DNA of 64,000 nt from NCBI GenBank assembly GCA_038227875.1, contig JBBRPR010000041.1:13811-77810 (forward strand), given 5' to 3'. Made by a program: the position numbers and the translations under genes. The first letter of the stretch is position 1, and every line of letters starts with the position of its first letter. The notes under the pieces are model-generated. The model was not told where the DNA came from. It did no database searches and was given only the letters and a program-made list of their open reading frames with translations. Positions 1-64,000 of this stretch are shown piece by piece. Origin of the DNA: Planctomycetota bacterium. Its GTDB lineage: Bacteria > Planctomycetota > SZUA-567 > H5-PLA8.

Positions 1-5
1 TGTCG

Positions 6-1520
6 ATGCGCGTCGCCACTCTGTGTATTCTGATCGTGTTCTGCGGCGCTGCCGTCGTGCGCGCGGAATCGGCGCCGCCGAAACCGAAAATCAATCCGCT
101 GGCTGAGAAATTGAAGTCGGCGAAGTTCGATGACGTGGATGCGGCGGTAGCTGAACTCATTGCCGGAAAGGATCCGGACGCCGCGACCCTGCTGGGAAAT
201 CTCTACGGCGCCGGCGATGCGCAGCGGCGACTGCTGGCCATCCGCGGCCTGGCGCGGCTGGCGCCGCCGAAAGTGGAAGAGCCGCTTTTCCGCGTCGCGC
301 TGAGCGAATTGTTTCAGGCCATTCGTCTCGCGGCCGTGGATGCCCTGGCCAAAGTGGAGACGCGCGACAAGGCCACGGCGCGTTTCATTCAGGCCACGCA
401 CGACGACAAGCTGCTTCCGCTGGAACGTTACCGCGCACTGATTGCTGTCGCGCGGCTGGGCGGCAAAGGTGCGGCGGCGTGTTTGAAGGAGTGGCTGACG
501 AGCAAGGAAATGGACCTGGCCGTCGCCGCCGCCGATGGCTTGGCGCAGTTGGGCGACACGGCCAACGCGGAGACGCTGATTCAGGCGCTCTCCACGTCTG
601 AACCGGAATTGAAACCGGCGGTGCGCGAGGCCGTCGAGAAATTGACCGGGCAGAAATTCGGCTTCGATCTGCTGAAGTGGCAGGGCTGGCTGACGCAGCA
701 GCGCGAACTGGCGAAGGCCGACGAAGACGCGCCGGTGGCGGACATCGGCCCGCGGCAGAGCGTTGAGTACGACCCGTACGTCGCGCCGATACAGACGACG
801 CCGATCGATCTGGTCATCGTCTACGACACGACCGGGAGCATGGTTCACGTCTGGCCGGACCTCTTGAAAAAAGCGCTCGGCCTGGTCATTCAGGATTTGA
901 TGAAAAACACGCCCTCGTTGCGCGTGGGGACCATCAAGTTCCGCGCCTCGGACCCGCGCCGGACGCTGACGTACATGATCAATCCCAAACCGCTGACCCG
1001 CGATTTCGAGACGCTCTACAAGGACATGAAGTTCACCGGGTTTGGCGGCGGTTCCGGCGGATTGGACCTGGGCATCAAGTACGCGATGAATGCGATGGGC
1101 TGGCGAGCGGGTGCGCGGAAAGTGATTGTCGTCGTCGGCGACTGCTCTCCCGACAACGACTTGAACGTCTGCGCGCGCATGATCGCCGAGGGCTGGCAGA
1201 TGGACGGCATTATCGTAAACACGATTTACATTCAGACGGGACACGGCCCCGAACACAGGCCGGTCTTTCGCGGACTGGCGGACGCAGGCGTTGGCCATGC
1301 GTACGAATACAACGGGACATGGCAGCACCTGGTGGAAATGAGCGTCGACAAGCCGGACGTGACGGTAGTTGAGGAGCCTGGTGAGACCGGAAAAAAGCTC
1401 TGCTCGCCGCGGCCCAAAACCAAGGCCGAAATTGCCGCACAGATTCCAGCCATGGATAGCAAACCCAATCTGCCGCCCAAGACCAAACCCAGCGCCGACG
1501 ATGAAAATCAAAATCCCTGA
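6..1520 (+). CDS. Secreted HEAT-repeat + von Willebrand factor A (vWA) domain protein
   Basis: Signal-peptide-like N-terminus, HEAT/PBS-like helical repeats (AIRLAAVDALAK, VAAADGLAQLG), vWA MIDAS-like motif DLVIVYDTTGSM and W-R-x-x-A-R-K-V-I-V-V-V-G-D. Confidence 0.75.
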   Translation: MRVATLCILIVFCGAAVVRAESAPPKPKINPLAEKLKSAKFDDVDAAVAELIAGKDPDAATLLGNLYGAGDAQRRLLAIRGLARLAPPKVEEPLFRVALSELFQAIRLAAVDALAKVETRDKATARFIQATHDDKLLPLERYRALIAVARLGGKGAAACLKEWLTSKEMDLAVAAADGLAQLGDTANAETLIQALSTSEPELKPAVREAVEKLTGQKFGFDLLKWQGWLTQQRELAKADEDAPVADIGPRQSVEYDPYVAPIQTTPIDLVIVYDTTGSMVHVWPDLLKKALGLVIQDLMKNTPSLRVGTIKFRASDPRRTLTYMINPKPLTRDFETLYKDMKFTGFGGGSGGLDLGIKYAMNAMGWRAGARKVIVVVGDCSPDNDLNVCARMIAEGWQMDGIIVNTIYIQTGHGPEHRPVFRGLADAGVGHAYEYNGTWQHLVEMSVDKPDVTVVEEPGETGKKLCSPRPKTKAEIAAQIPAMDSKPNLPPKTKPSADDENQNP

Positions 1521-1763
1521 CGTGTCGCAGTAACGCTCAAACGAAAAATTTTGCCGACGCAGAAACCGCAGCTGTCGCAATCGGACGTATGTCCGACGTT
1601 CGCGCTACAGCCGTCTTGAATCTTAGAAAACTATCGGAAATAGTGACAGAAATTGTTCGACCTGCCCTCAAAGAATCCTTAACACACTGAAAGATTTACC
1701 CGCGTGCGCCATGGCATTGACTTTGCGAATATAGGCATTTTGAACACGGTGTCAGTATTTTGA

Positions 1764-4163
1764 ATGTCACAATTGCGAAAATGGCAGGAGGATCCTGTGG
1801 ACACATCATCTCCTTACGGAAGTCGCTTGAGGGCTTTCCGCGGACTGGTGCTTTTTGCCTTGTTCGTTTCGCCGCTGGCCGTATCAGCCGCCCAGTCCCG
1901 CATCAGCATTCAAAGTCCAGCCGGAGGCGAAACGTTTATTGAAGGACAATCGCAACTCGTGCGCGTGGCATCGCGATTGAAGTCTGTGAAAGTGGAATTG
2001 AGCCGAGACGGCGGGCAAGCCTTCGAAACTCTGGGCACCATCGATGCGATGTCGAAAGACTTGAGCCTTCGCACCGCGCTGAAGTGGACGGTCTCGCTTC
2101 CTGCATCGACGACCTGTGTGATTCGCGTGAGCAGCGGGGTGTTCTCGGCGACGTCGGGAATGTTCTCGATTGCGCCCCGCAATGCTGCCTCGCAGCCGCC
2201 CAACATTGGCACGCCGGGAGTGAATTCCGTAACGACCACCTCGCTTGCCGATGGTTCGGTGACGACGTCGAAGCTTGCCGACAACGCGGTGACCTCGCAG
2301 AAAATCAGCAGTGGCCAGTCGTCGGCGAGTTTCGTGCTGACGGCCGATGGCAGCGGGGGTTCGTACTGGCAACCGCTGACCGGTGGCGGCGGTGCGAGCG
2401 GAAACGCGGGCGGCGATTTGAGCGGTTCGTATCCCAGTCCGACGATTGCGGCGAACGCAGTGACGACGGCGAAAATTGCGAATGGGAATGTGACCGGAGC
2501 GAAACTCGCCGCCGGTTCCGTGGACCTCACGGGCACTGCACTTACCGGCGTGCTGCCGATTGCTTCCGGCGGGACCGGGCAGAGCAGCGCCAGTGCGGCG
2601 TTCAATGCGCTCGCGCCGACTCAGACGGGTAACGCCGGAAAGTTCTTGTCGACGAATGGCGCGACGACGTCCTGGGTCTCCAGCGTGACATCACCGGCGG
2701 GCGCGGACAAGCAGGTCCAGTTCAACGACAATGGTGTGTTCGGCGCCGACACCTCGTTCTCCTACGATAAAGTGGCCAAAGCGCTCACGCTTTCCGGTTC
2801 GGGCGGCCCGGCGTTGATGCTCAGTGGCGCGCCCGCCGCCAGCAGCGCGCTGCTGCAACTGGGCGCGCCGGTTGTGAGTGGCTCGGCTAACGGCACGTAT
2901 TTCGGGCTCAATACTGCCGCCGGTTACACGGGGAATCTGATCGATCTGCAATCGGGCGACGTCAGCATGTTCAGCCTCGATGCCAGCGGCAACGCCGGCC
3001 TGCGCGGCAACCTCGCCTTTACGACGCCGGACCGGACCATCACCAGCACTCAGGGACTGACGCTGGAAGAAACCGGCGATACGTACGGAACCGTTCGGCT
3101 GCACATGCAGAACCGTAACGGCGTCAATGGCGCGATGTTTGAGCAGGCGGGCAGCGTCGATCTGGTCGACTTCGTATTCAAGGGGCTGAACAACCAGCGC
3201 AACATCCGCTTCGAAAACCGGAGCGCGGACACGTTTGTCGCTGCACCCGAGTTTGAATTTGGAGCGGCTGCCGATCCGACGTTTGTGGTCGCCGATAACG
3301 CGTCGAGTTTCCGCAAAGGCAATGTTGGCATCGGCACCACCAGTCCGACGTCGAAGCTAACCGTCAATGACCAGAATGGCGGCGCGATTGTGGCGCAGTT
3401 TCAAAGTGGTGACGGCACGATCAACATTCAAGACATCAGCGGACCGTTTTACGAAAGCGATTCGGGCTTGTTCTTCGATTATCCGGGCATGGGGAAATCG
3501 GCGCTGTTTACGGAGTACGGCGGCATCAGCATCGCCATGGCGCTGAATTCCCCGGAGATGATGTACAACCGCGATCAAAACCGCTCCGGCGGCGTGCTGC
3601 GCCTGACCAGCACCGACACGGTCTCGCCGGGCAGCGCGGATGAAATCTACGGGCACTCCTTTTATATCAAGCGCTACCCTCGCGGATCCAGCACCGGCAT
3701 CAACGACTTCACCGTGAATCTGGACAATGGCGACACTTATATTGCACCCAATGGCGGAAAGGTGGGAATCGGCACGACGGCGCCGGGCAACAATGTGGGC
3801 CTTGCACTGAAGGACGGTCATCTCCAGATTCAACAATCGTCCGCGCCGACTATCAATGCTGAAGCAGGAGCGGGCACTTCCGCATCCGCCTCGGTCAGCA
3901 ATGCGACCGACGTGGCGGGGAACGCGGCGCTCACCACGGGTTCGGCGGGGTATGCCGCGGGCGCGCAGGTGACAGTGAACTTCGCCAAGGCTTACACTGT
4001 TGCGCCGATTGTGATGCTGACACCAACCAACGCCAACGCTGCTAACGGAGCTCGGCAGGTGTACGTGGTGCCGACGACGACGGGTTTCACGATCAACTTT
4101 GGATCCGCCGATTCCGCGGCGACCAATTATTCGTGGAGCTACCAGGTGATCGAGACCCAGTAA
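1764..4163 (+). CDS. Secreted fibre/adhesin-like protein (Ig-like N-domain, tail-fibre-like repeats, lectin-like C-terminus)
   Basis: Signal peptide, SPAGGETF Ig-like start, repeats VTTSKLADNAVT/VTTAKIANGNVT, two GNVGIGTT/GKVGIGTT motifs, C-terminal V-x-F-x-x-x-Y...TTGFTI beta domain; true start may be downstream of 1764. Confidence 0.6.
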   Translation: MSQLRKWQEDPVDTSSPYGSRLRAFRGLVLFALFVSPLAVSAAQSRISIQSPAGGETFIEGQSQLVRVASRLKSVKVELSRDGGQAFETLGTIDAMSKDLSLRTALKWTVSLPASTTCVIRVSSGVFSATSGMFSIAPRNAASQPPNIGTPGVNSVTTTSLADGSVTTSKLADNAVTSQKISSGQSSASFVLTADGSGGSYWQPLTGGGGASGNAGGDLSGSYPSPTIAANAVTTAKIANGNVTGAKLAAGSVDLTGTALTGVLPIASGGTGQSSASAAFNALAPTQTGNAGKFLSTNGATTSWVSSVTSPAGADKQVQFNDNGVFGADTSFSYDKVAKALTLSGSGGPALMLSGAPAASSALLQLGAPVVSGSANGTYFGLNTAAGYTGNLIDLQSGDVSMFSLDASGNAGLRGNLAFTTPDRTITSTQGLTLEETGDTYGTVRLHMQNRNGVNGAMFEQAGSVDLVDFVFKGLNNQRNIRFENRSADTFVAAPEFEFGAAADPTFVVADNASSFRKGNVGIGTTSPTSKLTVNDQNGGAIVAQFQSGDGTINIQDISGPFYESDSGLFFDYPGMGKSALFTEYGGISIAMALNSPEMMYNRDQNRSGGVLRLTSTDTVSPGSADEIYGHSFYIKRYPRGSSTGINDFTVNLDNGDTYIAPNGGKVGIGTTAPGNNVGLALKDGHLQIQQSSAPTINAEAGAGTSASASVSNATDVAGNAALTTGSAGYAAGAQVTVNFAKAYTVAPIVMLTPTNANAANGARQVYVVPTTTGFTINFGSADSAATNYSWSYQVIETQ

Positions 4164-4176
4164 CGATCCGTCACGA

Positions 4177-4947
4177 TCAGGCTTTGACGCCGACGTAAAG
4201 ATGTACAACGCCGAAGGTCATCGGCACGGCGCGGACATCGCTCAGGCCCAGCGCGCGCATGCGGCCGGTCATCTCCTCAGGTCCAGCGAAGGCCTGCACC
4301 GATTGCGGCAGATATTTGTACGCGTCTCCGGCGGTGGCGGCGATCAGGCGGCCGAAGAGCGGCAGCACATGACGGAAGTAGAACATGTACGCCGGGCCAA
4401 AAATCCAGCCGGACGGTTTGGTGAATTCCAATACCAGCACTTTGCCGCCGGGGCGCACGACGCGGATCATTTCGCGCAGGCCGCGGTCGAGATCTGACAC
4501 GTTGCGGATGCCAAACCCGACGCTCGCCGCCGCGACACTGTTATCGCGCAAGGGGAGTGAGAGCGAATCGCCGATGCCGAAAGTGATGTTGGCGAGTTTC
4601 TTGCGCGCGGCTTTGGGCGGTCCGAAGGCGACCATCTGCGGCGTGAAGTCGAGCGCCACGATGCGCGCCTCGGGCGCTGCCTTTTTAAGCATGATCGCCA
4701 GGTCGCCGGTACCGGTGCAGAGGTCCGCGAGGGTATCGGCGGCGGTGCAATGCTTGACTTCCCGCGCGGCGACGGCGCGCCAATGGATGTCCAACCCCAG
4801 CGACAGAAAGTGATTGAGAAAATCGTAGCGCTGCGCGACCCGCGAAAACATTTCCCGGACTTCCGCGCCGGATTTGCCACCCGCGTTTTTGGCGGAAGCC
4901 GGAGCGGGCTCGGGATTCACCGCATCGGGTAGGGCGTGCGTGGTCAT
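4177..4947 (-). CDS. menG: Demethylmenaquinone / UbiE-COQ5 family methyltransferase
   Basis: VREMFSRVAQRYDFLNHFLSLGLDIHWR, DLCTGTGD SAM motif, FGIRNV, AYKYLPQS; start trimmed to ATG at 4947. Confidence 0.9.
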   Translation of the reverse strand: MTTHALPDAVNPEPAPASAKNAGGKSGAEVREMFSRVAQRYDFLNHFLSLGLDIHWRAVAAREVKHCTAADTLADLCTGTGDLAIMLKKAAPEARIVALDFTPQMVAFGPPKAARKKLANITFGIGDSLSLPLRDNSVAAASVGFGIRNVSDLDRGLREMIRVVRPGGKVLVLEFTKPSGWIFGPAYMFYFRHVLPLFGRLIAATAGDAYKYLPQSVQAFAGPEEMTGRMRALGLSDVRAVPMTFGVVHLYVGVKA

Positions 4948-4978
4948 GGGGATGACTATAGCGTTGGAAGTGGAGAAG

Positions 4979-5012
4979 TTCATTTTCCAATTTCCATTTT
5001 CCAATTTTCATT
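4979..5012. repeat. Short heptamer tandem repeat (CATTTTC/CAATTTC)
   Basis: cattttc caatttc cattttc caatttt catt. Confidence 0.7.
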
Positions 5013-5030
5013 GGGCCGCTGCCGAGGGGG

Positions 5031-5112
5031 TACTTGGGATCAAATGTGATCCCAGGTGACCCCGTGACGATATCGAGTCATTTTGACCTTTGTGCCCAAA
5101 GGCACAAAGGTC
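5031..5112. repeat. Tandem 28-bp palindromes (REP-like)
   Basis: TACTTGGGATCA-AATG-TGATCCCAGGTG (5031-5058), a degenerate middle unit, GACCTTTGTGCC-CAAA-GGCACAAAGGTC (5085-5112). Confidence 0.6.
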
Positions 5113-5349
5113 GAACTCGCATCGGACGAAACTGCCGCCGTGGAGCCCGGTCGATAAGCGAAATGGGCGAACATTGAGATCGCCTTTCGGGGAAATTTTG
5201 AACAGATGCAAACTCAAGTGTTGATTCGGATTATGTATGACATATAAATTTAAAGCGTAGGGCTGCTTTCCCGATTCGCTTCTTTTTATCATTATCTTGG
5301 CCGGATGCGCCGCGCTGTGGGGACTAGTTAATAGGAGGCCTTCAAGACG

Positions 5350-5979
5350 ATGGCGCTGACGACTTCTGCCCAACAGATCCTGCATAGGAGCGCTCGCGTG
5401 GAGCCACCGGCCGGCATACCGGAGAAATTCTGGGATCTGGTCGACCGCTACCGCAGCGAGTTGCTCAACCAGGCGCTGGCGATCGTCGGCAGCTTTGACG
5501 ACGCCGAAGACGTGGTGCAAGAAACCTTCTGCGAAGCCTTCCGCGATCAGGAGAAGCTGGCGGAGATCAAATCGTTCCGCGCGTTCCTGCGCACCGTCAA
5601 CCGCGCCAACGCGCTCAACCGCGTGCGCCTGAAGAAAAACGATTCGACCCGGATCAATCGCAAACAACTCCTGCAGCCCGAAGCGGGAGTGACGACGGGC
5701 GGATTTTCGAAGGTGGAAGTCAGCGACATGGTGGCCAAGGCGATTGAGACCCTTTCGGCCGATCAGCGCACCGTGGTTGTGTTGCATTTTTACGAGCACC
5801 TCACGCACGACCAGATCGCCGAACGCGCGCAGTTGTCGGCGCGGACCGTGCGCCGGCTGCTTTATGACGCCGTGTTGAGCTTGCACGGACATTTGAAGAT
5901 TCATCTGACCGCCTCCTTTCCGGAAGTTCAACCCCGGACGGACAGCGGATCTCAAAAAGAAAGCGGAGAACGTTCATGA
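5350..5979 (+). CDS. ECF-type RNA polymerase sigma-70 factor
   Basis: Region 2 DAEDVVQETF and region 4 L..L..R.VV.LHFYE.LT..QIAE......TVRRLL. Confidence 0.9.
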   Translation: MALTTSAQQILHRSARVEPPAGIPEKFWDLVDRYRSELLNQALAIVGSFDDAEDVVQETFCEAFRDQEKLAEIKSFRAFLRTVNRANALNRVRLKKNDSTRINRKQLLQPEAGVTTGGFSKVEVSDMVAKAIETLSADQRTVVVLHFYEHLTHDQIAERAQLSARTVRRLLYDAVLSLHGHLKIHLTASFPEVQPRTDSGSQKESGERS

Positions 5980-7946
5980 TTCAGAGCGCGATGTGTCAGC
6001 GGGTCGAGGAATCGATCTGCGACTTTGTCAACCAGACGGCCGACCCGAAAGAGTGCGAAGAAATCGCCGCTCATTTGCGCAGCTGCAAAACCTGCCGCGA
6101 AGGCGTCGAGCGCTATCGCCAGGTCAACGGACTGCTGCACAACACGATCGGCGGATTGGCGATGCGCCCGGCGTTCACGGAGAAGACGGGCAAGGGCATG
6201 CTGGCGGTGGTCGCCGCGCGACCGGCGGCCAAGGGGCGCGCGACGTTCGCGGAACTGGCTGCGCAGGACAGCGAAGCAGAAAACGCGGAGCTGGCCGCTG
6301 CGGAAGGTTCACGCGACGGCTGGACGTCGCGCCTGATGGGCGCGCCGTGGTGGGCGGTCTCGCTGGCACTGCATGTTCTTGTGATCGCGCTGGCCAGCCT
6401 GGTGACCATGGCCATCGACCTGCCGCATAACGACGATGCCGTGATCATGATGACGGAACTTGCGGCGCGCCCCGAATTGAAACCGGACGAAGACGAATCG
6501 AAAAAGCCCGAAGCGGTCGATGCCTTGGCCTCCAGGGACGTCGCGGCGACGGATCCCACGGCGCAGAACGCGTCGGACATCGTGGTGCCCAAGGACATCC
6601 TGGACAAGGCGGAGCTCGGCGATCACTTCGAGACGATCAACCCGGACATGCCGGACACGCACAGCGCGTTGGGCAATCCGGACGCGAAAATGTTTCATTC
6701 CGTCGAAGGCAACACCGACGCGGCCGGCGGTGGCGGCATGGGCGGGATGTCACTGGAAGATGTGATCGGAGTCGGCGGTGGCGCGAGCCCCGGCAAAGGC
6801 GGCGGCTGGGGCGGCGGCGACGGCACGGGTATCGGTACGGGCACGGGCGCGGGGCGGGGAAGCTTTGGCAATCGCAACGGCGGCGGACGCAAATTGATGG
6901 TGATGCGCCACGGCGGATCGAAAGCGACCGAAAGCGCCGTCGACAAGGCGCTGCAGTGGCTGGCGTACCATCAGGAAGCCGACGGCCATTGGGATGGCGC
7001 GAAGTACGGCGCGAGCATGTCCGGCGATGCGGCATTGACGGGGCTGGCGGCGCTGGCGTTCCTCGGCGCGGGGCACACGGAAAAAATCGGCAAGTACAAG
7101 GACAACGTCAAGCGCGCCATCGGCTGGATCATCTCCAAGCAGGACGCCGGCGGCTGTATCCTGAAAAACGACAAGGCGGCCAACGGCTACAATCATCCGA
7201 TCGCCTCGCTGGCGCTGGCCGAAGCGGCGGGCATGGCGCGCATTCCCGAAACGATGGAAGCCGCGCAGAAGGCCGTTAACTATTCCGTCGATGTCTTCCA
7301 GTGCGGCAAAGGTTCCGACCGCCTGGGCTGGCGCTACACGCCGCAGGAAATGGGCGACGTTTCCACCACTGGTTGGTTTGTGATGCAATTGAAGAGTGCC
7401 AAGGTCGCCGGATTGAAAGTCGATCCGCTCGCCTTCGAAGGCGCCAGCCGCTTCCTCGATACGCTCGAAGTCGAGAAGCACAATCCCAACGATCCGTACA
7501 CGGGCCACCATTATGGTTACCGCGCCGACGCCGGCGGGGCGGGCGTCGCGGCGATCCGTGTCAAAAATCCGCACTGCAACACGGCCATCGGTTGCCTGAT
7601 CCGTCTGTTCATGGGTACGCGCCCCGATGAAATTCAAGGCGCCGCCGATTGGTTCATCACCCAGGGCGGTCTGCCTACCGCGGCGAAACCGGAGTACTAT
7701 CATTGGTACTACGCGACTCTTTGCACGTTCCAGGTCGGCGGCGATGTCTGGAAGAAGTGGAACGAAGCGATCAAGACATCACTGCTGACGCTACAAATCA
7801 AAGCTCCGGGGGATAACGAAGGTTCTTTCGATCCGAAGGGACATTCCACGGAAGGCGCCGAGAATTGTGGAGGGCGGGTCTTCACGACAGCGATTGGCGC
7901 GCTGTGTCTGGAGGTTTACTATCGGTACGCTCAGCTTCAGCACTAA
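5976..7946 (+). CDS. ZAS zinc-finger anti-sigma domain + TM + prenyltransferase/squalene-oxidase-repeat barrel
   Basis: HLRSCKTC (HxxxCxxC), TM WWAVSLALHVLVIALA, Gly-rich linker, repeats ALQWLAYHQEADGHW and AIGWIISKQDAGG; ATGA overlap with the sigma stop. Confidence 0.75.
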   Translation: MIQSAMCQRVEESICDFVNQTADPKECEEIAAHLRSCKTCREGVERYRQVNGLLHNTIGGLAMRPAFTEKTGKGMLAVVAARPAAKGRATFAELAAQDSEAENAELAAAEGSRDGWTSRLMGAPWWAVSLALHVLVIALASLVTMAIDLPHNDDAVIMMTELAARPELKPDEDESKKPEAVDALASRDVAATDPTAQNASDIVVPKDILDKAELGDHFETINPDMPDTHSALGNPDAKMFHSVEGNTDAAGGGGMGGMSLEDVIGVGGGASPGKGGGWGGGDGTGIGTGTGAGRGSFGNRNGGGRKLMVMRHGGSKATESAVDKALQWLAYHQEADGHWDGAKYGASMSGDAALTGLAALAFLGAGHTEKIGKYKDNVKRAIGWIISKQDAGGCILKNDKAANGYNHPIASLALAEAAGMARIPETMEAAQKAVNYSVDVFQCGKGSDRLGWRYTPQEMGDVSTTGWFVMQLKSAKVAGLKVDPLAFEGASRFLDTLEVEKHNPNDPYTGHHYGYRADAGGAGVAAIRVKNPHCNTAIGCLIRLFMGTRPDEIQGAADWFITQGGLPTAAKPEYYHWYYATLCTFQVGGDVWKKWNEAIKTSLLTLQIKAPGDNEGSFDPKGHSTEGAENCGGRVFTTAIGALCLEVYYRYAQLQH

Positions 7947-7952
7947 CGGCGA

Positions 7953-8025
7953 AGGACTGAGGACTGAGGACTGAGGACTTAGGACTTAGGTACGGAAGGC
8001 TCTCCGCGAATGGCGGAGAGCTTTC
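7953..8025 (+). repeat. AGGACTG heptamer array followed by a hairpin (possible terminator)
   Basis: aggactg x3, aggactt x2, then gaaggctctccgc-gaatg-gcggagagctttc. Confidence 0.65.
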
Positions 8026-8047
8026 TTAGGTGGAGAAGGAGTCTTTG

Positions 8048-9136
8048 ATGCGCGCGTGTTTGCTGGTTGCTTTGATTGGAATTTTTGTTGCGCCAGTGGT
8101 TTTTGCGGAGCAGGCGCGGCCGGAGGTTTGGATTATCTCCGGGCAATCCAACGCGTGCGGGCGCGCGGAACTGCCGGGCGCGGATCCCGATCCGAAAGTT
8201 CAGATGTACGAAAAGCGCGCATGGGTCGAAGCGAAAGAACCGCTGCCGCTTGGGGGCACGGTGGGTCCGTGGCTGGCGTGCGCGACGGAAGTGGCCAAGG
8301 AAGGCATTCCCATCCGGCTGTGCGGATTCGCCAGCGGTGGGCAGCCGATCAAATACTGGGACGAAGAAGCCGCAGGCTGGAAGGCGCTCAGCGCCAACAT
8401 CAAAATGTGCGGCGAAGGCGCTTCGGTTTTTCTCTGGTACCAGGGTGAAAGTGATGGCGTCGACAAGACCGATGCGAAGACGTACGAAGCCAAGCTGAAA
8501 GATCTGGTCTCCCGTGTCCGGACGCTGGCAAAAAATCCGAAGATGCTGTTGGTCGTCGTACAGGTCGCGCGGGGCGGGGAGTTCACAATCATCCGCGAAG
8601 CGCAACGCGAATTCGTCGCCGCGGATGGCAACGCAATCCTGGTTCCCGCGCTGGGCCGCGCGGGCGATCTGCATCTGACCCGGGACGGCTATTTTGAACT
8701 CGGTCGTGAAATCGCCCGCGCGCTGCTGAAGACGCGTTACCAGAAAGCCAACGACTGGCCTGGTCCGGTGCTCGATCGCGCAGTCTTCGGTCCCGACGCC
8801 AAAACCGTGCTGCTGCATTTTGCGGAAGTGAAAAAGCTGGCGGGACTCACTGCCGAAGACCTGTCGGCTGTTGATGCGACCGGGCCAGCCAAGTGTGTCA
8901 AAGTCGAAGCGCAGAACACCCGCGCGGCGTTGACCTTTGACCGCGAATTGAAGCCGCCTGCGAAAATTCAATACGCCGGCGGCGCCAATCCCAAGGCCAG
9001 CCTCGTTGACGAAGCCGGAAACCGTGCGCCAGCCGTGCTGCTGGAGATCACGCCAGGGTCGCCGCCGGACGACAAAGAGACTAAAGCTCCGAATGGCAGC
9101 GGCCCCGCGGTGAAGCCGGGCGACGTGAAGAAGTAG
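8048..9136 (+). CDS. Secreted SGNH/SASA-family carbohydrate (sialate O-acetyl) esterase
   Basis: Signal peptide, ISGQSNA nucleophile block, WYQGESD, DLH catalytic motif. Confidence 0.8.
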   Translation: MRACLLVALIGIFVAPVVFAEQARPEVWIISGQSNACGRAELPGADPDPKVQMYEKRAWVEAKEPLPLGGTVGPWLACATEVAKEGIPIRLCGFASGGQPIKYWDEEAAGWKALSANIKMCGEGASVFLWYQGESDGVDKTDAKTYEAKLKDLVSRVRTLAKNPKMLLVVVQVARGGEFTIIREAQREFVAADGNAILVPALGRAGDLHLTRDGYFELGREIARALLKTRYQKANDWPGPVLDRAVFGPDAKTVLLHFAEVKKLAGLTAEDLSAVDATGPAKCVKVEAQNTRAALTFDRELKPPAKIQYAGGANPKASLVDEAGNRAPAVLLEITPGSPPDDKETKAPNGSGPAVKPGDVKK

Positions 9137-9140
9137 ACTT

Positions 9141-10586
9141 CTACAGACCGAGCGCTTTCATGCGTTCGGCGACCTTCCTTTTCACGTCGTTGTCCATCAC
9201 GATGTAGTTCGGCCATTCGCGGTCGAAGCCTTCGTCTTTCCATTTCTTCGTCGCGTCGAAACCGATCTTGCCCGTCCAGCCGTAGTGTGAACTGGCGTGA
9301 TCGAGAATGTCGGTCGGGCCTTTCACGATCTCGACGTCGCGGCTGAAATCGCAGTTGGCTCCGACGTGGAATAGCACTTCGTCCTGGTTCTGAACGTTCA
9401 CGTTTTCGTCGACGACCACGATCATCTTGGTGAACATGATCTGGCCCAGGCCCCAGATCGCGTGCATCAATTTGCGCGCGTGCTGCGGGTAGGTCTTCTT
9501 GATCGAGAAGAACGCGCAGTTGTGGAAGACGCCGAACTCCGGGAGGTTGTAGTCGACGATCTCCGGCAGCGTGAGCTGCAGAAACGGCAGGAAAATGCGT
9601 TCCGTGGCCTTACCGAGGTACGTGTCTTCCATCGGCGGCGTACCGACGACGATGGTCTGATAGATCGGGTTCTTGCGGTGCGTGATCGCGGTGACGTGGA
9701 AGACCGGGTAGTCGTCGGCGAGCGAATAAAATCCGGTGTGATCGCCGAACGGCCCTTCGCGGCGGCGTTCGCCGGGCTGCAGGTAACCTTCGACGATGAT
9801 TTCGGCTTCCGCAGGGACATGAAGATCGGGCTGCGAGACGCACGGCACCATCTCGACAGCTTTCTTGCGTAGAAAACCGGCGAGGAACATCTCGTCGATG
9901 CCCGGCGGCATCGGCGCGGTGGCGCTGTAGACGACGGCCGGGTCTCCACCGATGGCCACGGCGACAGGCATGCGCTGGTTGAGCTTCTCGAATTCGCGGA
10001 AGTGGCGCGCGCCATCGTGGTGCATGTGCCAGTGCATCGCGGCGGTGTTCTTGTCGTAAATCTGGATGCGGTACATGCCGCAGTTGGGCAGACCTTTTGG
10101 ATCGCGCGTGAAGACGTTGGTCAGCGTCAGGTAGCGGCCGCCGTCTTCCGGCCAGCATTTCAGCGCGGGAAGAATGCCGAGGTCGACGCGGTCGCCGGTC
10201 AGCACCACATCCTGGCAGGGCGCCGAACTGACTTTCTTCGGCGGAAATCCGGCGATCTTCATCAGCAGCGGGACCATCTTCAATTTTTCGACAATCGTTT
10301 CCGGCGGACGCTGGTGGAGCAGTGCGCGGATTTCCTTGCCGATGGCGTCGAGGTCCGTCACGCCCAGCGCCAGCGCCGTGCGTTCCAGCGTGCCGAAAAG
10401 GTTCGTGACCACCGGCATGCTCGAGCCTTCGACGCTTTCGAAAAACAACGCCGTGCCCTTCTTCTTCACCGTGCGATCGGCCCACTCGGTGATCTCGAGA
10501 ATCGGAGAGACTTTTTCTTTGACGCGAAACAATTCTCCGCGCGCTTCGACGGCACCGATGAATTCACGGAGATTATCAAAAGCCAT
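9141..10586 (-). CDS. ubiD: UbiD-family decarboxylase (MqnL-like, menaquinone biosynthesis)
   Basis: DNLREFI, WPEDGGRY, N-x-G-M-Y-R, EGPFGDHTGFY, GPTDILDH, GKIGFDATKK. Confidence 0.9.
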   Translation of the reverse strand: MAFDNLREFIGAVEARGELFRVKEKVSPILEITEWADRTVKKKGTALFFESVEGSSMPVVTNLFGTLERTALALGVTDLDAIGKEIRALLHQRPPETIVEKLKMVPLLMKIAGFPPKKVSSAPCQDVVLTGDRVDLGILPALKCWPEDGGRYLTLTNVFTRDPKGLPNCGMYRIQIYDKNTAAMHWHMHHDGARHFREFEKLNQRMPVAVAIGGDPAVVYSATAPMPPGIDEMFLAGFLRKKAVEMVPCVSQPDLHVPAEAEIIVEGYLQPGERRREGPFGDHTGFYSLADDYPVFHVTAITHRKNPIYQTIVVGTPPMEDTYLGKATERIFLPFLQLTLPEIVDYNLPEFGVFHNCAFFSIKKTYPQHARKLMHAIWGLGQIMFTKMIVVVDENVNVQNQDEVLFHVGANCDFSRDVEIVKGPTDILDHASSHYGWTGKIGFDATKKWKDEGFDREWPNYIVMDNDVKRKVAERMKALGL

Positions 10587-10686
10587 TTACGGGAGTCCTG
10601 AAGAGTTGAATTCGCACGTTCTGCATTGCTGGAGTGATTCTAGCGGTGCGTTGGCAACTGGATAGGAAATGTCGATCGCGTGAGCA

Positions 10687-10714
10687 GACCTTCGTGCCAG
10701 CTGGCACGGAGTTT
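10687..10714. repeat. 28-bp palindrome of the GACC..GGTC family (degenerate)
   Basis: GACCTTCGTGCC-AGCT-GGCACGGAGTTT. Confidence 0.55.
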
Positions 10715-10721
10715 CGCCAAT

Positions 10722-10754
10722 AAAAATCCCCCCACAGGATTTCTGTGGGGGGAT
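10722..10754 (-). terminator. Intrinsic terminator of lexA
   Basis: On the minus strand, stem atccccccacag/ctgtggggggat followed by a T run, about 28 nt after the lexA stop. Confidence 0.7.
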
Positions 10755-10781
10755 CGTCAGTGAATCCGAACGTCTGTACTC

Positions 10782-11390
10782 TTACGCCTTGCGCAGCAAA
10801 CCCTTGAACACGCCCTGAATCTTGCAGCGGTCGACGATAATTGGCGCCATTGTCGGGTTGGACGGTTGCAGGCGGATCTTGCCGTTTTCGCGGTAGAAGC
10901 GCTTGAGCGTGGCCTGGCCGTTCTCATCGAGGGCCACCACGATCTCGCCGTCGTTGGCGGTCTCGCGGCCTTCGACGACAATCAAGTCGCCGTCCATAAT
11001 GTGATCGTCAATCATGGAATCGCCCTTCACGCGGAGCATAAAGCTGTTCGGCTTGCAGCCGAATACTTCGCCCAGCGGAAGCTCTTCGGCAGTTTCGACC
11101 TGCACGGCTTCGATCGGCAAGCCCGCGGCGATCTCTCCCTTAATAGGGATCGTCTTGCGCGTCGTCTGCTCTTTCAAGAAGTTCGGTTCGATGATCTCAA
11201 CCGAGCGCGCTTCGTGTCGGCGGCGTCGAATCGCGTTCTTGCGTTCGAGCGCTTCGAGATGTTCAAACACGGTGATCGTCGACACACCGAGATCCTTAGC
11301 CAGCTCCGCGTACGTTGGCGAGAAGCCGTGCTCTTGCTGATAATTGTAAATCAGCCGCAGGATTTGAAGTTGTTTCGGCGTGTAGTTCAT
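10782..11390 (-). CDS. lexA: SOS repressor LexA
   Basis: N-terminal wHTH (TPKQ..IL..I...GFSPTYAEL), AAG cleavage site, V-K-G-D-S-M catalytic Ser, ATLKR catalytic Lys; start trimmed to ATG 11390. Confidence 0.95.
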   Translation of the reverse strand: MNYTPKQLQILRLIYNYQQEHGFSPTYAELAKDLGVSTITVFEHLEALERKNAIRRRRHEARSVEIIEPNFLKEQTTRKTIPIKGEIAAGLPIEAVQVETAEELPLGEVFGCKPNSFMLRVKGDSMIDDHIMDGDLIVVEGRETANDGEIVVALDENGQATLKRFYRENGKIRLQPSNPTMAPIIVDRCKIQGVFKGLLRKA

Positions 11391-11454
11391 GGTCCATTCC
11401 TCCGTGAAATTAGGCGAGATTGAAATGTCTCGTTTGTGTTTAGCCAGCAATCAC

Positions 11455-11510
11455 CCTAACCGTCGCTAACATTATCCTAAATCGGTTATTTAGGCAAGAC
11501 AATTTAGGAT
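11455..11510. promoter_or_regulatory. Candidate LexA operator cluster
   Basis: Repeated CCTAA/TTAGG half-sites: direct pair GCTAAC-N5-CCTAAA (11465-11481), inverted CCTAAAT-N5-ATTTAGG (11476-11494), extra ATTTAGG 11502-11508. Confidence 0.55.
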
Positions 11511-11660
11511 TTTCTTGTGAGAAATTTGACCCCATTAGCGAAATCCGCCATGGGCAAAGGACTTATAGCGCTATTTAAGCTGTTAAGTTACGGGTGTTTT
11601 TTCGGCGTTCGTTCGAAAGATGTTTGGCTAAAGAGCCCGTTGTTAGGCTCCCAATGCCGC

Positions 11661-13610
11661 TTATTTGCCGCTCAATTTACGCAGATCGCCGACGCGTTGC
11701 GTGAACTTGATGCGATCGAAAAACTCCACGAGCGGGATCACATATTTGCGGTTCATCCCTAAGTGTTGGCGAATCTCCGATGTGGTGCGCTCGCTTTTTT
11801 CTGTGAACAGCTTCCCCAATTCGCTCTGCGCCCGTTCGATGGACTCGCGGTGAAAATAAAATTCGCTTGTCGCTTCCACGATTGCGCGCGTGTCGATCAG
11901 GAAGCGCACAATTTCTTTGAGCGTTTTGGGCGGAACGTTGAGCTGCGCCTGGATTTCCGGCAGCGTCGGCGGCGCGAGCGCGCCGGTTTTCAGCGCGGTC
12001 TCCAGTTTCTGCGCCGTCGCGGCCAGCGCGCCTTCCAGTTTCCGTTCGCGGCCGGGCAGCGCGATCAGATTCGATTCGGCCTTGATCGTCTGCTGTTGGT
12101 GCAGCAACTCCAGCAACGCATCGAGATGCGCTTCAAGCTCCGCGCCGGCTTTCACTTTCAGTCGCGCTTTGAGTTCCGGGCGCTCAATGCCGCCGAGCGC
12201 CGGATGCTCCTTGAGAAATTCCTGAATGCAGGCAACCGCCGCCGCGCCGAGCGTTTTAAGCAGCGCGCTGGACAGGTAAACCGCTCCCGCGCCCGGCTTA
12301 AGCGCAAACACGCGCGCGTCTTTAAGAATCGGCGCAAGATAGCCAGTCAGCTGTGCGGGGAGAACGCCGAGTTCCGCGCAGAGTTCCCGGACAGACTTCG
12401 GCAACCGCGACGTCCACAGGATGTGCTCCAGCAATTTTTGAGGTGCGTCGAGTTTCGCCAATCTTGCCGCGAGGTCCGTGATCACCGCCGGATCGGAGCG
12501 CTTGCGTTTGAGCGCCACGACATCGACGACGCGGCCGCCGCCGAGTGTCACCATCGGCGTCTGATGGCGCAAAATATAGTGATCGCCGGGCGCGAGGACC
12601 GTCGCGTCTTCCAGCAGGATCTGGATCCAGCCCGATTGCCCCGGCGGCAGCGCATCGCCTTCCAGGACGAGCACCTTTCCCTGGATCTCGGCGGTGCCGG
12701 CGTGAAAGCGGACCGGCGCGCGGTGTTTCAGCGGCCACGGCGAACTGGCGAGATGCTGCAAGTGGGCCGTGATCAATTTTGTCGGCTCGAAAATCTCCGG
12801 CGTCGCGGCGACCATGCCGCGGACGATCTCGCGCTTGTCGATTTCCGGGCCGTGCAGGTTAACGGCCGTTGAATGCCCGGCGTGTCCCTGTTCAATCGCC
12901 AGTTTGTACGCGTGCAATCCTTTGACGCGGCCGGAGTATTTCGGCGGCAGGACTTCCAGTGTATCGCCGATCTTCACCTGACCCGAGAGCGGCACGCCGG
13001 TCACAACAGTGCCAAATCCTTCCTTGGCAAAGACGCGCTGGATCGGCATCCGGAACGGTCCGTCGGCCGCGCGGCGCGAAAGTCTGGGTAGCGACTGATC
13101 GAGCTGCTTGCGCAATTCCGGTATGCCGGCGCCGGTCCTGGATGAGACGGGCAGAATCGGCTTGCCCTCGAGCACGCTGCCGGCAACCAGAGTCTTCACG
13201 TCGTCGATGACCATCTCCAGCACATCGGGATCCGCCAGATCTGACTTGGTGATCACCGTCAGCCCGTCGCGCACGCCCAGGAGCTGGATGATCTGGAGAT
13301 GCTCGCGCGTCTGCGCCATCACGCCGTCGTCGGCGGCGACGACCAGCATCACGAAGTCGATCCCCGACGCGCCCGCGACCATGTTCTTGATGAACTTTTC
13401 GTGGCCGGGCACATCGATGATCCCGACGCGCATCCCGTTGCTCAGTTCCAGCGGCGCGAAGCCAAGGTCGATGGTGATGCCCCGTTCCTGCTCTTCCTTG
13501 AGCCGGTCGGGATGAATGCCCGTGAGTTGCTGCACAAGCGTGGACTTGCCGTGGTCGATGTGACCGGCCGTTCCGAGAACGACATTGAAAATTTGCGGCG
13601 TCGTGGGCAT
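11661..13610 (-). CDS. selB: Selenocysteine-specific elongation factor SelB
   Basis: GTAGHIDHGKS, DRLKEEQERGITIDLGF, DVPGHEKF, C-terminal winged helices ending RKYVIPLVEFFDR...RVGD.R. Confidence 0.95.
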   Translation of the reverse strand: MPTTPQIFNVVLGTAGHIDHGKSTLVQQLTGIHPDRLKEEQERGITIDLGFAPLELSNGMRVGIIDVPGHEKFIKNMVAGASGIDFVMLVVAADDGVMAQTREHLQIIQLLGVRDGLTVITKSDLADPDVLEMVIDDVKTLVAGSVLEGKPILPVSSRTGAGIPELRKQLDQSLPRLSRRAADGPFRMPIQRVFAKEGFGTVVTGVPLSGQVKIGDTLEVLPPKYSGRVKGLHAYKLAIEQGHAGHSTAVNLHGPEIDKREIVRGMVAATPEIFEPTKLITAHLQHLASSPWPLKHRAPVRFHAGTAEIQGKVLVLEGDALPPGQSGWIQILLEDATVLAPGDHYILRHQTPMVTLGGGRVVDVVALKRKRSDPAVITDLAARLAKLDAPQKLLEHILWTSRLPKSVRELCAELGVLPAQLTGYLAPILKDARVFALKPGAGAVYLSSALLKTLGAAAVACIQEFLKEHPALGGIERPELKARLKVKAGAELEAHLDALLELLHQQQTIKAESNLIALPGRERKLEGALAATAQKLETALKTGALAPPTLPEIQAQLNVPPKTLKEIVRFLIDTRAIVEATSEFYFHRESIERAQSELGKLFTEKSERTTSEIRQHLGMNRKYVIPLVEFFDRIKFTQRVGDLRKLSGK

Positions 13611-13843
13611 GGCTACGGGGTGATCGTAGTCCAAGATCTCTTGAAATGCGAGGCGCGCTTGCGCGCGAGGGGTCCGGAGTCATGTCTTCTGCATTCTGCT
13701 TCCCGCCTTCTCCTCACGACCGCGCGCTCCGGTAACATGTTCCGATTGCTCATGTTCCTTTGCAGCAGATTGCTGTATTTTCAAAATGGTGCACGCTTTT
13801 TCCTTGGTGCTGGCGTCTGCTAAAATACAATCAGGTTAGAACT

Positions 13844-16012
13844 ATGCAGATCGTTTACTGTGATACTTGCGGCTTGCGCATCCCTGACAAAGAGTTCGAA
13901 TCCGGTCGAGCAGTTAAGACGGGTGAACGAAATTTTTGTGAAAAGTGCGCGAAGAGGGCGGATGCCGGTCATCCCGCATTGGTGGGCGCACCTCCACCTG
14001 CCGCCAGGCCCTCCGCCGCGAACCTGACGCCGGCGCAGCGCTACGGCATCAATCACGCCGATATTACCGCTCGCGAGGCACGCACACTTCAAGGGCAGGG
14101 ACCTGGCGAAAAGCAGGCACAGAAGAACCTGCCGATGCTTCCGATTGCCGCTGGTGTCGGCGCCGTGGCAGTCCTGATCGCGGCGTTCGCTCTGAGCGGA
14201 AAAGGACCCAAGCCGAACACGACTAAGACGTCCGCGGACGACCAGGCGGCCAACATCGCTCCCGCGGGAGCACAGGTTGCCGACGAACATCGTGTCGCCG
14301 AACATTCGATTGCGCCCAAACCGGAACGGGACGCAGCGCCGGAAATTCCCGTTGTCGCCGGGCCCAACCCCGAGAAACTCGCCGACGAAGCGCTCAGTAA
14401 GGTGTTGAAATTCGAAGGACTTGCCGCCGAAGATCGGGCCGGTCGCATTAAAGCGTTGGACGGCTATATCGCGCTTCACGGAAACACGATGGTCTCCATG
14501 CGCGCGTTTCAAATGCTCAAGACGTTGCGCGCCGATGCCGATCGCGAGGAGCGGGAAGCAGCCCTCGCGGCTCAGATGCCCAATTCCGTGCTCACCGGCG
14601 GCGGCGGGGCGGGGCCCGGCGACGTGAGTGTCCCGGAAGCGCAGCGTCAACCTGGTGCGACGAAAGCGGAGGGCAAAGCCCTCAATTCGCCCCGGGAACA
14701 ACCCTTGGTTCCCGTGGCCGCCAAAAATGACAAACCGATTGCCGTTAAACCGGCGCCGGCCAGGAGCGCGGACGGCAAAGCCGTCGAGGACAAGCCGGCG
14801 TTCAAAAAAGTTGACGTGGAAGCAGAGAGTCCGCAAAAAATCGCCGAGCGCGTGGCGTTCGAGGCGGTGCGCAAGGAACTTGCGCCGGTGTTGCAGCAGC
14901 AGCGCTTTGGCGCGGCGCTGGAATTGCTGGACCGCAAACTGAACGACACGGCGATGGCGGATGTTAAGGATCGTCTGGAAGCAGAACGGACGGACGTCGC
15001 CGCCGTGATCCAGTTGCGCCAGCGCGCGCTGGATGCGCTTCACGAACTGGCCGGGAAGAAGATCACGCTCAAGCGCGGCAAGTCCGAACTCAGCGGCACA
15101 GTCATCGTCGATTCAGCCAAGCCGGGCATTGCCTTGAAGACCGACAGCGGCATGGAAATGGCATTCCTGCCGGAGCAACTCCAGGTGCAGGACATCGACG
15201 CTTTTGCACCGGCGAAAACCGGTGCGGAGCGCGGCAGCGACCTGCGCGAGCGCGGTCTGCTCTTTCTCGACATCAACGACTTGAATAAAGCTCAGGAGTT
15301 TTTCAAAGCGGCGCAGGAGGCCGGCGCGGACGTTTCCAAAGAACTCGCGCGCGTGACGGCCGCTGAGGACGAAGATCAGGAAGTTCGTGCGAAGCAGGAG
15401 TGGGCCAATGCGGAGTCCGCCTACGCACTGAAACGTTACGAGGCGGCGCAGAAGGCGTATCAGAACTTCAAAGCGACCTATGCGAAGACGCGTCTTTTTG
15501 CGCAGCTCGAAGTCCAATTGAAGCAGCGTCTCGATTCGATTGAGTTTTCGCTTCATCCACTGCAGGAAGGGTTGCACGGCGCGTTTTACAAGGGCAAGGA
15601 TTTCCGCGACGAAGACTTTCTGGCCGAACGCATCGACGGCAAAATCGAATTCAACTGGGACAGGCAAGCGCCCGGTCCCAACGTGCCGCGTGAACATTTT
15701 TGCGCGCGCTGGACGGGCGTGTTAAAGATCCTGGTCTCCGGCCGCTATACGATTTCGACCGTCGTCGACGACAACGCGCGCTTGACGATCGATGGCAAGC
15801 AACTGATCAACGATTGGGTCGAACAACATGCGGCGAAACAAATCAGCGGCACGATTGATCTCAATGAGGGTTATCACGATATCCGATTGGATTATTCGCA
15901 GGGATCGGGATTGGCGTCGCTGAAACTTCTATGGCGCCGGGAAGGAACCTCCGAAACCGTGGTTCCGCCTGAAGCGCTCTGGCACCGGACCACTCGACCG
16001 AACGACAAATAG
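13844..16012 (+). CDS. C4 zinc-finger single-pass membrane protein with C-terminal PA14 domain
   Basis: MQIVYCDTC-x22-CEKC, Pro/Ala linker, TM IAAGVGAVAVLIAAFAL, TPR-like helices, PA14 signature (RIDGKIEFNW..P....F.ARW.G...DD.ARL.IDGK.LI.DW...H). Confidence 0.75.
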   Translation: MQIVYCDTCGLRIPDKEFESGRAVKTGERNFCEKCAKRADAGHPALVGAPPPAARPSAANLTPAQRYGINHADITAREARTLQGQGPGEKQAQKNLPMLPIAAGVGAVAVLIAAFALSGKGPKPNTTKTSADDQAANIAPAGAQVADEHRVAEHSIAPKPERDAAPEIPVVAGPNPEKLADEALSKVLKFEGLAAEDRAGRIKALDGYIALHGNTMVSMRAFQMLKTLRADADREEREAALAAQMPNSVLTGGGGAGPGDVSVPEAQRQPGATKAEGKALNSPREQPLVPVAAKNDKPIAVKPAPARSADGKAVEDKPAFKKVDVEAESPQKIAERVAFEAVRKELAPVLQQQRFGAALELLDRKLNDTAMADVKDRLEAERTDVAAVIQLRQRALDALHELAGKKITLKRGKSELSGTVIVDSAKPGIALKTDSGMEMAFLPEQLQVQDIDAFAPAKTGAERGSDLRERGLLFLDINDLNKAQEFFKAAQEAGADVSKELARVTAAEDEDQEVRAKQEWANAESAYALKRYEAAQKAYQNFKATYAKTRLFAQLEVQLKQRLDSIEFSLHPLQEGLHGAFYKGKDFRDEDFLAERIDGKIEFNWDRQAPGPNVPREHFCARWTGVLKILVSGRYTISTVVDDNARLTIDGKQLINDWVEQHAAKQISGTIDLNEGYHDIRLDYSQGSGLASLKLLWRREGTSETVVPPEALWHRTTRPNDK

Positions 16013-16023
16013 CGCGGACACCC

Positions 16024-18348
16024 ATGCAGATCATCTATTGCGAAACGTGCGGCCACCGCATTCCTCAAGAAGACATCGACGCTGGCCGCATCGTCAGCGA
16101 TGAGTTCAAACACTACTGCCAGAATTGCATTCCGCGCGCCGAACCGCAGCGGCCCGCGGGCCGCTCCAGCCGCAAGATTGTATTGATTACACCGGCGCCG
16201 GCACCGGTTGCGCCGACCCCGCCGGCCCCGCCGTCCGGACCGGCGGAACGCAAGCCGTCGATGCCGCACCTGACGCCGTCGGCACGCCACACCAGCCACC
16301 CAATTTCGGCCGCGCACCCGATGCCCATGTTGCCCATCGCCCTCGGCATTGGCCTGCTGGTGATTGTGGCGCTGGCGGTATTTTCACTGGGATCAACACC
16401 CACGATAAAGAAGCCAGAGAGCGCCAGCGTCTCCGGGCCGGTCACAGCCCCCGCTCCGGCTACATGGCCCGAAAGCGCGAACGCGCGTAATCCCCGCAGC
16501 AACACCAGCACCGCGGCGAACTCCCATGTTGGCGGAACCGATGGCAAATATCCGCCCGATCCGGGGAAGTCTGATCCGCAAAAAGTCGCCGACGATGCGC
16601 TGACCGAAGTGCTGCATTGGGACGGTGTTCCGGAGAGCGATACTGCCGGACGCATCAAGCGGCTGGAGGAATTCGTGGCGCGCTTCAGCGACAGCAATGC
16701 CGCGGCGCGCGCGCAGTTGCTGCTGGTCAAATTGCACGCGGCTCCCACCACAACGGCGACGGAAGTAGCGTCGGCCGAAATCCCTCCGTCCGGTCCGGCC
16801 ACACCCGCAGCTCCGACTGGTGAACCGATTCCTCCGGCACCTCAGCCCGCGGCGCCCGCTGCAAAAACACCCGTGGCGGAGAAAGCGCCGGTTGACGATA
16901 CGCCCGCTGAAGTCAAGCCAGCTGACGGCGGCAAGCCCGCCGGGTCCGTGCCCGTGACCGTGGTTGCGGCGGTGCCCGAAGCCAATCCGGAACGCGAAGC
17001 CGTCGCGCTGCGGGATTGGGCCTCAGTGGTGCGACTGGCCGACGCGCGGAGTTTCAAGGTGCTGGACGATGCGCTGAACACTTTCACCAAGACCTATGTC
17101 GGCGCAAAGTTTCTTGAAGAGCACAGCGCGGAGATCCGGGCGGTGAGCGATTTCACCAAAGCGGCCACCACGGTCGATACCGGCATGGCCGGTTGGTGGA
17201 AATTCGATGAAGGCAACGGCAGCAAAACCGCCGATGCGTCCGGCAACAACAATGCCGGTGTGCTGAACGGCAAGCCGGTCTGGGGGCACGGAAAATACGG
17301 CAATGCCATCGGCTTCAATGGACAGACAGACTTTGTCAACATTCCCAATTCACCCTCGGTCGAACGCGTTCAGGAAGGCGAATACACCCTCTCCGCCTGG
17401 GTCAAACCTGAAGACCTGCCCAACGGAAAGGACAACAATTCACAGACCTACACGGTAGTGGCCAAGGCCGGTTTTCATTCCGGATTGTTTTACGAACGGC
17501 ACGGGAACTTCCTTGGCATTCATATGCTCGGTGAGAACGGGCAGTACGCCGTTTCGTTTCACGCGTACGCCCCCAAGGTCATGCATCACGTGGCCACGAC
17601 CGTGAGCCGCAGCGGCGGGGTGGAGCGGCTCTACGTGGACGGTATACTCGACGGCATTGCCCTGTGGAATGCCGCGGAGGGGCCGCGCGACTACGGTCAG
17701 GAAACGTGGAAGATCGGCATGGCTCAACCGGGGAACAAGGTCTACGGCTACCCCTTTAAAGGGGTAATCGATGATGTCCGGATCTACAACCGCGTCCTGT
17801 CGCCGGCGGAAATTGCGGTACTGGCGGAGATTCCGTTCAAAAAGTTTGCCCCACCGGAAATCCCCGGCACGGCCAAGTTCATCGGCATCGACGAAAACAC
17901 CCGCGGGAATTGGAAGGGCGTATATGGGAGCAACGGCTACCTGATTCCGTACGACAGCGATAACGCTCCAGCCTACGCCCAGATTATCGTAACGGGCGAA
18001 TCATCGTACTTGTGGGGCAATACGAAAGACCCTCGCGGGCTCCTGCATTCCATGGAACCGGACCGAGTGGCGGGCTGTTGGTTCTCCTATTCGGCGTTTA
18101 CCGTGGACGTCAATCTTACCGACGGGCGTATACACCGCATTGCGCTGTATTGTATCGATTGGGATGCCAAAGACCGCGCGGGAAAAGTGGATGTCATGGA
18201 CCTCGCCGGCAACGTGCTCGATTCCCGCGACATCGCCGACTACACCAAAGGCAAGTACATGACCTGGGACGTCAAAGGCCACGTGAAATTTGTCTGCCGT
18301 GCGACGAAAGCCAACTTCATCCTGAGCGGCGTGTTCTTCAATCAGTAA
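16024..18348 (+). CDS. C4 zinc-finger single-pass membrane protein with LamG-like domain plus terminal beta domain
   Basis: MQIIYCETC-x22-CQNC, TM IALGIGLLVIVALAVF, LamG/concanavalin (WKFDEG.G....D.SG...F.GVIDDVRIYNR.LS), extra C-terminal domain (D..T.G.W.GVYG..GY). Confidence 0.75.
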   Translation: MQIIYCETCGHRIPQEDIDAGRIVSDEFKHYCQNCIPRAEPQRPAGRSSRKIVLITPAPAPVAPTPPAPPSGPAERKPSMPHLTPSARHTSHPISAAHPMPMLPIALGIGLLVIVALAVFSLGSTPTIKKPESASVSGPVTAPAPATWPESANARNPRSNTSTAANSHVGGTDGKYPPDPGKSDPQKVADDALTEVLHWDGVPESDTAGRIKRLEEFVARFSDSNAAARAQLLLVKLHAAPTTTATEVASAEIPPSGPATPAAPTGEPIPPAPQPAAPAAKTPVAEKAPVDDTPAEVKPADGGKPAGSVPVTVVAAVPEANPEREAVALRDWASVVRLADARSFKVLDDALNTFTKTYVGAKFLEEHSAEIRAVSDFTKAATTVDTGMAGWWKFDEGNGSKTADASGNNNAGVLNGKPVWGHGKYGNAIGFNGQTDFVNIPNSPSVERVQEGEYTLSAWVKPEDLPNGKDNNSQTYTVVAKAGFHSGLFYERHGNFLGIHMLGENGQYAVSFHAYAPKVMHHVATTVSRSGGVERLYVDGILDGIALWNAAEGPRDYGQETWKIGMAQPGNKVYGYPFKGVIDDVRIYNRVLSPAEIAVLAEIPFKKFAPPEIPGTAKFIGIDENTRGNWKGVYGSNGYLIPYDSDNAPAYAQIIVTGESSYLWGNTKDPRGLLHSMEPDRVAGCWFSYSAFTVDVNLTDGRIHRIALYCIDWDAKDRAGKVDVMDLAGNVLDSRDIADYTKGKYMTWDVKGHVKFVCRATKANFILSGVFFNQ

Positions 18349-18465
18349 GCCCAAATCAATTTCAGATATGTTTTCGCTAATCGCAAGCATTCCCAATAGT
18401 CCCTCCAAGAGGCATAATCAGCCCGTCTTCGTGAGAGTTTTAATACTACTGGAGGGAGTCGGACG

Positions 18466-19416
18466 ATGGGTGCCAATACGCTCGAAGCGCCGCAGGTGAA
18501 ACTGGAAGCGGGTAAAATCGCGCACGGTGTGCCGATTGAAGTTCCCAAGCCGGCGTCGAAAGCCCAGGTCAAATCGTTCGTCGACGATGGTTTTCTGGCC
18601 GTGGAAAACCTGGTCTCCCCAGCCGAACTTGAAGAGCTCAAGGCCGACACGTTCAAGCTCGCGCGCGGCGGCTATCCCTGCGAAAGTCTCAAACCGCTGC
18701 CGGCCGACATGAGCGATGCGGACGCGCTGGCCAAGATTCTATGCATCCACCAGCCGCACTACATCAGCCCGGTGATGAAGAAGTTCGCGATGCACGCGAA
18801 AATCTGCGGCGTGCTGAGCCAGATTACGGCCGCGCACCTGCCGCATTGGGACGGCAGCGTGAAATGCATGCAGACCATGCTCTTTGTCAAGCCGCCCCAG
18901 TTCCAGGGCCAGGCGTGGCATCAGGATGAAATCTACATTCCGACCCGCGATCGCTCGCTGATCGGCGCGTGGATCGCGATGGACGATGCCACACTCGAAA
19001 ACGGCTGCCTGTGGGTGGTCCCCGGTTCGCATCGCATGGGCTACCTCTATCCCCAGCGCGCGCACAACCGCAACGAAGAGTTCGACTTCGCGCCGGAAAG
19101 TTACGGCTTCGACGAGAACCAGCAGGTACCCGTCGTGGTCAAGGCCGGCACGGTGGTCTTCTTCAACGGCTACCTGCTCCACCGCAGCTTCAAAAACAAG
19201 ACCACCGACAGCTACCGCCGCGTGCTGGTGAGCCACTACATGAACTCCTGGTCGCATCTGCCGTGGGACATCCGCGAAGGCGAACGTTCTGCGACCGCCG
19301 ACCGTCGCGCGATCATTCCTGTCTCCGGCATCGACCCGTACGCGTGGAAAGGCTACGAAGACGGCGGGAAGAACGTGTGGCTGCGGACCTGCGCCGCAAA
19401 CGCAGAGAAGAAGTGA
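18466..19416 (+). CDS. PhyH-family Fe(II)/2-oxoglutarate dioxygenase
   Basis: WHQD, WIAMDDATLENGCLWVVPGSH, LLHRS..N.....RR. Confidence 0.9.
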   Translation: MGANTLEAPQVKLEAGKIAHGVPIEVPKPASKAQVKSFVDDGFLAVENLVSPAELEELKADTFKLARGGYPCESLKPLPADMSDADALAKILCIHQPHYISPVMKKFAMHAKICGVLSQITAAHLPHWDGSVKCMQTMLFVKPPQFQGQAWHQDEIYIPTRDRSLIGAWIAMDDATLENGCLWVVPGSHRMGYLYPQRAHNRNEEFDFAPESYGFDENQQVPVVVKAGTVVFFNGYLLHRSFKNKTTDSYRRVLVSHYMNSWSHLPWDIREGERSATADRRAIIPVSGIDPYAWKGYEDGGKNVWLRTCAANAEKK

Positions 19417-19576
19417 TTAACTGCATTGCGGATTTCGGATTGCGGATTGCGGATTAGTAGAGCGCGCAACACCGAGAGCCCAGTTGGTCCTTCCAATTGA
19501 AAACGCACGGGTTTAAAGCCCGTGCGTTTTCCATTCCAATCCGCAATCCGAAATCCGCAATCCGCAATGCTGTTAA
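19417..19576. repeat. Inverted GATTGCG heptamer arrays enclosing a hairpin
   Basis: 39-bp arms 19417-19455 and 19538-19576 are near-perfect reverse complements, each ending in TTAA; internal hairpin aaaacgcacggg/cccgtgcgtttt at about 19500-19530. Confidence 0.85.
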
Positions 19577-20328
19577 TGCGTTCCGTGCGAGCGTCCTCCA
19601 TACCTTGCATTCGGCGCCTCTAAAATCTCCGCCTGCCGCTTCGTTAAGTCGCTGAATTTCTTCGCGTCATAATACTGCGCGTGCCAGGAGATCGACTGCG
19701 GGCTGTATTTGTAGAATAGCGTCCGGCGTTCCCGGCTGCCGCGCCACGGAATCGTGCCGTGAGTGAGCGCTTCGGTGAAGATGATCGCTGTTCCCGCGGG
19801 ACCCGGGACTGCGCGTACGCATTCGGCCGGCGTGTTCAACGAATGCCAATCTTCCGGCAGCGGATAATTGGATTTGTGACTGCCGGGCACGCAGCCGAAG
19901 CCGCCGTCTCCGGGATTGACGTCGTGGAGATTGTAGGCGACGACCAGCAGGCCATTGTACATCCGTCCGTCGTGATGATTGAAGAACATGCACGAATCGA
20001 ACGGCGTCCCGCCGCCGTGCAAGCCACTGGCGGCCACGTTCGTGCCGCTGCGAATCACGTCGCAATAGTCATGATCGAGTCGGAAGCCCTGCCCGATCAG
20101 TTCGTCGAGGTACGGTGAAATGCGTGGGTTGTCGATCAATTCCCGATACGCTTTATCCCAGGCCAGCAGCGACTCTTCGAAGCGGTGCATTTTCGCCTCG
20201 GGCTTGGCATGCTCTGCAAGCTGGCCGTCGAGCACCCGGTTGAGCTCCTTCAATTGCCCTGCGCTCAGCGCATTCGGCACCGTGATGTAGCCCTGAAGAT
20301 CGAACAGATACTTTTCCTTCTCAGTCAT
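19573..20328 (-). CDS. PhyH-family Fe/2OG oxygenase with HxG motif
   Basis: EKYLFDLQGY, LHGG in place of HxD, GGFGCVPGSHK, FTEALTHG...W....ERR; AGGAG upstream of ATG 20328. Confidence 0.85.
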   Translation of the reverse strand: MTEKEKYLFDLQGYITVPNALSAGQLKELNRVLDGQLAEHAKPEAKMHRFEESLLAWDKAYRELIDNPRISPYLDELIGQGFRLDHDYCDVIRSGTNVAASGLHGGGTPFDSCMFFNHHDGRMYNGLLVVAYNLHDVNPGDGGFGCVPGSHKSNYPLPEDWHSLNTPAECVRAVPGPAGTAIIFTEALTHGTIPWRGSRERRTLFYKYSPQSISWHAQYYDAKKFSDLTKRQAEILEAPNARYGGRSHGTH

Positions 20329-20464
20329 TGGTTTGGCTCCTGGCCTGGCTCTTAGCTCTTGGGATTCCGAATCGCTCATGCCAAGCGCCCTCTGCGCTCG
20401 ACATGAGGCACGATTAAACCTACCATTTGTAAGTCTCAGGTTCCTGCAAAGGGCATACAGAATC

Positions 20465-21325
20465 TTGCAAAACAGCGCGCTTCCGGACATCGAAGTCGGC
20501 TTGGTGGAAGGGAGCCTGCACGCGTACGCCAATCCGCCCTGGGTATGGTCGGGGCCGTGGTCGTGGGAGACATGGGTGGTCGATTGGATCGCCTGGGACC
20601 GCAGCCTGCTGGCCACCTCTACCGACGGCGTGAATTTTACGCAGCACGCGCGGCCGCAATGGTCGTGGTACATTTTTCAACCGCATTGCGCTTACAAACA
20701 CCTGGAGCAGGAGGCACACACCAGCGCCGAAAGTCTCTGGTTCTTCTTCAAGGTGAAGCGCAAGTTTCCGCCGCTGACCAGCCGCCCGTTCAGTGTCTGT
20801 GTCGATCCGGAAGAACGACTCTGCGGGCACGTCCGCGCCATGTACGCGCTGCAGCAGAGCGGCGATCCCGGAGCGAGGCTGATCATCCAGTCACACGCGC
20901 TGACATTCCTGACGGAGATGCTTTCCGCCGCGCAGCGGGGAGGGGCAGGGACTCCAGAAAACCCGTGGCGCATCCGCAATCCGCTCGACCGCGGCAACGC
21001 CGACGCCTCGTTGCTCAACCGCGTCGACGCCGCCGTGATGCGCCGGATCGCCGCGCCGCCGGCGATCGACGAACTGGCTGAAGCGCTGGCGATGTCCGTC
21101 TCGTCGCTCGCCCACCGCTTCAAAGCAGAAACCGGCACGACGGTGATGGAACGCGTGCGCTGGCTGCGCATCCGCGAAGCGCGCGCACTGCTGACCAAGC
21201 CCGGCGCGTCGGTGAAAGGTGTGGCGCGCAAACTCGCGTTCAGCAGCCCGTTCCATCTCTCGAAACTGTTCCACGAACACACCGGGATGACCGCGGACGC
21301 ATACATCAAACGCCATCAGCGCTGA
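20465..21325 (+). CDS. AraC-family transcriptional regulator
   Basis: C-terminal LAEALAMSVSSLAHRFK..TG...RI.EAR.LL......VA.KL.FSS.FH.SK.F....G; start uncertain (TTG 20465 chosen to avoid the divergent gene's start region). Confidence 0.85.
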   Translation: MQNSALPDIEVGLVEGSLHAYANPPWVWSGPWSWETWVVDWIAWDRSLLATSTDGVNFTQHARPQWSWYIFQPHCAYKHLEQEAHTSAESLWFFFKVKRKFPPLTSRPFSVCVDPEERLCGHVRAMYALQQSGDPGARLIIQSHALTFLTEMLSAAQRGGAGTPENPWRIRNPLDRGNADASLLNRVDAAVMRRIAAPPAIDELAEALAMSVSSLAHRFKAETGTTVMERVRWLRIREARALLTKPGASVKGVARKLAFSSPFHLSKLFHEHTGMTADAYIKRHQR

Positions 21326-21372
21326 TGAATTCAAAATTCAAAAGTCAAAAATGCACGCGGAAGAGAGTTGCT

Positions 21373-21503
21373 GACCCTGTTGTAAATTTACGACAGGGTC
21401 AACTTAGGATAAGGGAAATTTTCCTTATGTTGGATTTTGACCAGTGTGCCAATTGGCACGGAGGTCCCTGGCGCTGACCTCCAGGCAAATTTGCCTGGAG
21501 GTC
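21373..21503. repeat. Cluster of four palindromes, three of them 28-bp GACC-N20-GGTC
   Basis: 21373-21400, 21409-21428, 21439-21466, 21476-21503; all centred on AATT. Confidence 0.8.
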
Positions 21504-21578
21504 TTCCTTGCGCGAAGACTGGGTGACCGAATACCCTGAACGCAGTAGATTCTATGCAGCTCGCCATTGAGGACCTAT

Positions 21579-21656
21579 ATGCCTCTTGCCAAAAAATACG
21601 GCATCATCACGGACATCCACGCCAACTACACGGCGCTGAAAGCGAAAGCGCGGTGA
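21579..21656 (+). pseudogene. 5' remnant of a metallophosphoesterase gene
   Basis: GAGGA RBS then MPLAKKYGIITDIHANYTALKAKAR-stop; DIHAN matches calcineurin-like motif I, later motifs are absent. Confidence 0.55.
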
Positions 21657-21659
21657 TGT

Positions 21660-22373
21660 ATGCAAAAATTGCAGAAGATATCAGTTGTCACCATCACTCC
21701 CCGCAGCCCTCGAATCGAGACTCCACCCTCTCGCTACAGTTTTTCAGACTCGAACATCTTCGGCGTAGTGGGTGCGATCTTCGCCGTGACAGCGATCGCA
21801 TTACTGATTCTCCGCAAACATGCCGCCACCTACACCGAGGCCAAATCGTTACAGGTCGCGTGTATTTTTGCCTTTCTGGTCGCGGTTGTGACGGGGATGT
21901 GGTCTTCGTTGAAATTTGCCAATGTCGTGCTCCGCAAGCGCGCAGAGGAACGGGGGAACAGTATGAGCTGGGATATCTACATCGTAAAGTTTTCAAAGCC
22001 TTATGCCACGGTTAAGGAAATTCCAGACGAGGAGCGTTCGGAACTGGGTACGCGAGTGGCCGTTCAGAAGGCACTTTCCGAAATATTTCCGACCATCAAG
22101 TGGAGAGACGACGGTTGGGGAAGTTGTGATCACGAATACGGTTTTATCGATTTTAACGTTGGCAATGACGACCCTGTTGACAGCATGATGTTGCTCGTTC
22201 GCGCAGCCAGTGCTGATGTTGTGCCGGATATCGTGCAGCTCTGCATGAAGAATGGATGGCAGGGAATCGACACAAGCACGAGCGACGGCGGGTTTATCGA
22301 AAGGGCGCAGGATCCGGCAGCGGGACTGAAGAGGTGGAGCGACTATCGGGATCAGGTTATCGAAAAGTTTTGA
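21660..22373 (+). CDS. Hypothetical protein (2 TM N-terminal part; soluble part may start at 21963 MSWDIY)
   Basis: Open frame with two hydrophobic segments; internal ATG preceded by GGGGA. Confidence 0.55.
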   Translation: MQKLQKISVVTITPRSPRIETPPSRYSFSDSNIFGVVGAIFAVTAIALLILRKHAATYTEAKSLQVACIFAFLVAVVTGMWSSLKFANVVLRKRAEERGNSMSWDIYIVKFSKPYATVKEIPDEERSELGTRVAVQKALSEIFPTIKWRDDGWGSCDHEYGFIDFNVGNDDPVDSMMLLVRAASADVVPDIVQLCMKNGWQGIDTSTSDGGFIERAQDPAAGLKRWSDYRDQVIEKF

Positions 22374-22386
22374 TACGAAAGGCGCG

Positions 22387-22692
22387 GTGATAATGCAGAC
22401 GCCTCAGAATTTTGAAAAAGCCAAAAAGAGGTCTTATGACACGTACCTTGCCGCTCAGGCTCAATATGACGCGGAACAACGCCCAAGGCGTGAGCGGCGC
22501 AAAAAGGACTCCATCGTATTCGCAGGCACGGGTCTTGGCTTTCTAGCGGTCGGGGCCTTACTCCAATTTTTGAACGGCTATGTCGTGTACCGCGGAGCAG
22601 GTTTTAGCCCGATAGAGGTGATGAGTGTTTTCATGTTGGTGGCTTCATCGGTGTTATTCCTGTGGGCCGCCTTGAAATTTGTGCGAAGTTGA
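22387..22692 (+). CDS. Small membrane hypothetical protein
   Basis: Two hydrophobic segments, tight spacing with neighbours. Confidence 0.55.
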   Translation: MIMQTPQNFEKAKKRSYDTYLAAQAQYDAEQRPRRERRKKDSIVFAGTGLGFLAVGALLQFLNGYVVYRGAGFSPIEVMSVFMLVASSVLFLWAALKFVRS

Positions 22693-22701
22693 CTTAAGGC
22701 C

Positions 22702-22977
22702 ATGAATCCCGACTCAAAAATCACCGATTCCAAGCCACGCGACGCCGCTCTTAACAAGCGCCGGACCGGCGACGCACTGATCTACCTCGCCGCAGCGGGG
22801 GGACTCACCGTGATTGGAATTCTCGTCGAAATCCTGCGCAGACTTGCCGTGACGGATTTCCTCGCCGACAACTCCATGGATCTGCTCTCGCCCTTTATGA
22901 TGATCGTGGGCATTTTCCTGTCTATCGTCGGGCTGGTAAAACTGGTTCGCGCCGATCAGGCCAGCCGGATTCCCTGA
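22702..22977 (+). CDS. Small membrane hypothetical protein
   Basis: Two hydrophobic segments. Confidence 0.55.
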   Translation: MNPDSKITDSKPRDAALNKRRTGDALIYLAAAGGLTVIGILVEILRRLAVTDFLADNSMDLLSPFMMIVGIFLSIVGLVKLVRADQASRIP

Positions 22978-23089
22978 CGCACTGGCATTTCCCGCCCGTT
23001 CCGCATACTATTTCCACCTACAGATTCCGCGCTACCAGGGCCCCAAGGATGAGGGTACAGACGCGGACCCATATTGGAGAGGAGCGCAC

Positions 23090-24637
23090 ATGCCAGTCCG
23101 CATCAGCAAGTTCATCAATGGTTACGTAACCCCCGAAGACGTCGGCCCCGACCTGAAAGTCCGCAAAGGTCTGCCGCCGTTCATGCTCAGCTTCACCAGC
23201 GATTACAAGCCGGTGATGACCTGGAACACCACGCGAACGTGCAACCTGCGCTGCATGCACTGCTACTCCGACAGCGAAACCAAAGCGTACGCCAACGAAC
23301 TCAACCACGAAGAAGCGATCAAGATGCTCGACGACATGGCCGAATACGGCGTGCCGATCCTGCTCTTCTCCGGCGGCGAGCCGCTGATGCGTAAACGCGT
23401 CTTCGAATTGATGGCCTACGCCCGCAAAATCGGCGTGCGGCCGACGCTCTCCACCAACGGCACGCTGATCTCCCGCCAAGTCGCGCAGAACATGAAGAAG
23501 GCCGGCCTCGGCTACGCCGGCATCTCGATGGACGGCTACGGCGACACCAACGATAAGTTCCGCGGCAAGGTCGGCGCCTTCGAGGACATGGTTAAGGGCG
23601 TGGACAACTGCCTGGCCGAAGGTGTCAAAGTTTCGCTGCGCTTTACCGTCACGCAGCACAACGCGATGGACCTGCCGAAAGTCTTCGATTTCCTCGAACA
23701 GCGCAATCTGCCCCGCATGTGTGTCTACCATCTCGTCTATTCCGGCCGCGGCAGCGACATCGCCTCCGACGACGTGGAACGAAAGTTCAGCCGCACCGTT
23801 GTTGACCAGATCATTGACCGCGCGGAGTACTTCCACAAGAAGGGCTTCGAAAAGGATCTGCTCACGATCGACAACCATTGCGACGGCCCGTACCTGATCA
23901 TCAAGCTGCGCGAACGCGGTCAGAAGAAGCTGGCCGACGACATTTACTCGCTGCTGCTCAAGCAGGGCGGCAACCGCAGCGGCATCGGATTCGGCGACGT
24001 CGACAACCTCGGCAATGTCCACGCCGATCAGTTCAGCTGGGATTATTCCTGGGGCAACGTGAAGCAGAAGACGTTCCGCCAGATCTGGGATAACGTCAGC
24101 GACGCCACGATCGCCGCGTACAAATACCGCCGCCCGCTGATCAAGGGCCGCTGCAGCAAGTGCCAGTTCTTCGAAATCTGCAACGGCAACTTCCGCGCGC
24201 GCGCCCGCTACGCGACCGGCGACCTGTGGGAGAGCGATCCGGCCTGCTACCTGACCGACGCGGAAATCGGCGTCTACAAGGACGCGCAGGGCAAGTACCA
24301 CAGCCACGATCCGAAGCTCGAAAACGAAGTCGAAACGCTGAAGCAGAAGGCGGAGCACTTCACCAAGCTGGGCATGAATGTCCCGCTGGCGATGGCCGCC
24401 GAAGCGACGGGCTGCCTGGCCGCGATTCCGAAGCAGGTCTCGGAAAATTACCTCGAGAAGGCCAAGACACTCGGCCCCATCGAAGCCGCGGAAGTCGCCG
24501 CCGATGAATTCACCAAGCCCGACCCCAAGCGCCTGGCCGAAGTTCAGAAGCTCAAGCCCGAAGCCTACGCTGATGCTGAAAAGGCCAAGGGCGTGAACCC
24601 GACGCTTGAAACGCTGACCGGCGCCGCCGGCGCGTGA
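23090..24637 (+). CDS. ahbC: Radical SAM/SPASM protein, AhbC/NirJ1-type (alternative heme biosynthesis)
   Basis: ISK..G N-terminus, KPV..WN.TR.CNLRCMHCY, LLFSGGEPL, YHLVYSGRG, VHADQF...SWGNV, C..C...ICNGNFR.RA...DPACYL. Confidence 0.75.
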   Translation: MPVRISKFINGYVTPEDVGPDLKVRKGLPPFMLSFTSDYKPVMTWNTTRTCNLRCMHCYSDSETKAYANELNHEEAIKMLDDMAEYGVPILLFSGGEPLMRKRVFELMAYARKIGVRPTLSTNGTLISRQVAQNMKKAGLGYAGISMDGYGDTNDKFRGKVGAFEDMVKGVDNCLAEGVKVSLRFTVTQHNAMDLPKVFDFLEQRNLPRMCVYHLVYSGRGSDIASDDVERKFSRTVVDQIIDRAEYFHKKGFEKDLLTIDNHCDGPYLIIKLRERGQKKLADDIYSLLLKQGGNRSGIGFGDVDNLGNVHADQFSWDYSWGNVKQKTFRQIWDNVSDATIAAYKYRRPLIKGRCSKCQFFEICNGNFRARARYATGDLWESDPACYLTDAEIGVYKDAQGKYHSHDPKLENEVETLKQKAEHFTKLGMNVPLAMAAEATGCLAAIPKQVSENYLEKAKTLGPIEAAEVAADEFTKPDPKRLAEVQKLKPEAYADAEKAKGVNPTLETLTGAAGA

Positions 24638-24740
24638 TTTTCTAGTGCCACGGATGCACAGACGCTTGAGCGTAGCTAAAGCGTCTGTTCATCCGTGCCT
24701 GCGCGTTTCTACTTTTCAAATACCGTACTGAAAGAATCCC

Positions 24741-25715
24741 GTGAGCGACGACACCCAATCCAATCCGCCACCGCCGCCCTTTCCGCTGGTCCAGATGCTT
24801 CTGGCAGCCGCGGCGATCATTGCAATTGCCGTCGGTCTTTATTTCGGGGTGCTCAAAGAAAAATCGGAAGCGAGTGACAGCGGCAGTGGCGGCGGCACGC
24901 CCGCCTTCACCGACCCTTCATCAGCGGCTGAACTTCAAATCAAAGCGACGCGTCCCGACGGCACGACCTCCTGGTCGGCGCTGGACGTTCCGGCCAAGCC
25001 CGCATTCTCGCCAGAAGTTGTGGCGCGCGGCAAAGACCTTTTCGCCAAAGCCTGCGTCGGTTGCCACGGTGCGGAAGGCAAGGGCAACGGAGTTGTGCCG
25101 ACGCATTTCGATTTTCCATCGCTGCCTGCCGATCTGTCGCACCCGGCGGAGTCCGTGAAAATCCGCACGACACTGATGGGCTCCAACCCGCGCGAGACCG
25201 ATCTCTTCCGCACGATTACGCGCGGATTGCCCGGCACTGCGATGTGGAGCTACCGCGACCTGCCCGCCGCTGATCGCTGGGCGCTGGTGGCGTACGTGAA
25301 AACGCTCTCCACCACTTACGGCCCCGACGAGCCGGAAGCCGTCGCGATTCCCGCCAAGTTGCCGCGCGATCAGGACATGCTCGACACGGGCGAGTATAAA
25401 TTTGCCCGCGTCTGCGCCAACTGCCACGGCGCAACAGGGACCGGACCGGTCTCCGCTCCCATGAAGAATTCCGACTCCGGCAAGCCCTATCCCGGAATCG
25501 CGTGGGCCCGCAATGGCGGCACGGAGATGCTCGGCGGAAATTCGGAAGAAGATTTCGCGCGCACGCTGCTGGCCGGCTTCCACAAGCGCAGCCCGATGCT
25601 GACCTTCAAAATCTATTTCTACGGCGGCGCCGACCCCACACCCGAACAAAAAATCGCCGGCGACCGGCTGCTGTGGGGCACGGTTTATTTCTGCCGCGAT
25701 CTGCTGAAGAAGTAA
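24741..25715 (+). CDS. Membrane-anchored diheme cytochrome c
   Basis: N-terminal TM, CVGCH and CANCH, DLFRTITRGLPGTAM. Confidence 0.85.
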   Translation: MSDDTQSNPPPPPFPLVQMLLAAAAIIAIAVGLYFGVLKEKSEASDSGSGGGTPAFTDPSSAAELQIKATRPDGTTSWSALDVPAKPAFSPEVVARGKDLFAKACVGCHGAEGKGNGVVPTHFDFPSLPADLSHPAESVKIRTTLMGSNPRETDLFRTITRGLPGTAMWSYRDLPAADRWALVAYVKTLSTTYGPDEPEAVAIPAKLPRDQDMLDTGEYKFARVCANCHGATGTGPVSAPMKNSDSGKPYPGIAWARNGGTEMLGGNSEEDFARTLLAGFHKRSPMLTFKIYFYGGADPTPEQKIAGDRLLWGTVYFCRDLLKK

Positions 25716-25752
25716 TCTAATTGGTGCGACGCGATTCGGTCACGCATGTCCA

Positions 25753-26931
25753 TCACTTCTCCGTCGTCGTCGTATCGATAAACACGTCCACCTGTTGCCC
25801 AACGTAGACGTTCGACTCCGCCTTGATCCGGTAGATCGCCTGGAGCACGCGCGTGTCGACCAACTCCGTCTGGCTGTTGGTCAGAGAACGCTTGGGCGTG
25901 ATGAACGGCTCGAGTCTCACGTACTCGATGGGAATCGGGTCGTTCGATCCTTTTAGGTACGCCGTCGCGGCCAAACCCGGGCGGAAGCGCGGCGCGTCGA
26001 ATTCGTCGATGTCGACGCGGATGTGCAGCGGGCCGGCCGAACCGAGCACAATCGACGCCTTCTCCGCTTCATCGCGCGAGGCGGTCGCGTACTCGCCTTC
26101 TTTCAAGTAGCAACTGTTGACCACGCCATCGCGCGGCGCGCGGACGGTGCGGCGCTCGATTTCGATCTCCAGTTTCGAGACCTGCGCCTTGGCTTGTTCG
26201 AGATCGGCCTTCGCCTTCGCGACGTTCGGCGCCCACTGACCGGCCAGGTACAGATCAAGATCGGCCTTCGCCTCGGCGACTTTTGACTCCGCGACTTTCT
26301 CCGCAGCCTTCCGTGATTCAACCAGGCTGCGTGAACTCGTCAGCTTTGCTTCCCCGGCCATCACTTGATAGCGCGCGCGGTCGAGATCGAACTTCGTGGT
26401 CGCGGCGTGCTGGACGGTGTACTCGAACTGGATCACACGGTCCTGGTGATCTTTCAGATTCGCTTCGTCGACGAGGACATCGGCCTGAGCGGACAGCGTG
26501 TCGTGCTGCGCCTGGATCACGGCCGCACCGGTCTCGGCGACTTTCGCGCGCAGGCCGGGTTCTTCCTCTTTGCGGCGATAGGCGACGACCAGATCGAGCG
26601 CCGCCTGAAACTGCGCGACCTGCGCCTTGGCCGTCGTCAAATCCGCTTCAAAACTGCGCGTGTCGAGATTGAAGAGCGCGTCGCCCTTCTTCACTTTCTG
26701 ACCGGGAACGACGTTTACCTTCATCACCAGTCCCGGATCGCTGACGCCGATGACGACATTTTCGCTCTCGGGTTCCACCAGCCCTGCGCCGGCAATGCCT
26801 TTTTCATAGGGGTTGCGCGGCGGCTTGTTCTTCAGCGGGACATTCGGTGGCGGCGCGCTGGCTTTCAGGGATTGAATCACAGCGAAGCCGATACCGAGGA
26901 TCGCGAGGACAATGATGACCCATTTTAACAT
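25753..26931 (-). CDS. HlyD/DevB-type membrane fusion protein
   Basis: N-terminal TM, V.PGQ.VKKGD.LF, long coiled coil, VRAP.DG.V, VDTRVLQ. Confidence 0.85.
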   Translation of the reverse strand: MLKWVIIVLAILGIGFAVIQSLKASAPPPNVPLKNKPPRNPYEKGIAGAGLVEPESENVVIGVSDPGLVMKVNVVPGQKVKKGDALFNLDTRSFEADLTTAKAQVAQFQAALDLVVAYRRKEEEPGLRAKVAETGAAVIQAQHDTLSAQADVLVDEANLKDHQDRVIQFEYTVQHAATTKFDLDRARYQVMAGEAKLTSSRSLVESRKAAEKVAESKVAEAKADLDLYLAGQWAPNVAKAKADLEQAKAQVSKLEIEIERRTVRAPRDGVVNSCYLKEGEYATASRDEAEKASIVLGSAGPLHIRVDIDEFDAPRFRPGLAATAYLKGSNDPIPIEYVRLEPFITPKRSLTNSQTELVDTRVLQAIYRIKAESNVYVGQQVDVFIDTTTTEK

Positions 26932-26952
26932 CGTACGGCTCCCAACACTTTC

Positions 26953-28077
26953 TTACCGGAAGACAATCGCCGGTTCGATTCTTAACACCCGGATGATGCT
27001 GATCATCGCCGCGAAAAGCACGGTGAGGATAGTGAGCACAAATGACAACGCGAGCAGATGCGGTGTGATCATGAACGCGAGCACCGCGCGTGGGCCGGCG
27101 TTGGCGCCCGAGAGCGCCGCCAGTCCCGTTCCCAGGCCCCAGCCCAGCAGCCCGACGACCAGCGCCTGCAGCAGCACCATTCGTACCAGCTTGGCGTTGT
27201 TGACGCCCATGGCTTTCAGCGCGCCGAAATGCTTGGTGTTCTCAACGACAAACGTGAAAAACGTCTGACCGGCGATGGCGATGCCAACGATCAGGCCGAG
27301 CAACGCGGTGATGCCTATGTTGATCGGGATGGCCGTGTTCTTGAACCAGTACGAAATCGTCGCCCAGAAAAACTCGCTCGACGTCTTCGCGCCGAGGCTG
27401 GTGGTCTCTTCAATCCGCGCTGCGACGACTTTGGGGTCGGCGCCGGGCTTGACCTTCACCAGCACAAACGTGAGCCGGTTGCGCTCACCGGGCGCGTACT
27501 GCAGCGCGCGTTCGTAGGTCGTATAAATGATCGGCCCGCTCGAGAACGACTTCGGTCCCATCGGCAACCCGGTGACAACCGCGCGCCGGTCGTTGATCTC
27601 CAGGACCTGTCCCACGGCGACGTTTTTGTAGATGGAAACGTTCTGATTGTCCCAGAGCACGCCGTCGGGTTGTTCGATGCCCTCGACGGAACCCGCTTCG
27701 AATTCCGGCGGAACGCCCAATTTTGAGAAGCGGTCCACGCCGATGATCGTCGCCGCCGCGTACGTGCCGTTGGGCAACTTCGCTGTGCTTCCGCCGAGAA
27801 ACAACCGCTCCGCCCATTCCACGCCCGGCACGCCGCGCACGCGCTGCAGCGCGGTGCTTTCGATCGCTTTGCGTTCTTCGTAATAACGCGTGGCCGGATG
27901 CATCACCCAGATGTCGACCTGCGGCAACCGTTCCACATTCGCTGCCGTGCGTCGCATCAGCCCGGTGAAAATGGAGCCCTGCTGCACGATCAACGTCGTC
28001 GAGAATGTGAGACCAAACACGAGCGCCAGGAACTTGGTCGTGTCGCCGATCAGCATGCGTAGGGCGATGTAATACAT
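26953..28077 (-). CDS. ABC transporter permease, DevC/FtsX family
   Basis: IALRMLIGD..KF...G..F, periplasmic MacB-like loop, FG.LKAMG, RV.RIEPA.VFR. Confidence 0.85.
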   Translation of the reverse strand: MYYIALRMLIGDTTKFLALVFGLTFSTTLIVQQGSIFTGLMRRTAANVERLPQVDIWVMHPATRYYEERKAIESTALQRVRGVPGVEWAERLFLGGSTAKLPNGTYAAATIIGVDRFSKLGVPPEFEAGSVEGIEQPDGVLWDNQNVSIYKNVAVGQVLEINDRRAVVTGLPMGPKSFSSGPIIYTTYERALQYAPGERNRLTFVLVKVKPGADPKVVAARIEETTSLGAKTSSEFFWATISYWFKNTAIPINIGITALLGLIVGIAIAGQTFFTFVVENTKHFGALKAMGVNNAKLVRMVLLQALVVGLLGWGLGTGLAALSGANAGPRAVLAFMITPHLLALSFVLTILTVLFAAMISIIRVLRIEPAIVFR

Positions 28078-28137
28078 AACGAACACAATCTTAGAGGGAA
28101 GTGCCTGGTTCGACAGTGAATCGCAATCCCCACGGTC

Positions 28138-29178
28138 TCACGGGAAGAGGGGATCGTCAAAGAGCGTCTGTTCGCCCGGCCGGCGGAACGTTGTACTTTC
28201 CATCGTGTGCACATCCTTCTCGCGCGTTGAATTCATGCCGAGTTTTTTGCAGGTGAGTTGGAATAGCCAGTCGATCGCTTCCCAGCGTTCGCCGCTGCCT
28301 TTGCCGCGGGTGCCGAACTCGCTCTGGTAGAGCTTGCCGTCGCGCATTTCGCGTACGGCATTTTCGACTTTCTGTGCGCGGTCGGGATACGCGGCGCTCA
28401 GGCGTTCGAAAAAAACCGGCTTCACTTCCGACGGCAGCCGCAGCATTACGCGGAAAGCCCGGCGCGCTCCGGCGGCGTGCGCGCGTTCGAGAATTTCGGC
28501 GATCTGGCTGTCGTTCAAGCCGGGAATAATCGGCGCGATCGCCACGCCGACGGGAATCCCCGCGTCGCTCAGCGCTTTCATCGCGTCCAGCCGCGTCTGC
28601 GGCGTCGGCGCGCCGGGCTCAATCAAGCGCGCCATCTTTGCGTCGGCGAAGGCGATGCTGAAATGCACGACCACGTTTGAAACTTTCAACATTTGCGCGA
28701 GCACATCGATGTCGCGGCGGATAATCGCCGACTTGGTGATGATGCCGACCGGGTTGCGAAAATCCCGGCAGACTTCCAGGCAGCCGCGCGTGAGCCGGTA
28801 TGACGCTTCCAGCGGCTGGTAACAATCGGTGTTGCCGGAGAAGACGACCAACTCGCCGGCCCACGATTTTTTCTGGAACGCCTCGCGCAGTTTTTCGACC
28901 GCGTTGACTTTGACGATGATCTTCCGTTCAAAATCCGTGCCTGCGCCAAAGTCCCAATACTGATGCGACGGCCGCGCGTAGCAGTACGCGCACGCGTGAT
29001 GGCAGCCGCGGTACGGATTGAGACTGAAGCGGAAGCCGAGGTCCGGGCTGTTATTCTCCGAGAGCACCGACTTGGCGTGCTCTTCGTAGATCTCCTGCTG
29101 CGCGTCCGGCGGAGCATCGATCCACTCGGTCTGAACATCGTTCCACGCGTGGGGCGGATTGGAAATGAGCTTTAGCAT
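28138..29178 (-). CDS. PA0069/Rv2578c-family radical SAM protein (spore-photoproduct-lyase-like)
   Basis: NNSPDLGF..S.NPYRGC.HAC.YCYARPSH, GNTDCYQP.E, ITKS....RD.D. Confidence 0.9.
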   Translation of the reverse strand: MLKLISNPPHAWNDVQTEWIDAPPDAQQEIYEEHAKSVLSENNSPDLGFRFSLNPYRGCHHACAYCYARPSHQYWDFGAGTDFERKIIVKVNAVEKLREAFQKKSWAGELVVFSGNTDCYQPLEASYRLTRGCLEVCRDFRNPVGIITKSAIIRRDIDVLAQMLKVSNVVVHFSIAFADAKMARLIEPGAPTPQTRLDAMKALSDAGIPVGVAIAPIIPGLNDSQIAEILERAHAAGARRAFRVMLRLPSEVKPVFFERLSAAYPDRAQKVENAVREMRDGKLYQSEFGTRGKGSGERWEAIDWLFQLTCKKLGMNSTREKDVHTMESTTFRRPGEQTLFDDPLFP

Positions 29179-29183
29179 CGCAC

Positions 29184-29201
29184 CCTAACGTATACCGAAC
29201 G
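29184..29201 (-). promoter_or_regulatory. Candidate LexA box upstream of the radical SAM gene
   Basis: Minus strand CGTTCGG-TATACG-TTAGG, 5 nt from the ATG; resembles the lexA upstream site TTAGG-ATAATG-TTAGC. Confidence 0.5.
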
Positions 29202-29226
29202 TGCGAGGCGAAGTAAAGCGCGATTG

Positions 29227-30678
29227 CTACGCGCTTCCTTTCGCGGGCAGCACGCCGGGCCGGCGATCATTCTCGCGACGCCGAGCATCCATCGCGCGCA
29301 GGCGTTCAAACGCGTCTTTGTAACCGATGTCCTTTCCGATCACCGCCAGGTACGCGGCGGTCGCGCCCTTCTCGTCGTCCAGTCGTTCGCGAACAATGCC
29401 GAGCAGGTAATGCGCTTCGAGAAAAAGAGCAGGCTCCTTCTTCGCGCTATCGGCGGAAAGTTGCGCGATGAATCCGGCCAGCACGACTTCCGCCGCGCCG
29501 GGCAGCGCGATGGCGAGAAAACATTCAGCCAGCATCAGCCGCGCGCGGTGGCCGTGCTCGTCCTGCTTGAAGTCGAATTGGAATTGAACGATCGCCTCTT
29601 TCAGAGTCGCTTCGTCGTTGCTCCGTTTCCAGCGCGCGAACAACGCTTCGCCGTAGCGCAGATGAAGTTCACCGTCGGACGGCGCGCGGCGCACGAGACT
29701 GGAGTAGGACGACCACGCGAACTCGTCGCGTTCGCGCTCCAGTTCCAGAATTTCCGCGCGCAACGCGGGCGTGCGCACGGCCTCGGAGCGGCGCTTTTCG
29801 AGATTCGCCGCGCGCTTGCTCCATCCAATCTCGACGGCGCGCCGCGCCAGGTCGAGCGGGTTGCCGGCGCGCGGTTCGACCTCGGCGAGCATTGCCAGCG
29901 CCGCATCGAAGCGCTGCGACTTCAACAGCAACTCCGCAAGACGCAACGCCGCGGCGATCAGCTTGCCAGGCTCGGCATTCTTCTCCGCGATGGCCGCTTC
30001 CAGTGCGGCGAGTTCTTCGCTGTCGCGTTCGGCTGGCGCTTTCGTCGCCAGCGCGATGCTCTGCGCGGTGGCGAGGGTAAATGCCTTGTCGTGTTTCAAG
30101 AATGCTTCGGAGGCCTGCGTGGCGGAGGCATCCTTGATCAATTGGATCACATCCTTGGGCGTGGCCGGATCGTGTTGAAACTCCGCGAGTACCGCCAGCG
30201 CTTCAGCATGGCGCTTGAGCGCGTATTGCGAACGGCCGAGCGCGAATTTAATTTCGCGCTGCAGCTTGTTTCCGGCAGCGCGCAGATTCGGGCTGTGCTT
30301 CAACACATCACTGAGCGCCGAGACGGCAAGTCCATGCCACTGCGCCAGCGCGGCGGCTTTCCCCATTTTATGAAGCGCATCGAGATCGAACGGATTTTCT
30401 TTCAGGCGCTCCAGCGACGCTTCGAGAATCTTGAGCGGCGCTTGAGCAGGCAGCAGGCGATTGATGTTGAGCGCGCCATCGGCAGAAACGTCCACGACTT
30501 TCGGCGGCGTCCGCATCGCACCGCGACTGCGCTGCAGGTATTCATCGAGCACCGTGGCCGGATCGGCAGGATTGGCCGTGATGCTCAGCGCATAATACGT
30601 GTGCATCGCCGCAAGATTGCTTTGCCGCGCGGCTGCGCGAGCGCGATCGAGAAACGATTCGGGATTGGCGTCAGGCAT
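29227..30678 (-). CDS. Tetratricopeptide-repeat protein
   Basis: Helical TPR-like repeats (ELHLRYGEALF, AHYLLG.V.E, YKDA..RL). Confidence 0.7.
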   Translation of the reverse strand: MPDANPESFLDRARAAARQSNLAAMHTYYALSITANPADPATVLDEYLQRSRGAMRTPPKVVDVSADGALNINRLLPAQAPLKILEASLERLKENPFDLDALHKMGKAAALAQWHGLAVSALSDVLKHSPNLRAAGNKLQREIKFALGRSQYALKRHAEALAVLAEFQHDPATPKDVIQLIKDASATQASEAFLKHDKAFTLATAQSIALATKAPAERDSEELAALEAAIAEKNAEPGKLIAAALRLAELLLKSQRFDAALAMLAEVEPRAGNPLDLARRAVEIGWSKRAANLEKRRSEAVRTPALRAEILELERERDEFAWSSYSSLVRRAPSDGELHLRYGEALFARWKRSNDEATLKEAIVQFQFDFKQDEHGHRARLMLAECFLAIALPGAAEVVLAGFIAQLSADSAKKEPALFLEAHYLLGIVRERLDDEKGATAAYLAVIGKDIGYKDAFERLRAMDARRRENDRRPGVLPAKGSA

Positions 30679-30765
30679 GGGACCTCCGGGGGAGGCGCGG
30701 GCGCGGGGACTCTTATATATGGAGGAACTGCTGACGAGTGCGCGGGGTCACGCGACTGCGGTATG

Positions 30766-31596
30766 CTACTTCCGCGCCGACACCGCCAGGCTCGTAATAT
30801 AATCCGCTGGCGTTTCGCCCTTCGGCAGAAGCTGCAGCATCTCCGCGTAGAGCGGGTCATTGAGGTTGGCCATCGCGGTGACGTAGTCGGATTTGGGCGT
30901 GAGCGCGATGTCGGTAAAACCGGCGTCCATGACCATCGTCAGCGTCTCGTCAACCAGCGCGGCGCCGGAGACGCAGCCGATCAACGCTTCGACCATGCCG
31001 ATCACTTCGACCGGCAGCGGTTTGTAGAGGGCCATATCGGAGATCGCGATGCGGCCGCCGGGCTTCAGCACGCGGTGGATTTCGCGCCAGACTTGCGGCT
31101 TGTCGGGCGACAAGTTGAGCACACAGTTGGAGATCACCACGTCGACACTGTTGTCGGCGACGGGCAGGTGTTCGATTTCGCCGAGCCGGAATTCGACATT
31201 CGTCAGTCCGGACCGCGCCGTGTACTTTTCCGTGTTGCGCCGCGCCTTACCGATCATCTCGGCGGTCATGTCGACGCCGATCACGCGGCCGGCCGCGCCA
31301 ACCTTCGTGCCGGCGATGAACACATCGAAGCCGCCGCCGCTGCCCAGATCGAGCACCACTTCGCCGGGTTGCAGCGATGCGATCGCCGCGGGGTTGCCAC
31401 ACGAAAGGCCCATGTTCGCGCCGTCCGGCACGGCGGCCAGTTGCTCGGCGCTGTAGCCGATCTGTTCAGCCAGCTTCGCGGCGTCCTCCGGAGATGATCC
31501 GCAGCACGAGACTCCGCTACAGCACCCCGAACTGGTTTTCACCGCAATCGCGCTGTAGCCTTCGCGAACTTTTTCACGGACGTCGTCGGTCGGCAT
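30766..31596 (-). CDS. arsM: Arsenite S-adenosylmethionine methyltransferase
   Basis: N-terminal CC..CC, ANMGLSCGNP, VLDLGSGGGFD, ISNCVLNLSPDK, GCVSGA. Confidence 0.9.
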   Translation of the reverse strand: MPTDDVREKVREGYSAIAVKTSSGCCSGVSCCGSSPEDAAKLAEQIGYSAEQLAAVPDGANMGLSCGNPAAIASLQPGEVVLDLGSGGGFDVFIAGTKVGAAGRVIGVDMTAEMIGKARRNTEKYTARSGLTNVEFRLGEIEHLPVADNSVDVVISNCVLNLSPDKPQVWREIHRVLKPGGRIAISDMALYKPLPVEVIGMVEALIGCVSGAALVDETLTMVMDAGFTDIALTPKSDYVTAMANLNDPLYAEMLQLLPKGETPADYITSLAVSARK

Positions 31597-31635
31597 CGGT
31601 TTTCCATCTCCGGTTAACACGAGAATGTTACGACG

Positions 31636-31959
31636 TCAGTCTTCCCATTCAACGTCAACGTTGTCCGACCATAACGCGCCGCCGCAGCGCAGCCACGCGC
31701 AGCGCTGGTGTCCGCGCGCGTCGGCGACGACCACGCGGTAAATATTCTGGCTCTTAGATTTGAGCCAGTACGGTCCCATGCGAAGCCACGGTTTCTCGCA
31801 TTCAACGATGTGATAGCCCGATTGCTCAGCCCACAGGTCGACCAGCCCGCGCAATCGCTCCTGACGTTTGATGTCGTAAAAAATCACGACGAACACTATG
31901 GCGCCGAATGCGCCGATTATTGAAAGAGCCGCAAGAGCATCCATGACATCGTCCTCCAC
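31636..31959 (-). CDS. Small membrane-anchored hypothetical protein
   Basis: N-terminal TM, GP.W...S..Q..YRV.V.D..G..R..W.RCG. Confidence 0.6.
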   Translation of the reverse strand: MEDDVMDALAALSIIGAFGAIVFVVIFYDIKRQERLRGLVDLWAEQSGYHIVECEKPWLRMGPYWLKSKSQNIYRVVVADARGHQRCAWLRCGGALWSDNVDVEWED

Positions 31960-32002
31960 CTTCAGGACGGCAACTCAAAACTCATCACTCAAAACTATCC
32001 CT

Positions 32003-33217
32003 TCACCCTCGTCGCCCCTTGATGAAATCCATTATACCACACGCCGCGCGGTCGCTGGCGCCGGGGCCTCCGAGTTTCTTTGGTAATTCCGCCAGCGCCG
32101 CGCGCTGCTGCTCGCGGTACTTTTCGTCGGTGAGTCCGCGTTCGATTTCCGCGGCGATGCGCGCCGGGTTCACGTCCTCCTGCAAAAGTTCCGGAACCGC
32201 GTAACGGCCGAGGACAATGTTGACCAGCGAGAAGACGGGAATATTCACGAGCTGATGCGCGATAGCATAACTGGCCCAACTGCCGCGGTAGAGCACGCAG
32301 AGCGGGTTGCCGGCGAGGCCGGCTTCGAGCGTACTGGTGCCGGACTTCACGACCGAAAAGTCCGCCGCGCCGGGTAAGAGCGACGCGTGGCCGACTGGAG
32401 TTTCGTTCACCGCGGCGAGCGCGCGCAGTTCCGGTTCGCCAGCGCCAGTGATCGCGATGCGTGTTTCGGGAAGTTGCTTTGGCGGCGCGTAGCTCAGTTC
32501 GAATTTCTGCGCGTCCGCTGTGATCGTCGTTCCCGCCGTGATGCCTTTGGGCAGCGACAGGACGCCGCGCAGATTCTGCAACTTCGCCGCCGCCAGATTG
32601 AATCCTTCGCACAGCGGCCGGATGTGTTCGTTGAATTCTCCGGAGCGCGATCCGGGCAACAACGCCACGGTTTTGCGATCGGAGGGGAATTCCAGGCGCG
32701 GCGGAACGACGTATTTGTGGTCGACCAGCGGATGGCCAACGAATGTCGTCTTGAGGCCATACTGTTCAAAAAAGGGAGGTTCAAAATCGAAGACGCAGAA
32801 CGCCTGGTCGACTATCCGCGCCATTTTTTTTGCGCGCTTGGGTTTCCACGCCCAGACCTGCGGCACGATGTAATAGAGTACGGGGATGCCGAGCTTTTTG
32901 ACTTTTTCGGCGAAGCGGAGATTGAAGCCGGGGTAGTCGATGCAGATCAGCGCATCGGGGCGTTCCTGTTTGAGCCTGTCCAACAATTGGTCGCCGACGC
33001 TGACGAAGAAATTGTAGTGCTTGGCCACTTCCCAGAAGCCGACGACTTGCATGCCATCGAGATTCTTGGCGACATCCAAACCCGCCGCCGCCATGGCTTT
33101 TCCACCCATGCCGACGAAGCGCACGGTGGGTTCGACGCGGCGGATTGCCTGCATCAGCTTGGAGGCGTGGAGATCGCCCGAAGCTTCTCCCGCCAGAATG
33201 AAAAAGGTGTAGGCCAT
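32003..33217 (-). CDS. lpxB: Lipid-A-disaccharide synthase
   Basis: AGEASGDLH, IDYPGFN, PQVWAW, FVGHPL, LLPGSR, SGTSTLE, PELLQ. Confidence 0.95.
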   Translation of the reverse strand: MAYTFFILAGEASGDLHASKLMQAIRRVEPTVRFVGMGGKAMAAAGLDVAKNLDGMQVVGFWEVAKHYNFFVSVGDQLLDRLKQERPDALICIDYPGFNLRFAEKVKKLGIPVLYYIVPQVWAWKPKRAKKMARIVDQAFCVFDFEPPFFEQYGLKTTFVGHPLVDHKYVVPPRLEFPSDRKTVALLPGSRSGEFNEHIRPLCEGFNLAAAKLQNLRGVLSLPKGITAGTTITADAQKFELSYAPPKQLPETRIAITGAGEPELRALAAVNETPVGHASLLPGAADFSVVKSGTSTLEAGLAGNPLCVLYRGSWASYAIAHQLVNIPVFSLVNIVLGRYAVPELLQEDVNPARIAAEIERGLTDEKYREQQRAALAELPKKLGGPGASDRAACGIMDFIKGRRG

Positions 33218-33359
33218 GAATGCACGCAGTATGGACCAGACGCCACACCGCCTCAAGCGACCTTCAGGGCAGCTGGCCTGAATGACATGCAGAAGTGATC
33301 GAGCGGCCGAATTTTTGCTTTAAGGCCCATCGGACCCAAAAAGATGGTAAAATGAAACT

Positions 33360-34760
33360 ATGGAACTGTACTTCTGCGACCAGTGCGAGAAGCGGATTCC
33401 AACGGCCGACGTCGCCGAGGCGAAGGCCGCTGCCGCGTCGTTTAACGACCATATGTACTGCGTCGAGTGCCGTCCTCGTCCCGTCGCCCCCAAACCGGCG
33501 ACCGCGACTTTTAAAGCACAGCCCAAATCCACCCTGCGCATGCAACGCACCACTCCAGCGCGGGACGCGCCGCTCGTTCCGCACAAGTCGCCGATTCGTG
33601 GCGCGGAAACCATGCCGACGGCCACGCCGATCAACCCCACGCCTCCGCCGATGCCGGCCGTTCGCGCGGGGACTTCGGGGTATCGCTCGCCCTCCGTGCA
33701 GGTTGCGCCGCCGCATCGAATGTCGGCATCAGCCTCGGCTTCGGCAGCTCGCGCGGTTGAAGTTCCCGCGCGGCGACCGAGCAGCAAGACGCCGCTGATC
33801 GTGGGCGTTGCGATTTTTGCCGTTTGCTTGATCGCCGGTACCGCGCTGTTCTTCACCCAATCCGACAAGACGTCGCGCGTCGCCGCCGTTGAGACGGAAC
33901 CAAAGAAAACAACCGCACCTACACCTGCATCTACGGGTCCGATGACGACCACAAACACGCCGAAAACCGACGAACCCAAGCCCGCGCCGATTGTGCTGCA
34001 TGGCTCGCCTTCCATGCCCGCCAACCCGATCGCCAAGCGCAACACGCCTCCCGTTGAAAAACCCAAACCTGTCCCACCACCGAAGAAGGAATTGGTTCCG
34101 CCCGCGCCGGTTCTGGGCGTGGCCGAAGCCGGCGTCTCGGAACTGGGAGTCGAAGCATTAAAAGGGGACGCGCCGAAAATCGACGGACTTCTGGACGACG
34201 CCGCCTGGCGCAGCGCGGCGACATCCGATGCGATGAAGCTCGAAAATGGCGACACGCCCAACGGCAAGGCCAAGTTCTGGATGACGTACGACGAGACGAA
34301 TCTTTACGTGGCCGTCCAGTGCTTTGAAAACGCGACGGCGCTGAGCTCGCTTAAGGCCGAAGCCACGCAGACGGCATCGGACAACATCTGGATGGACGAC
34401 TCCGTCGAACTATTCATCGATCGGGTGAATTCACGGCATGCGTATTATCAGCTCATTTTTAACCCCAAGGGCGTCGTCTGGTCGAAGTACTACGACGGCC
34501 CCAAGCACGCCGTTGGTAACTGGGAGCCGACGGTCAGCGTCGCGGCGAATGTCGGTAAGATGAGCTGGACCGTTGAAGCCGCGATTCCATTAAGTTCGTT
34601 CAAGCAAAGTTTGAAAACCACGAGCGAATGGTCGTTCAACATTGCGCATACCCGCACGGCTGCGAACGAATTGATGTACTGGAGTCCGGTGCACTCGGAT
34701 TCGTCGCATCATCCGGAACGGTTTGGAAAGCTGACGGGAATGAAGGAAAGACAGTTTTGA
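33360..34760 (+). CDS. C4 zinc-finger single-pass membrane protein with CBM9-like domain
   Basis: MELYFCDQC-x24-CVEC, Pro-rich linker, TM LIVGVAIFAVCLIAGTALFF, CBM9/DOMON-like (P.IDG.LDD..W, YD..NLYVA..C, DDSVELFID, W.VE.AIP). Confidence 0.75.
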   Translation: MELYFCDQCEKRIPTADVAEAKAAAASFNDHMYCVECRPRPVAPKPATATFKAQPKSTLRMQRTTPARDAPLVPHKSPIRGAETMPTATPINPTPPPMPAVRAGTSGYRSPSVQVAPPHRMSASASASAARAVEVPARRPSSKTPLIVGVAIFAVCLIAGTALFFTQSDKTSRVAAVETEPKKTTAPTPASTGPMTTTNTPKTDEPKPAPIVLHGSPSMPANPIAKRNTPPVEKPKPVPPPKKELVPPAPVLGVAEAGVSELGVEALKGDAPKIDGLLDDAAWRSAATSDAMKLENGDTPNGKAKFWMTYDETNLYVAVQCFENATALSSLKAEATQTASDNIWMDDSVELFIDRVNSRHAYYQLIFNPKGVVWSKYYDGPKHAVGNWEPTVSVAANVGKMSWTVEAAIPLSSFKQSLKTTSEWSFNIAHTRTAANELMYWSPVHSDSSHHPERFGKLTGMKERQF

Positions 34761-34844
34761 ATTTTGAGTCTTGAGTTTTAAGTTAACAGCTCGCACGCGT
34801 GATGCAGTCAACTCAAAACTAAAAACTCAACACTCAAAACTATC
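34750..34844. repeat. Inverted AGTTTTG heptamer arrays
   Basis: 41-bp arms 34750-34790 and 34804-34844; a single related arm at about 31971-31996. Confidence 0.8.
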
Positions 34845-34857
34845 TGTGCCCACCGCA

Positions 34858-35340
34858 CTACCACGGAATAATGCTCTGATGATCCTTCACCCGCCGCACG
34901 CTGCGGGCTTTCCAATCGAGCACGAAATCCTTGATCACGAAACCGACCACGCCAACGCCGATTACCAACGCGGGCCAGAAGAAAGTCGGGACCTCGATGA
35001 TGCGGCCGATTCCGCAGAGCAGGATGGCCAGTCCACCGATGACACCGGCGACGCCGACGGTGGATTCCATGCACATGCAGACGATGCGTTTCGGCGCGGT
35101 CCCTGAGCCTGTCGAGGGAGTCGGCCCTGAGCCCGTCGAAGGGTCCGCGGCGGGGTGATCTTTTTTCGCGACGTACTTCACATACAGGTCGCGCAGCAAG
35201 CCCTGGCCGAGCAGCAGGACGGATGCGGCGAGAATCAGATAGCCGGCCGGCAGCTTGACCGGCAGCCGCGTCGCGAAAAACCAGGTGGCCACGGCGACGG
35301 TGGCGATCAATCCCAGTTCGATTTTTTCACGCGTGCGCAT
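34858..35340 (-). CDS. Four-TM hypothetical protein with CMC motif and an in-frame repeat insertion
   Basis: Hydrophobic segments, CMCMES motif, loop PSTGSGPTPSTGSG. Confidence 0.7.
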   Translation of the reverse strand: MRTREKIELGLIATVAVATWFFATRLPVKLPAGYLILAASVLLLGQGLLRDLYVKYVAKKDHPAADPSTGSGPTPSTGSGTAPKRIVCMCMESTVGVAGVIGGLAILLCGIGRIIEVPTFFWPALVIGVGVVGFVIKDFVLDWKARSVRRVKDHQSIIPW

Positions 35341-35488
35341 ATTCGACGCTCAGAATCCTGTTTGGTATTTGTTGAAGTGTCAACGACCTGACTTTATTCA
35401 TTTTGCTGCTGAGATCGATGAATTTGTGCAATAATTCGTGACCCTCCGAGGGTGCTGCCAGTGAAGCAGATGCGGGATTTTTGAGCTC

Positions 35489-36076
35489 GTGGGAGTGCTG
35501 CAAATGCGTAAACGAGAGCAGATGGCGGTGGCGGCATTCGCGGCGCTGGCACTGGTCACGCTCGACGCGATAACCTACTCGGCGTGGTGGCGCGATGGAT
35601 TTACGATCAACGCCATTTTCAGAATGTTCATCATCGCGATGTTTGTTTTTCCCGGTGCCGTACTGGCCTGGCGTCTGCGCGAGGGGATGAGTTTAAAATC
35701 GTGGGCAGCGATCGCGTCCCGTTATTGGCTCACGGCGGGCGCAGTCGTTTTGTTCTGCGTGCAGTCGGGACTTTATAGATACCTGAGCAACAGTACGAAT
35801 TGGAACAGGATTCAGGAGACGATTTTTAACGGTGCCCTGTGTCTGCCGTTTGGGATGTTTTTCATCTTTTGGCTGACGCATGAAAAACGTCTAAAAACGA
35901 CGTATCCGATACGCGGGGTGCGACGAAGAATCAATGGGCGGTCATCCGTGGAAATTCCTTTCATCAGTAAGATGGGCATGAAGGACACGCCCACGCGCGC
36001 GTTTTCAGCGAATCGCTTTCGCGTAAAGCGCAATGTTTCGCCGCAGCTCTTCCTGCACGGTCGGCGGTTGAACTAA
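35489..36076 (+). CDS. Hypothetical membrane protein
   Basis: Four hydrophobic segments; 3' end overlaps the convergent gene by 72 bp. Confidence 0.45.
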   Translation: MGVLQMRKREQMAVAAFAALALVTLDAITYSAWWRDGFTINAIFRMFIIAMFVFPGAVLAWRLREGMSLKSWAAIASRYWLTAGAVVLFCVQSGLYRYLSNSTNWNRIQETIFNGALCLPFGMFFIFWLTHEKRLKTTYPIRGVRRRINGRSSVEIPFISKMGMKDTPTRAFSANRFRVKRNVSPQLFLHGRRLN

Positions 36077-36844
36077 GTCCTCGAAAAATTTGTCTTCGAT
36101 CACCGCGTCCACACGCTTGGGTTTGTGCCAGGAATCGAGCTCCGACTTGGTCAGCTTCTCCGGCGGCTTGCGGACACCGGCTTCGGCCAGGAACGTGCCG
36201 ACTTCGAACGGCGACGAGTACCCGCGCTCGTACACATTCAAAATCCGCCCCCAGCACGGTTTTTCCAACGCGATGTCGATGGTTCGCGCGATCGTCTCGG
36301 CGCTGGTCATGGAATTGGGCGTGTCGAGCAACTTCGGGTAGCTGGCGAGTTTGGTCAGCGTATTGCGCGGTGAGGCCAGCGGCGAATACACCTGCCGCGG
36401 ACGCAGGATCAGCAGCGGCGAGCTGCTTTCGGCGCGGAGCATCGCGTCGCAGGCGGCTTTCGACCACGCGTAAAAACAGGCCGGGGTGGGCGGATCGAAG
36501 GGCTGAAAGGCCTTGCCGTCGGCGCGGTACGGACCGTCCCAGACGCAGCCGCTGCTGAGATGAATGTACGGCACGCGGTTCTTGAACGCGGCCTTCACCG
36601 CGCGGTAGACATACAGCGGCGCGCCGGCGTTGCAGCGGAAACATTCGGCGGCATTGTCTTCACACCAGCGCAGCTCGGTTTTGCCGGCGGTGTTGACGAC
36701 GACTTCCGGATCCAGCTTGCGCAGCGTGGCCTCATCGAGGTCCGCCATCTCGCGCGTCCAATGGAAGTCGGGCGAAATGCCCCAGCGCTCCTTCAAGAAT
36801 CCGCCGAGGTGGCCCTTGCCTATCAGTAGTATTCGCTTACTCAA
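36005..36844 (-). CDS. RmlD-like NAD(P)-dependent sugar-nucleotide reductase/epimerase
   Basis: GKGHLG Rossmann motif, WCE, SSGCVW.G, YAWSK (YxxxK); follows rmlB. Confidence 0.75.
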   Translation of the reverse strand: MSKRILLIGKGHLGGFLKERWGISPDFHWTREMADLDEATLRKLDPEVVVNTAGKTELRWCEDNAAECFRCNAGAPLYVYRAVKAAFKNRVPYIHLSSGCVWDGPYRADGKAFQPFDPPTPACFYAWSKAACDAMLRAESSSPLLILRPRQVYSPLASPRNTLTKLASYPKLLDTPNSMTSAETIARTIDIALEKPCWGRILNVYERGYSSPFEVGTFLAEAGVRKPPEKLTKSELDSWHKPKRVDAVIEDKFFEDLVQPPTVQEELRRNIALYAKAIR

Positions 36845-36858
36845 TTCGAGCTCCTTTT

Positions 36859-37001
36859 AACGGAGTCATTGTTCATCGGGCATTGGTCATCGGTCATTTT
36901 TCATTTACGTGGAGCGTGGTGCCGAACCAAAATGCCTGCCTGCCGCTCTTCGTAAATGACCAATGACCAATGACCAATGCCCAATGACCAATGACTCCGT
37001 T
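36859..37001. repeat. Inverted GTCATTG heptamer arrays (51-bp arms)
   Basis: 36859-36909 and 36951-37001 are reverse complements, including the unique flanks AACGGA and TTTACG. Confidence 0.85.
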
Positions 37002-37011
37002 CCAATTTCCG

Positions 37012-38019
37012 TTACCGCTTCCCGTACTGCAACTCGTAGTACTCTCTGTAAACTCCAGACTTAACGGCTTCCCACCACGGCCGGTTTTCGCGGTACCAGT
37101 GGACGGTGTCAGCCAACCCCTTTTCGAACGACATCGTGGGATTCCAGCCGAGTTCGCGGGTCGACTTGCTGTGGTCGATCAGGTAGACGCGGTCGTGGCC
37201 GGGACGGTCTTGGACGTATTGGATGAACTCTTCGCCGCGGCCGGTCAGTTTCAGAAGTTGCCGGGTGATCTCCAGGTTCGGCGTGCCGTTGCCGCCGCCG
37301 AGGTTGTAGACTTCGCCGCTCTTGCCCCGTTCCAGCGCGGCAAAGACGCCGCGGCTGTGGTCGTCGCAATGAATCCAGTCGCGCACCTGCATGCCATCGC
37401 CGTAGACCGGGACCTTCTTGCCTTCGAAGAGATTCGTGGTGAACAGCGGGATCAGCTTTTCGGGGACCTGGTACGGTCCGTAATTGTTCGAACAGCGCGT
37501 GATCACGGCGTCCATCTTAAAGGTGTGATGGTAGGCGAGGACGAACAGGTCGGCGCTGGTCTTGCTCGCGGCGTAAGGGCTCGATGGCTTCAGGTAGTGT
37601 TTTTCGGTGAACGGCTTTTTGTCGTCGGCGGAACCGTAGACTTCGTCCGTGGAGACTTGGAGAAAGCGCGTCTTCGTCCCGGCTCGGCGCAATGCATCGA
37701 GAAGCATCTGCGTGCCGCCGATGTTGGTGCTGACGAAGGGCGAGGCATCTAGAATTGAGCGATCGACGTGGCTTTCGGCGGCGAAGTTGACCAGCGCCTC
37801 GGGCTGCTCGTCTTTCAGGAGTTGTTCGACCAGCGCGGCGTCGCGGATGTCGCCTTTGACGAAGCGATAACCCTTTGCGTTCTTGATCGGCTCAAGATTG
37901 GCGAGATTGCCGGCGTAGGTTAGAGAGTCGAGTACCGTGACGGAATGGCCGAGGCTGATTCCGAGGCGCGCGAAGCTGGACCCGATGAATCCTGCCGCGC
38001 CCGTGACCAGAAGTTTCAT
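37012..38019 (-). CDS. rmlB: dTDP-glucose 4,6-dehydratase
   Basis: GAAGFIGS, LTYAGN, FAAESHVDRSI, VSTDEVYG, SPYAASK, DRPGHD. Confidence 0.95.
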   Translation of the reverse strand: MKLLVTGAAGFIGSSFARLGISLGHSVTVLDSLTYAGNLANLEPIKNAKGYRFVKGDIRDAALVEQLLKDEQPEALVNFAAESHVDRSILDASPFVSTNIGGTQMLLDALRRAGTKTRFLQVSTDEVYGSADDKKPFTEKHYLKPSSPYAASKTSADLFVLAYHHTFKMDAVITRCSNNYGPYQVPEKLIPLFTTNLFEGKKVPVYGDGMQVRDWIHCDDHSRGVFAALERGKSGEVYNLGGGNGTPNLEITRQLLKLTGRGEEFIQYVQDRPGHDRVYLIDHSKSTRELGWNPTMSFEKGLADTVHWYRENRPWWEAVKSGVYREYYELQYGKR

Positions 38020-38124
38020 TACGCTCCCTCATTTGCAAAGTAGTAGCGGTAGTTGGTGCGCTACTATGAACCTTCGATTACCGCTTCTACCAATGATTTC
38101 TTGATGTCACAAGCTCACGTGCGG

Positions 38125-39297
38125 TCACAGCCAGCTGAAAGGATAGGCTGGGTCGTCGAGTTTCATGGCATCGGCCGTCAGCAACAGCGGCTTGTCGGTG
38201 TCGAACATCACGGCCAGTTCCTCGGTGCGTTTGGCATCCATGCTCGCGGCGATGGTGCCGGGGTGCGGACCGTGGGGGATGCCGCGGGGGTGGACGGAGA
38301 GCGATCCGGATTCGACGCCCTTGCGGCTGCCGAACTGGCCGCGGACGTAGAAGAGGACTTCGTCGGCCTCCACATTGGAATGGACATATGGCACCTTGAT
38401 CGCGAGCGGATGGGAGTCGAGCATGCGCGGCGCGAAGGTGCAGATGACGAAGCCTTTGCATTCGAAGGTCTGATGGATCGGCGGCGGCTGATGGACGGTG
38501 CCGGTAATCGGTTCGAAATCGTTCGCGCTGAACGTGTAGGGATAGATGAAGCCGTCCCAGCCGACGAGATCGAATGGGTGGTGCGCCATGACATAGCGCG
38601 TCAGGCGCGAACCGTCTTTGACGAGAATCGGTGTGTCTTCTTCCTTGTCGATGAAGAGCGGTTCGGTCGGGCCGTGGAGGTCTCGTTCACTGAAGGGCGC
38701 GCCCATTTTGATCTGGCCGTCGGGATTGTGGTAGTGAGCCGGAACGCGAATGGCGCCTTCGGATTCCAGGATGAGGTAATCTTCGGCCGCGATGTTGTCG
38801 GGGACGAGGCGGTAGGTCGTGCCGCGCGGGATAACAATGTAGTCGTCTTCGCGGTAGGGCAGCCGGCCGTAGGACGATTCCAGCACACCGCCGCCGTGGA
38901 AGACGAAGATGACTTCGTCCGAGGCGCCGTTGCGGTAAAGCATTTCCTGCGGCTGTGACGGCCGGCAGCGGTAGCAGGTGAGGTCGGCATTCGTGAGGAG
39001 CGGAATGCGCCCGCGGATCGGATCGCCGCCGCGCGCCATGCCCGACGTCTTGAGATGATGGTGGCGCAACGTCTGTTCTGGCGCGATTTCGAAGGCGAAG
39101 AAACCCGCGCTTTCAATTTTGCGTACGCGTGTCGGCGGGCGCAGGTGGTACATGATCGAGTACGCGCGATCGAATCCCGCCGTGGTGACGACATGCTCGT
39201 AGGCCATGCCTTCCTGATTGAAGCTCGTCGCCTTGTCGCGCGCGAGTTTCGTGTGGCGCTTCGGCGGGATCGTTCCTTGTTTCATGTAGGTGGGCAT
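38125..39297 (-). CDS. hmgA: Homogentisate 1,2-dioxygenase
   Basis: PPKRH, HHPFDLVGWDG, HQPPP.HQTF, PY.HSN...DEV.FY, HP.G.PHGP.PG, ELAVM.DT. Confidence 0.9.
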   Translation of the reverse strand: MPTYMKQGTIPPKRHTKLARDKATSFNQEGMAYEHVVTTAGFDRAYSIMYHLRPPTRVRKIESAGFFAFEIAPEQTLRHHHLKTSGMARGGDPIRGRIPLLTNADLTCYRCRPSQPQEMLYRNGASDEVIFVFHGGGVLESSYGRLPYREDDYIVIPRGTTYRLVPDNIAAEDYLILESEGAIRVPAHYHNPDGQIKMGAPFSERDLHGPTEPLFIDKEEDTPILVKDGSRLTRYVMAHHPFDLVGWDGFIYPYTFSANDFEPITGTVHQPPPIHQTFECKGFVICTFAPRMLDSHPLAIKVPYVHSNVEADEVLFYVRGQFGSRKGVESGSLSVHPRGIPHGPHPGTIAASMDAKRTEELAVMFDTDKPLLLTADAMKLDDPAYPFSWL

Positions 39298-39321
39298 GGC
39301 TGGTCCTCGTCGAGCCTCTGT

Positions 39322-40230
39322 TCAAGCCGGTCTTGCAACCACAACGTTCCTCAACACCCCAAGCCTCTCTATCTCCAATTCAACCACATCTCCAGGCTTT
39401 AGCCAGCCGCCGGTGGTTTCGGGGCCGAGTTCCAGGATGCAGCCGGAGCCGACAGTGCCGGAGCCGATCAGATCGCCGACGAAGAGTTCGGCGTCGCGGG
39501 AGGCTTGGGCGATCACTTGGGGCCACGGGTGGTGCATAGCTTTGGCATTGCCGCGGGAAAATTCCTTGCCGTTGATCCGGGCCGACATGGCGAGGTTGAC
39601 GCGGCCGTCGGCGTCGATCACGTCGCTGAATTCGTCCAGCGTCACCAGCCAGGGGCCGACGGCGGTGGCGAAGTCCTTGCCTTTCGCGGGTCCCAGGCCC
39701 ACTGCCATTTCCTTCCGCTGCAGGTCGCGGGCGCTGAAGTCGTTGATGATCGTGAAGCCGGCGACGTGTTCCCAAGCCTGTTCCGGCGGGATGTCCCGGC
39801 CGGGCTTGCCGATGACGATGCCGAGCTCCAATTCGTAGTCGAGTTCGGCGCAGCCGTGGGGGGCGTAGACGCTGGCGCCGCTGCCGAGCAGCGAACCGGG
39901 ATTGGAGAAGTAGAAGACGGGGATGTCGTACCATTCGGGTGCGACTTTGGCGCCGCGTTTTTCGCGGCAGGTTTTCACGTGCTGCTCGAAGGCGTAGAAA
40001 TCCCGGAAGGCTCGAGGTTGCAGCACGGGCGGGAGGAACTTCGGCGTTCCGGAGACGCGCAGGCCGGGTTTGACGGCGAGCTTCGGCACGATGCTCAGGA
40101 ACTCGTCGCGGTGCGGCAGGAGCGTCTGCAGATTCGGCACGAGCTCGTTTAAGTACACCCAGCCGGAGGGTGTTTCGGCGGCGGGGCGGGGTGGGAGGCC
40201 GTTGCCGGGGTCGAGTGTGGCTAAGCGCAT
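39322..40230 (-). CDS. fahA: Fumarylacetoacetate hydrolase family protein
   Basis: RDFYAFEQH, PVFYFSN, LDYELE, NDFSARD.Q, KGKDF, GSGT. Confidence 0.85.
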   Translation of the reverse strand: MRLATLDPGNGLPPRPAAETPSGWVYLNELVPNLQTLLPHRDEFLSIVPKLAVKPGLRVSGTPKFLPPVLQPRAFRDFYAFEQHVKTCREKRGAKVAPEWYDIPVFYFSNPGSLLGSGASVYAPHGCAELDYELELGIVIGKPGRDIPPEQAWEHVAGFTIINDFSARDLQRKEMAVGLGPAKGKDFATAVGPWLVTLDEFSDVIDADGRVNLAMSARINGKEFSRGNAKAMHHPWPQVIAQASRDAELFVGDLIGSGTVGSGCILELGPETTGGWLKPGDVVELEIERLGVLRNVVVARPA

Positions 40231-40250
40231 GGGTGTTTACCTCGCGTTAT

Positions 40251-41453
40251 TTAAAGCGTTACGACCTGGCCTTTGCGGGCCCACGGGACGCCGACTTCGT
40301 GCGGGAGTTTATTCTCTTCGTAGCAGGTGGTGAGGACGTCGACCAGGCCGTCGACATAGGTCAGCGTATCGCCGTCGGCTTCCGTTTTGACGCGGCCGAT
40401 GGCGGCGGGGAATTCGACAACCTCGGGCACGGAGCGTTGCATGCCGTCGATGGCTCGCGTCTGGTTCATCGCGGCTTCGATGGTGCAGGGGATCGGCGCG
40501 CCACCGCGGATGGCATCGACTGTTTTCCAGAGCTTGCGGCCCTGATCCTGATCGAGGCTGCCGTAGTTTTTGACCGTGCCGTCGGTGAAGTTGGCCGTGA
40601 TCGGCGTGTCGCGGTCGTGGATGACGGTGCCTTTTTCGAATTCATAGATGAAGCGCGGACCGAGCAGGCTTTCGACGGGGTGCGCGCAGTAGTAGAGCAG
40701 CTCGGCGCCATCGGCGGTGCGGAAGCGCGCGACGCCGGTATCGAAGTTGGTGATCGGATTGGCGCGGTAGAGTTCGGCCTGCGCTTCCACCGGGGGCGCG
40801 CTGCGGTCGACGCGGTCGCCGAGGACGAAGAACATGTTGTGGAGAAAGTGCGCGGTGGCGTTGTTGGCGGGGCTATCGAGCACCCAGGACCCGTTGCGCG
40901 ACTGCCGCGCGCCGGCCCACGCACTGCGCTGGTAGTAGGAGCGCTTGCGCGGCCAGAGCACCAGCGTTTTCAAGCGTTTGGCGCGGCCGAACTTTCCGGC
41001 CATGATGTCGGCTTTCAGGTTCAGGACGGAGTCGCTGAATGAGGCTTGGTAGCCGACGGCGACGATTTTACCGGCCTTGTCGCGCGCGGCGATCATGCGG
41101 GCTGCTTCGTCGAGCGTGGCGCAGAGCGGCTTTTCGACGATGACGTGGAGGCCGTGTTCAAGGGCGCGGATGGTTTCCGGTGCGTGGAGGTGGATCGGTA
41201 GGGCCAGCAGCATGAGATCGGCGCGGACGGTCGAGGCGTAGAAGTCGTCGAGCGAGGTGAAGAGCGCGACGCCTTTCGTTTTGAGTTCGTTCCAGCGGGC
41301 GGCTTTCTCGCCGGCGGGATCGATGCCGGCGACGAGCTGGATGTTCTTCTCAGCGCCGATGTGATCGAGGTAGTTCAGGTAAGAGCCGCCGTACCCGCCC
41401 ACTCCGGCGAGGGCTACGGTGACGGGTTTGGCATCAGGAGTTGAAGCGGACAT
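40251..41453 (-). CDS. Gfo/Idh/MocA-family oxidoreductase
   Basis: GVGGYG, LPIHLH, EKP, VGYQ, DSPANNA.AH. Confidence 0.9.
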   Translation of the reverse strand: MSASTPDAKPVTVALAGVGGYGGSYLNYLDHIGAEKNIQLVAGIDPAGEKAARWNELKTKGVALFTSLDDFYASTVRADLMLLALPIHLHAPETIRALEHGLHVIVEKPLCATLDEAARMIAARDKAGKIVAVGYQASFSDSVLNLKADIMAGKFGRAKRLKTLVLWPRKRSYYQRSAWAGARQSRNGSWVLDSPANNATAHFLHNMFFVLGDRVDRSAPPVEAQAELYRANPITNFDTGVARFRTADGAELLYYCAHPVESLLGPRFIYEFEKGTVIHDRDTPITANFTDGTVKNYGSLDQDQGRKLWKTVDAIRGGAPIPCTIEAAMNQTRAIDGMQRSVPEVVEFPAAIGRVKTEADGDTLTYVDGLVDVLTTCYEENKLPHEVGVPWARKGQVVTL

Positions 41454-41865
41454 GGTGGGTGGAGATCTCCGAATCTTCCGGGGCAATTTTCCATTTTCCA
41501 AGACCATCGTACAGGGATTGGAGATGGGGTGGTACTCGCGATTTTTGCTCCAGGTGAATGTTACGGAATGCGACAGAATGTTACAGGGATCGGGGGTGGG
41601 GCTTTTATCTCACGCCAAGCCGCTAAGGCGCAAAGGGACGGAGTTTTTATTTTAGGCAAAGAGGACGCGCAAGGCGAGGGTTGGGGATTTACATGGCTAG
41701 GCCTCCGGGGGTGGGTGGTTCGCTGGATTGGGACAGGATCAGGTATTGTGAGCGAGTTGAAGGCAATGGTGCGGGTTTCCGGAGCGGCGATGATGTGACG
41801 TGGTGTGGAAAGTGTCCTTATATATAAGCGGTGATTGATCCCGAAAATCAAGGGAAATCTGGCGG

Positions 41866-41991
41866 ATGAGCTAATTTGAGCAGGAATGAGAGCGAATGAT
41901 AGCAAATGAGCGCGATTGAGCAGGAATGATTCAAAATGAGCGCGATTGAGCAGGAATGAGCAGGAATGAGCGTGAATGAGCAGGAATAAGC
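41866..41991. repeat. 13 tandem 10-bp repeats, consensus (A/T)TGAGCAGGA
   Basis: Exact 10-bp period read directly; a second short 10-bp array GAATG.. at 41556-41585. Confidence 0.85.
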
Positions 41992-42108
41992 GAGTGGCAC
42001 GAAGTCTATGTTTAGTAGCACGAGCGAATCAGACGTCGTTGTTTTGGTGGAAGTTCAGTCGCCTGCGGTCTCTGGCATCAGCTGCGATTGCTGGGTAGCA
42101 TCTTTTGT

Positions 42109-43623
42109 ATGAGTGATCCGAATTTTCATTGGGAGCCCTTGGCGCCTGGAGCGGTGGGCGAACTGTTTCAGGGATTGAACATCCGCTGGTGGATTGCGGG
42201 CGGGTGGGCGATTGATCTGTTTCTGGGCCGACAGACGCGCGTTCATGGCGATATCGATGTGCTAATATTACGCCGCGATCAGCTTGCACTCCAAGAACAT
42301 CTGCGGGGATGGGAACTGTGGGCGGCCCATCCGCCGGGAACGCTGGTGCCATGGACCCACGGCGAAATACTTCCTAAAGAAGCGCACGACATCTGGTGCC
42401 GGAAGTCGTCCGATGCGCCCTGGTGTCTGCAAATTATGATCGCTGATACTGATGCAAATCAGGACGTTGAGCACTGGCTGTTTCGACGCGACCCGCGGAT
42501 TTCACGGCCGCTTGATATGCTGGGTGGGCGCACCCCGGACGGTCTTTCATTTCTGTGCCCTGAAGTGCAGTTGCTCTTTAAGGCGAAGAACCCGCGGGAC
42601 AAGGATGAATCCGATTTCGCGGCCGCGCTGCCCCACATGAGCCTCGACGCGTGCCAGTGGCTGGCGTGGGGGCTGGCCATGACGCGGCCGCCTGGATGTG
42701 GGTGGGAAGAGTTGGTTCGTGAGAGCATCGAGAAAAAGGGCGCAAAGAAGAGAGCCGAAATTTGCAACACAATGGCGCGCGCCGCCTTCCATGGGGAAAA
42801 TTCCCTTCTCCAACGCTTGATCCATGAAGTAGGCGTTGAGCTGAATGAGCGAATACCGTTATGCACGCCAGAACTGGAAGCGGACTTCATACTTCAAGAA
42901 GCAAATCTGGGCTATGTGACGGCGACGTTCTTGATCCTGGCCATCTATGGAAAACAAATCGATACCGTCAGGCTGTTGTTGGAAGCGGGATGTGATCCCG
43001 ACGCCACCCGTGCGGAAGATGAGAAGGCAGCGTTGCACGTCGCTGCCGCGGTGGGATCCGATGACATGGTCAAGTTGCTGCTGGACGCGGGCGCGGCCGT
43101 GGACATGCCCGAGGGCAACGGGGCGTTGCCTCTGGCCTCCGCGTGTTTCTACGGACATCTCAAAAGTATAAATCTTTTGATCGCGGCAAAATCTCCGTTG
43201 CAGCGAAAGTCCAAAGCGGATTCTTCCCCACCACTGAATGCTGCCGTCTCGGGAAATCAGCTCGCTGTTGCCAAATTTCTATTGGAATCCGGCGCCGATC
43301 CCAACGTTCGTTCGGATCAGGGTGTCACGCCGCTGATGCTTGCGGCGCAGAAGCGGCAGTTGGAAATGGTAGAGTTACTGCTGGCGTACAAAGCCAATCC
43401 GAATCTGGTCAGCAGACGAGAACGAGATACCGCGCTTATTGTGTCGAGTTATGGCATGCCTCCCGTGCTTGAAATTGTGGAGGCATTGTTGAATTCGGGA
43501 GCGGACCCGGACATCCAAGATTCAAGAAACAAAACCGCCGTCGACTGGGCAAGGGAGTGGCACAACGAGCAGGTCGTTGAGCTGATTGAAAGGTACCGGA
43601 GGCGGAGAGGCACGCGAGACTGA
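42109..43623 (+). CDS. ANT(2'')/Lnu-like nucleotidyltransferase fused to ankyrin repeats
   Basis: WWIAGGWAIDLFLG.QTR.H.DIDV, PEVQLLFKAK..R.KD..DF; then about 6 ankyrin repeats (ALHVAAA.G...VKLLL.AGA, TPLMLAA). Confidence 0.8.
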   Translation: MSDPNFHWEPLAPGAVGELFQGLNIRWWIAGGWAIDLFLGRQTRVHGDIDVLILRRDQLALQEHLRGWELWAAHPPGTLVPWTHGEILPKEAHDIWCRKSSDAPWCLQIMIADTDANQDVEHWLFRRDPRISRPLDMLGGRTPDGLSFLCPEVQLLFKAKNPRDKDESDFAAALPHMSLDACQWLAWGLAMTRPPGCGWEELVRESIEKKGAKKRAEICNTMARAAFHGENSLLQRLIHEVGVELNERIPLCTPELEADFILQEANLGYVTATFLILAIYGKQIDTVRLLLEAGCDPDATRAEDEKAALHVAAAVGSDDMVKLLLDAGAAVDMPEGNGALPLASACFYGHLKSINLLIAAKSPLQRKSKADSSPPLNAAVSGNQLAVAKFLLESGADPNVRSDQGVTPLMLAAQKRQLEMVELLLAYKANPNLVSRRERDTALIVSSYGMPPVLEIVEALLNSGADPDIQDSRNKTAVDWAREWHNEQVVELIERYRRRRGTRD

Positions 43624-43730
43624 GACGGGGTAATTTCCGTACACGAGCAGTGAGTTTTCGCAGAGCAGAAGTTCGCAACGGATTGAACGACTCTGACTTC
43701 GATGGGAGCCAGGACCGGTTCGCGCGCAAA

Positions 43731-43797
43731 CCCCTCACCCCGCGAGAGCCCAAACGGCCGGGCTCTCGTCGGCCCTCTCCCCAGAGGGGCGAGGGGG
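43731..43797. repeat. REP-like element (CCCTCACCCC..CCCTCTCCC..GGGGCGAGGG)
   Basis: Stem cccctc/gagggg with internal hairpins; related degenerate copy at about 45672-45740. Confidence 0.55.
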
Positions 43798-44127
43798 CGT
43801 GCGATCCTGACGCGTCGAACGGGCGATCCTTGTTCGCGAGGGCGGCAATGGTAAGGCTGAATCTTCGCTACGCTCTGATTCATCCGTACCAGGGGCACCA
43901 ACCATGCTCCAAATTACAAACGCGATGTCTCTCTCGCACCCGTCTCAACGGCGAGACGGGTGGCACCCTCGCTTGTGATTTGGCGCTAGATCATGGGGGA
44001 CTGCAATGGCGATCGGGCATTTCGAGCGGGGCGCCGATGGATAAATGGAGCGTGGCGGACGATCGCCTTTCATATGTGACGTGTTGGGATTGTATTGGTT
44101 AGTACGTTTACCAAGGAGGCTCAACAC

Positions 44128-44916
44128 ATGGCCAACGCATTGGCGCCATCCGGCGATATTCGACCTTCCATTCTATCTTGGCGCGCGTTTGATTCGCTGC
44201 TGCGCGGCAAACTGCTCTTTGCGGAGCGCGTGCGCCTGATGACTGTCTGGCTCGCGTGGCAGGTACTGTGCGCCGCCGCGTTCGGCATCTCCCTCGGCGT
44301 TTACGGACTGACGAGCCGCGAGTCGCCGGATGCCCGGTACATGTTTGCCGACCTGGTGAAGATGCCATTGCTATTGCTGCTTACGTCGCTGGTAACGTGT
44401 CCGTCGCTGTATGTCTTTGGCGCGCTCCGAGGACTGCGCTTCAGCGCGCGTGAATTCGCGGCGATGCTCATGGTTGCGCATACGATTCTGGCGGCGGTGC
44501 TGGGCTCGTTGGCGCCGGTGGTGGCTTTCTTCGCGCTAACCACGTCGTCGTATTCGTTCATGGTCTTGTTGACAGTGTTGGCGTGCATCCTGGCGGGAGT
44601 GCTGGGAATCCGCGCGTTTTTGCGCGCGGTCAACGAGCCGGTCGTCACTGCTCAGGCCCCGGCCGTTGAGCCTGGAGCAGAAGTCGAAGCGCCCGCGGCG
44701 CAGTCCACGGGATTTCTAGCGCGGCCGCCCAGCGTCAGTCTGAACGTCTGGAAGCTGCTGGGCTGGTGGTTGGCGCTCTACGCGTTCGTCGGTGCGCAAA
44801 TGGGATGGATGCTTCGCCCCTTTATTGGGTCTCCGGATCTGCCGTTCATTTTGTTTCGTGGCAAAGGCGGGAGCTTGGTTGAAACCATCCTGCATCACCT
44901 CCACGAGATGCTTTAA
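44128..44916 (+). CDS. Multi-pass membrane protein with GxQMGWxLRPF motif
   Basis: AAGGAGG RBS, about 5 TM segments, KMPLL.L.T....PSLY, FVGAQMGWMLRPFIG. Confidence 0.75.
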   Translation: MANALAPSGDIRPSILSWRAFDSLLRGKLLFAERVRLMTVWLAWQVLCAAAFGISLGVYGLTSRESPDARYMFADLVKMPLLLLLTSLVTCPSLYVFGALRGLRFSAREFAAMLMVAHTILAAVLGSLAPVVAFFALTTSSYSFMVLLTVLACILAGVLGIRAFLRAVNEPVVTAQAPAVEPGAEVEAPAAQSTGFLARPPSVSLNVWKLLGWWLALYAFVGAQMGWMLRPFIGSPDLPFILFRGKGGSLVETILHHLHEML

Positions 44917-44930
44917 GAGATTTTGCTTCA

Positions 44931-45647
44931 ATGGCCGCCACCAGCATTGGACCTGTATCAAATCATCGACCCACCAACGTGTGGACGCGGTGGTCTCGCG
45001 CCATTCGAGAATTTCTGCATTCCGGCGGCGCGCGCGGGAATGCCTGGCAGGCTCTCCCGTCCTATGCACCGGCACTTTTGATTGCCCTCTGCGGCCTCAC
45101 GTACGGCGCAATCATGGGCGGCTACAACGGCATCACGGGCGACCGCGCGATCATGGTCGTCTACGGCGCGTTGAAAGTCCCCATGCTTTTCCTCGTGACC
45201 ATGCTGATTGCAGTCCCCTGCTTTTATGTGCTGAATCTGCTGCTTGGAGTCGGGGACGATTTTCGCCAGGTCTGGAAAGCGCTGGTCGACTACCAGCTCT
45301 CGGTCGCCATGCAATTGGTGGCGCTGGCACCGGCGACGCTGTTCGTCAACGCCAGTAATGACGATTACCGGATCGCTCTGGTCTGGAGCACACTGTTGTT
45401 TGCGGTTACCGGTTGGAACGCCCAGCGCTCACTGAACGCTGGGTACAGCGCGCTGGTAGTGACGAATCCCACGCACGCCTATTTGCGCCGGTTCTGGTTT
45501 GTGCTCTATGCCTTCGTGGGAATCCAGATGGGTTGGGATTTGCGTCCCTTTGTGGGCAGCCCATACATGCCTGTGCAATTTTTCCGAGACCATATCGGCA
45601 ACGCCTATACTGAAACGCTGCGCGCATTTTTGACGATGCTGCATTAG
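44931..45647 (+). CDS. Paralogous membrane protein with GxQMGWxLRPF motif
   Basis: KVPMLFL.T...VP.FY, FVGIQMGWDLRPFVG. Confidence 0.75.
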   Translation: MAATSIGPVSNHRPTNVWTRWSRAIREFLHSGGARGNAWQALPSYAPALLIALCGLTYGAIMGGYNGITGDRAIMVVYGALKVPMLFLVTMLIAVPCFYVLNLLLGVGDDFRQVWKALVDYQLSVAMQLVALAPATLFVNASNDDYRIALVWSTLLFAVTGWNAQRSLNAGYSALVVTNPTHAYLRRFWFVLYAFVGIQMGWDLRPFVGSPYMPVQFFRDHIGNAYTETLRAFLTMLH

Positions 45648-45740
45648 CGCGGCAGAACCGATTCGCGCGTCTCCCCCTCATCCGATCTCTTCTTCGACAG
45701 GCTCGGGATTTACTCGAGTCTCTCCCAAGCGGTGAGCGAT

Positions 45741-48098
45741 TTACTCGCGCTTGCCGGCGAGGTGTTGGATTTCCGGTTCGGTCAGCACGCGTTCGTAGAG
45801 GCGGAAGTCGTCGAGCAGGCCTTTGAAGAAGAACCACTTTCCGTTGGTCGACGGCCAGTACTGCGTCTGGCCGGTGCCGAGTTGGTTGCGCGCCATGCCC
45901 CAGCCGTCGATGTTGCCGGTATAGCTGTTGACTCGCGCGCCGTCGAGGAAGACGTTCTCGCGGTCCTGTTTGCCTTCCTTCTGAACCGTGATCACGACGT
46001 GGTGCCACTTGCCGTCGTTGACCGGCGTGTCCCAGGCGGGCATCACCGTGGCTTTGACGATGTGAAAGCAGGCATAGAGCTTGCCGTCGTGGCCGACGTA
46101 GATGGTGTTGACGTGGCGCTTGGTGTTGGGGTCGCCGACGGGGACGTCCTGCTGGCCGAGGATGACGCCTTCGGACGTGGTGTTGAACCAGATGGCCACG
46201 CTCAGGATGGGGTGCGGGCGGAAAAGTTCATCGGGCAGCGTGACGATTTGATTGGTGCCGTTGAGGCTGATGGCGCTGTTCATTTTTCCCGGGACGAGCT
46301 GCGGGCCGTTGACGGCGGTGCCGGCACGGTTCTGTCCGGAGGAGTCGGGGAGCGTCGCGGCCTGCAGGTCGTCGAATTTCAGGCGCAGCAGCAGGCCCTT
46401 GGTGTCGGGTTCCCATTGGAGCGATTCCAGGTCGTTGATTTCCGCAGCGTGAAGCGTGACGAAGGCGGTTTCACCAAAGGCGGCGCGGAAGCTGGTCATG
46501 GCGGATTTGACCTGCGGCGCGCGCCGGGAATCGAAATCGACCCCGAGCTTGGCGACGTCTTTGAACGCGGCTTCGGCGGCGTGTTCGTGGAAATCGGCTT
46601 CCGCGTCGGTCAGGAGTTGCTTCAAGCAGACGAGGTCTTCTGCGGTCGCGCTGCTGTTCTGTTTGGTGACCGCCGCGGCGTCCAATTTGTGGTCGGGTGC
46701 GGACAGTGCGTCGGCGAAGGCCTGGACGACGCGGCCGTGCGGGCTGTCGCCAAGGCCCAGAGAAGCCAATTGCGAGCGGGTGCTGTCGGGCAGCGACGAG
46801 AGCGGAACGGTGAGGGTCAGGCCTTTGCTGTTGACGAAGATTTCGTTGTCCTTGAGATCGGTGAATTTGAATTCGGCCGACTTGCCCACGTGGATCGGCG
46901 CGCCGTGGGCGACGGGGAGCGTGAAGTCGGCGACGTCCTTGAGATTGGCGGCGCCCTTGGGCACGGCGCCATCGATTTCGTTGAGCCAGTCGAGGACCGG
47001 TTTGACGCTGGCCAGTTCGGTTTTTTTCGAGGCTAGCGCGTCGTTGACTTCCGCCTGGGCCAGCAGGGACTTGGCCTTCTCGGCGTCGTGCGCGCGCAAG
47101 GCGGTCTGAAAATCGGCTTGGAAGGCGGTGTAGGCTTTCAAGGTATTGAGCGCGGCGATGCGCGCGACTTCGGCCGGGTCCGGCGGCGGCGGAACGGGAG
47201 CGGCGGTCTTGGTTGTGGTGGCCGGCGGTTTGGGCGGAGAAGGTTTCACGTAAATAGTCTTGGGCGGAGGCGGAGTCGTATTCGCCTGTGCGGCCGGAGC
47301 GGGCGCCGGGGTGGCGGGCGTCGCGGGGGTGGCAACGGTCGACGGCGTCGATGGAGCGGGCGCAGTCGTGGCCGATTTCTTCAGGTCCGCGACCATCTTG
47401 CGCGCGCGGGCGGCGGCGATGCTGTTGCTGTTGGCGGCGATGAACTGTTCCAGCGCGGCGCCCTGGTCGTCCTTGTTCATGGCGTTGAGTTTGTTGCGCA
47501 GTACTTCGAAGGCATCGTTGGCCTGTTGATCGGGATCGGATTTGGCGCTCTGCGGATTGAAGGCGCTGTGCGCGGTGGATTCCGAAATAGCCGGCGTCGC
47601 CACGGGCGTGGGCGCCGGAGTGGACGGAGCGGCGGCGGTGTGTTCCGGGGTGCTTGCCGGCGAGCTGCTGAGCAGGATGATGGCTGAGATCACCAACGCG
47701 GCGATGCCACCGGCGATCATGGGCAGCAGCGGCATCGACTGAGGTCGCGGCGGAGCTGTTTCGGGTTTGCGGTCGGAGGACGGTTTTTGCGGGATCAGCA
47801 GCATGCGCGAACTGCGGTTGGAACCCGCGCCTGTGGCGACGGGGAGCACCGGCATGGACGGCGTGGTGGCGTGCGCAGGGTCGAGCTGATTGCGCTTGCT
47901 GTCTTTGACGACGGCCTTCATGCCGGTGCCGGAGGACTTGGCGGTCGGGCCTTGAATGGCTTCGATCTGTGTGGTGACAATGCCGATGGAACAGGATTTA
48001 CAGTAGACACCCTTGGCCTGCTTGTCGGCGGCTTGACCGGAATCGAAGTCGGCTTCGGTGAGCCGTTTTCCGCATTTTTCGCAGAACCAGAATTTCAT
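45741..48098 (-). CDS. C4 zinc-finger single-pass membrane protein with C-terminal LamG-like domain
   Basis: MKFWFCEKC-x23-CKSC, TM IAGGIAALVISAIILL, helical modules, LamG (VNDGKWHHV, F.G.LDDFRLY.R.L). Confidence 0.75.
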   Translation of the reverse strand: MKFWFCEKCGKRLTEADFDSGQAADKQAKGVYCKSCSIGIVTTQIEAIQGPTAKSSGTGMKAVVKDSKRNQLDPAHATTPSMPVLPVATGAGSNRSSRMLLIPQKPSSDRKPETAPPRPQSMPLLPMIAGGIAALVISAIILLSSSPASTPEHTAAAPSTPAPTPVATPAISESTAHSAFNPQSAKSDPDQQANDAFEVLRNKLNAMNKDDQGAALEQFIAANSNSIAAARARKMVADLKKSATTAPAPSTPSTVATPATPATPAPAPAAQANTTPPPPKTIYVKPSPPKPPATTTKTAAPVPPPPDPAEVARIAALNTLKAYTAFQADFQTALRAHDAEKAKSLLAQAEVNDALASKKTELASVKPVLDWLNEIDGAVPKGAANLKDVADFTLPVAHGAPIHVGKSAEFKFTDLKDNEIFVNSKGLTLTVPLSSLPDSTRSQLASLGLGDSPHGRVVQAFADALSAPDHKLDAAAVTKQNSSATAEDLVCLKQLLTDAEADFHEHAAEAAFKDVAKLGVDFDSRRAPQVKSAMTSFRAAFGETAFVTLHAAEINDLESLQWEPDTKGLLLRLKFDDLQAATLPDSSGQNRAGTAVNGPQLVPGKMNSAISLNGTNQIVTLPDELFRPHPILSVAIWFNTTSEGVILGQQDVPVGDPNTKRHVNTIYVGHDGKLYACFHIVKATVMPAWDTPVNDGKWHHVVITVQKEGKQDRENVFLDGARVNSYTGNIDGWGMARNQLGTGQTQYWPSTNGKWFFFKGLLDDFRLYERVLTEPEIQHLAGKRE

Positions 48099-48204
48099 AA
48101 TAGCCCACAGTGATCAAGTGTTTGCACAAAGTGTCAATTGTGGCCAAGGAAACATATTTAGACAAGACAAAACTGGGCAAAGTAGGGAGTTGCTCATGAG
48201 CATT

Positions 48205-50505
48205 TCACTTTTCTTTTCCGGCGAGGAGACGAATTTCGGATTCGGAGAGCGGATGGTCGTACACCCGGAATTCCGAGAGCTCCCCTTTGTAAAACATATT
48301 CACGCGCGCCGCGGCCGGCCAATGCGCGCCGTACCCCGCACCAAGCTGGCTGATGCTCATCGTCAGATAATCCAGCTTGGCGTTGACCCGGTAGACTTCC
48401 GCGCCGTCCAGAAAGACCGTCTGCAGATCGTCTTTGACGTTCAACGCCGCATGATGCCATTTATCGTCGTTGACGGGAGCCGGGGATTCCGGGGTGTCGG
48501 TGTTGCCCTGCCACAACCTTCCGCGCAGTTTGCCGTCTCCGCCGATGTAGAGAATCGGCGAGTACTGTGAGGGCTGAATGGTTAACGGGGTGTCTTGATT
48601 TTCGAGCAGGGCTCCGTCGGCGCTGGTTTTGAACCAGAGGCTGACGCAGAGCGCGGTCCGCTGGTAGAAAAGTTTTTCGGGCAACTGCACAAACTGGTCG
48701 ACGCCGTTGAACGCCAGGGCGCGCGTGAAGCTGTTGCGGCCAGGCAGGCGCGACGGACCGTTGACCAGCGTCGCGGCGTTCTTTTGCCCGGAATCGTCGC
48801 CTGCGGTGGCGCCGCTGGCCTCGGTGAAATTCAGGAAGATGAGCAGGCCTTGGTAGGGCAGGGCAAGACGTGCGTCGAGGATTGTGAGCTCCGCCGCGTT
48901 TTTCTGCGCAACCAGGGTCGCACCGTGGGCTGCTTTGAACGACTGCAGCGCATTGCGTTGTTCTTCGAAATTCTTCAGTTCACCGAATTTCACAATGGAG
49001 GCCCACGCCGTCGCGGCGGCGCGTTCGTGGTGGACGAATTCGGCGTCGCTGAGCGCCTGCTGGAAACAAGCGAGATCTTCGGGGGAGGCGGATTCGCCCT
49101 TTGAAGTTTTCTGTTCCTTCTGCAGCGTGGCGTGAGCGGCGGTGGCGGCGGCTTCGAATTTTTTATCGCCGGCGATGAGGAGTTCTCCGAAGGCGCGGAC
49201 GAGGCGCGCGTGGGAACTCTCACCCAGCCCGAGACTGGAGAGCTTCACGCGGCTCTCGTCGGGCAGGCCGGCCAGCGGCACGGGCAAGGTCAGACCCTGA
49301 TTGGTGAAGTAGAGCACGCTCTCCTTGATTTCGGCCAGCTTGAACGGCGCGTTGCGGCCGATGCGCAGCGGATCGCCGTGCGCCATCGCCAGCGTCACAG
49401 CCTCGACGTCCTTCAGGCGCGCGGCGCCTTGGAGGAGCGCACCGTCGAGTTCCTTCAGCCACGCGGCGGTGGGATGAAGCGCCGCGAGTTGAGGTTGGTG
49501 CTCGGCGAGCTTCGGTTCTTTCTCCGCCTGTGCTAGGAGCGTGGTGACGGTGTCGATCTGACGGTTGGCGAGCGCCGACTGAAAATCAAACCGGAACGCG
49601 GTCCACGCGGCCAGCGCGTCGTCGGTTTTGGGGGCTGGCGGAGCGGGGCTTGATTCCGGCGGCGCAGCGTCGGGAATTTTTGCGGGTTCGGCGGCCGCGA
49701 CTGCCGGTGCTGGCGGCACGGTAGGCGCGGGGCTTGCGATGGGCGGCGGTGATTTGAGATCAGAGAGCATGCGGCGTGCGCGCGCGGAGACGATATTTTC
49801 CGGATACTGTTTCAGAAAATCTTCGAGTGCCGCGGTCTGGGCCGCTTTGTCGAGAGACGCGACGGTGCGATTGAGCGTATCGAAGGCGGCGTTGGCGTCC
49901 TTCTCCGGGTCGGGGCGGTTGACGTTGAGCGGATCTGGACTGGGCGCACTCGATTCAACGGGTGTGTGGGGCCTCGACGAGGCAACAGATCGAGGGGGCG
50001 CGGGTGCAACAGGTTCGGAGCGCACTTTTTCCACTTCGGCTTTGGGGGGCTTGGCGCCGCTGAACATGATTACACCGATGCCGAGAATGACGAACAGCGC
50101 GGACGCGCCAACGGCGAAGAGCGCATTATTGTTCGTCGCTTTCGGCGGTGGTGAAAGCCGTCCACTGACCTGCAAGGGAAGTGGTGTCGCGGCACCGAAG
50201 CTGCTTTGGGACGCTGACGTGGACTTGGCGGGCGTGTGCGAAGCGCTCGACGCGCGCGTGATCTTTGGGCGCGAACCGTGGGTGGTGGGCGGCGGCGCGG
50301 CGCTTTCGGTGGTGGGAATGGCGGACGCGGAGGCTTTCGCGCGCGCCAGTTGTTGATCGGTGATCGCGTCGATTTGTCCGGTGACGACGCCGACGGAACA
50401 GGACTTGCAGTAAACGCCCTTGGCCTGCTTGTCGGCGGCGAGACCGGCGGTGACGTCCGCGTCGGTGATTCGCTTGCCGCATTTTTCGCAGAACCAGAAT
50501 TTCAT
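48205..50505 (-). CDS. C4 zinc-finger single-pass membrane protein with C-terminal LamG-like domain (tandem paralog)
   Basis: MKFWFCEKC-x23-CKSC, TM LFAVGASALFVILGIGVIMF, LamG (VNDDKWHH, Y.G.L.EFRVY...LS). Confidence 0.75.
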   Translation of the reverse strand: MKFWFCEKCGKRITDADVTAGLAADKQAKGVYCKSCSVGVVTGQIDAITDQQLARAKASASAIPTTESAAPPPTTHGSRPKITRASSASHTPAKSTSASQSSFGAATPLPLQVSGRLSPPPKATNNNALFAVGASALFVILGIGVIMFSGAKPPKAEVEKVRSEPVAPAPPRSVASSRPHTPVESSAPSPDPLNVNRPDPEKDANAAFDTLNRTVASLDKAAQTAALEDFLKQYPENIVSARARRMLSDLKSPPPIASPAPTVPPAPAVAAAEPAKIPDAAPPESSPAPPAPKTDDALAAWTAFRFDFQSALANRQIDTVTTLLAQAEKEPKLAEHQPQLAALHPTAAWLKELDGALLQGAARLKDVEAVTLAMAHGDPLRIGRNAPFKLAEIKESVLYFTNQGLTLPVPLAGLPDESRVKLSSLGLGESSHARLVRAFGELLIAGDKKFEAAATAAHATLQKEQKTSKGESASPEDLACFQQALSDAEFVHHERAAATAWASIVKFGELKNFEEQRNALQSFKAAHGATLVAQKNAAELTILDARLALPYQGLLIFLNFTEASGATAGDDSGQKNAATLVNGPSRLPGRNSFTRALAFNGVDQFVQLPEKLFYQRTALCVSLWFKTSADGALLENQDTPLTIQPSQYSPILYIGGDGKLRGRLWQGNTDTPESPAPVNDDKWHHAALNVKDDLQTVFLDGAEVYRVNAKLDYLTMSISQLGAGYGAHWPAAARVNMFYKGELSEFRVYDHPLSESEIRLLAGKEK

Positions 50506-50558
50506 GCAGGCATTGTCGCGAGTGGGACGGGGGAGAGCAAGACAAAAGGCGCTACGCG

Positions 50559-50754
50559 CAGGGGTCAGGGGTCAGGGGCCAAGGGTCAGAGGTGAGGATG
50601 CGAAGAGGCGGAAGTCAGTGTTGATCGTGGGGGAACGCGCAGAGGCAATGATCATCACCGCGTTCCGCATTTTGCAATCTTGCAACGAGCGGGCTGGGCG
50701 GGCGAGTACTTTACGCACGCTTATCCATCTCTGACCCCTGACCCCTGGGGCCCT
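50559..50754. repeat. Inverted GGGGTCA heptamer arrays
   Basis: ggggtcaggggtcaggggccaagggtcagag (50561-50591) vs ctctgacccctgacccctg (50729-50747). Confidence 0.75.
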
Positions 50755-50762
50755 ACGGGCCC

Positions 50763-52820
50763 CTAGAATTTCCAGTTGAACTCGATGCCGCCGAGGAAAT
50801 TGGCGCCGGCGGCGGGGAAGGTGTTGGTGTCCTGATAGTGTTCGTCGGTCAGATTTTGAACGCGGCCGAAGACGCGCCAGTGGCAGAAAAAACGGTAGCT
50901 GGCGGCGGCGTCGAGGCGGCCGTAGCTGTCGTTGCGCACGCGCGCGAAAGAATTTCCGCCGGCCGGGCCAAGGTCGGGGCGGCTGGATTCGTGAAAGTAG
51001 CTCAGCGACAGATCCAGGCCTGACAGCGGACGCGCGATGGCTTCGGCGGTGACGGTGGCGTTGGGGCGGCGGGCGAGCTGGGCGCCAGTCTGATCTTCCG
51101 ACTGCAGGAACGTCGCGGTGCTGCGCAGGGTCAATTGCTTGATCGGATCGATGCTGCCGACCAGTTCCAGGCCGCGCGATTCGGCGGTCTTGAGGTTCGA
51201 GAATTTGCTCGTGGTCAGCGAGAAGTCGATCAGGTCTTTGAAGTTGTTCCGGAACACGGTTGCGCCGACGAGGATGCGGTCCTTCCAGAAATGCTGGTCG
51301 ACGCCGGCATCGTAAGCGAGATTGCGTTCGGGGGTGAGGCCCGGGTTGCCGAATGCGGAGAAGAATTCGAAGAAGCTGGGCGCACGGAACGCGTTGCCCA
51401 TCGAGCCGTGGATTTTCGTATCGCTTTCGGGAACCAGGATCGCGATGTCGCCGCGCGCGGTCGTGAATTCGCCGAATTGCTGATTCTGTTCGCGCCGCAC
51501 GCCGCCGGTAAGGAAGGCTCGGTCGTAGAGCGAGAGCCGGTTCTGGAAGTAGATGGAGTAGTCGGTGCGTGACAGGTCGGCGTTGTTGCCGAACTGCGTA
51601 TCGTGCTGGTGGAAGGATTCGTCTTCGAAATCGGCGCCGACGGTGACGACATCCTTGATTTTCTCGTCACAGGTCGCAAACGCGGTGATGTCGTTCTGCC
51701 AGTCGACCTGCGGGCGGCGTTCGTGGGTCCAGGTGTGCCCGGTGCTCTGCGCAAAGCCCGCCACGGCGGAGGTCGGATTGTCCGGGCGCGAATTGTTGTC
51801 GGAATTGTAGAGGTAGGTGCCGACGCGCAGCGTGGTCGTCCAAATTGGAAGGATGTGGCCCTTGTATTCCAGGCCGGCGAGCAGATCGTCGTTCTGAATG
51901 TGGTCGTTGGGGTCCTGCGGTTCAACGGCCGGACCGTAGCCGGTGGCGGAGTCTTCGTAGAAACCCTTGTTGAATTCGGTGCCGCGGAAGATCAATTTCA
52001 GCGTGTGGTCGCAGTTGAAATCAAAATCAAAGCGCGCGGCGTAACTGAGCTGATCGACGGCGGAGTTGATGTAGTCGGTGCGTTCGCTGTTGAAGCGGGA
52101 GGCGCCGATGTTGTAGGAAAATTTACCCTCGGAGCCTTCCAGGCTGAGCGTTTCGCGGTCGGTGCGGAAGGTGCCGCCGGCGGCGGACGTGGTGAGATCC
52201 GGGCGGCCTTCGCCCTTCGCGGAGAGAATGTTGATCGCACCGGTGACGGCGTCGGCGCCGAAGAGGCTGGAGGACGGGCCGCGCACGACTTCGATTTTCT
52301 CGGTGCGGATGGGGTCGAAGTGTCCGAAGTCGAAGTTGCCGCCCTGGCGGTTGACTTTGAAATTGTCGACCAGCAGCAGCGTCTGGTTGGAATTTCCGCC
52401 GCGTGTGAAGAGCGTGGTGAAGTCGCCCTGGTGCCCGGCCTGCGAAACCGTGAGGCCCGGAACCTGGCGGAGCGTTTCGCTCAGGTCGTGGACCTGGCGG
52501 ACTTCATCTTCCTCTTTGCCACTGATGATCGTGACGCTGACGCCGGTCTGGCTGACGGGCGTGGGCGTGCGTTCGGCGGTGACGGTCGTGGCGGTGACGT
52601 TGACTTCCGGAAGTTCGACGGGCTGAGCGGCAGTCGCGGGTTGGGGCGCTGGGATTGGCGCAGGGGCGGGGGAGGGCGCGACTGGCGTTGGTACCGGCGT
52701 GGGGGCAGGGGCCTCAGCGGCGCGGACAAATAAAGGTAGGAGCAGGAGCGCCGCGAGGGCGAACCTGAGTCTCTCGAGCGTCGGGCGTACGGAATGGAAC
52801 AACGAACTGGACGTGGACAT
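50763..52820 (-). CDS. btuB: TonB-dependent receptor, cobalamin (BtuB-like)
   Basis: Signal peptide, TonB-box-like VTATTVTA, plug (LR.VPG..V...G..G......RG, IEVVRGP.S.LFG.DA..G.IN), barrel ending in aromatic WKF; riboswitch upstream. Confidence 0.85.
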   Translation of the reverse strand: MSTSSSLFHSVRPTLERLRFALAALLLLPLFVRAAEAPAPTPVPTPVAPSPAPAPIPAPQPATAAQPVELPEVNVTATTVTAERTPTPVSQTGVSVTIISGKEEDEVRQVHDLSETLRQVPGLTVSQAGHQGDFTTLFTRGGNSNQTLLLVDNFKVNRQGGNFDFGHFDPIRTEKIEVVRGPSSSLFGADAVTGAINILSAKGEGRPDLTTSAAGGTFRTDRETLSLEGSEGKFSYNIGASRFNSERTDYINSAVDQLSYAARFDFDFNCDHTLKLIFRGTEFNKGFYEDSATGYGPAVEPQDPNDHIQNDDLLAGLEYKGHILPIWTTTLRVGTYLYNSDNNSRPDNPTSAVAGFAQSTGHTWTHERRPQVDWQNDITAFATCDEKIKDVVTVGADFEDESFHQHDTQFGNNADLSRTDYSIYFQNRLSLYDRAFLTGGVRREQNQQFGEFTTARGDIAILVPESDTKIHGSMGNAFRAPSFFEFFSAFGNPGLTPERNLAYDAGVDQHFWKDRILVGATVFRNNFKDLIDFSLTTSKFSNLKTAESRGLELVGSIDPIKQLTLRSTATFLQSEDQTGAQLARRPNATVTAEAIARPLSGLDLSLSYFHESSRPDLGPAGGNSFARVRNDSYGRLDAAASYRFFCHWRVFGRVQNLTDEHYQDTNTFPAAGANFLGGIEFNWKF

Positions 52821-53019
52821 GCCGCTTCCTTCTCCCGCTGGTGCGGCGGGATCAGATTAATGGGCGCGGTTGCGCACATTAATAGGTTGCGGGTTTCCAG
52901 CCGTGGGAGGAACGATCTCGCGCCCCGAGATTAAAATGGGCGACGAAAAAATTCTATCGCGGCCTGCACATGCGAGGCAGCGCTCCACGGCTTCCGTGAT
53001 CGCGGAAACCCGTGAAGGC

Positions 53020-53215
53020 TCTTCGTCGGCAGGTCTTCTGACTTCCGGTTCGTCCTTCCCGCTGCCCTTCCCGCTTCCCCATTTAAGGAGGAAGCAGTGG
53101 CATGCAGCGAGTCGTCCCCGGTAACAGCGGCGACCACCGTGACGGAATCACACCGTCTTCCCTTTTCACGCTCAACTCCCCCAAACCAGAGCGCACCGAA
53201 AAGAGCCTTCTGTTT
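53020..53215 (-). ncRNA. Cobalamin riboswitch
   Basis: Minus strand AAAAGGGAAGACGGTG..ATTCCGTC..CCGCTGT..GCCACTG..GGGAAG..AGTCAGAAGACCTGCC (B12 box); boundaries approximate. Confidence 0.9.
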
Positions 53216-53297
53216 TTGATTGTTAAGGAGCCTTATAGCGACGGTATGCGGCGTGGCAACTCGATTTTTGAACATGTGCGTTGCGCCGTTTCTAAGC

Positions 53298-53335
53298 GGG
53301 GGAACCCCGCCGCCAATTGGCGGCAGGGCTCCCCC
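53298..53335. repeat. Palindrome centred on GCCAATTGGC
   Basis: gggggaaccccgccgcc-aatt-ggcggcagggctccccc. Confidence 0.6.
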
Positions 53336-53447
53336 CCAAAAATCCCCTCAAGAAGCCCAGCGGAAATCACGATAAAGCTCCTATCAAAGTCGGTCCGTTG
53401 AGCGTGAATCTGTGCGCTCAATCGTTTGGGGAAACGAGGGGATTGCC

Positions 53448-54722
53448 GTGGGTAACGAGAATGCTGGGCAGGGCGGAAGTCCCGAATCACAGGCGGCCAG
53501 CGGCGTCGGTCAGACCGCCAATATGGGCCGCTCAACCTCCGTCGCCGGGGGCGCGGCAAAGGTATTTCGCGAATTCAAATGGGGCTTGTTGACGCTGTTT
53601 TTACTGATGGTCGTCGTGATCGGACTGGTCTACGACGGCGGTCGCAAGAAGAAGGGGCTCGACGCCGGCGATCCGTCCAAGACGGCTGCGACGCCCGACA
53701 TCAACATCGATCCTGCTGACACGGCTCCGCCGCCGGGACCGGGTGGCACTCCGTCGACGACGGCGGACCTCTCCGATCCGAACGCGGGACCTGCAACGCC
53801 ACCTCCTGCTGGCCCGACTGTTACTCCGCCACCGACGACCAGCAGCCCGAGCAACGCGTCACGCAGCGGACCTCCGGTGGATGTGCCTGATCCGCGCACC
53901 GTCAATAACAATCCGAATCACCGCACGTTGAGCCCGATGCCTTCGACAGGTCTGGGCGAGCCGACGCCTTTGCCGGTTGATGAACCGAAAGTGGCGGTGA
54001 AGTCGTCCAGGCCCGGCGAGCACGGCAAGACCGCCAAGCACGGCGAAGAACCTAAAGAAACGAAAGAAGTGGCCAAGGCGCCAACCGGACCTGAACATAA
54101 CTACGTGGTCAAGGCTGGCGATACGCTGACGAAGATCGCGAACAAGGAACTGCCGGGCAAGGGCAACGTCAAAGCGATTCTGGCGGCGAACAAGGACACG
54201 CTCAGCGACGCCAACCGCCTGAAGGTCGGCATGACGCTGAAGATTCCTGCTTCGCTGCCGGTCACGCCGACGGAAGCTGTCGCGAAGAAAACCGAAGCGA
54301 AGACTGGACGCTCGGCCTCGTCGATGACGGCGGAGAATCCGAACGAGAAAGCTGAAAAGACCGAAGCGGCTGTCGCCGACGCGTACACCGTGCAGTCCGG
54401 TGACACGCTGGAACGGATCGCCCGCAAGCTCTTCAACGACGGCCGCAAGTGGCGCTCGCTGTACGAGTGGAATCGTGAACAGATTCCCGATCCGTCGCGA
54501 TTGCGCGTGGGGCAGACGCTGCGGGTGAAGGACACCGCGGGTGCCAGGTCTGCGTCGCATAATTCGTCGCGTGCCGAGGCGGACATCAAGACCACGGACG
54601 AAACGGTGACGGCGTCGATGACGACCACGAAAGCCGAAAAGAAATCGAAAGCAGAAACAGAAGAACAGGATCCCACCGGGGGCGATGTGCAGGCGTGTTC
54701 GTCCTCCGCGATGATGCCGTAA
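53448..54722 (+). CDS. Membrane-anchored protein with two LysM domains
   Basis: TM WGLLTLFLLMVVVIGLV, Pro-rich linker, YVVKAGDTL..IA...L.VG..LKIP and YTVQSGDTL..IA...L.VGQ.L; start uncertain. Confidence 0.85.
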   Translation: MGNENAGQGGSPESQAASGVGQTANMGRSTSVAGGAAKVFREFKWGLLTLFLLMVVVIGLVYDGGRKKKGLDAGDPSKTAATPDINIDPADTAPPPGPGGTPSTTADLSDPNAGPATPPPAGPTVTPPPTTSSPSNASRSGPPVDVPDPRTVNNNPNHRTLSPMPSTGLGEPTPLPVDEPKVAVKSSRPGEHGKTAKHGEEPKETKEVAKAPTGPEHNYVVKAGDTLTKIANKELPGKGNVKAILAANKDTLSDANRLKVGMTLKIPASLPVTPTEAVAKKTEAKTGRSASSMTAENPNEKAEKTEAAVADAYTVQSGDTLERIARKLFNDGRKWRSLYEWNREQIPDPSRLRVGQTLRVKDTAGARSASHNSSRAEADIKTTDETVTASMTTTKAEKKSKAETEEQDPTGGDVQACSSSAMMP

Positions 54723-54970
54723 AGAGCTAACCAAAAGGGGAAGATTCCGTGTCGGTCTTCCTCCCACCACGAACGGCCCGGTACATCGCGAGGTGTGCCG
54801 GGCCGCTCTCCTTTTGAAACCCACGGACACGCAACAGCAGCAAGTAAAATTAATCACGTATGAAGACACACCGTGATTCACGTTTGAAATTAAAGAACAA
54901 AGTGATCCCATCCGTGCATTTCCCAATTGCACGACTGACGTGCACTTGGCGCACGGGTGATATATCGTTG

Positions 54971-54998
54971 TTGACAAATCACGGAAAAAGCGTAAGTT
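54971..54998 (+). promoter_or_regulatory. Sigma-70-like promoter
   Basis: TTGACA-16 nt-TAAGTT upstream of the HTH-PilZ gene. Confidence 0.45.
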
Positions 54999-55058
54999 GT
55001 GCACAGTGGGCACTCCGGGATTGCGGTCAGATTAAAAGCTTGCAGGGGGGCGAGTAAC

Positions 55059-55658
55059 ATGGGAGTAAGTCAGCAAGCCATAGCGGACGCATTAGGACTT
55101 TCTCGAACGACCGTCACGAAAATTCTGAACCGGGACCCAAAGTACTCGGCCAGCGAGTCCACGCGAGACCTGGTGTTTAACACGGCCGAGAAGATGGGTT
55201 ACGACTTCACCACCATCCGCCGTCCCTTCAAACGCGAATACGGCCGCACCGAAATAAACGCGCGCTGCCACATTGAAATCATCGCCGAAGATGAAAAGCA
55301 GTTGTTCGACAAGGGCGAAGCGACGGCCCGTAATATCGGCGTCGGCGGCGCACTGCTGACCAACATGAAGCTGCCGCGCAATTGCCTGCCGCTCTCCAAA
55401 TTCACGATCCGCTGCCAGTTTATCGACATGCCAACATTGGCCAATCTGGTGGGCGAGTGCCAGGTCGTGCGCATCACCGATTCGCTGGACTTTGGCTGCC
55501 CGGAACTGGGCGTGAAGTTCATCAACACCAGCGTACAGGACCGCAAGATTCTCAAGGACTTCATCGACGTGCGCATGGCCGAAGCGGCCGCGGCGCGGCT
55601 GGCGGCAATGGCCAAGGCCAACGCGGTTCCGGCTCCCCAGTCTCAGCCCACGGCGTAG
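55059..55658 (+). CDS. LacI-type HTH fused to a PilZ domain
   Basis: SQQAIADALGLSRTTVTKILN.....S..TR..V...A..MGY; REYGR (RxxxR), NIGVGG (N/DxSxxG-like), QVVR, LGVKF. Confidence 0.75.
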   Translation: MGVSQQAIADALGLSRTTVTKILNRDPKYSASESTRDLVFNTAEKMGYDFTTIRRPFKREYGRTEINARCHIEIIAEDEKQLFDKGEATARNIGVGGALLTNMKLPRNCLPLSKFTIRCQFIDMPTLANLVGECQVVRITDSLDFGCPELGVKFINTSVQDRKILKDFIDVRMAEAAAARLAAMAKANAVPAPQSQPTA

Positions 55659-55682
55659 TGGTTTTCACGCTATATTTGCGAC

Positions 55683-55713
55683 AAAAATGCGCGTGAATCA
55701 CACGCGCATTTTT
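55683..55713 (+). terminator. Intrinsic terminator (bidirectional form)
   Basis: aaaaatgcgcgtg-aatca-cacgcgcattttt. Confidence 0.8.
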
Positions 55714-55836
55714 ATTGGTAAATTCATCGCTCGATTTTCAAATAATTGTCACGACTACGCTGTTCATAGAGTCTAGTTCTTTATAGAGTCGTTCACGAGT
55801 TGCAGCCGCGTCCGATCGTTTCGGAGAACACCCCGC

Positions 55837-58800
55837 ATGCCACGTATTTCAGTCCGACTGTGCCTCCCGCACATCGCTGCGTTGCTCCTGATTGTTTCCG
55901 GTGCAAGTCGCGCGGCCGAACCGTACAGTTTTCCGGCGCTGGGTGGAGCGGAAGCGTCTCCTGAAACGCAGAAAGCGTTTGAACAGTTTTACGCGGGCAA
56001 TCTCGACGAGGCCGTGAAGCAGTTCCGCGCGTCGACAGACAAGAATCCGCTGGATGCCGCAGCCTGGTTCGGGCTGGGTGTGAACGCGCTGGGCAACTGC
56101 GATCTTCAAAGCGGGCTGGAAATGATGTGCAAGGCGCTGAGCGTCGGGCGTTCGTCGCCGTGGTCGGAACTGTACGTCCAACGCATCGCTCACATTCTGC
56201 CCTACTGCTCCGATCCGCAACCGTTCCGGAAGCTTGCCGACGAATTGCTCAACGATGCCAAAGTTTCGCCGCGGTTGAAAGAATGCGTCCGCGTGAAGTA
56301 CAGCGAGTGGCTCGAGCAGCGCGGCGACTACGATGCTGCTCGGGCGATGCTCAAGCCGCTTAATTTCATCTCGCAGTGGGCGCTGTGTGGCCCCTTCGAC
56401 AACCGCGATGGTTCCGGTTTTGCCACGGCCTACGAGCCGGAGACGGAAGTCGATTTCGAAAAGTCGGTGCAGGGCCGCAACCGCCGCGTCTCGTGGTTCC
56501 AGCCGTCGGCTCAACCGCCAGATGGCAAGATGGAACTCAGTGATCTGTTTGAGCCTCGCATTCACGTGCTGGCGTACGGCGTGAGTTTTGTCAAAGCGGA
56601 GAAAGCCGACTGGGCGGTGGTGCGTGGCGGCGCGGCGGGTGGTTTTGCCGTCTGGGTCAACGGTCAGAAGGCCGGCGCAGTGGCCGACTACAACGAATAC
56701 GGCGCCGACAAGCTCGCGGCCGTGGTTCATCTGCACCAGGGCTGGAACAAGGTGCTGGTGAAAGCGGCGGTGGTGGAAGACACGTCGTGGGCGTTCTCGC
56801 TGCGCTTCTGCACTCTGGATGGCGCTCCGTATCCGAGCCTGACGGCCGATGCCTCCGCGGCAACGTTGAAAGAATTCAACGCCACCAAGTTCGAAGCCGA
56901 CGAAGGGAAGGACAAGCCGGTTGCATTTGAAGGCGGATTGCTGCGGCGCCTGCAGGAGACAATCAAGCAGGAGCCCGACAACATCACGGCGCTCTCAACG
57001 TACGGCTACTTCTACGACATCGAAAATTGGGGCAAGAAAGAAGACCGCGGCGCGCCCAAGCCGTTGCTTCACGCGGTGGAACTCGCGCCGAAGTGTCCGT
57101 TCCTGCGCCTGCTGGTCGCCGGGATGTCCAATGACAACAACGAAGCGCGGCAGAACGCGGAAGCGGCGCTGGCCTCGCATCCGAAACTGCCGAGCACGCT
57201 GGAGATCCTCGCCAATCTGGCCGAAGACAGCCGCCTGCACGTCATCGCTGAAGACTACGCGCGCCAGGCGTGCGCGTGCCTCGGCGACAAACATTGCAGC
57301 CTCTCCACGCTCGCGCTGGCCGATGCGCTGATTGAACGCAGCGACGGCGCGTCTTCGGGGCGCAAGCGCGACGGCGCTTCGGACCGCCGCGCGGAGGCGT
57401 ACCGGCTGGTCAAGAAGTTCGCGAGCGAACATCCGTACTGCGCCGATGGCTGGCGGAGGTTGGCACAGTTGGAAGTGTCCACCAGCGCGCGGCGCGGGGT
57501 GGTGGAGCAGGCGCTGAAGTTCTGTCGCGGCGACGATCAGATCCGCCAGATGTGGTGCGACGAGCTGTCGGCTCAGGGCAAGGACCGCGAAGCGGCGGAG
57601 TTCATCACGCAGGACGACGCAATTCATCCGTTCAGCGTGCAGCAGGTGCTGACGGCCTCGAATCAATTCCGGCGCGCCGGCGATTTGAAATTGGCGACGC
57701 AGATGCTGCAGAACGCCCGGACGCTGGCGCCGGAAAATCCGGACCTGCTCTCCGCGCTGGCGTTGGCGGAGCACTACCAGGGCAAGACCGCGGAAGCGAC
57801 GCAGCTTTATTCACAGGTGCTGCAGCTCAAGCCCAACTCGCCGCGCGTCAAAGATTACCTCGCGGAACTGAACGAAGGCAAGTCGACCGACCGGCAGTTC
57901 TTCGCGGCCTTTGATATCGCGCTGAAGGATCTCAAGCTGCCGAAGGCCGAGGTCTACCCCAACGACAATTCCGTCAACGTGCTGCATCAGGAAGTGGTGA
58001 AGCTGAATACCAATTACAGCGCCAGTCGTATGGTTCATATCGTGGCGAAGGTGCTTCGTCCGGCCGGCGTGAGCGAACTGGCGCGGCACCAGATTTATTA
58101 CGATCCAGAACGGCAGGTAGTCGACATTCTCCACGCGGCAGTGATCACGCCCGATGGCCGCGAACTGTCGCGCGCGGACGTGCGCGATGTTTCGACCTCG
58201 GCGGCCGCCGGCGTGCAGACGCGCATTTACGATGAGCACCATTTGAAGCAGGTGTATTTCCCGGGCCTGGAAACCGGCTCGATCATCGATCTGCAGTACA
58301 CGATCCGCGACACGGGCGACAATCTGTTCGGCGATTACTTCTCCGACACGTTTTATCTCAGCGACGATCAGCCGACGATCAAGAGCCAGTACATCATCGA
58401 TTACCCGAAGACGCTCCACATTCAAAGCCGCACCTTCCGCGCGGAGATTCAGCCGGAGCATCTCGAATCGCCGGACACGAAACGCGAGCTGATGAAATGG
58501 GAGCACGCGAACTCGCCCGGTGTGATGCACGAACCGAGCATGCCGCCGCTGGTCGACGGGCTGGCGCAGTTGCAGATCACCACGATGAGTTCGTGGGAAG
58601 AGGTGGGGAAGTGGTACTGGCATCTCGCCAACGAGAGCCTGGACATGAACGACGATCTGCGCAAAGAGCTGGCGACGATCACGAAGGAGTGCAAAACTGC
58701 GACGGAGAAAGTTCGCGCGGTGCAGCAGTTCGTTGTCCACCAGGTCCGGTATCTGGGCATTGAATTCGGACGCAATGGTTACAAGCCGCACAAGGCCACC

Positions 58801-59757
58801 GAGTCGTACAAGGCCCGCTACGGAGACTGCAAAGACAAGGCGACGCTGATCACCGCGATGCTGAAAGAACTGGGCATCGATTCGCGGCTGGTGCTGATTC
58901 GCACCGTCAACGCTGGTGCGGTGCCGGCGGAATCACTGCCGATGCCGAATCTGTTCAACCACTGCATCGCGTACCTGCCGAACGTAGACGGGAAGGATTT
59001 CTACGTCGACGGCACGGCTGACTACCATCAGCTCGGCGACGTTCCGTACTCGGATCGCACGGCGCAGGTATTGGTGGTCGAGCCCGATAGCGGCAAGTTC
59101 ATGAAGATCCCAGTCAACACGCCGGAGGAGAATCTGATCGAGCAAACGTTTAAGGTGATGGTCGCCGCGGATGGCTCGGCGAAAATGCAGCAGCGGGACG
59201 TGCGCCACGGACAGTGGGCGCCGGGCTATCGCGAATTGAGCGAAACGCCGGGCCGCTTTGAACGCTACACAAAGGATGATGCAGCCAAGCGCTTGAACGG
59301 TGCGGAAGTGGTGAAACTGGCGACGTCGAAGTCCGATGAAGTCGGCCCGATGTGGATGGAGAGCGAATTCAAAATTCCGACCGTGACCTCACAGAGCGGC
59401 GACCGCAAAGCGCTGCCGGCCGCGTTCGAGCCGCTCTTCCTGTCTCAGCGCTATGCCAACGAAACGAAGCGCACGCATGACCTGCAACTGTTCTTCCCGT
59501 GGGAACGCAAGACGACGATCGAGTACACGCTGACCGATCCGCTGAAAGTCTCGACGCTGCCCAAGGACATCTCGATCGACGAACCGTTCGGCAAGTATTC
59601 GCGCAAGGTGACGCAGGAAGGCGCGACGGTGAAAATCGTCGAAGACTTCGTGGTCACGCAGACGCTGGTCAAAGCCGCTGACTATGATGCGTTCAAAACA
59701 TTCTGCGGGAAAGTGGACGTGATGATGGAGGATAAGGTGTTGGTGGATGGGAAGTGA
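55837..59757 (+). CDS. Secreted TPR + DUF3857 + transglutaminase-like protein
   Basis: Signal peptide, TPRs, W.LCGPF.N beta-sandwich, F.GLE.G.II, putative catalytic GDCKD, FNHC, VDGT. Confidence 0.8.
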   Translation: MPRISVRLCLPHIAALLLIVSGASRAAEPYSFPALGGAEASPETQKAFEQFYAGNLDEAVKQFRASTDKNPLDAAAWFGLGVNALGNCDLQSGLEMMCKALSVGRSSPWSELYVQRIAHILPYCSDPQPFRKLADELLNDAKVSPRLKECVRVKYSEWLEQRGDYDAARAMLKPLNFISQWALCGPFDNRDGSGFATAYEPETEVDFEKSVQGRNRRVSWFQPSAQPPDGKMELSDLFEPRIHVLAYGVSFVKAEKADWAVVRGGAAGGFAVWVNGQKAGAVADYNEYGADKLAAVVHLHQGWNKVLVKAAVVEDTSWAFSLRFCTLDGAPYPSLTADASAATLKEFNATKFEADEGKDKPVAFEGGLLRRLQETIKQEPDNITALSTYGYFYDIENWGKKEDRGAPKPLLHAVELAPKCPFLRLLVAGMSNDNNEARQNAEAALASHPKLPSTLEILANLAEDSRLHVIAEDYARQACACLGDKHCSLSTLALADALIERSDGASSGRKRDGASDRRAEAYRLVKKFASEHPYCADGWRRLAQLEVSTSARRGVVEQALKFCRGDDQIRQMWCDELSAQGKDREAAEFITQDDAIHPFSVQQVLTASNQFRRAGDLKLATQMLQNARTLAPENPDLLSALALAEHYQGKTAEATQLYSQVLQLKPNSPRVKDYLAELNEGKSTDRQFFAAFDIALKDLKLPKAEVYPNDNSVNVLHQEVVKLNTNYSASRMVHIVAKVLRPAGVSELARHQIYYDPERQVVDILHAAVITPDGRELSRADVRDVSTSAAAGVQTRIYDEHHLKQVYFPGLETGSIIDLQYTIRDTGDNLFGDYFSDTFYLSDDQPTIKSQYIIDYPKTLHIQSRTFRAEIQPEHLESPDTKRELMKWEHANSPGVMHEPSMPPLVDGLAQLQITTMSSWEEVGKWYWHLANESLDMNDDLRKELATITKECKTATEKVRAVQQFVVHQVRYLGIEFGRNGYKPHKATESYKARYGDCKDKATLITAMLKELGIDSRLVLIRTVNAGAVPAESLPMPNLFNHCIAYLPNVDGKDFYVDGTADYHQLGDVPYSDRTAQVLVVEPDSGKFMKIPVNTPEENLIEQTFKVMVAADGSAKMQQRDVRHGQWAPGYRELSETPGRFERYTKDDAAKRLNGAEVVKLATSKSDEVGPMWMESEFKIPTVTSQSGDRKALPAAFEPLFLSQRYANETKRTHDLQLFFPWERKTTIEYTLTDPLKVSTLPKDISIDEPFGKYSRKVTQEGATVKIVEDFVVTQTLVKAADYDAFKTFCGKVDVMMEDKVLVDGK

Positions 59758-59769
59758 TGCGCTTGCCAC

Positions 59770-59798
59770 TTGCTTCAAATCACCCTGCAATGTAGTAT
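59770..59798 (+). promoter_or_regulatory. Putative tRNA promoter
   Basis: TTGCTT-17 nt-TAGTAT. Confidence 0.4.
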
Positions 59799-59914
59799 GA
59801 CCGTCCGCTCGGAAACCGTGGGGTCACGCGGTGGTGCTTTGGCACCGTCGCCCTAGGAAAACGTGCGGATCAACGCAGTGATTGGCGTCGACGTGTAAAA
59901 CGCTAAGTCTTTAC

Positions 59915-59989
59915 GGTGGTTGTAGCTCAGCTGGTTAGAGCGTCTGACTGTGACTCAGAAGGTCGGGGGTTCGAGTCCCCTCAATCACC
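59915..59989 (+). tRNA. trnH: tRNA-His (GUG)
   Basis: G-1, acceptor GTGGTTG/CAATCAC, D arm AGCTCAGCTGGTTAGAGC, anticodon stem TCTGA-CTGTGAC-TCAGA, T loop GGTTCGAGTCC; CCA not encoded. Confidence 0.97.
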
Positions 59990-60102
59990 CTTAATCCTCC
60001 TATGTAAATCAACTCCCGCCCTTCTGACTATTGACGCGCCTTGACCCAAACCATAGACTTTCTGGGTCAAGGGCGGGTCAAGGGGTCAAGGGGATTTGGG
60101 CC

Positions 60103-61416
60103 ATGGGCAGAGCGTTCAACGATCATTATTACACCTCGAACGGCAAACGGCATCCACTCAAGGGTTGGTATATCGAGTGGCGCGACGCAACCGGGCGCAA
60201 ACTACGGCGCAAGGGCGGGGCAAGCAAAGCTGAGTCGCTCGAACTGCTGCGCCATGAAGAGTTGAAGGCGCGACGTGAGAAGAGCGGAATAACAACCCGC
60301 AACCCTTCAGAGCATTCCATTGAAGACCTGATGAAGTTCTATTCAGAATTCCAGTCGACGTCTTCCAAGTCGGGCGCGCGCACTACCACGAAACACGCTG
60401 AAGAAACCGGGCACCGTATACAAGCGTTCGTCGACCACGCGAAGGTGCGAACCGCTGCCGACATCACACAGACGAAACTGAATTCCTTTGTCGTTTACAT
60501 GCAACGGCAGACCGTCGAAAACAAAGACGGCGAGATCGTACCGAAGTACTCGAACCGCACTATTAACGCCTACACCATTTCCGTTAAGGGTCTCTGCTCA
60601 TGGGCGACCACGAAGGGCGGGGTTTATGAGGTCGACCCGGTAGCAGGACAGGGGAAACTTCCAGAAAGCGGGCACACTGTCCGCAACCGTCGCGCGATGA
60701 CAGACGACGAAATCAGACTCTTTTTGTTGTCTGCGGAGCATGGCCCCGAACGGCGCGCCAGGCGGGCAGCACTCGAACCGCGCAAACCTAAAGTAGACTT
60801 GCCCGCAGGCATCAAGTTCATGAACCGCCAAGAACACATGGCACTGCAGGGCATCAAAGACGATAGCCCCGACGCTGCGATCAGTCCTGCGCAGTGGCGC
60901 AAGTATCGATTCAAAGGTGAGTGCAACGTGCTGGCGTATCGACTGATGCTTGACGCTGGCTTACGGTTGAAGGAAGTGTCACGTCTCACGTGGGCAGACG
61001 TCGACTTTGAGAAGTGCACGCTCACGTTGAAGCTCACTAAAAGCGGGTCGACGCAGTTACAGCCGATATCTGAGACCACGCGCGACGACCTTCAACGGCA
61101 TCGTGAGCGGGCAGGGGAAACAAAGCAGACTGATAACGTGCTTAAAGTTTCGTCGCGCCTGTTACGTCAATTCGATGAAGACTTGGAAGCAGCGCAGATA
61201 GAGAAGCATAACGACCAGGGCAGTCTTGATCTTCACGCGCTGCGCCACACGTTCGCATCAAGACTGAGTGCAGCAGGCGTACCTGTGAAGACGCTGCAGG
61301 CGATGCTAAGACATTCGACCGTGCAGTTGACTCTGGACAAGTACGCGCACACGACAGACGACCAGCAGCGGGACGCCTACAAGAAACTTGACCCTGAAAT
61401 TGAAGACGGCGAATAA
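60103..61416 (+). CDS. Tyrosine recombinase/integrase
   Basis: Arm-binding N-domain (WYIEWRDA.G), core-binding domain, AGLR..E...L.W.DVD, K, HALRHTF, LRHS...LT...Y. Confidence 0.92.
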   Translation: MGRAFNDHYYTSNGKRHPLKGWYIEWRDATGRKLRRKGGASKAESLELLRHEELKARREKSGITTRNPSEHSIEDLMKFYSEFQSTSSKSGARTTTKHAEETGHRIQAFVDHAKVRTAADITQTKLNSFVVYMQRQTVENKDGEIVPKYSNRTINAYTISVKGLCSWATTKGGVYEVDPVAGQGKLPESGHTVRNRRAMTDDEIRLFLLSAEHGPERRARRAALEPRKPKVDLPAGIKFMNRQEHMALQGIKDDSPDAAISPAQWRKYRFKGECNVLAYRLMLDAGLRLKEVSRLTWADVDFEKCTLTLKLTKSGSTQLQPISETTRDDLQRHRERAGETKQTDNVLKVSSRLLRQFDEDLEAAQIEKHNDQGSLDLHALRHTFASRLSAAGVPVKTLQAMLRHSTVQLTLDKYAHTTDDQQRDAYKKLDPEIEDGE

Positions 61417-61425
61417 AATATTTTC

Positions 61426-61456
61426 GCGCCCGTTCAACCGTTTCGGGCGCAGGTTT
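61426..61456 (+). terminator. Hairpin after the integrase
   Basis: gcgcccg...cgggcgc followed by aggtttt. Confidence 0.45.
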
Positions 61457-61637
61457 TCACCATTTAATTTCATAGGCGTTTACATAGTTTGACATGATTG
61501 ATTTTACCATTTGCATAGTTTAATTATGTAAATATGTAAATTTAAGATATATATTGCGCGCGCCCGTTGCCTGCTGTATTTATGCGTTCAACGCCCCGAC
61601 TGTGTGCGGGGCAGTGAACGACCTGGAGAACAGACCC

Positions 61638-62009
61638 ATGGAAAAGCTGCAGCAGTTGAGCGACCTGATTGAAGCGTTGACCGTCCACTGTGAGCAGGTT
61701 GGGGAGTCGGCAGCGTCTGACGCATTAGCCCCGCTATACCTGGCGCGCGCTGAAGTCCATTTGCGGCAGGGTGACAAAGTCGCCGCACTGCGGGACGCCG
61801 TCGACGCTGCTTATCTCTTCAACCTGGTCTGTGAGGAAAAGGGCGAATTGGAATCCTGGTCTGTGATAGACGACATCAAGTCAGACCTGGCAGAGCTTGA
61901 CCCCGTCGCCCTGGCCAGTGTCGCCGATCTGGTCGCCGCTGCTGAGGGCGGGTCATACGTCTGCGCCGTCCGTGAACGCTTGGAAGCATGGCGCAGAAAA
62001 GTTGCATAA
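61638..62009 (+). CDS. Small acidic helical (TPR-like) hypothetical protein
   Basis: GGAGA RBS; LYLARAEVHLRQGDKVAALRD is TPR-like. Confidence 0.55.
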   Translation: MEKLQQLSDLIEALTVHCEQVGESAASDALAPLYLARAEVHLRQGDKVAALRDAVDAAYLFNLVCEEKGELESWSVIDDIKSDLAELDPVALASVADLVAAAEGGSYVCAVRERLEAWRRKVA

Positions 62010-62025
62010 AAATAATTTTCCATGA

Positions 62026-62330
62026 CGCTTTTTGGGAAGATTTGGTGATATAGATTATGTGGAAATCCTAAAAATCTGGGCAGGTCATCCGTGCTTTTCG
62101 CCCAGATTTGGCGATATAGATTATGGAATCTGTGTCGCCTTCCGACCAGTTTTGTCGGTATAGATTATGAGAAATCTGGTCTGCCAATGTTACTTTTCGC
62201 CCAGTTTTGGCGATATAGATAAGTAAGGAAACTGGTAAGTCATCCGTGCTTTTCGCCCAGTTTTGGGGATATAGATAAGTAAGGAAACTCTGCGGCTTTT
62301 TGGCCAGTTTTGTCGATATATACTATGTAG
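62026..62330. repeat. Six degenerate direct repeats, core CTTTTCGCCCAGTTTTGGCGATATAGAT
   Basis: GATATAGAT cores at 62047, 62113, 62157, 62212, 62268, 62315. Confidence 0.85.
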
Positions 62331-62717
62331 CCCTTCCGAAGTCCTACGACTGCAACCGAGTCGTTAACTCGGTCCTCTAGGCGGGTCGACAACCTACGAC
62401 GTACAAGCCCCTGGGCAGCAGGTAACGCCCAGGCACGAATACCACACCTAGCCAATGGGGCGCGTGTGGAGTCACGTTTAGACGGGTCGACGCTTTCACG
62501 CGCGACCACGTAGGGAGGTTTGTTGCCGTGGGAAAGAATAGTAAGCAGTTGACGGTATGGGCTGAAGTGCAGGCGCGTAATTTGGGGGTAGCAAGTGTGG
62601 CCCAGGCGGAATTTGAAGAGGGCGGCGGGTGTGCGTCCTGCTATGGCAAGCTTTGTTTTGGTCACGTCCGCACGGACGAACTTAACGGCGCGCACCCCTG
62701 CCCACTTGAACCGCTGC

Positions 62718-63620
62718 TCAAAGCACAGAACGACGTCGCCGTGTTCGCATGGTTTGAGCACAATTTCGGCGACGCGATTCATAGGCCTGCACGATTTTGC
62801 TGTTGGGATTGAGCTCCGGGCGGTACGCGCGTGCGGTCTGCTGTTGAACGGCGTCCAACTCGGGATCTTCGTGAGCGGTTGCAACCATGATGAAGTTTCC
62901 GGCTTCGTCGCGCAAATGTATCGTGCACGATTGGGCCACATTCGACACGGCCAGGCGCACGACTTTCTCCAGCGTCGTCTGCAGATCGAGCGATTGGGAC
63001 AGCACCGTGCTCAGCTCCGCCAGAAAGGCCGCGCGCTGTCGCGCTTTTTCCGCCTGATGGCGCAGCGCGGCTTCGTTTTCACAAATGCGAATACTGGTCA
63101 ACGTCGCACCGACCAGATTGCCGATGCCGACGCCGATGCGCACTTCCGAGGACGTAAAACGGTGCGGCGATTTGTAGTAGAAGACCAGCGTGCCGGAATT
63201 GGCACCGGAAATTTTCAACGGCACGACCAGCAGCGAACAGATGCCTTCGGTCCGCTGCAACTGGCGGTGTGTATCGAGAAACGGCGACTGCGCAACATCC
63301 TCAATCACCAGCGGCTGGCTGAGCATCGGTGTGGAATGATCGAGATTTAAAAACGTCAGCCGCTGGTATTCAGCGGAAAGGCCGGCGGACGTGACGATCG
63401 ACCATTTCCTCGTGAGCTGATCGTGGAGCCAGACCGCGTAGCTGTCGGCTGTGATCAGTGAGCGGCAGAGATCCAAGGTACGCGGGAGGACGTTTTCGAG
63501 CTTCAGGCTTCCGGCCAGGACGCTGGAAGATTCGATCAAGAGCGTCAGGTCTTCGATCAACTTTCGCAGCGACGCTTGTGTACTTTCTTGCTCGTTCAAG
63601 ATGATCTCCACATTGAGCAC
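62718..63620 (-). pseudogene. GAF-domain sensor fragment (second GAF truncated, no output domain)
   Basis: GAF1 (PLVIEDV..SP......EGI.SLL.VPL..G...G.L.FY...HRF...E), start of GAF2 (FLAELS..L.QSLD...TL..V..LAV), then loss of similarity. Confidence 0.6.
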
Positions 63621-64000
63621 TCAAATATATGAATTGACTGCCGATGAGATCAAATAGCGTCAGGTACTCTACACGACTTTTTGGCGATTCAATGTTTTCT
63701 GGCACTGCCCGGCAGAATTTGCTTCAGGTTGAAGTCGCAAATTGGCATTGACCGTGCGTTGAAGGTTGAAGAGTGGGGACTACATGTCAACAAGCATCCA
63801 TAAGCAGCGTGCTACATGGTTTCGGGGCTATGCGCTTTTTGCCGGATTGGCAATCATCGCGGCGGATGTCCCATCCGTTGTTGAAATTGGTTGAACGTCC
63901 GTAGCCGAAACCGAAACGTACCTTCCTTTCGCGGCCTCGTCAAGGGGCTCGCTTCGTATTGACCGCTTTGTCTACAGGACAGACGCGGTTTACAATCCAG

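Follow-up and report, generated by a model that had tools for sequence, protein, structure and literature searches.

The closest described systems are ZitP, GltJ and RsgI. ZitP, a bitopic regulator of polarity and pili in Caulobacter crescentus, is described as having an N-terminal zinc ribbon (ZnR; residues 1–37, with C5, C8, C28 and C31) and a transmembrane (TM) helix at residues 106–127; the ZnR follows the order β-β-α-β-β and uses an aromatic residue together with a basic patch to bind PopZ (PMC5182065). GltJ/AgmX, from the gliding motility machinery of Myxococcus xanthus, is reported to start with a ZnR (residues 1–42, also with C5, C8, C28 and C31) followed by a flexible linker; acting as an intramolecular switch, the ZnR binds both this linker and the cytoplasmic regulator MglB. 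The authors of that work note that planctomycetes, too, have receptor-like proteins bearing a ZnR, and suggest signalling from outside to inside (PMC11135422). Finally, the RsgI anti-sigma-I sensors of Clostridium thermocellum are described as having variable CBM or PA14 heads joined, through a juxtamembrane domain and a TM helix, to a cytoplasmic N-terminal module that stays constant (PMC6852018, PMC10328401, PMC12203970).

The window examined here, a stretch of 64,000 nt from a Planctomycetota bacterium (assembly GCA_038227875.1, contig JBBRPR010000041.1), contains five CDS, designated A to E, which the original prediction grouped by their N-terminal CxxC pairs. Open frames occur at all five predicted starts, and spacers of 22, 22, 24, 23 and 23 residues, respectively, can be read from the translations. 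CDS A (13844–16012, + strand, 722 aa) and B (16024–18348, + strand, 774 aa) are separated by 12 nt, and E (48205–50505, − strand, 766 aa) and D (45741–48098, − strand, 785 aa) by 106 nt, in agreement with their proposed arrangement in tandem pairs; CDS C is at 33360–34760 (+ strand, 466 aa). D and E share 40 % identity over 483 aa.

Each protein starts with a putative C4 zinc ribbon of 40–50 residues, in which zinc would be bound by the four cysteines of Cys6-x2-Cys9 and a second CxxC at C32–34/C35–37. The five fingers all have M1, C6, C9, R12 and both cysteines of the second pair, but nevertheless fall into two subtypes. Type I comprises the fingers of A (13844–13966, + strand; residues 1–41, C6/C9/C32/C35), B (16024–16146, + strand; residues 1–41) and C (33360–33488, + strand; residues 1–43, with the 24-residue spacer), whereas type II comprises those of D (47946–48098, − strand; residues 1–51) and E (50353–50505, − strand; residues 1–51). 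Type II is highly constrained, with 73 % mean column identity among 15 paralogues and with F5, K11, R12, G21, K26, K29, G30 and T42 invariant besides the four Cys, compared to only 41 % column identity for type I; some family members have a type I and a type II finger in tandem. For the type II finger, an AF2 model taken from E and built on a 42-sequence alignment predicted the order strand, strand, helix, strand, strand (pLDDT 85.4). No other part of the proteins is as constrained as the finger, the remainder aligning at 22–40 % or not at all, and this fits one common binding partner.

All five proteins have a polar N-terminus, with no hydrophobic stretch in the first 20 residues, and a single hydrophobic 19-mer at around residues 99–165 in a Kyte-Doolittle scan, as expected for proteins with one TM helix and no signal peptide; in E the predicted helix spans residues 129–147 (50065–50121, − strand). 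Finger and helix are separated by a disordered, Ser/Thr/Pro-rich linker of 50–100 residues, which is Pro-rich in B and S/T-rich in E and reaches 103 aa in C. These linkers are net basic (K+R 0.09–0.25 versus D+E 0–0.14 of residues), whereas K and R in the 15 residues on either side of the helix, with counts of 74 versus 69, give no indication of its orientation. The finger also occurs at residues 193–232 of a soluble FHA-domain protein (L026:6004–7056), an arrangement that puts it on the cytoplasmic side. The proteins thus probably have an N-in/C-out topology, with finger and head on opposite sides of the single predicted helix, and, as the host is a diderm planctomycete, the variable heads would be periplasmic rather than exposed at the cell surface.

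The C-terminal domains foreseen in the original prediction were all matched by Pfam: PA14 in A (15563–15973, + strand; residues 574–710, E 3.3e-25), Laminin_G_3 in B (17320–17817, + strand; residues 433–598, E 3.6e-21), CBM9_1 in C (34179–34736, + strand; residues 274–459, E 1.3e-17), and Laminin_G_3 in both D (45765–46262, − strand; residues 613–778, E 6.7e-15) and E (48232–48705, − strand; residues 601–758, E 2e-15). About 175 C-terminal residues of B, beyond Laminin_G_3, have no Pfam assignment. Two further elements had been overlooked. One is a 58-aa three-helix module that lies, in A, B, D and E, after the TM helix and ahead of the C-terminal domain (in E, residues 197–253; 49747–49917, − strand), common to 13 of 32 paralogues; it is not present in C, where a second Pro-rich linker leads to the CBM9_1 domain, and in A it precedes a long helical region. 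The other, in D and E, is a helical domain with a small β-barrel between the TM helix and the head, corresponding in E to a TPR-like domain with an SH3/Sm-like β insert at about residues 294–549 (48859–49626, − strand).

An HMM built from the five 42-aa N-termini was run on the six-frame translation of the genome (9.3 Mb, 88 % complete; E < 1e-3) and retrieved 33 ORFs: the five CDS of the window (1e-19 to 1e-22) and 28 others, most of them at 1e-8 to 1e-21. The suggestion that many more copies would exist genome-wide was well founded, and the family also occurs in 19 of 21 related genomes. Exactly one TM helix is predicted in 31 of the 33 members, at a distance of 47–103 residues from the last finger, or of 23 in a single case, and none in the other two. 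Of 121 genomes sampled from the phylum, 33 encode type I fingers, whereas type II was found only in the family-level lineage of the window's host, plus 374 protein clusters. The five genes are paralogues produced by a lineage-specific expansion in one uncultured Planctomycetota family, and belong to a large, uncharacterised family of membrane proteins of this phylum.

Pfam tallies confirm the combination of a constant N-terminal finger with exchangeable C-terminal domains: LamG (7), PA14 (2), CBM9 (1), NPCBM (1), DUF1080 (1), FGE-sulfatase (2) and TPR (2) among the 33 members, and FGE-sulfatase (13), LamG (9), PA14 (6), NPCBM (4) and CBM96 (2) among 75 relatives. Head types seen in the family include the β-sandwich glycan binders LamG, PA14, CBM9, NPCBM, CBM4_9 and DUF1080. 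However, only about 12 of the 33 members have a C-terminus recognisable as a glycan-binding domain, and 17 have no recognisable C-terminal domain, such that the proposed designation as a carbohydrate-sensing system goes beyond the data.

No family in Pfam, NCBIfam or PDB claimed the finger in profile searches. It matched neither Zn_ribbon_5 (PF13719), the model for ZitP, nor Zn_ribbon_4; the NCBIfam model for GltJ touched only the Pro-rich region, with 13 bits against a cut-off of 450; and RsgI_N did not match any of the five proteins. The sole curated model with any signal was Zn_ribbon_2 (PF12674), a "putative zinc ribbon domain" that is uncharacterised and carries no functional information. 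At E ≤ 1e-4 it matched six of the 75 relatives (2.2e-7 at best), with relative P0006 scoring 27.6 bits, above the cut-off of 22.5, but there was only one match in the whole genome, itself sub-threshold, D reached only a sub-threshold 14 bits (E-value 0.085), and A, B, C and E gave no match. In fold searches the finger matched nothing beyond generic zinc knuckles (best E 0.3 with Foldseek, best Z 3.0 and 4.2 with VIA), and the structures of ZitP and GltJ were absent among the matches listed. The family joins a tiny, putatively zinc-binding and presumably cytoplasmic finger to varied, often sugar-binding, outer domains, and matches no characterised family. None of the three outcomes named as refuting the original prediction was observed in the searches or in the predicted topology.

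Nevertheless, the layout is familiar. Like ZitP as described (PMC5182065), the family has an N-terminal ZnR, a long linker, one TM helix and a C-terminal extracytoplasmic domain, and the β-β-α-β-β order reappears in the modelled type II finger, together with a basic surface patch of the sort that serves docking in ZitP; it differs in its spacer of 22–24 residues, against 19 in ZitP, in the absence of Pfam matches to DUF3426, and in having dozens of paralogues with swappable heads, whereas ZitP is single-copy. DUF2497, which we take to be the domain of PopZ, was not found in the 88 %-complete genome. The family also shares with GltJ the N-terminal ZnR, flexible linker, TM helix and periplasmic region (PMC11135422), but no member has a GYF domain in Pfam searches, the two GYF_2 matches in the genome being outside the family on contig C9, and there is no glt/agl gene context. 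The view that the finger corresponds neither to ZitP nor to MJ0042 fingers consequently holds at the sequence level, for want of a model match, but not for layout and predicted secondary-structure order; this analogy, which rests on those two features, suggests that the family is a variant of the ZitP/GltJ kind rather than a separate kind.

The original prediction also proposed a shared partner such as a kinase or a sigma factor; no such gene is conserved or enriched beside the members. There was no recurring gene among 105 genes flanking 26 member loci. ECF sigma factors lie within 6 kb of 5 of the 33 members, against an expectation of 5.8, and GntR/LacI sugar regulators (4, expected 3.6) and FHA proteins (2, expected 0.7) are likewise not enriched near members. 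As anticipated, no sigma gene adjoins any of the five CDS, the nearest to A being an ECF gene at 5350–5979, ca. 5.9 kb and four genes away, which is accompanied by a zf-HC2 anti-sigma gene (5976–7946). The putative partner is not encoded next to the member genes. Separately, some members adjoin genes for glycoside hydrolase-like proteins, heparinase, type II/IV secretion ATPases, PilM or pseudopilin-like proteins.

The layout suggests that these proteins are sensors or anchors. Our preferred reading, held tentatively and with slightly less than even confidence, is that they are bitopic inner-membrane proteins that bind periplasmic ligands and use the finger to dock on a cytoplasmic partner common to them. 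The variable head would bind a glycan or another ligand in the periplasm, the constant finger and linker would dock on one or a few common partners, and binding outside might then be translated, inside the cell, into localisation, clustering or a signal, in the manner of the N-terminal ZnR-linker modules of ZitP (PopZ docking) and GltJ (linker/MglB switch). Rather unlikely, although a real competitor, is that the proteins capture ligands or tether the envelope without signalling, with the anchor holding LamG/PA14/CBM heads and TPR-like scaffolds that retain imported polysaccharide or organise envelope or surface structures, and the finger serving only folding, oligomerisation or anchor placement. 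The neighbourhoods, which lack any conserved or enriched regulator or kinase and in some cases include the hydrolase, heparinase, secretion and pilus-type genes mentioned above, are consistent with this, as are the long modular periplasmic parts, since a TPR-like scaffold with a small β-barrel is typical of protein-protein scaffolding. Yet a finger would be superfluous in a pure anchor, and type II is the best-conserved part of these proteins; in nearly all of the best 150 of the 374 clusters it starts at residue 1, or at ca. 60–120 behind a first finger. A finger that is conserved, retained at the very N-terminus across the 374 clusters and sometimes doubled with type I argues for a specific cytoplasmic interaction, as in the preferred reading.

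Regulated proteolysis as in RsgI, in which an outside ligand would cause the protein to be cut in or close to the TM helix and the freed finger-linker would release, or become, a transcription regulator in an anti-sigma-like manner, appears improbable. The family resembles the clostridial polysaccharide sensors, as these are described, in forming a paralogous set in which a constant N-terminus and a single TM helix are followed by a conserved juxtamembrane domain and by CBM/PA14 heads that vary (PMC6852018, PMC10328401, PMC12203970); moreover, the TM helices of A, B and D begin with recurrent helix-breaking Pro/Gly residues (MLPIA.G, LLPMIAGG) and the genome contains ca. 128 ECF-like sigma genes. 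Unlike in RsgI, however, the N-terminal module is a zinc ribbon of 40 residues, which is not among known anti-sigma domains, no protein of the five matched zf-HC2 any more than RsgI_N, there is no cognate sigma gene in operon with family members or enriched near them, and the heads would be periplasmic instead of cell-surface.

It is slightly more improbable again that the family consists of membrane-tethered nucleic-acid binders with the one-component logic of ToxR or CadC, in which the basic ribbon on its long linker would contact DNA, RNA or the transcription/translation machinery. Pointing in this direction are the conserved basic residues K11, R12, K26 and K29 (GRDKKLKG), a weak profile similarity of type I to the C4 fingers of TraR/DksA (E 0.022 and 0.081), the N-terminal zinc-binding module of eL24/Rlp24 among the closest superpositions (rmsd 1.9 Å over 36 residues, Z only 2.4–2.8), and the names "RpoP" and "helix-turn-helix domain-containing" given to a relative by different pipelines. 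All such similarities are, however, below significance, no HTH was found in the relative so named, and ribbons of this size bind proteins as often, as ZitP and GltJ exemplify.

Short Cys motifs are common and type I has little column identity, but an incidental CxxC...CxxC at the start of unrelated membrane proteins has a negligible probability, being contradicted by the HMM E-values, by 329 database clusters at E ≤ 1e-10, by the fixed position of the finger at residue 1 with its conserved non-Cys residues, and by the common juxtamembrane and mid-domains as further signs of shared descent. As for the start of CDS A, there is an alternative in-frame TTG upstream, at 13760; position 13844 is favoured because the family consensus has a Met five residues ahead of the first Cys.

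Five open reading frames, A (13844-16012, + strand), B (16024-18348, +), C (33360-34760, +), D (45741-48098, -) and E (48205-50505, -), are present where the original prediction had placed a family of membrane-spanning zinc-finger proteins. All five products begin with the motif M-x3-[YF]-C-x2-C-x2-R, with the second CxxC following after 22, 22, 24, 23 and 23 residues, respectively, as had been described; M1, C6, C9, R12 and both cysteines of the second pair do not vary among them. A Kyte-Doolittle scan identified one hydrophobic 19-mer per protein, in agreement with the single transmembrane (TM) helix proposed earlier, and the C-terminal ends, which had been said to differ, matched PA14 (A), Laminin_G_3 followed by ca. 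175 unassigned residues (B), CBM9_1 (C) and Laminin_G_3 (D and E) in Pfam, with E values of 1e-15 to 1e-25. The genes form the two tandem pairs anticipated, A/B and E/D. The rest of the window holds ordinary chromosomal genes, for SelB, LexA, UbiD, LpxB, PhyH dioxygenases and, upstream of E, a TonB-dependent receptor. The receptor gene (50763-52820, -) precedes E by 257 nt, and the three genes, for the receptor, E and D, are read in the same direction, one after another.

The window is located on contig C41 of an assembly of 9.34 Mb in 176 contigs, with 59.6% GC and 88% completeness. A family HMM built from the five 42-residue N-termini, used to search every stop-to-stop frame of 60 or more residues in this genome, identified 33 ORFs at E<1e-3 (hereafter, members), bearing out the expectation of many more copies genome-wide. 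Gene calls and TM helices were obtained with simple scripts of our own, which predicted exactly one TM helix after the finger in 31 of the 33 ORFs; another member is found within 10 kb for 8 of the 33. The finger occurs as type I (A, B and C) and type II (D and E). In relatives, counted in samples of incomplete genomes, the type I profile matched 19 of 21 related genomes (including genome G013, with one match), among them all 12 of the same family (2-28 matches each), and 33 of 121 genomes evenly sampled from the phylum, mostly as a single copy outside the window's family; the type II finger appeared in 3 of these 121 genomes, all from the window's own family. Upon translation, two type I loci from the phylum sample (L094 and L095) again encoded an N-terminal finger and one TM helix, and another (L096) contained no ORF of at least 150 aa. 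Searching a representative library of 1.84 billion proteins with the type II profile retrieved 374 proteins at E≤1e-3, 329 of them at E≤1e-10, and in nearly all of the best 150 of the 374 the type II finger either starts at residue 1 or is a second finger at residues ~60-120. A scan of GTDB species genomes produced 32 strong loci, all labelled 'MAG: Planctomycetota bacterium' and originating from seven MAGs, as well as five weak partial matches from elsewhere.

The type I set (A, B, C and 22 further segments) has a mean column identity of 41%, and the type II set (D, E and 13 others) a column identity of 73% over 51 residues, with the consensus MKFYFCETCGKRITD.QIL.G.GRDKKLKGVYC..CAVGV.TMEFDAI. 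According to the domain table of the 33 members, a type I finger is followed in tandem by a type II finger in 8-9 proteins. The type II finger retains a basic cluster (K11, R12, K26 and K29) and, ahead of its first Cys, an aromatic residue, and its AlphaFold2 model (42 sequences, pLDDT 85.4) consists of strands 3-5 and 12-14, helix 15-19, and strands 23-25 and 31-33, with the four Cys predicted at two hairpin turns. The finger at L023:6001-6123 (+, contig C3 of the own genome), from a protein with PA14 and CBM_4_9 domains, has C-A-Q-H-H as its second knuckle in place of C-x2-C, and is a possible Cys3His variant.

At the sequence level, the finger appears to lie outside every described family, as no significant match emerged from Pfam/NCBIfam (for A-E), the PDB, the fold searches, Zn_ribbon_5/4, and the GltJ and GYF families. 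Candidates from Pfam and NCBIfam at E≤1 (zf_UBZ, Zn_ribbon_2, DUF7479 and MqsA) were sub-threshold noise, NCBIfam adding nothing for A-E. With Zn_ribbon_2 (PF12674), D scored 14 bits against a gathering score of 22.5, 6 of 75 long relatives matched at E≤1e-4, one of them above the cut-off, and the own genome gave one sub-threshold match. Neither Zn_ribbon_5 (PF13719) nor Zn_ribbon_4 (PF13717) matched any of A-E at E≤1; genome-wide, in a search whose positive control was recovered in Caulobacter, each gave two sub-threshold matches (contigs C46/C35 and C78/C47), none among the 33 members. These two profiles thus recognize no member at the level of sequence, as expected from the initial impression that the finger matches neither the ZitP nor the MJ0042 type. 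Likewise, zf-HC2 (PF13490; the H-x3-C-x2-C of ZAS-type anti-sigma factors) gave no match in A-E, and the same series of scans found a zf-HC2 protein beside an ECF sigma factor at 5976-7946. A PDB sequence search with both finger profiles (E≤10) returned neither ZitP nor GltJ, and its best matches, to eS26 (0.007, one CxxC knuckle), TraR (0.022) and a Miz-1 C2H2 finger (6.6e-4, aligned on 'CE.CGKR' only), were treated as non-homologous or unproven. The Foldseek comparison of the finger model that had been recommended gave a best E of 0.3 in the PDB, a wide VIA search a best Z of 3.0, and VIA on 560 Foldseek chains a best Z of 4.2, for a PHD-like domain, none of them decisive; in the ESM Atlas, every score for residues 1-60 was ≤0.81, and these were taken as leads only. 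Relatives carry generic or incorrect names in their source annotation ('RpoP', 'helix-turn-helix domain-containing'), and no HTH was found, by reading of the sequence and an NCBIfam scan, in the relative P0009, named 'helix-turn-helix domain-containing protein'.

The variable C-terminal domain, or head, is Laminin_G_3 in seven of the 33 members, PA14 in two (one also with CBM_4_9), FGE-sulfatase in two, TPR in two, and CBM9, NPCBM or 3-keto-disaccharide hydrolase/DUF1080 in one each; in the other 17, no C-terminal domain was recognized. Heads in the 75 long relatives included FGE-sulfatase (13), Laminin_G_3 (9), PA14 (6), NPCBM (4), CBM96 (2) and LVIVD (2). BLAST comparisons also revealed internal modules common to the paralogues, among them one of 58 residues that immediately follows the TM helix; 13 of 32 paralogues have it, A, B, D and E among them and C not. 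In an AlphaFold2 model of E residues 185-600 (21-sequence alignment, mean pLDDT 82.4), this module is predicted as a three-helix bundle, followed by a disordered Pro-rich stretch and a helical domain into which a small barrel of five strands is inserted. Fold searches with the same region had a best Foldseek E of 0.19 and a best VIA Z of 7.2, on single TPR-like hairpins, the small barrel being Hfq/SH3-like, all of which is generic; relatives of the E mid-domain exist in 10 of the 21 related genomes. Each protein opens with a C4 finger that is constant and strongly conserved across the family, followed by an S/T/P-rich linker that is disordered and net basic, one hydrophobic helix, modular domains of extracytoplasmic type and a variable head.

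This layout is the same as that of ZitP and GltJ. According to PMC5182065, the zinc ribbon (ZnR) of ZitP, which that paper assigns to Zn_ribbon_5, occupies residues 1-37 (C5, C8, C28 and C31; beta-beta-alpha-beta-beta) and is followed by a TM helix (106-127) and a C-terminal domain, and docks on PopZ via W35 and a basic patch. Like ZitP, A-E have a ZnR from residue 1 to ~40, a linker and a single TM helix, probably oriented N-in; unlike ZitP, they show no match to DUF3426. In its predicted model, the type II finger has the strand and helix order of the ZitP 'crab claw'; chains of ZitP and GltJ were absent from the Foldseek and VIA lists (all Z ≤4.2). DUF2497, which we take to be the domain of PopZ, had no matches in the own genome (G000, 88% complete), its control being recovered in Caulobacter. 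For GltJ, PMC11135422 describes a ZnR at residues 1-42, a 95-residue flexible linker and a membrane span further on, with the ZnR binding its own linker until it is released by MglA-GTP and recruits MglB; its authors state that planctomycetes have ZnR-bearing receptor-like proteins and propose outside-in signalling. The GltJ equivalog NF033761 reached E 0.039 and 13 bits with C, against a cut-off of 450, and over the Pro-rich region alone, and, unlike in GltJ, GYF and GYF_2 are absent from A-E and the 28 other members. The own genome contains two Roadblock/LC7 genes, on contig C17.

We examined the genomic context of the family by calling genes with a GC3 rule at 58 member loci and clustering the 550 non-member neighbours, with a Pfam scan covering 105 flanking genes of 26 own-genome loci; no neighbour recurs at most loci in these sets. 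Most often, the neighbours encoded GntR/LacI sugar-type regulators, regulators of the AraC type, ECF sigma factors or FHA proteins, and the three classes compared with 500 random placements were not enriched (observed vs expected: GntR/LacI, 4 vs 3.6; ECF sigma, 5 vs 5.8; FHA, 2 vs 0.7). PhyH-like genes (phytanoyl-CoA dioxygenase family), situated near members at 18466-19416 (+) and 19573-20673 (-) in the window and at L015:5146-5865, L003:11258-12097 and L023:12885-13691, occur within 6 kb of 6 of the 33 members against 2.6 expected, with 3.6% of the 500 placements reaching 6; this over-representation is mild and the signal weak, because A and B share one PhyH gene. The type I finger is also present, at residues ~193-232, in a soluble FHA-domain protein (L026:6004-7056, -, contig C1 of the own genome), whose gene is adjoined by one for an Rce1-like CAAX protease. 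Orthologues of this FHA protein are encoded at L036:2418-3650, L043:2354-3592 and L044:2439-3653, and in three Planctomycetota MAGs the FHA/Rce1-like pair precedes a type II member by 2.4 kb; an FHA protein is also encoded directly upstream of one member (L024). The finger-bearing FHA protein hints at a link of the finger to phospho-threonine signalling. The weak, double-finger member L021:6004-7509 (-, contig C2 of the own genome) lies 2.7 kb from a gene for a protein with a prepilin-type N-terminus (L021:10265-11233, -).

The topology would be N-in/C-out, because the proteins lack a signal peptide, the finger is of Cys4 type and also forms part of an FHA protein of the cytoplasm, and domains like those of the heads are usually extracytoplasmic; the K/R residues flanking the helix (74 vs 69) were of no help in this respect. 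We tentatively favour a reading in which the head would bind a ligand in the periplasm and the finger, probably holding zinc, would dock on one or more shared cytoplasmic partners, a whole that we rate as plausible without considering it probable. A bolder version, which we regard as rather doubtful, is that the finger might be a lineage-specific cytoplasmic 'address tag' plugging dozens of periplasmic receptors into one hub, with types I and II addressing two hubs and the tandem proteins both; candidate hubs would be a scaffold, a small-GTPase module, a kinase/FHA network or the transcription machinery. If true, this would be a so far undescribed transmembrane system, for signalling or positioning, in which many receptors share one hub, and it would serve bacteria that reportedly import whole polysaccharides into their periplasm.

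Among the alternatives, the same architecture could serve as a non-signalling anchor or tether, which we judge a serious competitor, if a less likely one than docking on shared partners. Proteolytic release as in RsgI appears unlikely: the proteins resemble RsgI in their single TM helix and variable extracytoplasmic CBM/PA14 sensor-type domain, but A-E show no match at E≤1 to RsgI_N, presumably the Pfam name of the N-terminal anti-sigma-I domain, and there is no cognate sigma gene in the same operon. The window neighbours of members are SelB, PhyH, LpxB and the TonB-dependent receptor, which upholds the statement that no sigma gene is adjacent; an ECF sigma/zf-HC2 anti-sigma pair is situated ~5.9 kb from A, and 5 of the 33 members have an ECF-like gene within 6 kb, no more than the chance expectation. 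Direct binding of nucleic acids by the finger is the least likely of these explanations.

Two aspects of the proposed system have known precedents, namely, bitopic proteins whose N-terminal ZnR serves for docking (ZitP, GltJ) and the pairing of an unvarying inner module with interchangeable CBM heads (RsgI; PMC6852018, PMC10328401 and PMC12203970). The novelty lies in the finger family itself, with its two subtypes and their use in tandem, in the massive expansion of its paralogues within a single planctomycete lineage, and in the way it is joined to heads of the LamG, PA14, CBM and FGE-sulfatase types and to new periplasmic modules. A search of the literature available to us retrieved no paper on a finger-TM-LamG/PA14 family; related architectures may already be shown in figures S3 and S4 of PMC11135422, which concern planctomycete proteins of ZnR-GYF architecture. 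Planctomycetota have very many unexplained membrane and 'LamG/PA14 domain' proteins, and their sensing and handling of periplasmic polymers is little understood; many such proteins are now linked by a searchable module, comprising a two-subtype N-terminal zinc ribbon, a basic linker that is disordered, a single TM helix and, in many cases, the three-helix module. The 50-residue finger is an experimentally tractable handle that can be used as bait. Should it dock on one hub, the family would be a planctomycete counterpart of the ZnR switches of ZitP/GltJ type, multiplied over many receptors; if there is no single hub, it is still a useful annotation for several hundred clusters of 'hypothetical' proteins.

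Other genes of the window also deserve mention. The ECF sigma and zf-HC2 anti-sigma pair (5350-7946, +) has a paralogous pair beside another member (L010:8416-10925, -), and the extracytoplasmic part of its zf-HC2 protein resembles a squalene-hopene-cyclase C-terminal (terpenoid cyclase/prenyltransferase-like) domain. The region 21660-29178 looks like a peptide-modification and export cluster, with three small ORFs without a Pfam match (237, 101 and 91 aa) followed by genes for a radical SAM enzyme and a dihaem-type cytochrome c, and with HlyD, a MacB/FtsX permease and a second radical SAM enzyme encoded on the opposite strand. A protein of 511 aa (42088-43623, +) combines an N-terminal aminoglycoside-2''-adenylyltransferase-like segment (residues 23-72, E 1e-10) with a long ankyrin-repeat array. 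Near the end of the window, a gene for a 1306-aa protein with TPR, DUF3857, transglutaminase-core and DUF3858 domains (55837-59757, +) is followed by one for a tyrosine-type recombinase of the phage integrase family (60031-61416, +).
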